NCBI GenBank assembly: GCA_949358305.1
Contig: OX442314.1
Coordinates: 19,964,001 to 20,028,000, forward strand
DNA length: 64,000 nucleotides
From: Strigamia acuminata
Lineage: Eukaryota
Direction: 5' to 3'
The position numbers were made by a program, and so were the translations under genes. How positions within the stretch are numbered: position 1 is the stretch's first letter; each line of letters begins with the position of its first letter. Shown in pieces: positions 1 through 64,000 of the stretch. Under the pieces are notes generated by a model. The model did not search any database. It saw nothing but the letters and a program-made list of their open reading frames with translations, and was not told the origin of the DNA.

Positions 1-32
1 AATTTTTCTAGTTGAAATGCGTTTGATTTCAG

Positions 33-2168
33 AGAGGACGAGGATCACGGTTTTCCCGATGGACTACGAAGTGCTGGCCGGCCAGTCGGCGACGTTTCGC
101 TGTTATGCTAATACTGATTCGAATTTATCGCTGAGTATTCACTGGCTGAGCAACGGGCAATTGATCGACTTTGACCAAGACCCCCGCATGTTCAAGGCGG
201 CCGATTATTCACTCACTATCAGCAAAACGAGCGAACTTGACTCTGGCACGTACACGTGCGTCGCCAGCACGCGATTGGACAACGCCACTGCCAGTGCGAC
301 ACTCTTCGTGCAAGGTGAGCAAGTAGTGCTAATAAGTACAACAAACATTCATTTTTCTCATTTTTCTCATTTTTCTCATTTTTCTCATTTTTTCTCATTT
401 TTTCTCATAGATATACCGAATCCGCCGCGAATGTTGGGCGTCCGATGCGAAGGCCTGTTCGCAAGAATCAAATGGCAACCGCAGGGAGACAACAGGGCAC
501 CGATCCTTAATTACAAGATCCAATACAATACTAGCTTCACGCCCGACAACTGGGAACAGTACTACGACGGCGTGCCGGCTACCGACCGCTCTTTCTCCGT
601 CTCCATGAGTCCCTGGGCGAATTACACGTTCAGGGTGATCGCCCGAAACAAGATCGGCGACAGTCTTGCCAGCGAGCATTCGGAGCCGTGCCATACACCA
701 CCAGACGTACCTTACAAGAACCCCGACAACGTAGTGGGTAAAGGAACTACGCCAACGAAATTAGTCATTTCCTGGACGGTAAGTTTGGTGAAATGAAAAT
801 CTAGCTAACAACGGTATTTTACTTTGACCTCTCTCCCTCTTTCTCCAGGCTATGCCGCCGATCTAGCACAACGCACCCGAATTCATCTACCGTATTTACT
901 ACCGGTTGGACAAGCCCGGGTATCCCTGGTACAAACAGGTGGATATTTCGAATTGGGAGCAGGCTTCATATGAAGTAACGAACCCAGAGTCATTCCAGCG
1001 GTACAAATTCAAAGTCTTGACTATCAACAAGTTGGGTGAATCCCTCGTGGATGCGCGTGAGGTGATCGGCTGGTCCGGAGAAGATAGTGAGTTTGCTCTG
1101 AATGAATGAATCACCAAATAAACGAACGAATTGTTGTTGCAGCACCCCTGCAAGCGCCTCATACTTTCAGGTTGGTTAGAGTTGTCAACGGCAACACTGC
1201 AGACCTGGAATGGTACCCCGTGCAGCCGGATTCGTTGCGCGGACACTTGAAAGGTTACAAGATCGAGACGTGGTCGACGTTGGAAGGCGAGAAGCAGATG
1301 CGACAAACCTTCGTCTCTGCCGAGTGGGAGTCGGCTCGTGTTGAAACGTTTGTACCTTACGCCATGAACAACGTGCGCGTGCGCGTGCTTAACGGCATGC
1401 ACGAAGGACCTCCAACTCAAGTGATAACATTTCAGACTCCTGAAGGAGGTGAGTTTTGAAAAATGTAAAATCAAAATGTTTGTTTGTTTATTTGTTTGTT
1501 TGTTTCTAGTTCCGGGTCCTGTAACCTCGTTTGATGCCGTCCCAATGGGTTGCAATGCCCTCTATTTAATGTGGACGAAGCCAACGCGGCCCAATGGCAT
1601 TCTCACGGGTTACAAAATAACGTACTCCAAGGTGGAACGTACTGAGGTGAAGCCGAAGAATAAGAGCGAATTGCTCATCGACCAGTCGGAAACGCGTACG
1701 AAGCTCGGAAGTCTAGAGAAGAACACAAAGTACCGCGTCACCATCGCCGCCCTCACGTCGCAAGGCTCGGGCGTACCCTATTTCATCGAGGCTACTACCA
1801 AAAACATGCAGGAACCGCCTGCCAAACCCACCTTCAAGTGGTACCTCCTGCTGACCGCCGACGGTAAGGCGTCGGTCAGAGTCGTTTGGCTGCCGGACGT
1901 CCATCGTCATATAGGCAGTTATTTCTTCGTATACTACAGGAAGAAAGATTAATCATCAATTCAATTTTTCAATTTTTTAATTTTCTTTTTCTTATTCTGA
2001 TTCTTAAAGGTGATGGCGATTGGACCAAAACGGACGATGAGCATTTGTCAGATAACCTGTTGGTTGAAAATTTGGAACAGGGAACAATGTACGAAATGAA
2101 GGTTGTGGCCGTCGATGGGAGCTTCTACACTTCCAGCGATGAAGAAGAAATCGAAACTGTCGAAGTTG
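33..2168 (+). pseudogene. Neuroglian/L1CAM-family ectodomain segment, tandem unit 1 (Ig6 + five FN3 domains), with an in-frame stop; 5' part lies outside the window
   Basis: GT-AG-bounded exons encode an Ig domain (C...W...DSGTYTC) and FN3 repeats typical of neuroglian (PWANYTFRVIARNKIG, LVISW, LRGHLKGYKI, PNGILTGYKITY). The exon starting at 849 reads GCT ATG CCG CCG ATC TAG (864-866) where unit 2 has CAG (3799-3801). Confidence 0.8.
350..408. repeat. Intronic (CATTTTTCT)n microsatellite
   Basis: About 6 copies of the 9-mer here versus about 3 at the paralogous site near 3313-3340. Confidence 0.9.
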
Positions 2169-2650
2169 GTGCGTTGTGCAAATACTCTTTTTTCTTTCTT
2201 TCTTTCTTTTTTTAAAGGCTTTTTATAAAAGCTTTTATTAAAGACGGTGGCCCTCAAAATTTCTAATGACAAAATATCTAAGAAACCGTTCATAAATTAT
2301 GTAATGCAAATTTTGGATTTTTAGACCTCCTTCCCCCCCCACCCCAGTAACAAGGTCCTAAGTAATCCGCACACTCCCCCTAGGAAATTAATTAACAAAA
2401 CTGACCACCTGCCCCCCCCCCCCCCCCCCCCAAATAATTTTGATACAAATTAAGTAATTTTCAATTTTAATTTAGGAATAATTTTTTAAAAATTTAATTT
2501 TCACACTTTTACATTTTTGTTAATATTGTTAAAATCAATAAGGTATTTTTTACTTTTTAAACTTCATCTTCCCGAGGCAAACTCATGTTTTTTCAATGTT
2601 CAATATTTCAATAATGTTAAGGCTTAATATTTGCCTGTCTCGAACGGTAG

Positions 2651-5104
2651 CATTGCTGCCCACCATCGTGGAACCACCTAAAGCCAACTACGAAGCCGTC
2701 GACGGTTTGTCCGTCACGCTCATGTGTCGCGTGTTTGGCGTACCGAAGCCGCAGGTGGTTTGGAAACGGAACGAAAAGGAATTGACGGGCGGCAGATTCA
2801 ACGTGCTCGACAGCGGAGATTTGGAAATCCGCAACGTGATCTTTGCAGACGACGGACGCTACTCGTGCGAAGCGGAGAACTCTTTGGGAACGGTGCGTTC
2901 GCACCCGGAGGTCGGCTATCTCAAAGTGCGAGGTAAACACGAACGTTCTTTTGTTTTGTTCCAATTTTTCTAGTTGAAATGCGTTTGATTTCAGAGAGGA
3001 CGAGGATCACGAGGTTCCCGATGGACCAGGAAGTGCTGGCCGGCGAGTCGGTGACGTTAAGCTGTAATGCTAATGCTGATCCGAATTTATGGCTGAGCTT
3101 TGACTGGCTGAGCAACGGGCAATTGATCGACTTCGACCAAGACTGCAACATGAAGAAGATGGCCGATGGTTCACTCATTATCAAAATAATGGGCGAACTA
3201 GACTTTGGCACGTACACATGCGTCGCCAGCACGCGATTGGACAACGCCACTGCCAGTGCGACGCTCGTCGTGCAAGGTGAGCAAGTAGTGCTAATAAGTA
3301 CTAACAAACATTCATTTTTCTCATTTTTCTCATTTTTTCTCAAAGATGTACCGAATCCGCCGCGAATGTTGGGCGTCCGATGCGACGGCCTGTTCGCAAG
3401 AATCAAATGGCAACCGCAGGGAGATAACATGGCACCGATCCTCAATTACAAGATCCAATACAATACTAGCTTCACACCCGACAACTGGAAACAGTACTAC
3501 GACCGCGTACCGGCCACCGACCGCTCTTTCTCTGTCTCCATGAGTCCCTGGGCGAATTACACGTTCAGGGTGATCGCCCGAAACAAGATCGGCGACAGTC
3601 TTGCCAGCGAGCATTCTGAGCCGTGCCATACACCACCAGACGTACCTTACAAGAACCCCCACAATGTAGTGGGTAAAGGAACTACGCCAACAAATTTAGT
3701 CATTTCCTGGACGGTGAGTTTGGTGAAATGAAAATCTAGCTAACAACGGTATTTAACTTTGGTCTCTCTCTCTCTTTCTCCAGGTTATGCCGCCGATCCA
3801 GCACAACGCACCCGAATTTATCTACCGCGTTTACTACCGGTTGGACAAGCCCGGACTTTCCTGGAACAAGCCGGTGGACATTTCGAATTGGGAGCAGGCT
3901 TCCTATCAAGTCACGATCCAAGAGAAATTCCAGCCATACAGAATCAAAGTCGAGGCTCTCAACCAGTTGGGTGAAACCTACGGTCATACGGTTGAGGTGA
4001 TCGGCTGGCCCGGAGAAGATAGTGAGTTTGCACTGAATGAATGAATGAACAATGGAAAGAACGAATTGTTGTTGCAGTACCCCTGCAAGCACCTGATACT
4101 TTCAGGTTGCTTAGAGTTGTCAACGGTAACACTGCAGACCTGTCGTGGTACCCCGTGCAGCCGGATTCGGTGCGCGGACACTTGAAAGGTTACAAGATCG
4201 AGACGTGGTCGACGTTGGAAGGCGAGAAGCAGATGCGAGAAACCTTCGTCCCTGCCAAGAGCTCGTCGGCTCGTGTTGAAATGTTCGTACCTTACGCTGA
4301 AAACCACGTGCGCATGCGCGTGTTTAACGGCATGCACGAAGGACCTCCAACTCAAGTGATAACATTTCGGACTCCCGAAGGAGGTAAGTTTTGAAAAATG
4401 TAAAATCAAAATGTTTGTTTGTTTATTTATTTGTTTGTTTCTAGTTCCGGATGCTGTACCCTCGTTTGATGCCGTCCCGATGGGTTCCAATGCCCTCTAT
4501 TTAATGTGGAAGAAGCCAACAAGGACCAATGGCATTCTCACGGGTTACAAAATAACGTACTCCAAGGTAGAATGTACTGTAGTGAAGCCAGACAACGAGC
4601 GCAAATTGCTCATCGACCCGTCCGAAACGCGTACGAAGCTCGGAAGTCTGGAGACGAACACAGTGTACCGCGTCTCCATCGTCGCCCTCACATCGCAAGG
4701 CCAGAGCGGGATCCGTTCCATCGTGCTTATTACCAACAACATCCCGGAACCGCCTGCCAAACCCAACTTCACGTGGTACCTCATGCCGACCGCCGACTGT
4801 AAGGCGTCAGTCAGAATCGTTTGGCTGCCGGACATCCGTCGCCATACAGGCAGTTATTTCTTCGTATACTACAGGAAGAAAGGTTAATCATCAATTCAGT
4901 TTTTCAATTTTTCAATTTTCTTTTTTTTCATTCTGATTCTTAAAGGTGATGCCGATTGGACCAAAACGGACGACGAACATTTGTCAGATAACCTGTTGGT
5001 TGAAAATTTGGAACCGGAGACAATGTACGAAATGAAGGTTGTGGCCGTCGATGGGAGCTTCTACACTTCCAGCGATGAAGAAGAAATCGAAACTGTCGAG
5101 GTTG
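2651..5104 (+). CDS. Neuroglian/L1CAM-family ectodomain segment, tandem unit 2 (Ig5, Ig6, five FN3 domains); no TM or cytoplasmic exon found
   Basis: Ig exon 2651-2932 (CRVFGVPKPQVVW...DDGRYSCEAEN) is followed by exons parallel to unit 1. The splice phases I checked are consistent and I saw no stop. The last exon ends at donor G|GTGCGT (5104/5105). Confidence 0.8.
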
Positions 5105-5620
5105 GTGCGTTGTGCAAATCTTTTTTTAAAGGCTTTTATTAAAGGCCTTTATTAAAGGCTTTTATTTAACTTGTATGTAATTTTGAAAAAAATGAATTAA
5201 AAATTGAATTATCAAATAAGAAAGTAGATTTTCTGGTGCTGTTTTTGGTCTACTTTTCAATTAATATGATAAAATTGATATTAAAAGGAGTTAAAAGGGA
5301 GAAAATGCTGATTTACGGCGAAATGTAATCGAGCCGGAGCACCACCTGGCGGAACCCGTGTCCTGCTTTAATGGATGCCAAAATGTTTGCCCGAATTTTG
5401 ATGATTTTGGTACTAAAAAAGGATTTAAAATTTCTGAAACCAGGCTAAACCTGGTTAAAATAAAAATTCCTACCTACCCATATAGTTTGTTTTTTAATAT
5501 TGATAACGTAACGGTAATTCGTTACTTTTTTTGGCCGTAACGAACGTTTAGTAAACGTTACGTTACCGTTAAATTTGTCCAGGAAACGTTTTTGCTACAA
5601 AATGTAGCAAAAACGTTTTT

Positions 5621-5936
5621 GGGGCCATCCATAAATTACGTAACGCTCCAAGGGGGGGAGAGGGTTTCAAATTTTGTTACGGGTCATTAGTAAGGGAGAG
5701 GGGGGGTTCGCAATAATGTTATGGTCCATGAAAAAAATTTTTTAATGTTTAAAAATTGAAAATATACGCGTTTTTGAGATTGACTTTTGAAATTTTTGGA
5801 GGGGGGAGTAATTTCAGTTTTATGACGAAATTAGGGGGTGGAGGTTTGGGAATTTGTTACGGCCATGTTACGGAGGGGGGGGGGGAGGGGGTCTAAAATT
5901 GCCAAAATTTGCGTTACGTAATATATAGACGGCCCC
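5621..5936. mobile_element. MITE, PIF/Harbinger-like
   Basis: TIR ggggccatccataaattacgtaacgc / gcgttacgtaatatatagacggcccc with 3-bp flanks TTT/TTT. A degenerate relative lies near 2285-2340. Confidence 0.75.
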
Positions 5937-5944
5937 TTTGTGTG

Positions 5945-6450
5945 GGGTGCCGTTCCAACGGCGAATCGCCTAAGGGCAGGAAAGGGTTTTGCGTTTCCAA
6001 TGGCGAATATAGATGTTAAATTTCGCCACATTATTTACCGCGACATGAATCTACCGCAACAAGCCGTCCCAAAAAAATGGTTTTGCATAAAAAAAACCAG
6101 TAAGGTTAGGTTTGCCGGGGGGTCAAAGGGGGCGCAGCCCCCCCCCCCCCCTTCCTTGTTAGCCCTTCTTAGGAATTGGAAGAAGAAATACCCAATATAC
6201 TAGTTCCAATGGCGAATTTCAACATACCAATATTCGCCTTTGGAAACGCAAAAAACATTTCCAATGGCGAATTTTACATTAAAAACAAATTTTCCACTTT
6301 CGCCCTTGGAAACAGGAAAATATGTTTCCAATGGTAAATGGCAGAAATGAAGCATTCCTGCACTCAAAAACCGTTTCCAATGGGGTCAAATTAGGTCAAA
6401 ATAGGTTTCCAATGGCGAACTTAGGCGATTCGCCATTGGAACGGGTACCC
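5945..6450. mobile_element. MITE, Mutator-like (9-bp TSD)
   Basis: ~30-bp TIR gggtgccgttccaacggcgaatcgcctaag; TSD CTTTGTGTG at 5936-5944 and 6451-6459; internal ttccaatggcgaa repeats. Confidence 0.8.
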
Positions 6451-6590
6451 CTTTGTGTGTAATCTGTACCGCATCTGGTGGATATCTGAACTAGCGGTAG
6501 AATAGGGCTGTCTTTTTGCAACTCATCCCAGCTCAAGATATGATCAAAGCCATGCTTCCATGCAGGGAGCCAAGATGTCTGGGGCACATT

Positions 6591-7054
6591 TAAGCTTGTT
6601 AGCGGATCGGATTGGATGCGGATTCTGGCCAATTCGCATCCGATCCGAAAATATGCAGATCGGAAAATGCAGATCCGATCCGATCCACATGCTGAGAATG
6701 GCGGATCCGATCCGATCCAATCCGCAATTAATCCGCGGATTGCGGATTATATGCGGATCATAAGCATTTTTTTTTTTTTTTTTTGTTATTGTCAATAACA
6801 ACGGAAAAATCAATTTAAATTTAATTTTTTAAAAGATTGCGGATCGCGCGGATTAGTCCGCGGATTGCCCAATCCGATCCGCGGATTACTGGCTCGGATT
6901 GGTCACCCGTCCGATCCGCAACCAGTCCGCAGACGGATCAGTATAAAAAATCCGCTTCCGATCCGCAGACGGATCAGTATAAAAAATCCGCTTCCGATCC
7001 GCGCGGATCGGATCCGCGGATTCGCGGTTCAGGCGGATCGGATTAACAAGCTTA
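6591..7054. mobile_element. hAT-type MITE with GGATC/ATCCG subterminal repeats
   Basis: TIR taagcttgtta / taacaagctta; 8-bp TSD GGCACATT at 6583-6590 and 7055-7062. Confidence 0.85.
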
Positions 7055-7205
7055 GGCACATTAATACACCCAAAATTCACTGACGACTCTTAATTAATGA
7101 AAAATTAATGAAAATAAACAGTTGATGAAAAATAACTTAAATAAATGTGATTGATTAATCTCAATCGGATCGTCAGACCAGGCCCATTTAAAAATCAGAA
7201 CGGGG

Positions 7206-7329
7206 CAGGGCCGTTTCGACCTATGAGGCGAAGAGGCGGCCGCCAGGTGGCCATGCCGTGGTAAGTAACTTTACCAAGGCATGGCCACCTGGCGGCCGCC
7301 TCTTCGCCTCATAGGTAGAAACGGCCCTG
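7206..7329. mobile_element. 124-bp palindromic hAT-type MITE
   Basis: CAGGGCCG...CGGCCCTG near-perfect hairpin; 8-bp TSD GAACGGGG at 7198-7205 and 7330-7337. Confidence 0.9.
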
Positions 7330-7811
7330 GAACGGGGCAAACAGGGCGAATGGACGAATAGCGAGAGTGTGAGTGTTTGAGGTAGGAAATGAGAAACTTG
7401 CGACTGATTCGTTTGAAAATGTGTACAAAACTGCCTTTAATATTAATCCGAAAAAGAAACAAACTATCCTAATTGGGTAATAGTAAACTGGCTGGCAACA
7501 ATCAAAAGCGCTGAGGTGCAGGTAGTGGTCGCCGCTCAAGACAAGCTCGAGGTCGTATGACCTCACAGAGAGTTTCGTTTAGAGCTACCGGCAGCTACCG
7601 CCCTCTGGTTTAGCAATCAATTAGTATCAAATATCACCAATAGGCAGAATCTACTACGCTATTCAACTAGCAAGTTTGATCATCACTTCGGATGATCAGT
7701 TTTTAAAAAGGAGATTTATAAAGGCAAAAAGTAAAACTGAGGCCTGTTATTTATAAAAAAAAATAACAGCCTACTCCATACACATAACTTAACATGATGC
7801 TTTTCTGTGTA

Positions 7812-8308
7812 CCGTACCGCCGCGTTTCATAGCCGGGGTTCATTAAAGCGCCGGCCCCGTTTTAGCGCCGGGCAGTCATCGACCCAAAAATCTCTACGCG
7901 CCAGCCCCGTATAAACGCCGGGTTTCAAATTGGCGCCGGATAAATATGAAATTACCTATGGATAACGTTCCGAAAGTCCCGCACACGTTATGTAGGTTAC
8001 TATTTAGTATTTTCGGTCAGAAAAATATATAAAATGCCTTCACTGTTCAATTGCTTCATTTCCTACAGTAAGACACCGTTATGGCTTCAATCAAATCTCT
8101 GTTTCTGACCATTTATTGGGAGTTCTAGGTCGTTATGTTGTAAGTTAAATGTAAAAATAAATAAATTAAAATTTCAAAAAAAATTTATTTTCCCGATAAC
8201 TAATTTCGCACTTTTTATGTGGTTAAGCGCCGGGCCCGATTAAACGCCGGGTTTCTTATTGCCGCCGGGTAGGTCGGCTGAAAAAAATTATTAAACGGGG
8301 CGGTACGG
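7812..8308. mobile_element. Tc1/mariner(pogo)-type MITE
   Basis: TA|ccgtaccgccgcgttt ... aaacggggcggtacgg|TA; the same family occurs at ~38031-38160 and 61664-62042. Confidence 0.8.
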
Positions 8309-10195
8309 TATTTAACTTTTTTTGTCATTTATTTTTCGTGCACAAAACCTAAAGATCAACATAAATCCGGCTCGTTAATCGTTTTATTCATTCAGAATAA
8401 TGTTTTGATATTTTCTCGGCTCGAATGTATATTTTTAATGCCGGAATTGTTGTTTATTCTCGTTATTTGTTGTTCGTTCAATAGCTGAAAATCGTGTGCA
8501 CGTGGGAAAAGAAATACTTTAGTTGAATCCAAGGTCAAGTAACTCAACGAATAAATCTATAAATTTTTCCATTTTTTATTTTTTGTTGCTGTATTTCTTA
8601 TACTTAAAATATGTTATGGAGTCCAGCAAGTGGCATGTATTCCTGACCTAGAACATGATCTGAAATCCCTGCTCAGTTTTTGCTTAAAAATGTAAACAAA
8701 AATTAATTGAATGTACCTAAACCTAAATTAAGCAATTTTATGTAGTTCAGATTGTACAATAATTGCAACTTTTCATGTGTACTTTGGTTGTTTCTTCAAG
8801 GAGGTGGGGAGGGGGGAATGGCCCAAAATCTTCCAAAATCTTGCTGAGAATCATCCGAAATCTTGCTCAGAATCATCCAAAATCTTGGTCAGAAACGAAC
8901 AACATTTTTTCCAAAAACATCTAAAATCTGGTCCAAAATCCTATTAAGTTAAAAAAAAAAAAAGAAAAAAAGTTCCTTGGAATAAATTATCAAAAAACAA
9001 CAAATCTATCAAATACATCTCTCTGTAGAGCGAACAACACAAAACACAGATAATTTAGATTTTAGATTAAGTTGAGAAGTAACACTTCTACCGTGTGGTT
9101 TTAAGCACACACTTTTTTAAAATAAAATCTGTGATTTAAAAAAAAAATTGGTAATTTTTTTTAAAAATCAAGGGGATTTTTTTTTAAAAACAAGGGATTT
9201 TTTTTAAAAAAAATCGTCGACTTGCACTAAAAAACGGAAGATTTTTTTCAAAAATAGCCTGGCCCAAATAAGCGCCTGGGGTGTCTGGAGGGAGTAACAA
9301 AAAACATTAAAAACCTAGTTTAGAAAAAAACTGTTGTTCATGATACGCAATTATGTTTTTTTATTTTATAGTTTAACACTTAATATTTTAGGTCAGAAAT
9401 ATTAGATTTTCTAATATTAATATAAATTATACTTTGAGTTCATATCTCTACTAGGTTAGGTGTATAGTCAATGTTTTAGATTTATTACATTTACATGTAT
9501 AATTTTTTATGAAAACTTCTTGCTAATTTCCACATCAGGAAATAAATTATAAACATTTTTATTTGTGTAAAGAAAAATAGTTTTCTTTACTAACATCATA
9601 AGAAAAAAAAATAGATTTAAAAATTCCAAAAAAAGAGTTTTCAAAAAATTTCTTTGTTTACCCACTACTTTTGAATATAATGTCAATTATTTTTTTCACT
9701 CTCTTTCGACAAATATCAAATTGCTTAAATTTCTTCATAAACATAAAATACTCAAAGAATAAAATCATTTTCACACATTTTTGGAAAAAAAATTTCTGCT
9801 TTGGACAAAAAATAACCCGGGATGGGTGAGCAAGGGATTTTTGTTATGTTGGTACTACTAGGGTTAATAATTGTATTAAAACTAAGTTTTGTATCATGCC
9901 CTTTTAATTTTTTTTTATAATATTATATATAAAATTTAACAAATTAGAATTTTAATTAGAATTTTTAAATTTTATGAAGTGCAAATATAAGATTCGCAGG
10001 TGATTTATTAATGAGGTCATTACGTAAGGTAATTGGGTTATAGAATGGAAAGAAAAGACTAATTAGTCTCTGATTCATCCAATACTCAATTAATTTAATA
10101 GTGCACCATTAAATTAAGCGCTCTTATTTGGAAACATCACAGAGTTTGCCTCAATAGTTTGCAGCACACCGCTCGATCATAACTTCATTTCAAGT

Positions 10196-10883
10196 ATGGT
10201 AAGTAGGAAAATTTCGACAAAACTTAACTTACTGGTATGCTCACGGCATTTATTTTTGCTTTGTTATTTTCAGTTGGTATCAAAGTTCAGCCTATTTATG
10301 CTACTTTTAGCCGTTGCTAAATGCAGCGGTGACGATCATTTAGTACTTGAAAGCAGTCTACGTGTTACTTTGCCTTCAGATTTGCTCAGTTTAGTAGATA
10401 ACGTATTTGAAAAAACTTCAGTCAGTGCTCGTGTTGCAATCGAATCTTTTGAATCACGATTTGCTATTGGTGTCCTAGTCAATGATAAAAAGAGTTTGAA
10501 GGGTTTTAGGAGTGCACTAACTCTGCTCCACCTGTCCCTTTCAGACAAGAATAGTATTAAATCAAAGGAGGCCTTGAGTGCTTTTGTATGTATTGACAAA
10601 CAGCAATATGGTTGCTGAAAATAACAATTTTTCATTTGTTTTTCAGTTCACCAAAGTATTGGGACACGTTAGTGACGTTGTATTTTACGGTCAAAAACTG
10701 CTCGTTGATTCGATGATAAAGGCCACTGTTAAAGCAGTAATCGAATCCATATTTTTAAATCTTAAAACTTTAACTGAATCTATTAATACTGCTGTAACTT
10801 TTTCTTCCCACATTCCCACCTGCAAATGTGATGAGGGAGGAAATCTCTTCCTTAGCAGCATACTTGGCAGCTTTCTTGGGTAG
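10196..10883 (+). CDS. Orphan secreted protein, ~183 aa, 3 exons (10196-10198, 10274-10585, 10647-10883)
   Basis: ATG|GTAAGT micro-exon and two phase-0 introns with canonical GT..TTTCAG ends. N-terminus MLVSKFSLFMLLLAVAKCSG looks like a signal peptide. TAG at 10881-10883; AATAAA near 10929. Confidence 0.65.
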
Positions 10884-11889
10884 AACACAAGAAACGTAAA
10901 TTACAAGTTATGTAAAATTTAAATGTTAAATAAAATACATTATAAAATTTAAGTGAAAACTTTAAGTGAAGCAATTAATATTGCTGCAACTTCTTCAGAA
11001 ATTTCCACCTGCAAATGTAGTAAGAAAAGCTAATAAACCCAATTGAGGTTTTATATTCGGCTAATTGCAAGATTTAAAAAAGAATGTTGTAAATTCCTGG
11101 AAAATAATTGCAAACAGGCAGCGCCGCAATGTAGAACGTCATGAAGGAGATGAAAGAATGTTTAGTTTGTTTGTGTAGATGAGGGTGTGTGAGTTGTGAG
11201 TGTGACTTTGTTGTTGCCTGTATTTGCTGTGAGCATGGGTTTGAGCTATCAACAAACGGCTTGGCTGCGTGTGTTGCGTCGCATTGTTTGTTAGTGGTTT
11301 GTTTGTGTTTTTGTTCCCTACGTCATTCCCGTCCGATTGTTGCAGCCCATCTGTTTTGTCGCCTTGTGCGGGAGAAAGACGTCAAAATTTCAAATAATAA
11401 ATAAAATTAACTATTCGCTAAGTTTTCTACGGTTACAATCTGAAAAATTACTTGCCTAAAACATAATATCTAATTATAATTATAATAATTATAATAAAAC
11501 AACTTAGTTTGGCTTTACTGCATTTGTAAAGAGCGCTTCAGTGAACAGCTTTTGGCTTTTACCAGTAGTGTTTAAAACTACCACCAGATGGTTTAACCTT
11601 CTTTATTTTTCTTGTTTACATATTGTGCCCTCTATAAAATTAGTTGCGAACTAACAACAAACTAAATGGCGCTTTAACCAATCGACCTGAAAATTAACCC
11701 TAAACGCGTAATACCTTATACATTTTACCTCGCATTTTACCCTTATGCCTCCGAGGGTTACGCATTCATTTATTTTACAGTCAATCCTACCGTAGGACTT
11801 GAATTATCAAATCTGTATGTTCAAATATGCTTCAAAAATAATAACTTACCGGTACCACCAGCTGCTGGAGTTGGCTAAAAATAAATTCA

Positions 11890-13500
11890 CTTGATCCCAT
11901 GTTTTGAACAATTGTAACGTCTTCTGTAAATACGTCATCCTAATAAGGCATTTCACTCCAACTACACTGGCAACGCATGAACCTTGTTCCAATTCAAACA
12001 TAAACCTTGGTAAAGTTCAGTAAACGATTCATATTGATGCGAATTTTAGGGCATGCCACTGGAGTTCCCAAATACCCAAGTGTAGTGTTGTTGTTTATGT
12101 TATCATAATTGGCCGCCTGAGGGCGTGCTTGCATGTATGCGAGGTGTTGCGTAGGAGAGTATGAGCGAGATTAACTCACTCTATCAAGGCGTGCAAAAAA
12201 GTCAACATCGTTGGTGTAAAGTCTACTTGGATTTACAGCGTAATAACTTTGGACATTATACCAAGATTTTTCAATGTTCAATTCAATACAGGTGCAATAG
12301 TTTATTCTACACAAAATACCATTGATTGCTTGGGAATCCCTTTTTACTAATTGAGTGCAAGTTGCATTGATAAAGTCGCCATTGGTCACTGCCTTGATTG
12401 TGATCAATGGCTACTTTGAACTTGTGAAAACAGAACATGTGTCCAATGGCGACATTTGGTATAAACAAGGTCTAAAGGCGACTTTTTAGGGTGTCGCCCT
12501 TAGACCAGTCGCTGTTGGAAATATGTACCCAGCCAAATAATCCTTGTGTCATGACATAATTGCCATGAATTGGGATAAATTGGTTTGTTTGCTATAAGAC
12601 TTTCGGAAGACCATTTTCTCCTATAAAAAAAGCAAAGCATATACTTTTGTGAACACACAAAATTAAAAAATAACTTAGAAATTTCCATTTTTACAGAACC
12701 AAAGATTCTCACTGTAAAATTCTCTTGGCCATTTGATTCAAATTTGTAGGCGCAACAGCTACTTAAAATATATTGAAATTTGTAAAACTTATCTTGAAAC
12801 AGTGGATGGAGTCGGATTTAACTAAAATGTTCAGAGTCGTAAAAAAAAGCATGTCCTTAAGGTGAATTTTTATTCTAGTACGGTATATAACAATACAATG
12901 GGACAAAATAACAAAACAACTTAGTTCCTTTGGGAGCCGTCAGTTTCCACAAAATTCATTTGTCGAGAGGGGTTCGACATAGACGAAAAACATGTACGGG
13001 ATTCCAAGATTGCACAGATTCCAATTACGAGAATCCTCGCGAATCTCGTGAAATCTCGCAAAATCTCGCAAAATCTTGAAATTCCAGACTTCAGATTCCA
13101 GCTGATTCCCAAGAAGAATCTTAGAAGGTGAACAGGATTCCACCCGTATGTCGGACTCCTCGATTTGTAGCCAGTTGCCAGTCTCACACTAGTATGACCA
13201 TGACTCGGTACAATTCGGGTCATTGCCCTCTTCACACACTGTACACAAGTAAATGATGTAGGATATAAAATGTAATTTATTCTAAATTACCTACAGTATT
13301 ATAAGCTTACCTACTAATTGGTATGATTTATTTAGCAAAAATTGGTCTGGGTTTCAACAAAGGATGGCCAGTGGTTAATAATTTTCCTTCTTGCATACAC
13401 AAACATGCCACAATCGGTCTACTTATTCTTTCATCATATGATATACGGAATATATTCTGAAGAAAGTAATTTTTGAAAATTTCGAAAAACAAACTGCGAT
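11890..13500 (-). pseudogene. Collapsed, divergent relic of the rGC family (N-terminal exons plus cyclase remnant)
   Basis: [11 protein letters not shown] near 13400 matches [11 protein letters not shown] of rGC exon 2. FIPIHGNYVMTQGL near 12540-12580 matches [25 protein letters not shown](M)PY*DDVFTEDVTIVQNMGS near 11890-11985 matches the cyclase exon. Frameshifts and stops are present. Confidence 0.7.
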
Positions 13501-14179
13501 GGTACTGTATATTTGTCTGATTTATAAACTGTAATATAATTAGTTTTATTCAATTATTTGGTTTAGTTCTTTCTTCTGGCTGAATAAACATTTTTTAATA
13601 ATGTAAAAGCCACCCAGGCGTTTAAAAAGACTTATTTTCGGCTTTTCATTTTCAACCAAGGTCGGAAAAGTACTGTGTGCAGAACTCTTTCGAACTTTTT
13701 TTCAGTTACACGTTATACTGGTGCTCGTTCAGAATGTAAGATCGCTGTGATTGTTATACGGGTTTGTTCCAACCAACTATCGACACTACTATTCATTGTG
13801 GTGACAGTAATTCATTACCGAGTGATGCAACAATTCGAAAGAATAAACAAATCAAAACAAATATAAATTGTAAATTAATTCGTTTCACAACCACAGAATT
13901 GGCATATTTTGTTCTATGATGTAAACCTTTTCAGACCTCATTTCATCAAAGAGCAAACAGAGTAATTGCAAAATTGTGTTATTAAGATAATGAATTCGGA
14001 ATAAAATTTGTATTCCCTGACAGAATTGAATTTAAAAACGAAATAAATCAAAACAAACAAATTTCAAATCAAAACAAATTTGTAATACAATTTATAAAAA
14101 AAAATTAATTTTTTCCAACCAACAAACAATAAACCAAGTCAGTAAACCTAAACTAAAATAATTTTTACACAACAAATTT

Positions 14180-17100
14180 CTATTTAACAGCATTCTCTTT
14201 CTTTTTAGGATCTAAATCTTCTTCCAGTGATTTGTAGGAGCGCTCTGTACTTAAATTGTCCATATCCTCTACAGGAGATCCATCGGAACGCCCTGAACTT
14301 AAATTGTCAAAATCTTCTTCTGGTAGCTCAGCTTCAACATCTGTTCTTGGCACTGAAACTCTTGGTTCAGTTGAAATCTCTTCATCTTTTGTAAATAAAT
14401 TACGTTCTTGATCTTGTAATTTCAATTCACTAAATAACGTGTCAATTGTTTTCGTTTGCGAAAATCGTGAATCAATATCTGGCGTTGCGATGGTTAAATC
14501 TTGTTTTCCAATCAAGAAATAAACATTAATATCACCTATAAACTACAACGAGTAAAACTAAATTTTGACAAATGGCCACTTCAGTTTCTTTACTCATAAC
14601 CAACCTTGATATTGACTTCTTCCTTAAAAATCATAGAATAAGTTCCAACTTTGTCTAACAACCTAGCTGTCGATTCTGAAATCTGTATGGCATTGGCTAA
14701 ACCAATATACAATTAGTCACGGTTTAAATTAAATTCCAATAACTAATTTACCCGTTCCAAGCGATTCCATAAATTGAGCAATTATAACATCTTCCCCAAA
14801 AATGCAATAACGTGGCATTTTAATACCAACAATCGCAGCAACACAAGAACCTGATTTTAGGTCGCACATAATTTGGCGCCAAATTGTTTATGGTACTTAT
14901 ATAATTTTGATATATTTACCCGTATGAATTCCAATTCTAATCTGTATTCTTTCGTGTGGCAAGTGCCTAACTAGGAAATTACTAAGTATGGCTACAAAAT
15001 GCAATGACATAGTAGCAATTTGCTCATAATGGTCCTTCACGGGAGTCGGAACGCCACTTGCAACACAGTCTTAAAATTTTAAAATAGATTTTTCTAAGCA
15101 TACAAATAAATGCTGAAACTTACACGCATCTCCAATTGTTTCCAGTTTGTAGACGTTAAATGATTCAATAATAGTGTCAAAAGCAGTGTATAAATCATTC
15201 AGCAGTTCAACAACTTCAATTGGTTGACTTCTATTAGCAATATTAGTGAATCCCACTATGTCGCTGAAAACAAATCAATTAATGACTGATTAAGCTGCTC
15301 ATTTAAAATACCTCTTATGGTTCAAAAATATATTTCCAAATATATTGCTTTTCACTTAATGCATTCCAAAATGCAGAGCATTTTGCTGAATTACGTTTAT
15401 GTTTACTATATAAAATACTGTTTACATAAATTGTTCAGGCTACTGGCTACTGGCTACAACTACCGTAGCATGAACATTTTATGTGAGCACGATTGTGTAT
15501 TAAATAATGCATTTTATAATACAATTGAAAAAATACATTTGAAAATGCATTTTTATGAAAAATAATAATATTGGGAATGCATTTCATAAATGCATGCAAA
15601 AATGTATTACAAGATGTATTCTCGTGAAACTCAATGCTTTTCAAAATATCATTCATTGCAATACATTGCAATACAATTTAAATGTATTTATTAACCATAT
15701 GGAAACTTTCAGCACCTGAATAAAATAGTAACATTGTGAAAATATTCAGGATGCACTTCTAGGTGTCGTGTCATTTGCGTGGCAATAAAAGGAGGTAGTA
15801 AACGTTTAATTAAATTCTCGGTTTTGTTTTTTTCTATTTGTACTTCTTCAACTTTTTCATTAAGAATGTCTTGCAAATGATTAGTATATTGTTCTAACTA
15901 TAAATGAAATAAAAACTTTTTGTAAGTCACTGCGAGTAACTTTAAAAAAAATCAACAGTAGTACACGTTGAACAAAGTTCTTATTTTTTAATTCACCATA
16001 AAAATCAAATTTTGAACTAGTTCTCCCTTCAGCGGATGAATTTTACCAATCGTTGTGATAATTTCTTTGAAGTGCGGCCGAATCAATGGATCTTCTGCAG
16101 TTGTGCTCAAAACAAGCTAAATTTTACGCACAAATTAAGATAATTTGTCTCGAATACCATTTTTAATTATTGTTACTTCTTCAATTCCCCTTTTCTCAGA
16201 GAAGATTTCAGGCATATTAGATTGCGTCAATGCCGGTCGAATGGGCTTAGATGTATCATAATCATGCATTTCAAGAAGCTAAATGGAAATATCACTTCTG
16301 TCAATTACAATTAATTTTACGAGGTACAAAATATCTAAGGATCACCTGTTTAATGCCCATAGTTCCAGGGTCAGTAAAATTTTTGAGAACTCTGATCAAC
16401 TCCTCAATGGACAAAACTTGCAATTCATAATCAAACGGGTTTTCACAATTGCAAACTTCCGTTAAAATAATGCCAAAAGAATAAACGTCTCCTGTCTGTG
16501 TTCCAATTCCTAGTTCGTTAGCAGTCATGGATACACGAAGTAATTCAGGCGCAGTCCACAACATGGATCTTTCAATAGAAAAAGATACCAAGTAACTCAA
16601 TCCTTTTAACCAATCCAAGCATAATAAGTAATTGATTCATATAATTATTAATTTTGGTGCGACGTCGCTGAATACGGACGGGCGATGAACCACTTTGAAG
16701 TCATTCTTGAAATAACTCACCGATATATCTTTTCTAATTGTTCCACAGAGTACATTTTTCGTCTGAGCGTAGGCACACCAAAACCTAACCATTTACTATT
16801 TTTAATTTTTAATTTATGAATAGTATGTTATGTTATAACAACAGGCAATACCAGACACTTTACATATCCATCGATTATCAATCAGGCAATTTGTAGACTT
16901 CAAATTGCCGTGTGATCCAATGTTCGAATTATGTAAAAATTCCATACCACATGCAATATCTCTCAAAATTGAAAATTTGAAACTCCATGAGATTTTGTAT
17001 CGAGACATCTGCAAGATGTCAGCTAAACTCCCCTGAAAAAAGTAAATAAATCAACACAAACCAGATCTCAGGTGCAGTCAACAATAGAATTCAACAAACA

Positions 17101-20100
17101 ATAGAAGTTCATTGCTAAAGCATTGACAACACCGCATATCACGCACTATCAGGGCAGTTTTTCAAGTAGCGGGCACTTCGGTAAGAAAATAACATTTTTA
17201 CAGCTTAAATGCAGACGACACTGTCGGGTTTTCTACCCAAGTGCCGCCACATGCTGGATTTGCTCGTGCCTAACATCACTTCTACGAAACTGTTTGAACA
17301 TAGATCGTGAGTGTTTTGTCTCTTCTGGTTTTAATCTTTACAAAGTTTCATAGCAATTACGTATACGTAACAGCGTACTCTGTGTGGTCCGAACGAAGCA
17401 CCGTCCATACAGCTCTGAGGTCACCCCTCTCTTGCGGAGTAGTACGACCTAGTGAGGGAAAGGCGGGAGCTGAGTGGTGTAGGGAGAGAAGAACGCTGGG
17501 TCTCGACCGAGACAGACGTGTAAAGAAGTCACTGTGAAGTCAGCAAGAGCAGTGACGCTCAGTGGTGAGATGTTGGATCCACCACAGCCTCCATGAGCGG
17601 TTGCATGGGCCGTAGGTAAGTACAGCGGAATAGTAAAGGCTAACCGACACGTCATTCATGGGGATAACCTCCCTGTGTGTGACAGGTCGGTTGCTGGTGT
17701 GGCGTGCCTTCGCAACGATTAACAAAGACCAACCACCCAACAATCTGGAATCCCTGTCTTTATTTACGTGAGCATGTGTTCCACCTTATGCTGCCATGGA
17801 TAAGATCATGCTGTCACATCATGCTGTCACAAAAGTACAAAAATGAAAAAATTTCACTTTTTGAGTACAATTCATTGTGATGGGACACTTAGGCATGTGC
17901 CTAATGTGTCCACCAGTCACTACTGACCACACAAAGCATACAGTATTATATCTGCATAATTATAAGGTGAACTAAAACTACTTACTTTCGGCACAACTTC
18001 CAAAAGAAGGCAAACATTAGGAGATGTAAGACACACTCCAAACAATCTTACTAAGTTAGGATGTCTTATTTTATATAAGTAATTTATTTCTGCTCGAAGC
18101 AATAAATCATTGACGTTGAAAGAATCTACACCAAATTCCTGAAAATGCAACAAGCAAGCACAGTTGTAAAATACGATACTCAAACAAAGATACAGATGCA
18201 CCAGCTGCACAACAAATACGTGCCTTAACATAGTAAATATTTCCTTTCCAAATAGCTGTATGTTTTATAATTGTTGGCGTCATGCCGGTGTAATTTGACT
18301 CAAGAACAGATTCTTTTTCTATTGATAAAGATTTTGCAGCATAGGATATGTGCGACATAGTCAATCTTGGCAAACCAAGAATTGTAGATGTAGAAGTAGT
18401 TACAGCACTCTGACCGATATTGATCGCTTCAACATCATTCCAATAGACAAGCCAATCCAAATTTTTAATTGCTTCCAGTCGTTCCAAACTAGACAAAAAC
18501 AATCGAATTAAAATTCCTAATCGCAGAACTTGTCTAGATCTATAACTGGATTACCGCCTTTTTATCCACAAGAAAACAAGTACCAGCACTGCTAGGACAA
18601 TTACACAACCAAGTAGTATCGATATAATAAACAAGCCGATTAAAGTACTGCAATTATGACCGAAATACCCAACGTTACACTGGCAGTAATTTGGGGCAAT
18701 GCATTTACCATGCAGACACTCAAACCTAAAAATAATAAAAGTTTAATTTGGGATATGTTCAAATATTTTAGAAAATACAACATACTCGCATGTCGGTACG
18801 TTGCACGATTTTCCAGACCAAAGAGGATTGCAGGAGCAATTGAAGGGACCCACACAAGTACCTTGAAAACAGCTGTCACATACCACGTTTTTGCAATTTT
18901 TACCCGAATAACCAAATTTGTAATAATCATTTTTCGACACGTTTGGGTATATTTCCCCTAAAAAACGACATCTACAATAAATATGTAGTAACAAAAATTA
19001 TAAAATGTAATATAATTTCATCGTACGAGTACGTATCGTATTTTCTCTAATCTAGTAATTATATTCGCTCCTTCTTATAATTCTAATGTGTCTTCTAGTA
19101 TGGTAATGATGGTACCGTATTACCTCACATTAAGCCGCATGCCGGTATAATTAGAGTTATACCGGCATGACGATAAACCTCGTTTATAACGGCATGCCGG
19201 TGTAAGTGAGTACAAATTTTTCTAAATGAGAATTCAGCCAAAACAAGCATAAAATCCTTTTTACATCTTCAAAATGTAAGAAATTGCCTTAAATTTCTAT
19301 AAATTTACCCAGATTTCGGTAAAAATCTGCTGAAAATAAAGAAAACTTAAAATTTAGGCCCAAAAATCAACATAATTATTTATCCAGGCTCTTTAAGGTA
19401 AAAAAAACAAAAAGCCCGCTTTTTCACTTATATCGGCATGTTTCGCTTTATACCAGCATGCCAGTATAAACTTTTTGCACGAAATTTTAAAAACCTGGTA
19501 AAGCCATGCCCAACGGCATGCCGCTTTATGTGAGGTAATACGGTAATTATTTTTGACATTTCTTCTGAATTTTAATTAAGCAACATCAAATTTAATAAAC
19601 AATTAATAATTCTCAGACAACCTTTCGTAATGTATTTCTCCAGTTGAACACATTAAAATTATTGCAGAAATGTAGAATTAGAAAAAATACGATAAAGCTA
19701 AATAATAAAAACAAAGAACCTGCATTCATTAGGTGAAACACAAACGCCATTTTTATATTCAATTTGAGTGTGTGAATTTAATCTTCCTCCACCACAAGTA
19801 CCATCACATATATATGGAACCACTGCTAACTCTGTTCTTAAGCAAATTGTATCCACAGTTTTGAACTTTTTACTCGACATAAGCTTCCCTGTGTTTGAAA
19901 GATACCCACATGTTGATACATAGCTAGAAAATTAAATTAAATTAAATAAACAGCCAAATAAAGAACTGTTATTTTTATATTGCAGAATCCGAATAATTCC
20001 AAGAACAAAACTCCTCTACAATAACAAATCTTTACAGGATCAATAACTTTTGTTGGAAATAAATTCAGGCACTATACGAATGATATTGGTGAAATGTTAC

Positions 20101-23100
20101 AAGTGATTTTATTTCATCTATATTCTGTACAAAGACTTCAATACAAAGTTAATACTAATCGCTGATTGGTTCCACTGATCCTGCATAATTAAAACGTGAG
20201 CACTCGCTCAATACATTCATTAACGTGTGGCTTCTCTGCGGCGCTCGGTGAGACCATTGGCGCTTCCGCATGCCTTGGTTAAGTGACTTACCAAGGAATG
20301 GCCACCTGGCGGCCGCCTCTTCGCCTCATAGGTCGGCACGGCCCTGTCCGTACAATCCTAACAAATTCCCCTCACGGATCGCATCAATTCTCACCAATAA
20401 ACGCAATTACTCCTTAGATTGTCGATCTGCTTTTGCTATTCCTAAGCTCACAAGATTACTTAGGAATGTCGGTCCCAGTAGTGACTTTGTAAGGATATCT
20501 GCCAACATGTCGATCCCCGAAATGTGTCGTACTTCAATCCTGTTGTGTGTAATTTCATCCTTAATAAAGTGCAATCTTCGGTTAAAGTGTTTCGTGCGTG
20601 TTTTCTGAGGTCCTCGTTGTAGCAATTGAGTCTCGTTTAAACTGTCACAATATACTATGAATTGTTCCTTCTTTTGTAAATGTCCAAAGTTTTCAGCTGA
20701 ATTTCTCATCCAAGTTAACTCCTTGACCCCCTCCGACAACGTGTAATGTTCGCTCTCTATACTCGACATTGCAACCAAGGTTTGCTTCTTGCATCTCCAG
20801 TTAATCAGGGTGCTTCCGTCTCTGATTACGTAACCGGAAAATGACTTCGAATCAGCCGAGCAATCCCAACTGGCGTCGGTGTACGCATGTAAATTGAGCT
20901 CCTCTCGTTGGTACGTCAGTCGATAATGCATTGTCTTCCGCAAATATATTGTAATGCACTTGCCTCAGGTCCGCATTGTACTGCGATAATGTGCTCATCG
21001 CAAAGCTAATATTGGGGCGCATGTTTGTGGCTAAATACATTAATATACTGATAAATTCCTGGTACTCCGGGTCCATCGATGTCACCTTCGTGTGGCAATT
21101 TTTCATACTGTATTGCAGTAAAGTCGTTTCAATATACTTCGATTGATGGAGTTGTATGCCGGCATTGTCTTGATCCACTTGAATTCCGAGTATTGACGAT
21201 AATTTGCCCATTGGAATTAGTTCGATTTCGTTGCAGTTCATGTTGATTACCTCCTTCTCGAATTTGTCGGATAATGCGGCCACAACTGTGTCATGAACAT
21301 ACATGCCCAGGAACAAATACTTGTTGCCTCTTCATATGACATACAAACACGGATCATCTAGAGTTTTTTTGAATTTTACATTTGTTTAGACTTGGTTCAA
21401 CTTCTCGTACCAGCATCTCCCCGACTGCTTGAGTCCGTAAATGCTTTTGTGCAATCTGCACACATTGTCGGTTTCATCACCCTGTCCATCCGGTTTCTCC
21501 ATGTAGTTTTCTTCCTCCTGCCAGCTCCCCATGCAAATAAAGCGCATCTAACATCGTATTGGTTTAGTGTTATCCCCCTCTTGGCTCCCTCGTTTACAAG
21601 CATTTGCAACGTCTTCTTGTTAAAATTGCATCCCAATTTTTGCTTGTAGCCTGCTGCCACGAGTCGTGCCTTGTATCGCTTCTCCCCGGTGTTCGGATTC
21701 ACTTTTATCTTGTAGATCCATTTCGATTTTACCGATTTCTTGTTCGGCAGCAATTTCGTGATCGTCCAGACTTTGTGCTTCTCCATTGATGCAATTTCGT
21801 CCTTCATGGCTCTTTTCCATTTGTTAGAGTTGACGGAGTTCGTGGCTTCGTCATAGTTCCACGGATTTCCTCAAATCTGTAAGTCCTTGACGTCTCACTC
21901 CTTTTTGTAGGAGTTCCTCTTCATTTGCGCGTCATTTTTCTTCGTCTCGAACTCTGCATTCGGCATTCGTGCCTCTCGATGTTCGTCCTCGTATATTAAG
22001 TTGCGACTTAACTATTTCCTCATCTTCGTCTGCGTTTTCATCGTTTGGTTCAATGATTTCATCCTGCGCTTCACGATCTTAGTGATGTGTGTCCACATCC
22101 TCATCTATCCGTTGTGTACAAGTTGTACGCAGATGCTTCATAGATCTAACATCTCGATCTCAGGGATTCCGTCGTTTTCATCGTTTGGAGTCATTTTCTT
22201 TAACAATGATGCCCCCAATTCGCGCTCGATAAACTTTACATTTCGTTTCTCGCTCAATTTTCTCGTCCCCAAATTGTAAACTCTATAGGCCTTTTGTATC
22301 TGTGAATATCCAACAAGAATTTTTTTTCCCGGCTTTTGTGTCGAGTTTATTCCGTCCTATGTTCTTCGTGAAGACAAAAACTGCACATCCGAAACGTCTG
22401 AGACAGAAAACTGTTGGTCTTCAGTTGTTCCAAATTTCCATTGCCATTCGTCCATGTGTCTTCGAATAGCATAAGTTGCGGATGTATGCAGCAGTGCACT
22501 TGCACTCCGTCCAAAAGTTTAGTGGCAGCTCTGTGTCGCATAACATCATTCTGATCATCTCAAGGATCGTGCGGTTGTGGCGCTCCGCAACCCCATTGCT
22601 TTGCGGTGTGTATGGTGTCGTGCATTGAGGGTTCGTTCCGGGTTCTTGGAATCACTGCGTCAATTCGTCCGACACGAACTCGCCTCCGTTATCACTTCTG
22701 ATAGTTTTTAAACGATTTTCGGTTTGTGTCTCGTGTCGTACAATGAGTCGTTGCAATTCATTCGTCGTGTCGCTCTTTGCTTCGAGAATTTGCACCATTG
22801 TCGTCTACTCCAGTCTCGTTTTGTGTGGTTTTCGAGTTAGCTTTCTCTTAACACATGATTCGCAAACTGTCGTGTCATTGTTCTTGAAGTCTAGTCCTCG
22901 TACTAGTTTGCCGTCTTGCATCAGTTGTATCGACTGTTGTGTCAGATCGCCGAGTCGTCAGTGCCACATCTCGTTCGTCTCGCTTGAAAATCGGACTTCT
23001 TTACCGCGCAGCACTCTTGACTTGATGAAAAAACTGTTTCCGTTACAGCGTGCTCACATCAACGTTTTCCGCTCTCGACTATTGTGACTCCATTCTCCTT

Positions 23101-26100
23101 GAATAATATGTCTTTGTTGATTTAAACTTTTTTTGCAGTCCAGATATAACTTGAAATTTTGTTTGTGGGTCGGCGATAGTGTTTCCGAATTGCTCGTTTT
23201 CACTTAGTAGAGCTTCTAGTCGATTGAAATATTCATCGATGGATTCTCCTTACTCCATCTTGAATTGCGCTAATGCGATGATTCACATGTATTCCAGTGC
23301 GGCGGTGTTGATGGTGTTATTCGTTTCGATCTTCTTCCACAACTTTTTCGCGTTCTTGTCGTTGCGGTAACGTACTACTTGTATGTCCGCTAGCGTATCG
23401 ATTATGATTTCCTTTGCTTCGTTGTTGGCTGTTTGCTATTTTCTCCACATTTCTTCTGTCTTTTTGAAAACGGGCGTGACTGTGGGTCCACATGGCGGTT
23501 CGTCTTCTTCGATTGCTGATTCCTACAGTTGTCTTCCTTCTAATGTCAAGATAATTTTTGTGAACCACAGCATGTAGTTGTTGTCGTCCAATAATACCAT
23601 ATGGTGGATAATCTTGTTGTGGTGCGTTGTCATCTTCAAAACGTGTGCATTAATTTCGAGGTTGATCGTCGCTAATCGTCTCGTTTCAAAATTCCCACAA
23701 TTTGTTTTTGACTTGTCGTCGGCATCTTCAGTCGTCAATAAGATTCAGTCATGCTATCAGATCAAACCACCCTCTGATACCAGATGTTGGAAATAAATTT
23801 AGGCACAATACGAATGGTATTGGTGAAATGTTACTATACTCTAACCGGACTCAAAAAGGAGCAACAGTCTCATTGGTCGAGCCAGTTTACTGGTGTAGTG
23901 ATCCGAAAAAGTAGAGCCAAACACCAGAATTGCAAGCAATGTACAGACATTGTAATCAATTGCCTAAGCAACGGCCAAAAATTCAAACTTGTTTACTTTC
24001 CAGACATAGTAACCAATAAACATAACAAACATGAGTTTGACATTGTTAAACTTCATTTAAATGATGGAAATAACATTTCATAATAAGAAAAATCGAAATT
24101 ACATTAACTATAGTAGTAATAACCATCACAAAGAAAAATAAAAATTAAAACTATTTCTCTTAGTAGTAGTATACAGTCTGGAGTTAATAGTAAACTGGCT
24201 CAACCAATGGGACTGTTGCTCCTTTTTGAGTCCGGTTAGAGTATAGTGATTTTATTTCATTTATACAAAGACTTAAATTCAAAATTAATACTAATCGCTG
24301 ATTGGTTCCACTGATCACACGTGATCAAAACGTGATCACGCGCTCAATACGTTCATTAAACGTGTGGCTTCTCTGCGGCGCTCGGTGAGACCATTGGCGC
24401 TTCCGTACAATCCTAACAACTTTAACTTAACTTTGATGTAAATATTTATCATCCAGTTATAATGTTTAATATACGAAAGAATAGCACTTACTACATTGCC
24501 GTCACTGCAGTTGCATTAGGTAGTATAGGTAGAAGATATTGCGTCCGACAATCTACAAACTCCGATGGCACACATTCGATCGGAATGTCAATTAAATGTT
24601 TGAAACTTTGTTGATTATCAATCGTGAGTTCAAGTTTTCCACCCAAACTTCTTCTTTTACGATACCAAAACGTTTCATAATACTGTAGATAAGTATCTGA
24701 CATTAGAGACCACCTCACAGCATTTCTCAGCTATCGAAAACAAATCGCAATAAATATAATTGACTATTAGAACTGTTTGCTTATTGTTACGTATAATCCA
24801 TCAGCAACAGTGTTTTTTCGGCCAGTAACTAAAATACCAATCGCTATGGTTGAATCTAGTCGAATCCCCCCAGTCGATGAAAATCTAATAACACCAGTTA
24901 AACCTTCAAATGTTAACTAATTATCAAAACAAAAATAATTATATCAGTAAACAAACAACGGTAACAATCAGTCGATACTTACTTCAGTAAATCCTTGGAC
25001 TACAGTGTATTTAGATAAAATTTCATTGCTGCTTAGCAATTTTTCAAACGAGTAAGCAAATGTTAGTACAGCATCGTAACCTAATGCAAATTTATCAGCA
25101 ACCTGATCAGAAAGATATCACGTTTTCATTAATTCAATAACAGCAATATTCAATTGTTTACATTTAAACTGTCAGTAGTTGGTATGCCATAATAGTCCAC
25201 GTGATTCATTTCAAAAAATTTACGATTTACATGATACCACAGATCAGTGGAAAATCCAGATAAATTATAAGCTTTATAAATCATGTGCATTCCTTGAAAG
25301 GCTTCTAAGCATGTTGGTTCCTGTTTAACGTATATATAACATATTTTTCAATGAATACGCCTTATTTACATTTATGTAATCTACAGTCTACACCAGGGGT
25401 TCCCAAACTTTTTAGCATCGCGCCCCACTTTTTAAGCAAGGTGATCTTCTGCGCCCCACTTCATCTACCAGTGCATTAAATTTTTAAAAAATATACTACT
25501 AAAAAGAAAAAAAGAAATTTTTATATAATTTTGCATAAAACTTTGTATAATTTTTTATATAATTTTATATAATTTTGCATAAAACTTTGTATAATTTTTT
25601 ATATAATTTTATATAATTTTGCATAAAACTTTGTATAATTTTTTATATAATTTTATATAATTTTGCATAAAACTTTGTATAATTTTTTATATAATTTTAT
25701 ATAATTTTGCTTAAAAATTTAAAAAAATTTGCAAAATAAGCTTGTTTTATTTAGGCATGTATGATGGGTGCGCCCCACCAATAATCAGCTCGCGCCCCAC
25801 CAGTGAGGCGCCCCACCAGTGAGGCGCGCCTCACCGTTTGGGAAACCCTGGTCTACACCATGCTCGAAATGGAATATTTCATGAACTAAAACACCACTTC
25901 AAAATTTAAAAAAAACAAAAAACAATAATTTGTTCAATTACAAAATTCCGAGAAAAAAATCAAAAGTTACTCGTAACCTACAACTTAGAACTACCGATTA
26001 TGTAAATTCTGTGGAAAAATAACTACAGTACGTCGAAAAATGATCACGAACTGAAACAATATTTTCCATAATTTCACTCTCGTGCATTTCGAGCCTTGAA

Positions 26101-29100
26101 TCTAACATCTACCATAGCACAAAGTGGATGCTGACTGTTCCAATCAAATTGCCTCGCTGGAATTTGCCTTGTAATCCATTTATAGCCGTGCATTGGTGCA
26201 ACCCCATATCTAAAACATAAGAAATGTATTCTAAATTTCAGTTTTAGTTTACATTGTAGTAAACAATTGTTACTTTATAGCTTGTCTGTACACAAAATAT
26301 TGTTTAGGAGCAAGTACAGAACACAAAACAACTTTGGCTCCATATTTTTTTGCTTCTTCTATTTCATCCGATAAATCTGTTTGATTTTCAACACGTATCT
26401 ACACAGCGAGAATTTCAATTCTTGAATAACAATATTTGAAAATTACATTTTCCTACTGTTTTATTTACAATACGAAAACGCATTCGTTTTTTATTTCATT
26501 TCCCCTCCGTGTACAAAGAGGTATGCACCCTGTGCAAAAAGATAAATAAACTTAAAACGGCTAAACTAAAGGGAATTTTTTTTCTGTCCACGACTGTACA
26601 AAGAAGTGTGCACCCTGCGGAATAATTCAAAACTCCACTCTATCACTATTCAGGTGCGGATCTAGAAAATGGGAATTTTGTGCCATGAATGACCCCTAAA
26701 GACATTTTTGACGCCATAAAAATTAAAAACTAAAATCTTTTTGATTTTAATATTTTATTAAATTTTTTATGACCTCCCAGGACGGTGGCCGTGGCCACCC
26801 CTTGAAAAAAAAAACGATGAAAAATACCACAAAAAATGATAAATATTAGTCAACAAAAAAATATATTAGATTATTTATCATGTTTGTGATTTTTCGTCGA
26901 AAATTTTCCTGGTAAAAAAAAAATCCCCCCAGCGAGTCACCCAGTCGGCACGAGACGTCATCTTAGAATCCTCTCTCACCCCATTTTATTATTTAGTTGC
27001 AAGACCAAGTGCCATTAAATAAAGTGTTAAATTTCTATATTCTCATGCGTGTCATTATTGGGTATTTTAGATAAGCTTACCATTAAGGGAAATGATTATA
27101 AGAGTCCGAATTTACACACTCGATAATTTACAGAACGACGTGAGGGCGCAACAACGTACTTACTCTGTAAACTATTGAATATTTATACACACGAATTGTC
27201 TTCAAATAGTCAGCTGCTAATGGCTTTTCGACATCTTCGAATGTAAACTGAAATCGCAAAATGTAGAAATACGTAAAAAAGTAAAGAACACATTTACTCA
27301 CTAGATAAGACCCTTGGTTCTGAAGAAGTGCACCCGCTCGTGGTGTAACGTCAGCAATATTCCATTCAAGATTAAACGTACTGGCATAGGACTCCTAGAA
27401 CATATTTTAGATCAGTTTATCATGCAAAAGATGCAATTTCAAACCTTTGATATAAACTGAAGCAAGTCTTCACGATAGGTCACAGTTGGCAATTGATAGC
27501 TCATGAAAACAATATTCATTTTCTGTGATATATCATTATCTCCAAATCCTATAATTCCACTTATAAGTTCGTCTCCAGAATCCTATTTTGGTAAAAGTTT
27601 ATGCTTAGTTATATAACGAGTTAATCCACTACCAAAAATTTGAACTATAGTTTATTGTCCTGTTCCTGTACTTTGCTGCATAGCCGTATTGTTTACTCAG
27701 CACAATTGATTAACTTTTTTAATAGTTACTATACTTAATCCCAATTTTTTGGTAATGCTTAAATGCTTAGGACTGAATATGACCTGCTGTTCCCCATCCA
27801 ACATATCCATAAAATGATCCAGGGCTTTAGTGGCATTTTGCTCGGTATCATACACTTTTAAATTAATTTTTAAATCTAATGAAAAAATGTGTATAACAAA
27901 AATATGTGTCACCATTAACAAAAATGTTTTAAAACGTACTTGAGTCCATCAGATGTTTAAGACTATCCTTAAATTGAGGAATATTATTGTTGATATCTTC
28001 TACTGCTAAGGTCGCAAATGTGGCCGTCACTGGATCAGGATCAGTTTCAGCACCAGCTGTGTTAAATCTTCCAAATAAACCAATGTGGAGCACATCTGTC
28101 CAAACAAGCATCAGTTACTAATTGATAAAAACAGAAAAGTACTAAAAAACTTCGCTGATTTTTTTTCCATGACCCATTACAAGACGACAGAAAGACATAC
28201 ATAATAGGTAGCGATTGTTGCATACCAATATCACACGCAGGACGAAAACTAAACTTGCAAATTCGAGCTAAATAGTGTGTGTGGATAAAAAAAGTAAAAT
28301 CTTGCAAAAAAATTAATAATGGGAATACGGGAATTCGAAATAGGGGAATAATCAGTCAAAGCACAGAGTTCTCTGAACAGCCCCAACAGCTGGGTGGTCC
28401 GAACAGGTCAGCAAGAAGAAGGACCCAAACCACACTGCAATGGGAAATTTGCTCCCCTGTCCGGACAGCTATCTCCTCGGGACACCGGAAAAGTGATGCG
28501 TCCCGTATACATATCGTATAGGAAAGCATTTCTCATACTGTGAGGCCGCCCCACTGGTGGGTCGCGGACCGGTTTTTGGTGGGGCGCAGCACATGTCAGA
28601 GTGACAAATTAATAGGAAGTAAAGGAAATCAAAAGGGGGAAAAAATTAATCAAGTCAAATGAATTACATTTTTGTTGCATTAACTAAACACATGTATCCA
28701 ATAATAATTGCATGCTACGAACAGATCCAGCTTACAAACTACCGGTAAATAAATAAACAAGAAAAAAAGTTATCCCTGAAAAATTAAAAGGTGCTTGGGA
28801 TAAAGTGGGTTCACTGCAAAAAAAATTAGATTTTCGTCTATAAAATATTTTGGAAATACTTGTATAACTAAATTTCCAAACCCGAAAGTTATATTTCCAA
28901 ATTGTACACAACATCAAATTTCCAATGACTTTCCAACACAACCGTTTCCAAATAATTTTTCATAGCATGAAAACATTAAAAAACATTACACACATATTTC
29001 TCAACCAGTAAAGTTAAGATTTCCAAATGTAAAATTTGAGTTTTCCATCAGTAAATAACAACTTTCAAAATATAAAATTTGATATTTCATAATCTTTATT

Positions 29101-32100
29101 AAATAGTTTTTTTAATAAAAATTCTAAATAAGTGAAATCTCAAAATAAATCCCATAAATAAAAATCCCTAGAAATATCCATGAAAATTCAACACATCGTG
29201 AAAATATGCAGAGCATTCACAAATCCTGAATCCAATAATCTTGAATCAGGGCTATGATCATAGTCTCGACACAAAAATTTAGCAAAATCAACTGAAGGCA
29301 GTGATAAAAACTCGCATCGATATGATGGTGTAATAAATTATAGAATCAAATTAAAATGTTAAACTACAAATTTTGTGTCAACTTTTTATTTCATCTAACT
29401 CCAACAATAATAGTCTAATTATTTGTTGAAGTACAAATGATAAAACCAATCCCATATTTAATAAATATAAATTTCTCTAGTTTTGAATTATGTCACCATA
29501 TTTCACAAGCTGGAAACATAGGATCTTTAGAAATTAAATTTAGGCTTGGGAAATTAATGGAAATACAAATTTCCACATCTAGTTTACATTAACTTTCCAT
29601 ACAATTTCAATAACTTGCAACATCATCTTTCAACCTTGAAAAATTTAGGGAAATTTAAATTTCCAAACCTAGTTTACATTAGCTTTCCATACATTTTACA
29701 AAAACTTAATTTACAGAAATTTAACTTTCTATAAAATATTTTCCATTTCCTTTCCATTATACAAGTATTTCCAAAATGGAATTTATCCAATTTCATCTAT
29801 AACTTTCCAATGACTTTTTTTTTGAAAATCTAAAATTTTTTGCAGTGGTTTGCATAGATTGACTTCCTAAAAATTATGCCGCAATGTCAATATGACTCTC
29901 GGACGTCGGACTCCGACCTCCGTCCAGTGTCCACTCCTTTGCCGTGAGGGGGCGCCCCATCTTTACTGGGGGTTTGCGGATTGTCTACCGCAAATCCCAT
30001 TGTACGCCATTTTGATTTTATTGAAATAAAGTTAGTCTTACACAAACTTAACCCTAGTTGCATCGTAATTGACTCACAGTTAAAATGTTTGAGAATCCCT
30101 GCTTCATTTCTTTGCAAAATTTGAAATTTTCTTCAAAGGTCAAGGGCACTGAGTGGGATTTTTACATTTTCTAAAAACCCGTAATAAAAAACCAATAAAA
30201 ATCGAGAAAAAAACGTAGTTAACAAAAAGCAATGCACGATGGATGTTGGTCACAGACTTCTTGCCCTGCGTCATCACTCATCAGGTTGCATATGACAGTC
30301 ATGCATAAGGGCAGACTAACTATCGATTGAAAATTCGATTCACAATTTTTTAAATGATTCATGATGGTTCAAAAATTGTTCGTGTGTGTGACATTGACAG
30401 CAACTAGAATGAAGTCATTTCTTAAAGAATTTTCAATAAATCCAGTAATTCGAAAACAATGGATTAATTGAGGTCAGACATCTTGGATCCACTCAGATCG
30501 AAGAAATGGATTCAGGTCAAATAAGCTTCAGAACTGACTTCGTCATGCTCCCATCATGCATTATTAATTTTTTTTATATTTTTATTTTTTTTATTACGGG
30601 CTTTCAGAAAATGTGAAAATCCTACTCACTGTACTTGACCTTTAACACACTCTAGTTCGGATATGTGACCTTTGTACGGACCAGAGAATGTACGCTCTAT
30701 GGATCGGACATTCCCTGGACCAGACAAGTTTCTGAGACCCGTTTTATATCCGGACCATACAGAGTACCGTACATATTCTAAAAAAATTACTTGTAATTGA
30801 ATATAGTTTGGAAAGTGGGGATTCCAAAACTTTTCTTGCTGCCCTAAATCCAAATTGGACTCCATCTACAATATCAACAACGGCACCCAAGAAACTTCCA
30901 ATTCCTCTGAAAGTTTTGAAAGTGCTGCCATTCAGAGACAAATTAACACTAGGTTCCGTAAAGACTTGAATGTCCTAAACAAAATAAAAACTTAAAATAA
31001 AACCAAAACGAGTACACTATCCGAACCGGCAGAAAATCAAGCTCACCAAAGCTGAATCCGGACCTGAAAATACTCGACGTTTGTCAGCATCGAGAACCAT
31101 GACCCAAAGTCCAGGTACTTGAACGTGGGCAGGAACACGAAATGATCCAGGCGATGTTATTCCACTGTCAAAAACATTTAAATCAACGATCTGCAGTTCA
31201 GTGGCAGTCTGCGCTGCAATTGTTAAAAGAAAAATAAAAGAAAAAGAATTTCTGAAGAAAACATCCATTCATTTATCTTGCACAACCTGTCGTCTTTAAG
31301 CGAGTAAAAATTGCTGACTCCGATTTGTCTCGTGCTTCACACACAGGAGTCTGGTTATACAATTTGTATGTAGATGATGGTACAAAGGCCCCTTGATCTT
31401 GTTTACAATCTTTTAAATACTCACAAAATGCGGATTGAGAGTATACATTTTGCATTTCATAAAATGTAACACATGAATGACTCAAGTCGGAATATTCCAA
31501 CGGCTGTCTGTCTCCAGTTCGAGGAACAAGCAAAGTTGCATTTAGAAATAAAAACTGATAGCGATACACATCTCGAATAGCCACATCCTTAAATTCGACT
31601 AATCCATCTGTCGCTCTTTTATGCAAAACTTGATCGTAATTGCGGAACGACGTTATGACTTCATCACCTGCTAATTCAGCGTCCGTATTGTACAAAAAGT
31701 CACGGACAAGCCCTCCTTGCATAAACGTTTTAGCTTGGTAACCAACAGTCACCTCGACTATCAAACTCGAGTCAAGTCCCGTCGTTATTCGGTTCTTGTT
31801 TTGATCCACTATTTCCAAAGAAAACGTAAACAGTTGATTTGCAAACATTTCATCTTGGGGCTTCTGAAACCAATTTAATTTTGCAATTCCTTCAAATCAA
31901 AATTAACCCATTAGTTGAATTGTATTTCTAGACATTAACATCTACAATTTACGATTATAAATTTTAATTGGATTTGTAAGAACCGACAATGTTTTCCCAT
32001 TCACGAAAACAGAAAATCCAATTTGACGAAGTAAACAATATTGAATTCCAGATATTACATCGGTAATACTGTGAACTAGCCCTTGTGCGATGAGGTAGTT

Positions 32101-32787
32101 TCCATGAATTGGCACAAACGGGATTACGAGCTTATTTTCCTGATAAGCTTCAGAACTACACTTGCTTCTACAAAAGAAAAAGCAGAGCTTCTAAGTGAAT
32201 TAAACTATTATGGAATGATTTTCCAATTTACTGTACCGAAAATGCTCCTCAGAAAATCGTCTTGGGTCACCTAATTCATAATCACTCGCGGCTAATTGGC
32301 AGACTTTAATTAAGCTATCAGGTATTGATGAATTGCAACCACTAGACTCCGAAACGTTAACTGTAAGAATAAAGCCATTCTTTTTTAAAAAACACGACTA
32401 CATCGTGACATCGTTCATTAAGTACTAGCTGGTTGGGATGATATGTTAAAATGTTTTGGTCGTAATTGATACGGAATATCCTGTGGTCGTAATAGATTTC
32501 CATTTGTTGTTGTGCATAAATATGCCACAATTGGTCGACTTATTCTTTGATTATTTGACACAGAATAAATATCATCATCGGTATTTGGTTCAATTTCTGC
32601 TGGAAAGTAGTTTTTAAACGGGCCCGTTTTTGGAAAACAAATCCCAATATCATCTAAATTTTTGTAAATTGTGATATAGAATTTTATTCGACGAATTAAT
32701 TTATTTCTTACCAGGTAATGAATAAACACAATCCAATAAACACAAGCGCAATAAGCTCACTAATAAACCTAGCTCTTTGGTGTTCAT
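14180..32787 (-). CDS. Receptor guanylyl cyclase-like gene, copy A (multi-exon)
   Basis: Signal peptide [18 protein letters not shown] at 32787. Ig-like exons 32655-30791. ANF-type domain from [10 protein letters not shown] (28095) to [13 protein letters not shown] exons 19920-18640, then [28 protein letters not shown]. Kinase-homology domain ([20 protein letters not shown]), coiled coil (LIKRLLPP), cyclase ([21 protein letters not shown]). All mobile-element insertions I mapped fall in introns. Confidence 0.85.
19115..19543. mobile_element. Tc1/mariner-type MITE in an rGC-A intron
   Basis: TA|ccgtattacctcacat ... atgtgaggtaatacgg|TA; absent at the homologous site in copy B (~39410). Confidence 0.85.
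20269..20346. mobile_element. Truncated copy of the 7206-7329 hAT MITE inside the Copia 3' LTR
   Basis: Matches the centre and right arm of 7206-7329; absent from the other LTR. Confidence 0.85.
23837..24243. mobile_element. TA-target MITE inside the Copia 5' LTR
   Basis: ~55-bp TIR tactctaaccggactcaaaaaggagcaacagtc...; TA flanks; absent from the other LTR. Confidence 0.85.
25394..25850. mobile_element. hAT MITE containing an AT-rich ~44-bp minisatellite
   Basis: CAGGGGTTCCCAAAC...GTTTGGGAAACCCTG; TSD GTCTACAC; ~4 repeat units at 25520-25710; empty site in copy B at ~40916. Confidence 0.9.
28812..29847. mobile_element. Non-autonomous CACTA/EnSpm-like element
   Basis: Termini CACTGCAAAAAA / TTTTTTGCAGTG; 3-bp TSD GTT; empty site in copy B at ~45890. 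Confidence 0.8.
30137..30641. mobile_element. Kolobok-like (TTAA-target) MITE, shared by copies A and B
   Basis: TCAA|AGGTCAAG...CTTGACCT|TTAA with ~50-bp TIR; orthologous copy at 45966-46430. Confidence 0.7.
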
Positions 32788-33463
32788 TTTTGTTAAGAAT
32801 TTGTAAGCATCACGTTTCGGCACGAGCATTGTTATAGCTAAAGCGCATCATTATGATAACAAAACTGAAACAGACATACAAACATCGTACATTATTATTA
32901 TTGTTGTTTAATAAGACTTGTTTTCGGCCTTTCATTATCAGCTACGCTTTGTACTGATGTTCTTTCACAACGTAAGATCGCCGCCTCGCTCTACCGTTCT
33001 GACAATAGTCAAATTATCAAATCAAACCCGATTCAAATTGTTGTCTGAGAAAACTGAGAGCCCCGAAAGGGTTTTGGGAATCTGTTTGGCATGTCTTAAG
33101 TTTGAACGAGCGATCAAGAATGAGTCTGATCCAAAAGTCGGAGTGTTGGCTAATGCTGGCACTGGAGGCCAGGGTGTAAGAATCAAATTTTGCAAATGGT
33201 TCCATTTTACAACTAGTTCGCATGATGTGTTTTATTATTGTAAACGCTTTCAGACCTCCTTGTAATGAATGAGCAGATGGAGTAATTGTGTCATTTTGTA
33301 TCAATTAGATACTGAATTCGGAATCAAATTTGTATTCTCCAACATATTCGTATTTAAAACCTTTAAACCGCATGAAAATAATTTTTATGTCTCCAACCAA
33401 CAAAAAATAAAACACACTGTAAACCAAACTAACACAATTTCATAACAACAAACTTATTTAACA

Positions 33464-36400
33464 TCACTCTCTCTCTGTAGGTTCTAAATCTTCTACAGGA
33501 GATTGATCAGAGCGCTCTAAACTTAAATTGTCCATATCTTCTACAGGAGATCCATCGGAAGGTCTGGGACTCAAATTGTCGATATCCTCCACAGGGGATC
33601 CATCGGAACGTCCTGAACTTAAATTGTCAATATCTTCTTCCAGTAGCTCAGCTTCATCAGATGAAGCATAAGATACCTTTCTCTCGTCATCTGTTCTTGT
33701 CGCTGAAACTCTTGGTTCAGTTGAAATCTCTTCACCTTTTGTAAATAAATTACGTCCTTGATCTTGTAATGTCAATTCACTCATTAACGAGCCAATGGTT
33801 TTCGTTTGCGAAGATTGTGAACCAATTTCTGGCATCTCAATGGTTAAATCTTGTTTTCCAATCAACAAATAAACATTTACATCACCTATGAACTGGAACG
33901 AGTAAAAACTAAATTTTAACAAAAGGTCACTTCGGTTTCTATACTCTGAACCAACCTTGACAGTCACTTCTTCCTTAAAAATCATAAAATAAGTTCCAAC
34001 CTTGTCTAACAACCTAGCTGTCGATTCTGAAATTTGTATGGCATTGGCTAAACCAATATACAATTAATCACGGTTTAAATTAAATTCCAATAACTAATTT
34101 ACCCGTTCCATGCGATTCCATAAATTGAGCAATAATAACATCTTCCCCAAAAATGCAATAACGTGGCATTTTTATGCCAACAACCGCAGCAACACAAGAT
34201 CCTGAATTCAAGTCACATATAATTCAATAAAACTTGCTCACGGTACGTATGTACGGTAACTTTGTGTATTTACCAGTATGAATTCCAATTCTAATCTTTA
34301 ATCTTTCTTCTGGCAAGTGCCTAACGGGGAAATTACTAAGTGTTGCTACAAAATGCAATGACATAGTAGCAATTTGCTCATAATGGTCCTTCACGGGAGT
34401 CGGAACGCCACTTGCAACACAGTCTTAAAATTTTAAAACAGATTTTAAGAGTAGTAAATTTTATAAAATAGAATTTTTCTAAGCGTACAAATAAATGCTG
34501 AAACTTACACGCATCTCCAATTGTCTCCAGTTTGTAGACGTCAAATGATTCAATAATAGTGTCAAAAGCAGTGTATAAATCATTCAGCAGTTCAACAACT
34601 TCAATTGGTTGACTTCTATTAGCAATATTAGTGAATCCCACTATGTCGCTGAAAACAAATCAAATGATGACTGATTAAGTTGTTCATTCAAAATACCCGG
34701 TATGGTTTAAAAATATATTTCCCAATATATTGCTTTTCACTTATGGCATTCCAAAATGCATAGCATTTAGCCGAATTGTGTATACTATATCACAATATTG
34801 CTCACATTTGGCTTTGGCTACCATAGCAAGAACATTTTATGTTAGCAAGATAGTACATTAAATAATGCATTTTTTAATACAATTGAAAAAATGCATTTGC
34901 AAATGCACTTCTAGGACAAATAATAATACTGCGAATGCATTTCATAATGCATGCAAAAATGTATAACAATATGCATTCTCGTAAAACTGAACGCTTCTCA
35001 AAATACTGTTCATTGCAATACATTGCAATACAATTTTCAATGTATTTTTTTAACCATATGGGAACTTTCAGCACCTGAATAAAATAGTAACATTGTTAAA
35101 ATATTCAGGATGCACCTCAAGGTGTCGTGTCATTTGCGTGGCAATAAAAGGAGGTAGTAAACGTTTAATTAAATTCTCAGTTTTGTTTTTTTCTATTTGC
35201 ACTTCTTCAACTTTTTCATTAAAAATGTCTTGCAAATGATTAGTATACTTTTCCAACTATAAATAAAATAAAAACATTTTGTGAGTAGCTACGAGTAACT
35301 TGAAAAAAAATCAACAGCAGTACACGTTGAACAAAGTTCTTATTTTATAATTCACCATAAAAATCAAATTTTGAACTAGTTCTCCCTTCAGCGGATGAAT
35401 TTTACCAATCGTGGAGATAATCTCTTTGAAGTGTGGCCGATTCAATGGATCTTCTGCAGTTGTGCTCAAAACAAGCTAAATTTTACGCACAAATTAAGAT
35501 AATTTGTCTCGAATACTATTTTTAATTATTGTTACATCTTCAATTCCCCTTTTCTCAGAGAAGATTTCAGGCATATTAGATGGCGTCAAAGCCGGTCGAA
35601 TGGGCTTAGACGTATCATAATCATGCATTTCAAGAAGCTAAATGAAAATATCACTTCTGTAAATTACAATTAATTTAATCGAGAACAAAATATCTAATGA
35701 TCACCTTTTTAATGCCCATAGTTCCAGGGTCAGTAAAATTTTTAAGAACCCTGATCAATTCTTCAATGGACAAAATTTGCAATTCATAATCAAATGGGTT
35801 TTCACAATTGCAAACTTCCGTTAGAATAATGCCAAAAGAATAAACGTCTCCTGCCTTTGTTCCAATTCCTAGTTCGTTAGCAGTCATGGATACACGAAGT
35901 AATTCAGGCGCAGTCCACAACATGGATCTTTCAATAAAAAAAAAAATGCCAGGTAACTCAATCCTTTTAACCAATCCAAGTATAATAAGTAATTGTTTCA
36001 TATAATTATTAATTTTGGTGCGACGTCGCTGAATACGGACGGGCGATGAACCATTTTGAAGTCATCCTTGAAATAACTCACCGATATATCATTTCTAATT
36101 GTTCCACAGAGTACATTTTTCGTCTGAGCGTAGGCACACCAAAACCTAACCATTTACTATTTTTAATTTTTAATTTTTAATTTATGAATATTATGTTATG
36201 TTATAACAACAGGCAATACCAGACACTTTACATATCCATCGATTATCAATCAGACAATTTTTAGACTTCAAATTGCCGTGTGATCCAATGTTCGAATTGT
36301 GTAAAAATTCCATACCACATGCAATATCTCTCAAAATTGAAAATTTGAAACTCCATGAGATATTATATCGAGACATCTGCAAGATGTCAGCTAAACTCCC

Positions 36401-39400
36401 CTGAAAAAAGTAAATAAATCAACACAAACCAGATCTCAGGTGCAGTCAACAATAGAAGTCAACAAAGAATAAAGTTTCTTAGCAATTACATACACAGTAT
36501 ACTCTGTGTGGTCCAAACAAAGTGTCGACCAGACAGCTCTAAATTCTTTCTTTATCAACTATGCACGGCCACCATCAAACTTACACAAAGCTGGTGTTTT
36601 GGTGACATCACTGGTTCCTTAAACCCACACAACCAAATTCATCAAAATTCGACTCAAATTTAAAATGACAACTGGGAAGAAACAATTCGATACCACAGTT
36701 GGCATTGTGTAAATTCTTTATTACTCTCAAAACTTGACATAAGATGTGTCCAGAGTAGAGAGCACATACAACTAATCTGACTGGATATTCTCCGAGTAAA
36801 ATTCATTACTGACAAAATAATGGAAAGCCCATGTGGATCCCTATGTGATGGGATGGGACACTTAGGCATGTGCCTAATGTGGCCAACGGATAATCCACCA
36901 GTCACCACTGACCACACAAAGTACACAGTATTATATCTGTATAATTACCGGGTGGCCCACATAAAAGCGGCCCGACAATGCGAAAAGGGTTACCACGGGA
37001 GTCTAAAAAAATGTACCGGTATGTATTGTTCAATTAAATATATATTAATCGTTAGTTGTGTGTAGGATTTGTTTCATTAATGTTTCTGATGCAGGTTTTT
37101 CCGCTCTTTCGTTTGGTGTTTAGTTTTTGACGATCCGAGCATTGGTTCTCGAGATATTTGCAATTTTAATCAATTATTGTCCGAATTCGCCAAGTTTGAT
37201 TGCACTAGTCATTCCTGAATTTCGTGGTACTTTTTGAATCTTTTCAATAGTACTTTTGTGGATTTCTTCAGATGTACCAGTACGAGATTGTGCTTGATTT
37301 TGTGAAATTTTCTGAGATTGTGCTTGATTTTGTGAAATTTTTTGAGATTGTGCTTGATTTTGTAAAATTTTCTGAGATTGTGCTTGATTTTGTGAGATTT
37401 TGCTTAAGTAAAGTCGTGTGGTACTAAAAAAGGTACCAGTTACCAGTCCCAAATTGCGGAATTTTTTGTAAAGTACTGTGTACTGTGTACCAGTACTGCT
37501 AAATAAATCCACAAAATTACCACAAAATCTAAAATTTAAGCTAACTAGTGCCATCAAACTTGGAAAATTCGGACAAAAATTGATGCAAAATGCAAATATC
37601 TCGAGAACCAATGCTCGGATAGTCACAAACTAAACACCAAACGAAAGAGCGGAAGAAACTGCACTAGAAACATCAATTAAACAATACTGCCCTCAGCTAA
37701 TGATTAATGTATATTTAATTTTGTGCGTAAAGACATTTTTTTGAGTCACTCTTCGTAACCCTTCTTGTGTATTGTCGGGCCGCTTTTATGTGGGCCACCC
37801 GGTATAAGGTCAAGATGTACTAAAAATACTTACTTTCGGCACAACTTCCAAAAGAAGGCAAACATTAGGAGATGTAAGACACACCCCAAACAATCTTACT
37901 AAGTTAGGATGTCTTATTTTATATAAGTAATTTATTTCTGCTCGAAGCGATAAATCATTGATATTGAAAGAATCTACACCAAATTCCTGCAAATGCAACA
38001 AACAAGCACAGTTGTAAAATAGTATTTTACAACGGGGCGGTACGGTATTGTATGTTAAAAATACAATACCGTACCGCCCCGTTTAATAGCCCGGGCGTTT
38101 AATTCTTTTGAGCCCCCTCCCCGCGCCAATTTGAAGCCCGGCGTTTAAACAAACCCGGCGTTATCACTTGTCGCACCACATTAGCCCGTGTCGGGTGACG
38201 TTATTCGAACATGTCGCGCCACATTAGCCCGGGTCGCACCACGCTATTCCGGACCACCGTAAACACAGCATGTCGCGTTTAGCAATTACAAAGAATGTAA
38301 TGCCGATGTAATGCCGATGTAATGCCGATCGCGCCCTGTACGCATCATCTTAATATCACCCCATTGTTATAATATCGAATCACGAATTCTTGTACTTTGT
38401 ACTTGTACTTTGCCCAACCATTCCTTAAAATTATTCAGCCTCTGATTAGTTGCTTCCTCGGTTCTCAAACAGATACACCACCTGCACAACAAATACGTGC
38501 CTTAACATAGTAAATATTTCCTTTCCAATTAGCTGTATGTTTTATAATTGTTTGCGACATGCCGGTGAGATTTGACGACTCAGGAACAGATTCTTTTCCT
38601 ATTGATAGAGATTTTGCAGCATCGGATGTGTGCGACACAATCATTCTTGGCACACCAAGAAGTGTAGATGTAGGAGTAGTTACAGTACTCAGACCGATAT
38701 TGGTCGCTTCAACATCTTCCCAATTGACAAGCCAATCCAAATTCTTAATTGCTTCCCGTCGTTCCACACTAGATAAAAATAAACGAATTAACATTCCTAA
38801 TCGCAAAACTTGTCTAAATCTATAACTGGATTACCGCCTTTTTAACCACACGAAAACAAATATCAGCACTGCTAGGACAACGGCACATGCAAGCAGTATC
38901 GATACAATAAACACGCCGATTAAAGTACTGCAATCACGACCGAAATATCCAACGTTGCACTCGCAGTAATTTGGGGCAATGCATTTACCATGCAGACACT
39001 GAAACCTAAAAATAATAAAAAGTTAATTTAGAATATGCTCGAATATTTTAGAAAATACAGCATACTCGCATATCGGTACGTCGCACGCTTTTCCAGACCA
39101 AAGAGGATCGCAGAAACACTTGAAGGGACCCACACAAGTACCTTGAAAACACTTGTCACATACAACGTTTTTGCAATTTTTACCCGAATAACCAAATTTG
39201 AAATAATCATTTTTCGACACGTTTGGGTATATTTCCCCTAAAAAACGACATCTAACAATAAATAAGCTTATGTAGTAACAAGAATTAGAAAATGTAATAT
39301 AATTTCATCGTACGAATATGTATCGTATTTTCTCTAATTATATTCGCTACTTTTTATAATTCTAATGTGTCAATTAATGTTATTTCTTCGGTCTTCTTGT

Positions 39401-42400
39401 ATGGTATTGATGTAATTATTTTTGACATTTCTGAAGCTTGTAAATTATTTCTTCTGAATTTTAATTAAGCAACATCAAATTTATTTTAATAAACAATTAA
39501 TAATTTTCAGACAACCTTTCGTAATGTATTTCTCCAGTTGAACACACATTACAATAATTGCAGAATTGTAGAATTAGAAAAAATACGATACAACTAAATA
39601 ATAAAAACAAAGAACCTGCATTCATTATGTAAAACGCAAATGCCATTTTTATATTCAATTTGAGTATGTGAATTTAATCTTCCTCCACCACAAGCACCAT
39701 CGCATGTATATGGAACCACTGCCAACTCTGTTCTTAAGCAAATTGTATCCACACTTTTAAACTTTTTACTCGATATAAGCTTTCCTGTGTTTGAAACATA
39801 CCCACATGTTGAGACATAGCTAGAAAATTAAATTAAATTAAATAAATGGCCAAATAAAAAACTGTTATTTTTATATTGCAGAATCCAGGTAATTCCAAGA
39901 ATAAAACCTCTCTACAACAACAAATATTTACAGAATCGATAACTTTAACTTTAACTTTGATGTAAATATTGATCATCCAGTTGTAGTGTTTAATATACGA
40001 AAGTATAGCACTTACTACATTGCCGTCACTGCAGTTGTATTAGGCTGTACAGGTACAATATATGGCGTTGAACAATCTATAAACTGCGTTGGCACACATT
40101 CGATCGGAATGTCAATTAAATGTTTGAAACTTTCTTGATTATCAATCGTGAGTTCATGTTTTCCACCCGAACTTCTTTTTTTACGATACCAAAATGTTTC
40201 ATAATACTGTTGATAAGTATCTGACATTAGAGACCACTTCACAACATTTCTCAGCTATCGAACAAAATCACAATAAGTATAATTGACTCTATTAGAACTG
40301 TTTGATTATTGAGTTACGTATAATCCATCAGCAACAGTGTGTGTTCGGCCAGAAACTACATTAGCAATCGCTATTGTTGGTTCTAGTCGAAATCCCCCAG
40401 TCGCTGAATATCTAATAACACCAGTTAAACCTTCAAATGCTAACTAATTATCAAAACAAAAATAATGACAACGGTAAACAAACTACGGTAACAATCAGCC
40501 GATACTTACTTCAGCAAATCCTTGGACTACAGTGTGTTTAGAGAAAATTTCATTGTTGCTTAGCAATTTTTCAAACGAGTAAGCAAATGTTAGTACAGCA
40601 TCGTAACCTAATGCAAATTTATCAGCAACCTGATCAGAAATATATCACACTTTCATTACGTAATTCAATAATTGCAATAATTCAATTATTTACATTTGAA
40701 CTGTCAGTAGTTGGTATGCCATAATAGTCCACGTGATTGATTCCAAAATATTTACGATTTACATGATACCACAGATCAGTGGAAAACCCAGATAAATTAT
40801 AAGCTTTATAAACCATGTGCATTCCGTGAAAGGCTTCTAAGCATGTTGGTTTCTGTTTAACGTATATAACATACTTCTCAATGAACACGCCATATTTACA
40901 TTTCTGTAATCTACAGTCTACACCATGCTCGAAATGGAATATTCCATGAACTGGAACACCACTTCAAAATTTAGAAAAAAAAAAGAAAAAAAAAAAGAAA
41001 ACAATAATTCGTTCAATTACAAAATCCCGAGAAAAAAAATCAAAGGATCACAGTACCAACTGTGCTGCAACCTACAACTTAGAACTACCGGTTATGTAAA
41101 TTCTGTGGAAAAATAAACTACAGTACGTCGAAAAATAATCACGAACTGAAACAATATTTTCTATAATTTCACTCTCGTGCATTTTGAGCCTTAAATCTAA
41201 CATGTACCATAGCACAAAGTGGATGCTGACTGTCCCAATCAAATTGCTTCGCAGCAACTTGCATTGTAATCCATTTATAGCCGTGCATTGGTGCAACCCC
41301 ATATCTAAAACATAAGAAATGTATTCTAAATATCAGTTTTAGTTTAAATCGTAGCAAATAATTGTTACTTTATAGCTTGTCTGTACACAAAATATTGTTT
41401 AGGAGCAAGTACAGAACAAAGAACAATTTTGGCTCCATATTTTTTTGCCTCTTTTATGTCTTCCAATAAATCTGTTTGATTTCCAACATATATCTACAAA
41501 GCAAGAATTTCAATTCTTGAATAACAATATTAGATGATTCGTATTAACAAACTCTCGTTATAACGAATCGATTTTCTCGGACCCTTGCGATTCGTTATAA
41601 AGCGTTTCGACTGTATCTACAATTGTACCTGGTTTAGGACAATTTTCCTGGATTATCATGAGAAGTATGCTATGTTTTTAATTTATGCGCATTCGACTTA
41701 TTTGAATATCCCCAGACTGGCCCTAAACATGTGACCAAAAGTTTCCTAATTTTCCAAAATCTTAAAATTAATTAGAATCACTTTCGCCGTCAACATAGAA
41801 ACAGTTCTCATCTCAACGCACGAGGCACAAATACAGCCCGAATTCTCATGGTTTTCCATGCAACCAGCGCTATTTTCATAGCATCATACCGTATTTTGTG
41901 TTAGCCAAGCTGAAGAGAAAAGCCTGTTAGTGGTCTCAATTCACTGACATTTTAGCCAAGAACTGCTGACGACCTCTCAATTTCTGGACTTGTTTGTAAA
42001 GTATTTGTCGTCTCAATTGTACATTTATTTCTGCATTTCCGACTTGAAGATGCGGTTTGCTCTCAGGCACCTGCAAGCGCGTGTACCCAACGTCTATGCA
42101 AGCGTGGGAGAAGAGAATTCTCTTCATTGCGCGTTTTGTGAGTGACGAATTTCTCCCTCAGCGAGACACAGTATTTTGATCTCAATTCGGATACTACAGT
42201 TCGCCATTTTGCAAGCACCCGGGCTGATATCCTGCACCCAACAAAATATTAGATTTCACAAACAGACGCTGTCTTTACAAAGCTACCCCCACTGTGTGTG
42301 GCTGCGAGACGGAACGTCGCAACGACGTGCCTTTCTTACAACATTACGTCGCAGCGACATGCTGTTGCTAATACGGCACGTCGCTAAAAAGGGCCGTCGC

Positions 42401-45400
42401 TAAGACGTGCTAGCGGGCAAAACATTTTTGGGTCGCTAGAAAGTAACGTCTTAGCACAAAGTCGCTAAGATGGGCGACGCTAAAGTCACCTAATCCGTCT
42501 TAGAATCCCCTTTCCCACATTTTATTATTTAGTTGTAAGACCAAGTGCCATTAAATTCATATATTCTCATGCGTGTCATTATTGGGTATTTTACATACCA
42601 TAGGGGAGATGATTATAAGTGTACGAATCCACCCACTAGATAATTTACAGAACGAGGTGAGAGGCAACAACGTACTTACTCTGTGAACTACTGTATATTT
42701 AAATACACGAATTGTCTTCATAAAGTCAGCTAATAATTGAATTTCGACATCTTCGAATGTAAACTGAAATCGCAATATGTATACATATGTAATAAATTTA
42801 AGAACACCTTCACTCACTAGATAAGATCCTTGGTTCTGCAAAAATGTTCCCACTCGTGGTGCAATGTCAGCAATATTCCATTCAAGATTAAATGTACGGT
42901 CGTAGGTCTCCTAGAACATATTTTAGATCAGTTTATCGTGCAAAATATGCAATTTCAACCTTTGATATAAACTGAACCAAGTCTTCACGATAGGTCACAG
43001 TTGGCAATTGATAGCTCAAGAAAAGAATATTCATTTTAAGTGATATATCATTATCTCCAAATCCTATAATTCCACTTATGAGTTCGTCTCTAGAATCCTA
43101 TTTTGGTATAAGTGTATGCTTAGTTAAATAACGAGTTAATATTAATCCACTACCAGAAATTTGAACTATAGTTTATTGTCCTGTTTCTGTACTTTGCTGC
43201 ATAGCCCTACTGTTTACTGAGTACAATTGATTAACTTTTTTAATAGTTACTATACTTAATCTCAATTTTTTGGTAATGCTTAAATGCTTAGGACTGAATA
43301 TGACCTGCAGTTCCTCGTCCAACATAGTCATAAACTGATCCAGGGCTTTAGTGGCATTTTGCTCGGTATTATATACTTTTAAATTAATTTTTAAATCTAA
43401 TGAAAAAAATGTGTATAACAGAAATATGTGTCACCAATAACAAAAATGCTTTAAAACATACTTGAGTCCATCAGATGTTTAAGAGTATCCTTAAATTGAG
43501 GAATATTATTGTTGATATCTTCAACTGCTAAGATCGCAAATGTGGCCGTCACTGGATCAGGATCAGTTTCACCACCGGCTGTGTTAAATCTTCCAAATAA
43601 ACCAATGTGGAGCAAATCTGTACAAACAAGCATCAGAATTGATAAAAACAGAAAAGTACTAAAAAACTTCGCAGATTTTTTTTCCCATGACCGATTACAA
43701 GACGACAGAAAGACATACTGTACATAATAGGTAGTGATTGGTGCATACCAATATCACACACAGGACGAAAACTAAACTTGCCTATTTGAGCTAAATAGTG
43801 TGAGTGGATAAAAAACAGTAAATTCTTGCAAGAGAATGTAAATAATGGGATTACGGGAATTGAAAATTGGAGAATTATCAGTCAAACTACAGAGTTCTCT
43901 GTGCAGACTGGACAGTTGAGTGGTCCGGACAGGTCAGCAAGAACAAGGCCCCAAACCACATTGCAATAGGAAAAATTGCTCCCCTGTCCGGACAGCTCTC
44001 TCCTCGGGACACCGGACAAAGTGATGCGTCCCGTATACATATCGTATAGGCAAGCATTTCTCATACTGTGAGGGCGCCCCACTGGTGGGTAGAGGACCGA
44101 CTTTTGCTGGATCGCAACACATGTCAGTGTTCAAATTAATAGGAGGTAAAGAAAATCAAAAGGGGAAAAAATTAATCAAGTCAAATGAATTACATTTTTC
44201 GTTGCATTAACTATGTACGGTTACACTGTCAAACACTTTGCTAGTTAAGGACGATTATTCTGCCAATAGATGGCACTAGTGAGTTTTATCGGCAATTGCG
44301 AATTTCGAACCATTTTGAGTAGTTAAAATATAAATTAGTATTTATATTCTAGCTTACTTTACGGTTAAACTGTTATTAAATATGTTAGATATATTTTACC
44401 GGTAATGTTGTTTTGATCAGTTTACAACATAATTCTATTGAATTATGTATAAACTTCACACCTGGTGTAGTCACCCCTCACCACCCATTGTGAGTTGGAT
44501 TCCTTTAGGATTATAGTCAAAGGGACTTAATGCAAAGTGTGTCCTGCATATCCAGTGGACCTAGTAGAAGACTATGTCCTAGGTATCCACTTCCTATAAT
44601 CTAGGATTGGATGGATTTAGGTGCCCAGTGATCCCATTGGATCACTGGACAGCCCATTCTTCACACCGAGTATATATTCCCATGTAAACCGGATATAGCT
44701 GGCTCTTGTCTTGTTTTCTGTTTTGTCACTACTTACTTGAGCACTAATATACACTTCACTTCGTTCCGACAATCCGTTGTAGAAATACTTGTTATTTAGT
44801 GTAAGAATCTACAGTGGGCTGAAAAACCACGGACACACTCCCGCCTCTTCATGCCAACATTCTGTTGTAGAAATAGTAAGTTCACTTGCATTTAAGTGTA
44901 GTATCTAGAGTGGGGTACAACCCACAGACGCACTCCCTCCCGCTTCATGCCAACATCCCGTTGTAGAATGTAGAATCTAGAGTAGAGCAATTCACAGACG
45001 CATTATAATGTAATATCTAGAGTGGAGTAATTCATAGACGCATTATTGAAGTAGCCGAGCGGAGTTGTTTCCCGGTTACTCTCCCGCCCGTCAGAACCGT
45101 GTTGGAGTAATTTCCCGGTAATGGCATAACCTTTCCTGCGAGAAACTTCTTGATTCAATTCGGTGTTGGATGATGGAACATCTTAATTATTGTTTTGATG
45201 TTGATTGCACTTGGGGCAAAAATAGTTCGGCGCTATTTTAATTTTACACAGATTTTCGTGAGCTTCGTGATTTTAATATCATGTTGAATTCTATTGAATT
45301 AACATAAATATTTTCCCAGTCTGTTTCACATTGTTACATCTCGCTGTAATTATTATTTACAATAATTACTAGCGATGCGATGTGTGTGACGATGATGAAA

Positions 45401-48400
45401 AGTCAACCGCACCTCTCGGATATAACCCACCTAAGCCTAACCATTACACACCCTTTTAGATCCAACCCAGAACCAGTCAGACGCTAGAACCATTCGAACC
45501 CATTTAAGACGACATCTTTTACGTCACGGTAATGAGAACGATAACTATTCTTATTACTAGACTGAAGCCATCAAGTGATATTATTTTAGGGCTTTTTGCC
45601 AACCAATTGTATATTTTAACGTGAAGTTATTTTAGCCATTTGTAGGCCTAGTATTTATATAAGTTCCAATTCGTAATAAATTGTTATATGTTTTGAGATA
45701 CATTAAGTCTGTATATTTTACACTTTTCACACTAGTTCACACTTTAATTATCTGGGCAATTGTATCTCCTAAACACATGTAATCAATAATAATTGCACGC
45801 TACAAACAAATCCAGCTTACAAACTACCGGTAAATAAACAAAAAAAAAAGCTATCAATGAAAAATTTCAAGGCACTTGGGATAAAGTGGGTCTGGGTAGA
45901 TTGACTTCCTAAAAAGTTTGAAAATCCCTGCTTCATTTCTTTGCAAAATATAAAATTTTCTTCAAAGGTCAAGTGCACTGAGTGAGATTTTTACATTTTC
46001 TGAAAGCCCGTAATAAAAAACCAATAAAAGTCGAGAAAAAACTGTGGTTAACAAATAAAAGCAGTGCATGATGGTCGTTGGTCCCTGCGTCATCAGTTTC
46101 CATCAGACAGTCATGCACATGCGAAGACTGACTGTCAATTGAAAATTTTATTCGCATTTTTTAAAATGATTTACGATGGTCCGAAAATGATTTTTTTTAT
46201 GCGACATTGCCACCAACTAAGATGAAGTCATTTCTTAAAGGATTTCCAATCAATCCAGTAATTCGAAAACAATGAATTAATTGAGGTCGGACATCTTGGA
46301 TCCACCCAGATCGAAGAAGTGGATCCAGGTCAAATAGACTTCAGAACTGACTTCGTCATGCTCTCACGCATTGCTTTTTTTATTACGGGCTTTCAGAAAA
46401 AGTAAAAATCCTACTCAGTGCACTTGACCTTTAACAAACTCTAGTCCGGACATGTGGCCTTTGTACGGACCAGAGAATGTACGCTCCATGGATTGGACAT
46501 TCCCTGGACCGGACAAGTTTCTGAGACCCATCTTATGTCCGGACCACACACAGTACACTGTATATATTTTAAAAAAAATTACTTGTAATTGAATATAAAT
46601 TGGAAAGTGGGGATTCCAAAACTTTTCCTGCTGCATCAAATGCCCTAAATCCAAATTGGACTCCATCTACAATATCAACAACGGCACCCAAGAAACTTCC
46701 AATTCCTCTAAAAGTTTTGAAAGTGCTGCCATTCAGAGACAAATTAACACTAGGTTCCGTAAAGACTTGAATATTCTAAACAAAAAAAGTCAAAATAAAA
46801 AGAAAATCAGTACAGTATTCGAGCCGACAGAGAAAAAAACTTACCAACGCTGAATCAGAACCTGAAAATACTCGACGTTTGTCAGCATCAAGAACTACGA
46901 CCCAAAGTCCAGGTATTTGAACATGGGCAGGGACATGAAATGATTCAGGCGATGTTATTTCGCTGTCAAAAACATTTAAATCAACGATCTGCAGTTCAGT
47001 GGCAGTCTGCGCTGGAATTGTTAAAAGAAAAATAAAAGAAAAAGAATTTCTGAAGAAAACTTCCATTCATTTATCTTGCCCAACCTGTCGTCTTTAAGCG
47101 AGTAAAAATTGCTGACTCCGATTTGTCTCGTGCTTCACACACAGGAGTCTGGTTATACAATTTGTATGTAGATGATGGTACAAATGCCCCTTGATCTTGT
47201 TTACAATCTTTTAAATACTCACAAAATGCAGATTGAGAATATACATTTTGCATTTCATAAAATGTAACACATGAATGACTCAAGTCGGAATATTCCAACG
47301 GCTGTCTGTCTCCAGTTCGAGGAACAAGCAAAGTTGCATTTAGAAATAAAAACTGATAGCGATACACGTCCCGAATAGCCACATCCTTAAATTCGACAAA
47401 TCCATCTGTCGCTCTTTTATGCAGAACTTGATCGTAATTGCGGAACGACGTTATGACCTCATCACCTGCTAATTCAGCGTCCGTATTGTACAAAAAGTCA
47501 CGGACAAGCGCTCCTTGCATAAACGTTTTAGCTTGGTAACCAATAGTCACCTCGACTATCAAACTCGAGTCAAGTCCCGTCGTTATTCGATTCTTGTTTT
47601 GATCAACTATTTCCAAAGAAAACGTAAACAGTTGATTTGCAAACATTTCATCTTGGGGCTTCTGATGCCAATTTAATTTTGCAATTCCTTTAAATAAAAA
47701 TTAACCCATTAGTTAAATTGTATTTCTAGACATTAAAATTTACAATTTACGGTTATAAATTTTAATTGGATTTGTAAGAACCGACAATGTTTTCCCATTC
47801 ACGAAAACAGATAATCCGATTTGACGAAATACACAGTATTGATTTTCAGATACTGCATCGGTAATACTGTGAACTAGCCCTTGTGCGATGAGGTAGTTTC
47901 CATGAATTGGCACAAACGGAATTACGAGCTTATATTCCTGATAAACCTCAGAACTACACTTGCTTCTACAACATAAAAAGCAGAGCCTCTTAGTGAATTA
48001 AACAATTATGAAATGATTTCCAAATTTACTGTACCGAAAATGCTCCTCAGAAAATCGTCTGGGGTCACCTAATTCATAATCACTCGCGGCTAATTGGCAG
48101 ACTTTAATTAAGCTATCAGGGATTGATGATTTGCAACCACTAGACTCCGCAACGTTAACTGTAAGAATAAAGCCATTCTTTTTTAAGAAACACGACTACA
48201 TCGTGACATCGTTCATTAAGTACTGGCTGGTTGGGATGATATGTTAAAATGTTTTGGTCGTAATTGATACGGAATATCCTGTGGTCGTAATAGATTTCCA
48301 TTTGTTGTTGTGCATAAAAATGCCACAATTGGTCGACTTATTCTTTGATTATTTGACACAGAATAAATATCATCATCGGTATTTGGTTTAATTTCTGCTG

Positions 48401-48585
48401 GAAAGTAGTTTTTAAAAGGGCCCGTTTTTGGAAAACAAATCCCAATATCATCTAAATTTTTGTAAATTGTGATATGGAATTTTATTCAACGAATTAATTT
48501 ATTTCTTACCTGGTAATGAATAAACACAATCCAATAAACACAAGCGCAATAAGCTCATTAATAAACCTAGCTCTTTGGTGTTCAT
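33464..48585 (-). CDS. Receptor guanylyl cyclase-like gene, copy B (multi-exon)
   Basis: Collinear with copy A exon by exon. ATG at 48585. Phase-1 junction 46583->43617 joins the Ig-like region to [11 protein letters not shown] 2-bp change in an (AG)n tract ends the protein at EPTERE*. Confidence 0.85.
36948..37802. mobile_element. Tc1/mariner-type non-autonomous element with long TIRs and a 30-bp minisatellite
   Basis: TA|ccgggtggcccacataaaagcggcccgacaat ... |TA; long imperfect inverted arms; (gagattgtgcttgattttgtgaaattttct)x~4 at 37284-37400; empty sites in A (~17960) and C (~61440). Confidence 0.9.
38031..38460. mobile_element. Rearranged remnants of the ccgtaccgcc MITE plus sequence shared with the 62065+ insertion
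   Basis: Both TIR orientations at 38031-38085; 38350-38460 matches 62150-62660. Confidence 0.6.
44214..45768 (+). mobile_element. Probable long solo LTR (family E), 3'-truncated, in an rGC-B intron
   Basis: Collinear with the elements starting at 48901 and 49885; absent from copy A (~28686). Confidence 0.75.
45966..46430. mobile_element. Kolobok-like MITE (orthologue of 30137-30641)
   Basis: TCAA|AGGTCAAGTGCACTGAGT...ACTCAGTGCACTTGACCT|TTAA. Confidence 0.7.
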
Positions 48586-50015
48586 TTTTGTCAAGAATAT
48601 GTAACTATCACGTTTCGGCACGAGCATTGTCATAGCTAAAGCGCATCATTATGATAACAAAACTGAAACAGACATACAAACATCGTACATTATTATTATT
48701 GTTGTTTAATAAGACTTGTTTTCGGCTTTTCATTATCAGCTACACTTTATACTGATGTTCTTTCACAACGTAATAATGCCGTCTCGCTCTACCGTTCTGA
48801 CAATAGTCAAATTATCAAATCAAACCCGATTCAAATTGTTGTCTGAGAAAACTGAGAGCCCCGAAAGGGTTTTTGGAATTTGTTTGGCATGTGTTAAGTT
48901 TGTGACGGTTACACTGTCATACGTTTTGCTAGTTTAGGACGATTATTCTGCTTTCGTGTTTTAGCGGTAATTTCAAATTTCGATTATTTTTAAGTGATTA
49001 AAATATAAATTATTATTTATATTTTAACTTACTTTAAGTTTAGCCAGTTATTAAACACGTTAGATATGTTTTAATTCTATGGAATTATGTATAAACTTCA
49101 CACCTGGTGTAGTCACCCCTCACCACCCACTGTGAGTTGGATTCCTTTAGGATTATAGTCAAAGGGACTTAATCCAAAATGTGTCCTGTGTATCCAGTTC
49201 CTAGGGAGGACCTAGTAGAAGACTATGTCCTAGGTATCCACTTCCTATAGTCTAGGATTGGATGGATTCAGGTGACCAGTGATCCCATTGGATCACTGGA
49301 CAGCCCATTCTTCTCACCGAGTATATATTCCCGTGTAAACCGGATATATCTCGCTCTTGCTTGTTTTCTGTTTCCTGAGACTACTTGAGCCGGGTTTGGT
49401 GGACTTAGGGCCGCTTGGGTGAATTTAGTTCACTTTGTTGCACTTAGGGGCAATTGTTGCACTAGGGGCAATTGATAGCTGTAGGCTATTTAAAGTAACA
49501 TTTATCAATTTAACATTTATTCACAGAATTCCAGATTTGGCAGTTAAGTTAACTTGTAAGTAATAGCTCGCGCTCTTGTCTTGTTTTCTGTTTTGTCACT
49601 ACTTACTTGAGCACTCATATATACTTCACTTCGTTCCAACAATCCGTTGTAGAAATACTTGTTATTTAGTGTAAGAATCTAGAGTGGGCTGAAAACCCAC
49701 AGACGCCTCTTCTTAATTATCTTAATCTTAATTATTGTTTTGATGTTGATTGCACTTGGGGCAAAAATAGCTCGGCGCTATTTTAATTTATCTTTTATTT
49801 TTGCAGTTTTCGTTAGCTTCGTGATTTTTATATCATGTTGAATTCTATTGAATTAACATGAATATTTTCCAGTCTGTTTCACATTGTGACGGTTACACTT
49901 CATACACTTTGCTAGTTTAGGACGATTATTTCGCCAATAGATGGCGCTGATACGTTTTAGCGGTAATTTTGAAATTCGATTATTTTTGAGTGAATAAAAT
50001 ATAAATTATTATTTA

Positions 50016-53000
50016 TGTTGTGTAACCTTGACTTCATATATTTAATACCAATAATGGAAAATGTCGGAAACAATGTGAATAACTAAGAATCATTTTGTAC
50101 GAGGCAAATCCGTGTGTAACCTAGCAATAAAGAGAAACAGAACGATGCATTCCATGTTCGTAGCTACAGAGGGATGTTGATATACAGAGTCGGAGTCAAT
50201 TATTCGTAACGAAACCAATTTATTTGGGACATATTCTACAATGGTATCCACGATGCTTGGAAGATTCCTGTGAAGAATACGTTTTGTTTGAAGAAGTCAG
50301 GTTTTTGAGAGTAGCCAGACGTCGTTCCGGATCGAATAGCCTTGGAACACGGGTGTTCCAGGAAGTTTGGACAGTAAGCCAAGCGATTCTTAGTTTGACT
50401 GTAGAGGAAGGAAGACGATGGCGCAGCTTATGCTAGGCAGCTTGCTGCCGTTTGCGGGGTCGTCGCTGCAGGAATGGATCTCGTGGCGGGAAACTTTTAC
50501 CATGTTTGTGGCGCTGAACGACGTGGCCGACGATAAGCAGGTCCCCCTGTTACTGACGACAGTGGGGACGATCACGTACGACAGGATGAAACGTCTGGTC
50601 GCGCCAAAGTTGTTGGCGACAATGAAGGTAGAAGAGATTCTCGAGGCGATGGACACTTACTATAGTTCAGTTGACACGCCGTATATGGCTCGGCAGAAGT
50701 TGGGGGCGAAGAGGCGGCTCGAAGGTGAATCGGTGGAGAAATTCATCGCAGAACTCAGAGTCATGGCACAGAGATGTAACTTCGCGACCAAGACGGAGGT
50801 AGACAGCGCAATTATAGACCAAGTCATCAGGGGAACCAGGAACACGACTTTAGTACGTGAGATCTTGTTAAAAATGCCTATTACAGTTAGCGAAATGACA
50901 AAACTCGCAGTCGCGCATGAGATGGCGCATATGGCCGCGACGGGGACGGAGGAACCGCTGCCAGTACTGGAGGTAGCGCGAGCGTCATCGTCAGCGGTGC
51001 TACAGTTGGCGTCGGGACTCCGAAGAGCGCCTCAGAGAGGACGAGGATCGCCAGGTTTTTTTCGCGGCACGCAGGGGCGTGCGCAGCGAGGTGGAGCAGC
51101 GCAGCTATCGAGAGGCGGACCGGCGGCGGGCGGTGGCCGCGGGCTGCCACCTATGAAGAGAGATGGTACTCCGGTGAGATGTTTTCGTTGCGGTGGGCCC
51201 CATTACGTGCGGGACTGCCCTTTTGAATACGTGCAAAGTGGTCCCCCTGTTACGGATGGTCTGGGAGGAACGCGAACTTCGTCTGTATGGTCGAAGAAGA
51301 ATGCCGTAGCCAGAGAAGTGGATTGTCAGCCGTCGTTCCCCTCTGAAGAGAAAGTCGGTTTCACTGCGGGCGCAGCTGCCGATGATGATTGGAAGCAGTT
51401 GCGAGTGCCGGTGAACGAGCTACATGAAGAAGAGGAGGACTTTGCATTGTTTCAGCTGCAAGCCAGCAGTTTAAAGCAGCCGCCTTTGATGGTTCAGGTG
51501 AAGCTGAATAATGGACTGTTTGACATGCAACTGGACACAGGGAGTGAGAAATCAGTCATTAATATCGCAGATTTTAATACGTTGTTAGTACAAGGGCTGG
51601 CCACAATGCAGCAGATCAGACAAATCGGGACGCGCCTTTTTGCGTATCAACATCAGCCAATAGAAGTTTTTGGCACGATCCAGTTACAAGTAGACATAGC
51701 GGGAGTGAGACGGGTGGCGGACTTCACTATTGTGGGCCGCCGTGGTCCGAGTCTGCTTGGGCGCGATTTGGTTCATTTGTTTGGTTTGGCGCTGATGTTG
51801 AAAGCGGCGAGCCAGCGGTCTGCAATGGAGAGCAGTAGCGACATTAATGAAAAACAACTTAAAACGATAAAGCAAATTGAAGAGAATAAAGATAATAGTG
51901 ATGAAGTGGTACGTAAATTGGATGAAGTTTTGAAACGATGCATGAAGGTGTTTGATGAGGAGCTGGGAACGTATTCCGGAGAGCCGATCGAGTTGGTACT
52001 CAGGCCGGATGCTACCCCCAAGTTTTACAGGCCAAGGCCTGTCCCTTTCCCGTTGAGGGAAGCGGTGTCGTTAGAAATAGACAGATTGGTGCAGCAAGGA
52101 GTTTTTAAGCCGGTGGCCTTTTCAGCTTGGGCAACCCCTTTGGTGACAGTTCGAAAGAAAGACGGCGGCGTGAGGTTGTGCGGGGATTACCGCTCGACGG
52201 TGAACTCCAGCCTCCAGCCGGACCCCTACCCGCTGCCGAAAATCTCGGACTTGTTGGCTTCGATTGGGAGAGCGAGAATTTTCTCAACGTTGGATTTGAA
52301 GCAAGCATACTTACAAGTACCTTTGTCAGAGAAATCGGCGATGATAGCAGCGGTAAATACGATTAGGGGGCTGATGGCCGTCACAAGACTGCCATTTGGC
52401 ACCATGCCTTCAGCCGGTATTTTCCAAAGAATCATGGAGTTGGTCCTTGCGGGAGTTCCTCGGATATTTATTTACCTCGACGACATTTTAATTGCGACGT
52501 GGTCGATGGAGGAGCACTTAGTGATATTGGAGTTAATTTTTACCAAGTTGATGAAGAAAGGTTTAAGGTTGGCCAGAGAAAAATGCTTATTTTGCAAAAA
52601 GGTGTTGAACTTTTTGGGTTTCCGCATATCTGAGGAAGGGGTGGAACCAATTTCTTCAAGGATCGAGGCGATTGTGAAGATGAAGGCACCTCATGATGTT
52701 AAGGGCTTGCGGACCTTCCTGGGAATTGTTGCATTTTATGCAAGTTTTGTTAGTAATTTGGCAACTCGGGCAGCCCCACTTTACGAGTTGTTATGCGCAG
52801 ATGTGGTCTGGTTGTGGAATGAGAGACGGCAGAAGTCTTTTGATGGAGTAAAGAGTGCATTGACAAACGCACCAATCCTTACCTTTTATGATTTGGACAG
52901 ACCGGTCGTGGTGGCAACTGACGCCTCACCCTACGGGGTGGGGGCAGTTTTGGCCCATTTGGATGACCAGTTACGTGAACTGCCGGTAGCATATGCGTCC

Positions 53001-55426
53001 AGGTCCCTCAATAGGGCGGAGGTAAACTACGCTCAAATCGATCGTGAGGCCCTTTCCATAATTTTTGCGGTGAAAAAGTTTCATTCCTACTTGATGGGCA
53101 GACGTTTCACTGTGTTCACCGACCATAAACCCTTGTTGGGTATATTGGGACCAGACAAGCCAATACCGGTAGTGATTAGCCCCCGAATGATGCGCTGGGC
53201 TTTAACACTAGCAGCATATGATTACACCTTATGCTACAGGAAAGGTGAAGATAATCAAAATGCTGATGTTTTGAGCAGGTTTCCAGTTGATCCGCCAGCC
53301 AGAGAGAGGGAGGAATATCCGTTATTTTTGGTGGACCTTCAAAGAGAAGATCTTTTACTGGCAAAGGATGTGGCGCAAGCAACGGAATCAGATAATGACC
53401 TGAAGGTGGTGACGGCAGCAATGAGAACGGGTGACAAATCACGTTTGCAAGAGGCCCCAGCTTTAAAATTCTTTTTGGAGAATTATGACGAATTTAGTCT
53501 GGTCCTGGGTGTCCTTCTGTGGGGGCAGAGAGTTGTAATACCGAAAGAGTTGCGTCCCCAGATGCTGAAGTTGCTGCACGAGGGCCACCCCGGCATTGTG
53601 GCGATGAAAAAGAGGGCACGGAGCGTCGTATGGTGGGTGGGAATGTCGGCGGACATTGATACTTTTGCTCAGCGGTGCGAATTATGCGCACAGAATAGGA
53701 CGACACCCCCGCGACTTACTTCAGTTTCATGGCCAAAAGCGGAAGCGCCTTGGCTCCGTGTCCACATTGACTATGCCGGCCCGATTTTGGCACACATGGT
53801 CCTGATCCTGGCAGATGCTTATTCGGGCTGGATCGAGGCCCATGCGACCAAGACCGCCACTTCCTCATCAACGATTTGGATACTTCGCCGCATATTTAGT
53901 ACTTTTGGGATTCCACATGTGGTTGTAAGTGATAATGGACCCCAGTTTGCGTCATCGGAATTTGAGCAGTTTTTGATGAAGAATGGGATTATTCACATCT
54001 TTTCACCCCCATACCATCCGGCCAGCAATGGTTTAGCAGAAAGGGCCGTGCGTTGGGTCAAGGAAAAGCTGGTCAAATTTCAAACTGGGAATATCGAGCT
54101 GAGGTTACTGCGGCTGTCCTTGTTTCAACATACGAATTTTAGAGGCAAGGGCGATAAGTCTCCGGCAATGGCCTTTATGGGGCGGCAACTTTTTACCCAT
54201 ATTGATCTGGTCAAGCCAAGGACGGTCGAATGGGAGCCCAGAGGTGCAAGTCTCGAGAGAGTTTTTGAATTGGGTCAGGCGGTTTGGTGGAAAACTTTTC
54301 CGGCGATGAAACCGCCGTGGAAGGCTGGAGTGGTCATCGAGCGTAGAGGTGATGTGGTGTACGTGGTCAAGGATGTAGAGTCGGCTAAAGAGATGGTCAG
54401 ACACATTAATCATTTGCGAAGACGAGAAGTGACAGATACGATCGGGGCAGGAATGCCACGAAATACCACAACATTCCCGACGGTAACGCCGGAAACCCAA
54501 ACCCCGCTAATTTTACCTACTATTTACAGAAGATTGGCGAAGCCAGCACCTCCACTTGCAGTTAGGCCAATAATTCCGCCGGTTGCGGATCCTCAACCAC
54601 TTGAAATTGCAGCCGTGCCACCAATGGAGGGGGCACCGTTACCTGAGTTGGTTGTGGATATTGCGGGTCTCCCAGCCCAGCCTGCAAGAGATTCGACGCT
54701 GCGATTGTCAGCGGTCGGCATGACCCCGCCTGAGATCACAGCAGCTTTGGGAGGGCGAGTGGTCAGAGTGCCGATTGATCAGCACCCGTTGACTCCGCTC
54801 AGATCGGTTGCTCGTGTCACAAGAAATTTAAACCCATTTTATCGTGAAGAGTCGTCTGGGGAGGAAGAAGTAGACGACGTCCAAGATTTAATTCCAGCTT
54901 ATCATCGGCCGCTTTCCCAGCCAAGACAGTCCAAGCAAGGAACTAGGGTGGCCGATATGATGCGGTTAGAGCCAATACTGGACGAGGCAGAGCCGATCGA
55001 TGATTTGATGCAGGCAGGAACTTCATCGACAGCGGATCCTGTAATGCAAGACTTACCAAGCAAGAATGTTACCTTGAGAAGGAAAAGTTAAAGAGACGAA
55101 ACTTTAAAAAGATTAGTTTTAATTAAAATTAGACAATATTGCAAAATTTAAAATGTATCGAACGTTACTATAGCATTTACTGTAAATATGAAGTGGGGAG
55201 GTGTTGTGTAACCTTGACTTCATATATTTAATACCAATAATGGAAAATGTCGGAAACAATGTGAATAACTAAGAATCATTTTGTACGAGGCAAATCCGTG
55301 TGTAACCTAGCAATAAAGAGAAACAGAACGATGCATTCCATGTTCGTAGCTACAGAGGGATGTTGATATACAGAGTCGGAGTCAATTATTCGTAACGAAA
55401 CCAATTTATTTGGGACATATTCTACA
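50016..55426 (+). mobile_element. Intact Ty3/Gypsy (Mag-like) LTR retrotransposon
   Basis: 225-bp LTRs 50016-50240 and 55202-55426, identical by eye; TSD ATTTA; PBS-like TGGTATCC at 50242; PPT AAGTGGGGAGG before 55202. Confidence 0.97.
50418..55091 (+). CDS. Gag-Pol polyprotein (1557 aa)
   Basis: CCHC knuckle CFRCGGPHYVRDC; protease LDTGS; RT YLDD; RNase H TDAS/EAL/TDH; integrase HHCC and D,D,E (SDNG, NGLAER); SH3-like domain then a Pro-rich tail; order PR-RT-RH-IN. Confidence 0.97.
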   Translation: MAQLMLGSLLPFAGSSLQEWISWRETFTMFVALNDVADDKQVPLLLTTVGTITYDRMKRLVAPKLLATMKVEEILEAMDTYYSSVDTPYMARQKLGAKRRLEGESVEKFIAELRVMAQRCNFATKTEVDSAIIDQVIRGTRNTTLVREILLKMPITVSEMTKLAVAHEMAHMAATGTEEPLPVLEVARASSSAVLQLASGLRRAPQRGRGSPGFFRGTQGRAQRGGAAQLSRGGPAAGGGRGLPPMKRDGTPVRCFRCGGPHYVRDCPFEYVQSGPPVTDGLGGTRTSSVWSKKNAVAREVDCQPSFPSEEKVGFTAGAAADDDWKQLRVPVNELHEEEEDFALFQLQASSLKQPPLMVQVKLNNGLFDMQLDTGSEKSVINIADFNTLLVQGLATMQQIRQIGTRLFAYQHQPIEVFGTIQLQVDIAGVRRVADFTIVGRRGPSLLGRDLVHLFGLALMLKAASQRSAMESSSDINEKQLKTIKQIEENKDNSDEVVRKLDEVLKRCMKVFDEELGTYSGEPIELVLRPDATPKFYRPRPVPFPLREAVSLEIDRLVQQGVFKPVAFSAWATPLVTVRKKDGGVRLCGDYRSTVNSSLQPDPYPLPKISDLLASIGRARIFSTLDLKQAYLQVPLSEKSAMIAAVNTIRGLMAVTRLPFGTMPSAGIFQRIMELVLAGVPRIFIYLDDILIATWSMEEHLVILELIFTKLMKKGLRLAREKCLFCKKVLNFLGFRISEEGVEPISSRIEAIVKMKAPHDVKGLRTFLGIVAFYASFVSNLATRAAPLYELLCADVVWLWNERRQKSFDGVKSALTNAPILTFYDLDRPVVVATDASPYGVGAVLAHLDDQLRELPVAYASRSLNRAEVNYAQIDREALSIIFAVKKFHSYLMGRRFTVFTDHKPLLGILGPDKPIPVVISPRMMRWALTLAAYDYTLCYRKGEDNQNADVLSRFPVDPPAREREEYPLFLVDLQREDLLLAKDVAQATESDNDLKVVTAAMRTGDKSRLQEAPALKFFLENYDEFSLVLGVLLWGQRVVIPKELRPQMLKLLHEGHPGIVAMKKRARSVVWWVGMSADIDTFAQRCELCAQNRTTPPRLTSVSWPKAEAPWLRVHIDYAGPILAHMVLILADAYSGWIEAHATKTATSSSTIWILRRIFSTFGIPHVVVSDNGPQFASSEFEQFLMKNGIIHIFSPPYHPASNGLAERAVRWVKEKLVKFQTGNIELRLLRLSLFQHTNFRGKGDKSPAMAFMGRQLFTHIDLVKPRTVEWEPRGASLERVFELGQAVWWKTFPAMKPPWKAGVVIERRGDVVYVVKDVESAKEMVRHINHLRRREVTDTIGAGMPRNTTTFPTVTPETQTPLILPTIYRRLAKPAPPLAVRPIIPPVADPQPLEIAAVPPMEGAPLPELVVDIAGLPAQPARDSTLRLSAVGMTPPEITAALGGRVVRVPIDQHPLTPLRSVARVTRNLNPFYREESSGEEEVDDVQDLIPAYHRPLSQPRQSKQGTRVADMMRLEPILDEAEPIDDLMQAGTSSTADPVMQDLPSKNVTLRRKS

Positions 55427-57766
55427 ATTTATATTTTATTCTACTGCAAATTCAGACACTTTTTAAACACTTCTGGTTGTTTAAATACTAGTTGATTTGT
55501 TTGTCACATAATTCTATTGAATTATGTACAAACTTCACACCTGGTGAAATCACCCTTCATCACCCACTGTGAGTTAGACTCCTTTCGGATTATAGCCACA
55601 AGGACTTAATCCAAAGTGTGTCCTGCGTATCCAGTTCCTGTAGTGGACCTAGTAGAAGACTATGTCCTGAGTATCCACTTCCTATGACCTAGGATTGGAT
55701 GGATTTAGTTGCCCCGTCATCCCATTGGATCACTGAACAACCATTCTCCTCGCCGAGTATATATTCCCTTGCAAAACGGATATAGCTCGCTCTTGTTCTT
55801 GTTTTTGTTCTGATACTGATATTTACTTGAGCACATATTATACTTCCCTTCGTTCCGACAATCCGTTGAAGAAATACTTGATATTTAGTGTAAGTATCTA
55901 GAGTGGGTAGAAGACTCACAGACACACTACCCGCCTCTTCATGCCAACATCCCGTTGTAGAAATGTAGTAACTAGAGTGAGTAATTCACAGACACATTTA
56001 AGTGTAGTATCTAGAGTGGGGTACAACCCACAGACGCACTCCCTCCAGCTTCATGCCAACATTCCGTTGTAGAATGCAGAATCTAGAGTGGAGTAAAATT
56101 CACAGACGCATTGGTAATGTAGTATCTAGAGTGGAGTATTTATTATTTCACAGACGCATTATCAGAGTAATCGACGTGGAGTAATTTCCCGGTTACTCTC
56201 CCGCCAGCCAGAACCGAGTGGAGTAATTTCCCGGTTACTCTCCCGCCAGCCAGAACCGAGTGGAGTAATTTCCCGGCAATGGATAACCTTTCCTGCGAGA
56301 AACTCCGGATTCAATTCGTTGTTGGACGATGGAACATTTGAGCAAGTCTTAAATGTTGATTGCACTCGGGGCAAAAATAGCTCGGCGCTATTTTAATTTA
56401 TATTTTACTTTTACAGTTATTTATTCAGCTTTGCTAATATAATATCATGCTAAATTCTATTTAATTTACATGAATACTTATTCAAACTATTTCGTCATAA
56501 TTTAAACCGCGCTTTGTAATTATTATTCGCATAATAATTACAAGTGTGATGATTGCGGAAAAGTCAACCGCACCTCTCGGATATAACACACCCAAGCCTA
56601 ACCATTACACACTTTTCAGAACCAACCCAGGAATCATATATACCCATAATAAGACAACATCTTTTACGTCCCGACAACAAGACCGATATACATTCTTGTT
56701 GTCAGACTGAAAACCGCAAGTGATATTATTTCAGGGCTTTTGTCAACCGATTGTATAGTTTAACGATAAGTTACTTTAGCCATTTGTAGGCATAGTTCTT
56801 ATATAGATTCCATTCGAAATAAACTGTCATATGATTTGAGAAATCACAAGCCTCCGTATTTTACACTTTTCACACGAGTTCCCGCTTTAATTCACTAGCA
56901 ATTGTATCTCGTAAAGTCAATCGTCACAACATTGTTACATCTCGCTGTAATTATTATTTACAATAATTACTAGCGATGCGATGTGTGACGATGCGGAAAA
57001 GTCAACCGCACCTCTCGGATATAATCCACCCAAGCCTAACCATTACACACCCTTTTAGATCCAACCCAGAACCAGTCAGATGCTAGAACCATTCGAACCC
57101 ATTTTAGACGACATCTTTTACGTCACAGTAATAAGAACTCTAATATTCTTATTACTAGACTGAAGCCATCAAGTGATATTATTTTAGGGCTTTTGCCAAC
57201 CAATTGTATATTTTAACGTGAAGTTATTTTACCCATTTGTAGGCCTAGTATTTATATAAGTTCCAATTCGTAATAAATTGTTATATGTTTTGAGAAAACA
57301 TTAAATCTGCATATTTTACACTTTTCACACTAGTTCACACTTTAATTATTTGGCAATTGTATCTCGAGAAGTCTAATCGTCTAATTATTTGGCAATTGTA
57401 TCTCGAGAAGTCTAATCGTCACAAGTTTGAACGATCGATCAAGAATGAGTCTGATCCCAAAGTCGGAGTGTTGGCTAATGCTGGCACTGGAGGCCAGGGT
57501 GTAAGAATCAAATTTTGCAAATGGTTCCATTTTACAACTACTTCGCATGATTGTAAACACTTTCAGACCTCTTGTAATGAATGAGCAGATGGAGTAATTG
57601 TGTCATTTTGTATCAATTAGATACTGAATTCGGAATCAAATTTGTATTCTCCAACATATTCGAATTTAAAACCTTTAAACCACATGAAAATAATTTTTTG
57701 TGTCTCCAACCAACAATAAATAAAAAACACTGTAAACCAAACTAACACAATTTCATAACAACAAAC

Positions 57767-60700
57767 TTATTTAACATCACTCTCTCTCTCTGTAGGTTCT
57801 AAATCTTCTACAGGAGATTGATCAGAGCGCTCTAAACTTAAATTGTCCATATCTTCTACAGGAGATCCATCGGAAGGTCTGGGACTCAAATTTTCGATAT
57901 CCTCCACAGGGGATCCATCGGAACGCCCTGAACTTAAATTGTCAATATCTTCTTCCAGTAGCTCAGCTTCATCAGATGAAGCATAGGATATCTTTCTCTC
58001 GTCATCTGTTCTTGTCGCTGAAACTCTTGGTTCAGTTGAATTCTCTTCACCTTTTGTAAATAAATTACGTCCTTGATCTTGTAATGTCAATTCACTCATT
58101 AACGAGCCAATGGTTTTCGTTTGCGAAGATTGTGAACCAACTTCTGGCATCTCAATGGTTAAATCTTGTTTTCCAATCAACAAATAAACATTTACATCAC
58201 CTATGAACTGGAACGAGTAAAAACTAAATTTTAACAAAAGGTCACTTCGGTTTCTATACTCTGAACCAACCTTGACAGTCACTTCTTCCTTAAAAATCAT
58301 AAAATAAGTTCCAACTTTGTCTAACAACCTAGCTGTCGATTCTGAAATTTGTATGGCATTGGCTAAACCAATATACAATTAATCACGGTTTAAATTAAAT
58401 TCCAATAACTAATTTACCCGTTCCATGCGATTCCATAAATTGAGCAATTATAACATCTTCCCCAAAAATGCAATAACGTGGCATTTTTATGCCAACAACC
58501 GCAGCAACACAAGATCCTGAATTGAAGTCACATATAATTCAATAAAACTTGCTCACGGTACGTATGTACGGTAACTTTGTGTATTTACCAGTATGAATTC
58601 CAATTCTAATCTTTAATCTTTCTTCTGGCAAGTGCCTAACTGGGAAATTACTAAGTGTTGCTACAAAATGCAATGACATAGTAGCAATTTGCTCATAATG
58701 GTCCTTCACGGGAGTCGGAACGCCACTTGCAACACAGTCTTAAAATTTTAAAACAGATTTTAAGAGTAGTAAATTTTATAAAATAGAATTTTTCTAAGCG
58801 TACAAATAAATGCTGAAAACTTACACGCATCTCCAATTGTCTCCAGTTTGTAGACGTCAAACGATTCAATAATAGTGTCAAAAGCAGTGTATAAATCATT
58901 CAGCAGTTCAACAACTTCAATTGGTTGACTTCTATTAGCAATATTAGTGAATCCCACTATGTCGCTGAAAACAAATCAAATAATGACTGATTAAGTTGCT
59001 CATTCAAAATTACCGGTATGGTTTAAAAATATATTTTTCAATATATTGCTTTTCACTTATTGCATTCCAAAATGCATAGCATTTAGCGGAATTATGTATA
59101 CTATTTGCACAATATTGCTCACATTGGCTTTGGCTATCATAGCAAGAACATTTTATGTTAGCAAGATAGTAAATTAAATAACGCATTTTATAATACAATT
59201 GAAAAAATGCATTTGTAAATGCATTTCTATGACAAATAATAATACTGCGAATGCATTTCGTAATGCATGCAAGAATGTAGTTCATAATGCATGCAAAAAT
59301 GTATAACAATATGCATTCTCGTAAAACTCAATGCTTTTAAAAATAGCGTTCATTGCAATACATCGCAATACAATTTTCAATAGGTGCATTCAATAAGTCT
59401 AAAACGTATGCAAAACTCGTTTCGTGTTTGCACGTGACGTCATTCCCATTGAATAACATGTTATTCAATGGGAATGGGAATGAAGTCACGTGCAAACACG
59501 AAACGAGTTTTGCATACGTTTTAGACTTATTGAATGCACCTAATGTATTTTTTAACCATATGGGAACTTTCAGCACCTGAATAAAATAGTAACATTGTGA
59601 AAATATTCAGGATGCACCTCAAGGTGACGTGTCATTTGCGTAGCAATAAAGGGAGGTAGTAAACGTTTAATTAAATTCTCAGTTTTGTTTTTTTCTATTT
59701 GCACTTCTTCAACTTTTTCATTAAAAATGTCTTGCAAATGATTAGTATACTTTTCCAACTATAAATAAAATAAAAACATATTGTGAGTAACTGCGAGTAA
59801 CTTGAAAAAAAATCAACAGTAGTACACGTTGAACAAAGTTCTTATTTTAAAATTCACCATAAAAATCAAATTTTGAACTAGTTCTCCCTTCAGTGGATGA
59901 ATTTTACCAATCGTGGAGATAATCTCTTTGAAGTGTGGCCGATTCAATGGATCTTCTGCAGTTGTGCTCAAAACAAGCTAATCATTATGCACAAATTAAG
60001 ATAATTTGTCTCGAATACTATTTTTAATTATTGTTACATCTTCAATTCCCCTTTTCTCAGAGAAGATTTCAGGCATATTAGATTGCGTCAATGCCGGTCG
60101 AATGGGCTTAGACGTATCATAATCATGCATTTCAAGAAGCTAAATGAAAATATCACTTCTGTAAATTACAATTAATTTAATCGAGAACAAAATATCTAAT
60201 GATCACCTTTTTAATGCCCATAGTTCCAGGGTCAGTAAAATTTTTAAGAACCCTGATCAACTCTTCAATGGACAAAATTTGCAATTCATAATCAAACGGG
60301 TTTTCACAATTGCAAACTTCCGTTAGAATAATGCCAAAAGAATAAACGTCTCCTGCCTTTGTTCCAATTCCTAGTTCGTTAGCAGTCATGGATACACGAA
60401 GTAATTCAGGCGCAGTCCACAACATGGATCTTTCAATAGAAAAAAAATGCCAGGTAACTCAATCCTTTTAACCAATCCAAGCATAATAAGTAATTGTTTC
60501 ATATAATTATTAATTTTGGTGCGACGTCGCTAAATACGGACGGGCGATGAACCACTTTGAAGTCATCCTTGAAATAACTCACCGATATATCAATTCCAAT
60601 TGTTCCACAGAGTACATTTTTCGTCTGAGCGTAGGCACACCAAAACCTAACCATTTACTATTTTTAATTTTTAATTTATGAATATTATGTTATGTTATAA

Positions 60701-61623
60701 CAACAGGCAATACCAGACACTTTACATGTCCATCGATTATCAATCAGACAATTTTTAGCCTTCAAATTGCCGTGTGATCCAATGTTCGAATTGTGTAAAA
60801 ATTCCATACCGCATGCAATATCTCTCAAAATTGAAAATTTGAAACTCCATGAGATATTATATCGAGACATCTGCAAGATGTCAGCTAAACTCCCCTGAAA
60901 AAAGTAAATAAATCAACACAAACCAGATCTCAGGTGCAGTCAATAATAAAAGTCAACAAAGAATAAAGTTTCTTCGCAATTACATACACAGTATACTCTG
61001 TGTGGTCCAAACAAAGTGTCGACCAGACAGCTCTAAAATCTTTCTTTATCAACTGTGCACGGCCATCATCAAACTTACACAAAGTTGGTGTTTTGGTGAC
61101 ATCACTGGTTCCTTAAACCCACACAACCAAATTCATCAAAGTTCGACTCCAATTTAAAATGACAACTGGGAAGAAACAATTCGATACCACAGTTGGCATT
61201 GTGTAAATTCTTTATTACTCTGAAAACTAGACATAAGATGTGTCCAGAGTAGAGAGCACATACAACTAATCTCACTGGACATTCTCCGAGTAAAATTCAT
61301 TACTGACAAAATAATGGAAAGCCCATCTGGATCCCTATGTGATGGGATGGGACACTTAAGCATGTGCCTAATGTGGCCAACGGATAATCCACCAGTCACC
61401 ACTGACCACACAAAGTACACAGTATTATATCTGTATAATTATAAGGTCAAGGTGTACTAAAAATACTTACTTTCGGCACAACTTCCAAAAGAAGGCAAAC
61501 ATTAGGAGATGTAAGACACACCCCAAACAATCTTACTAAGTTAGGATGTCTTATTTTATATAAGTAATTTATTTCTGCTCGAAGCGATAAATCATTGATA
61601 TTGAAAGAATCTACACCAAATTC
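57767..61623 (-). CDS. Receptor guanylyl cyclase-like gene, copy C (intracellular exons only; the rest is presumably beyond the window)
   Basis: Kinase-homology, coiled-coil, cyclase and tail exons nearly identical to copy B; ends ESDVK*. Confidence 0.85.
59382..59541. mobile_element. 160-bp hairpin MITE (3-bp TSD AAT, PIF/Harbinger-like)
   Basis: AGGTGCATTCAATAAG...CTTATTGAATGCACCT near-perfect palindrome; empty site in copy B at ~35039. Confidence 0.9.
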
Positions 61624-61663
61624 CTGCAAATGCAACAAACAAGCACAGTTGTAAAATACAATT

Positions 61664-62042
61664 CCGTACCGTCCCGTTTAATTTTTTTGAGCCCCTTCCC
61701 CGCCCCAATTTGAAGCCCGGCGTTTAAACGAACCCGGCGCTTACCAAAAAAGTATAAAATTAATGTTTTTTAAAAGAAATTTTTATTTTGTACACTCATC
61801 TTACAACACGAATGATATTTTTTATCTTACCAGAGGAAATGAAGCAAATGAAAAATGAAGGCGTCTTATATACCGACCGAACGTGTGCGACCGTTATCTG
61901 GACGTTAGGTTTACTCGGCGTCAATTTTAAACCCGGCGTTTATACAAGCCGGGCGCATATTGAATTTTGGGTCGCTAACTACCCAGCGCTAAAACGAAGC
62001 CGGCGCCTTAATGAATCCCTGTAATTAAACGGGGCGGTACGG
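61664..62042. mobile_element. Tc1/mariner(pogo)-type MITE, same family as 7812-8308
   Basis: ccgtaccgtcccgttta ... taaacggggcggtacgg|TA; empty site in copy A at ~18176. Confidence 0.85.
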
Positions 62043-62165
62043 TATTCAAACAAAGATACAGATTGTGGAAATTAAACAATAAGGTCTTTATATCTACATT
62101 GTTTGTGTAGTTTAAATGCATTATTGAATAATATCCTAGCAATATCGATTAATATCACCTCATTT

Positions 62166-62567
62166 TCCATGTTTACACATGTACTCGCTTAAAAGTGAAA
62201 ATGCGAATATTACTTTTGTGGAAAACTGCATGCGTTTACAAAGACTCAGTTTTCTAATTAAATGTGACGTCATATGACGTATTAAACTCTGTTAAACTTG
62301 CGCATTAATCATCCACAATGCACTGCGCAGAAACAACATGTCACAGCATGTCAGCTTTTCTAGATACAAGTAAGTAATGAGTGGATGTTTACATTGCAAA
62401 TGGCAATGCTCAAAACACCAAAAATCTATCTCAAACAAGTGGATTTTAGTTTTCCAGATATGTTTGACTTTTCTGGAAATCTGATTTGTTTACATGATCA
62501 GTTTGCCAGAGAAGTAAATTTAACATTTTCACTTATCTGGATAAGTGAGTACATGTAAACATGGTAA
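62166..62567. mobile_element. Degenerate MITE
   Basis: Inverted ends ttccatgtttacacatgtactcgctta / taagtgagtacatgtaaacatggt; missing from the related segment at ~38362. Confidence 0.55.
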
Positions 62568-63149
62568 TTGTTATAATATCAAATAACGAATCCTTCTACT
62601 TTGCACTTGTACTATTCCTTAAAATTATTCAGCCTGAAATAAACTCTTAGTTGCTTCATCTTCACAAGTCTCTCAAAAAATGGATACTAAGGGAAAAATT
62701 AAGAAGGAACTGATTGACTTGTTGATTGTTGAAAATTTGGCAAAAATTTCAAACCCACCACCACCCACAACATTCTGATAATGTTTGGCCAACTTGACCA
62801 AACAACTAGTTGCTGCCCAGCTGAACAGTTCAAATCCTATTCAAATCCATTCCATGATGGATACAGCAAAAGCAATTCAAAGAGATTGGCAAAGAGACTG
62901 GCAAACTGGACGCCACCTCTCACAATGTGGAATGCTGCAACTCAAATTAGAGGTCAGGCACAAAACATGTGGAAAAACAATTGCAACATGGAACCTATGG
63001 AAAAATGAAATTTGCGACCGTTTTAATTTTAAACATCGAATGCAACTGCAATACTTTTTCATTTCTCAAGCTGCACGCCGGCATTCACCGTCCACAACAA
63101 TTACATCGCACATTTATGACAAAAATGCAATGATAGAAAAGGCGCCGTA

Positions 63150-63700
63150 CAAACTCTCGACCGATGAGCGCATTTCTCTCATTCTTGCAGTCATTATATC
63201 AGATGTTTGGGCAAACCCTCTCACTGCTCACTCCTATTTGTCAATCAGTGAGTTGACAGATAAGGCACAAACTTTAGACTATGGTCAAAAGCTAAGCACT
63301 ACAGATGGAAAAGATGCACATACCGGTGTGAGAATGAATATGACAACCTTGTTATATGGCTGTCCAAACTATACTGAGAAGGTGCCGTCCATCATGAAGG
63401 ATGTCGCATTTACCGCAGCGTTCAATAATTTCTGGCCGGCAAAAACCATAATCTCAACTTCATCCACGGCAACAATCCTCTCACAGAAAAAGACATCCCT
63501 TTCAATGGTTCTCCTGTATGGCATCGTTGCCAACAGATGCGCCAATTCGGCTGCACTATCTGGTAATGTGGAAAACGCTAGTCTACGCCGCTTACTCATT
63601 CCGGGCTCTAGACCACGGTAAGTGACGGTTGCATCAACTTCTTCTGCCAGAGCAACATCAACGATATTCTTTAGCCCTCCGTTTGACTGCAACAGCCACC
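63150..63700 (-). mobile_element. Degenerate Mutator-like (MULE) transposase remnant
   Basis: Reads KRRRLAFSTLPDS...IMVFAGQKLLNAAVNATSFMMDGTFSV, matching the MULE 'DGTF' first-Asp context, then several stops. Confidence 0.65.
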
Positions 63701-64000
63701 CGATTCTCGTTGTTGATCCTTTTGGTACAGTAATCCATCAATCAAAAATAGTCTGGAACCCTTACGGAATCCCTCAACTTGTATCGTTGATTGAATGATC
63801 GAATGAATACACTTTCGTCCTTACCGTAGTACCTCACATAAATACGGATGACTAAGATAAGTTGGAAAGTACCAATTTGAGGATGCTCTACAACTTTGTA
63901 ATTGGAAATTTTGCTATAACCTGATTGGTTTAGAAGCTAGCAAGTAAATGACCTTGAAAATGGCCTTCAAGGTCAAATTTGAAGCCATCATTGGATTTGT

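What the first reader, a model, noticed from the sequence alone, without database searches (positions are those of the whole stretch)
14180..48585. Tandem family of receptor guanylyl cyclases with an unusual multi-module ectodomain (Ig-like repeats + ANF domain + EGF repeats)
Seen: the apparently separate ORFs at 30.6-32.8 kb and 46.4-48.6 kb start with a signal peptide and have no terminal exon. They end at a phase-1 donor (30791, 46583) that matches the phase-1 acceptor of the ANF-domain exon (28095, 43617), giving ...LYSIT-N-VLHIGLF. A 9-bp in-frame indel between A and B in that exon supports coding status. The exons carry repeated motifs ([76 protein letters not shown]) that resemble Ig-like beta-sandwich repeats. 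Three EGF-like repeats precede the TM. Known: canonical animal rGCs (NPR-A/B, GC-C, retinal GCs, nematode GCY) have an ANF-type ectodomain without such modules. Inference: a lineage-specific expanded receptor family, possibly adhesion- or large-ligand-coupled cGMP signalling. I do not recognise this architecture.
Basis: partly seen in the sequence, partly recalled or inferred. Interest (0 to 1): 0.85.

Follow-up and report, generated by a model that had tools for sequence, protein, structure and literature searches.

The report
Half-enzyme cGMP receptor gene trio
This stretch of what is likely a centipede genome holds three recent side-by-side copies of a large cell-surface receptor gene from an old, apparently undescribed family that also occurs in molluscs, a worm and a single-celled relative of animals; all three copies lack two residues needed to make the messenger cyclic GMP, so they would likely signal only when paired with a partner that supplies the missing half of the enzyme.

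Summary
The exon 7-8 join is supported by phase, by the Strigamia maritima model T1JDE2, and by colinear mapping onto single-chain mollusc and annelid proteins. Architecture: signal, three beta-sandwich modules, ANF, three EGF-like repeats, TM, kinase-homology, cyclase.

Two corrections. (1) Only the triplication is lineage-specific. The architecture marks an old clade found in bivalves, gastropods, cephalopods, an annelid and, in a partial model, Salpingoeca rosetta. (2) The copies are probably not stand-alone cyclases. They keep both metal aspartates but have Ile and Phe at the catalytic Asn and Arg (sGC beta N548, R552), the sGC alpha pattern; 121 of 127 motifs in 120 relatives keep both. 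The cyclase is still under purifying selection (dN/dS 0.24), while the ANF domain diverges at about the neutral rate (1.21).

Best reading: alpha-like subunits of a heterodimeric receptor (0.6). The partner was not found, and there is no transcript or assay. Verdict: new variant of a known kind.

The parts
14180..32787 (-). Copy A, complete 34-exon receptor guanylyl-cyclase-family gene, 1906 aa
   Evidence: exons 10-33 are 729/1160 identical to S. maritima T1JDE2 and 496/1160 to T1IT78
33464..48585 (-). Copy B, complete 34-exon gene, 1932 aa, 89% amino-acid identity to A over exons 1-33
57767..61623 (-). Copy C, exons 23-34 only within the window (kinase-homology, coiled coil, cyclase, tail); 99% identical to B over exons 23-33; exons 1-22 not found in the window
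32712..32787 (-). A exon 1, hydrophobic leader, likely signal peptide (B: 48510-48585)
   Evidence: no signal predictor run
31953..32653 (-). A exons 2-4, module M1, predicted all-beta, weakly related to M3 (B: 47751-48451)
   Evidence: hhalign 24.7%; exon 3 does not map
31287..31889 (-). A exon 5, module M2, beta-sandwich with long insertions (B: 47085-47687)
30791..31213 (-). A exons 6-7, module M3, beta-sandwich homologous to M2; ends at the phase-1 donor (B: 46583-47011)
   Evidence: (hhalign 93.7%, E 1.9e-7)
24492..28095 (-). A exons 8-18, ANF (Venus flytrap) domain and start of the following beta region (B: 40016-43617); fastest-diverging folded part
24650..24661 (-). Basic R-K-R-R site (R-K-K-R in B at 40174-40185) in an insertion shared with T1JDE2; possible proprotein-convertase cut
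   Evidence: the convertase consensus is recalled and cleavage is untested
18555..19923 (-). A exons 19-21, three EGF-like repeats and the transmembrane helix (B: 38835-39819)
15997..18488 (-). A exons 22-28, kinase-homology domain (B: 35356-38768)
14605..15897 (-). A exons 29-33, coiled coil and cyclase domain; both metal Asp, base-reading Glu and Cys kept (B: 33956-35256; C: 58271-59758)
14771..14785 (-). Codons at the catalytic Asn and Arg positions read Ile (14785) and Phe (14773); same in B (34136, 34124) and C (58451, 58439)

Best explanation
A, B and C are recent tandem copies of a large single-pass receptor gene that keeps the metal-binding half of the guanylyl cyclase site but lacks its catalytic Asn and Arg, so each would likely make cGMP only as a mixed dimer with a partner receptor that supplies them. 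Steps. Shown: gene structure, domain order, residue pattern, membership of an old clade, purifying selection on the cyclase and on M1-M3, near-neutral change in ANF. From established knowledge: a class III cyclase site is built from two Asp of one subunit and Glu, Cys, Asn, Arg of the other (PMC3591389, PMC2576301), so an A/A, B/B or A/B dimer would have no complete site, and a dimer with an Asn/Arg-bearing partner would have one. Inferred: a ligand binds the ANF domain, which differs most between copies; the EGF stalk and TM pass the change to the kinase-homology domain, which releases the single site; M1-M3 act as a conserved outer extension or docking arm. Ligand, partner and tissue are unknown.
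For: Exon 32 aligned to human sGC beta (6jt0_B 529-556) puts Cys at 541, Ile at 548 and Phe at 552; same codons in A, B, C. sGC alpha shows the same loss in the printed alignment (4ni2_A). Both Asp and the Glu are kept in all three copies. Both S. maritima paralogs lack Asn and Arg too, so the loss is old. 121 of 127 motifs in 120 relatives keep both. Cyclase dN/dS is 0.24 (A-B), 0.21 (A-C), 0.04 (B-C), which argues against decay. Within the family, Argonauta has one member with an intact Asp half and no Asn/Arg (P0184) and one with Asn/Arg and altered Asp-side loops (P0186); 8 cephalopod-clade proteins show the latter pattern. Precedent for a heterodimeric receptor GC: ODR-1/DAF-11 (PMC5225109, passages). 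ANF versus M1-M3 N/S counts differ (Fisher p 3e-5; versus cyclase p 8e-4).
Against: No partner with Asn and Arg from this family was found in any centipede or other arthropod among the 120 listed hits (3205 passed the cut-off) or the 20 profile hits looked up by name; no genome is held. T1JDE2 reads Asn at the first Asp and lacks the second-Asp segment; this may be a gene-model gap, but if real that ortholog is fully dead. The retained Glu and Cys belong to the half that is otherwise lost, so retention of residues alone does not prove use. ANF dN (0.086) equals short-intron divergence (0.09), so relaxed constraint explains it as well as ligand diversification. The cephalopod 'beta-like' members mostly keep both Asp, so their half-loss is softer than the centipede's.
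Confidence: 0.6

Rival explanations
1. They are pseudo-enzymes: receptors that never form an active site. They act as decoys or dominant-negative partners of other receptor GCs, or signal through the kinase-homology domain and the acidic, Ser-rich tail.
For: Asn and Arg are absent in all five centipede-type sequences seen (A, B, C, P0001, P0004); the G-K-G loop near the C-end of the cyclase is also replaced; the pair P0001/P0004 sits on a long branch (0.76); no partner found; T1JDE2 may lack an Asp as well.
Against: Both Asp motifs and the Arg of the phosphate site are unchanged in A, B, C and P0004 across a split with about 43% identity; selective loss of one half is what a heterodimer predicts; Argonauta holds both complementary types.
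Confidence: 0.27
2. They are ordinary homodimeric receptor guanylyl cyclases with low or unusual activity.
For: Pfam cyclase and kinase domains are whole; top solved-structure relative is NPR1; base-reading Glu and Cys are kept.
Against: Both cross-subunit catalytic residues are replaced by hydrophobic ones; the sGC paper's Table 2 lists no activity for alpha2 or beta2 homodimers (PMC3591389, passage).
Confidence: 0.07
3. Exons 1-7 are a separate secreted protein, or the main transcript ends in intron 7, and the ANF part has its own start.
For: No RNA evidence for the join in this species; older oyster annotations split the gene at this place (P0125, P0126); read-through of the exon-7 donor gives a stop after 14 (A) or 3 (B) codons; the end of intron 7 translates as a signal-like stretch, and a hydrophobic ORF with a phase-1 donor lies at 30274-30166.
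Against: Single open frames of 1693-1698 aa on assembled contigs of about 6-7.6 kb carry both parts (P0016, P0018, P0023, P0030), and P0016 has the length of the merged oyster RefSeq protein; T1JDE2 joins them; exon 7 and 8 abut on the family profile. The signal-like start is out of frame in A and B and its ATG is changed in a third variant; the 30.2 kb ORF lies in a high-depth repeat. A minor short isoform is not excluded.
Confidence: 0.06

Closest known systems
Receptor guanylyl cyclases NPR1/GC-A and GC-C (PDB 9bcv, 9dzh, 8fx4, 1dp4)
   Same: ANF ectodomain, one TM, kinase-homology domain, coiled coil, cyclase; best solved-structure matches by sequence (E 1.7e-74) and among the best by fold.
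   Different: Three extra beta-sandwich modules, a beta region and three EGF-like repeats; separate clade in both trees; catalytic Asn and Arg absent.
Soluble guanylyl cyclase alpha subunit (PDB 4ni2_A, 6jt0_A)
   Same: Same residue pattern: Asp half kept, Asn and Arg replaced. This is what the cyclase domain works like.
   Different: Membrane receptor with no H-NOX or PAS domain; not a member; partner unknown.
C. elegans ODR-1/DAF-11 obligate heterodimeric receptor GC
   Same: Receptor GC subunits that each give part of one catalytic site (PMC5225109, passages).
   Different: Different ectodomain; their sequences were not compared here, so shared ancestry is untested.
Database proteins of the same family: S. 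maritima T1JDE2 and T1IT78, oyster XP_034298913, Haliotis LOC124121432, Dimorphilus DgyrCDS4599, Octopus 'speract receptor-like', Argonauta GAB1605771/GAB1605939, S. rosetta EGD73331
   Same: Same module order in the full-length members and one clade. All carry automatic names only.
   Different: Bivalve, gastropod and annelid members keep a full active site; centipede members do not. EGD73331 lacks EGF/TM and the cyclase end in its model; T1IT78's model lacks M1-M3.
Big_1 / invasin D3 / SMCHD1 Ig 6 / GH2 C5 / filamin beta-sandwiches and the Rel, Runt, STAT DNA-binding folds
   Same: M3 aligns at Z 9.0-10.5, rmsd 2.4-4.0 over about 92-109 residues; the family profile finds giant tandem-repeat proteins, two with Big_1 hits.
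   Different: No Pfam family hits M1-M3; several folds are tied; a shared fold shows no adhesion function.

Membership tests
Receptor (membrane) guanylyl cyclase family | Single-pass type I topology with leader and one TM | tested here: met
   Hydropathy peaks in exon 1 and exon 21; the signal peptide is by inspection only
Receptor (membrane) guanylyl cyclase family | Kinase-homology domain, coiled coil and class III cyclase in order | tested here: met
Receptor (membrane) guanylyl cyclase family | ANF-type ectodomain | tested here: met
   PF01094 at 40.8 bits over cut-off 25.4 on the ortholog; fold of family member P0011 matches NPR1, GABA-B, CaSR, mGluR
Receptor (membrane) guanylyl cyclase family | Guanine-selecting Glu and Cys | tested here: met
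Homodimeric active receptor GC (NPR1 type) | Complete active site on one chain, including Asn and Arg | tested here: not met
   Ile and Phe in A, B, C
Canonical animal receptor GC clade (NPR, GC-C/G, insect, nematode) | Groups with them on the intracellular tree | tested here: not met
   Family (26 and 27 rows) is one side of a branch with support 100 against 29 and 17 other rows; quick IQ-TREE and FastTree, unrooted, S. maritima proteins standing in for the window
Obligate heterodimeric GC (sGC alpha/beta, ODR-1/DAF-11 type) | One subunit keeps the metal Asp half only | tested here: met
Obligate heterodimeric GC (sGC alpha/beta, ODR-1/DAF-11 type) | Complementary partner in the same genome | tested here: inconclusive
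   No genome held; none among listed hits; complementary pair seen in Argonauta only
Obligate heterodimeric GC (sGC alpha/beta, ODR-1/DAF-11 type) | Activity only on co-expression | not testable with these tools
   needs an assay
Ig-like beta-sandwich (broad sense) | Predicted beta-sandwich domains that superpose on solved Ig-type folds | tested here: met
   AF2 model of oyster P0125, pLDDT 77.9; M3 Z 9-10.5, M2 Z 8.3-9.5 in single-domain rows; M1 was not aligned alone
Immunoglobulin superfamily proper (I, V, C sets) | Pfam Ig-set match | tested here: inconclusive
   No Pfam family on exon 5 or P0125, while the window's neighbouring L1-like exons hit I-set readily; absence from a list does not exclude it

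The most novel reading that the evidence does not exclude
This is an undescribed branch of receptor guanylyl cyclases older than animals (three beta-sandwich modules + ANF + EGF), which has split more than once into complementary half-enzymes. Centipedes multiplied the metal-binding half, cephalopods the Asn/Arg half, and each built a combinatorial repertoire of variable ligand-binding subunits on a shared partner. The simple ANF-only receptors of vertebrates, insects and nematodes may derive from this larger form.
Probability: 0.3. Interest if true: 0.8.

Novelty: new variant of a known kind. Interest (0 to 1): 0.6.

Why it matters
Receptor guanylyl cyclases are described as homodimers with a plain ANF ectodomain, with ODR-1/DAF-11 as the cited exception (PMC5225109). 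A conserved clade with a larger ectodomain, present from a choanoflagellate to molluscs and a centipede, changes the picture of where these receptors came from. Its repeated loss of one catalytic half gives a testable model for building receptor repertoires from mixed dimers. The Argonauta pair makes the co-expression test possible now. It also warns that database names such as 'ANP receptor 1-like' or 'speract receptor-like' hide this family.

Tried and rejected
Own-genome search: none held. RNA: no RNA holder listed; the two runs found behave as genomic DNA, covering introns, with no splice joints, so expression is untested. Word-index search with the N-terminal region returned only the Strigamia protein; relatives appeared only through the intracellular region, so that blank was a sensitivity limit. 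Profile of M1-M3 against PDB sequences: 2 hits, E 0.8 and 1.4, chance. Foldseek on the three-module model gave only low-TM multi-domain beta proteins. ESM Atlas: top scores 0.88 and 0.90 are unnamed clusters; named leads (SMCHD1 Ig 6, Big_1, filamin) score below 0.9, leads only. Metagenome scan with P0021 gave 1 locus of 2.4 kb with no useful context. A signal-like stretch before exon 6 (31268 on) was rejected as the translated pyrimidine tract of intron 5. Positive selection on ANF is not claimed: dN/dS 1.21 was not tested against 1 and dN equals intron divergence. The careful tree did not finish. No complex prediction was sent, because no centipede partner is known and a cyclase pair would pass by likeness to solved dimers. 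The family was not found in print in seven searches aimed at it (listings and abstract starts seen); most subscription papers are outside that library, and no supplements were read.

Full report
1. What is in the window. The window is eukaryotic, AT-rich, with short introns; no genome is held. Self-comparison shows three related blocks on the minus strand. The largest N-terminal exon has one hit among longer proteins, Strigamia maritima T1JDE2 (P0001, 69% identity, 1836 aa), which maps along A and B from end to end and along the 3' part of C. The source is therefore likely a centipede or close myriapod; this is inference from identity. The exon table gives 34 exons each for A (32787-14180, 1906 aa) and B (48585-33464, 1932 aa), all phases compatible, no internal stops, canonical sites except one GC donor. 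C shows exons 23-34 only.

2. The join across intron 7. No RNA run of this species was listed and the two runs found are DNA-like. Support is comparative. T1JDE2 has the same join. Relatives of about 1690 aa carry both parts in one chain, four of them as single open frames on 6-7.6 kb assembled contigs, one with the length of the merged oyster RefSeq protein. On a profile from 15 non-centipede ectodomains, exon 7 ends near position 457 with 11 residues to spare and exon 8 starts at 471; 15 of 21 exons scored above 4 bits, all in order, and reversed exons scored below 0. Against: older oyster models split the gene here, and a short isoform cannot be excluded.

3. The family. Searching with the intracellular region, 3205 proteins passed and 120 were listed. 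The N-terminal region of P0001 matched 15 of the other 119 at E below 1e-14 in that set and a few more weakly: Haliotis, Mytilus, oysters, Potamilus, Gigantopelta, Octopus, Dimorphilus and unnamed contigs. A profile of the modules over 1.84 billion representatives gave 636 hits at E 0.001. Of 20 looked up, 7 had names, all molluscs except Salpingoeca rosetta EGD73331, which has the modules, ANF, kinase-homology and a partial cyclase. In two unrooted trees of the intracellular region the family is one side of a branch with support 100 (26 of 55 rows, quick IQ-TREE; 27 of 44 rows, FastTree). I chose the 'other' rows from the 120 hits for diversity. The two Strigamia proteins pair on a long branch; the S. 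rosetta protein groups with three unnamed contig proteins. The window copies are closer to T1JDE2 than to T1IT78 (729 against 496 of 1160 residues), and dS among A, B, C is 0.04-0.11. So the architecture is old and the triplication is young. No named arthropod outside centipedes appeared among the family hits, but only part of the hits was named.

4. The modules. No Pfam family covers them. AlphaFold of the oyster N-terminal fragment P0125 gives a nearly all-beta chain (pLDDT 77.9) that I divide into three domains; the whole ectodomain of P0011 folds at pLDDT 84.4. M2 and M3 are repeats of each other (hhalign 93.7%, E 1.9e-7), M1 is weakly related to M3 (24.7%), and reversed controls give under 1%. 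M3 superposes on STAT, Runt, GH2 C5, SbsC and filamin domains at Z 8.1-10.5, many rows tied. The same repeat forms long arrays in giant proteins, two with Big_1 hits. 'Ig-like' is right in the broad sense; no adhesion function follows from it. The middle of the ectodomain matches NPR1, GABA-B, CaSR and mGluR flytraps.

5. The cyclase is a half-enzyme. In sGC the site uses D486 and D530 of alpha and E473, C541, N548, R552 of beta (PMC3591389, passages); Cyg12 work calls the Asn ribose-orienting and the Arg transition-state-stabilising (PMC2576301, passages). Exon 32 aligned to sGC beta has Cys at 541, Ile at 548, Phe at 552, in all three copies; both Asp and the Glu are present. Among the 120 listed relatives, 121 of 127 motifs keep Asn and Arg; the six exceptions are P0001, P0004, P0025, P0040 and two domains of a tapeworm protein. 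The domain is under purifying selection (dN/dS 0.24, 0.21, 0.04). M1-M3 are as well (0.27), whereas ANF is at 1.21, significantly different from both but equal to intron divergence.

6. Mechanism. I commit to alpha-like subunits of a mixed dimer (0.6): ligand on the variable ANF domain, signal through EGF stalk, TM and kinase-homology domain, one active site completed by a partner. The general activation scheme is from PMC5225109 (section 12), and ODR-1/DAF-11 is its precedent. I had reached the half-site reading before seeing it, and checked its claim in part: 8 cephalopod-clade proteins keep Asn and Arg but change the Asp-side loops while mostly keeping the Asp, and Argonauta has one protein of each type. 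That note is not independent support. The main gap is the missing centipede partner, which leaves the pseudo-enzyme rival at 0.27. T1JDE2's model lacks part of the Asp half, which counts against my reading if it is real.

7. Novelty. The proteins are in databases under automatic names. Seven literature searches aimed at the family found no description (listings only). The GC family phylogeny PMC1435932 has no occurrence of 'EGF' (passages); passages of PMC10073611 and PMC4342544 did not describe it. Subscription papers are largely outside the library. Every part has a known counterpart, so this is a new variant of a known kind: an unusual ectodomain on an old clade, plus a half-enzyme cyclase.

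Noticed in passing
window 50016-55428 (+): Ty3/gypsy-type LTR retrotransposon with one open 1565-codon frame (RT, RNase H, integrase) and two identical 227-bp terminal repeats, so a very recent insertion. It sits in an 8.5-kb repeat block between the end of copy C and the promoter of copy B.
   Followed up: partly
window about 20050-24400 (-), intron 18 of copy A: Decayed copia-type element (RVT_2 hit) with terminal repeats 87.5% alike (20102-20268 and 24245-24405); it makes intron 18 4568 nt in A against 196 nt in B. Its pol region is broken by stops and frame changes.
   Followed up: partly
window 1-5169 (+): Ig I-set and fibronectin-III exons of what looks like an L1/neuroglian-type adhesion gene (name recalled), with a block duplicated in tandem: 1-2242 against 2963-5169, 88.7% identical.
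   Followed up: no
window 18223 and 38500 (-): Intron 22 uses a GC donor in A and B; the S. maritima model seems to read through this intron.
   Followed up: partly
window 33098-36947 against 57423-61441: B and C are 96-97% identical here, introns and downstream spacer included, closer than either is to A: a younger duplication or gene conversion.
   Followed up: no
window 28072-28330 in runs X1, X2: Three sequence variants cover the exon-8 flank, one like A, one like B and a third; it may be the missing 5' part of copy C or an allele.
   Followed up: partly
P0025, P0040, P0228 (unnamed contigs): A separate subclade with only module M3; it has lost the catalytic Arg in all three and the Asn in P0025, a likely further independent half-loss.
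   Followed up: partly
P0188, P0190, P0192, P0198 and others: Giant proteins with many tandem copies of the same module; 13 of 67 proteins hit by an M3 profile have 4 or more copies. They look like bacterial surface proteins, but their source was not established.
   Followed up: partly
window 62782-63618 (+): 279-codon open frame with no Pfam hit, in the stretch upstream of C exon 23.
   Followed up: no
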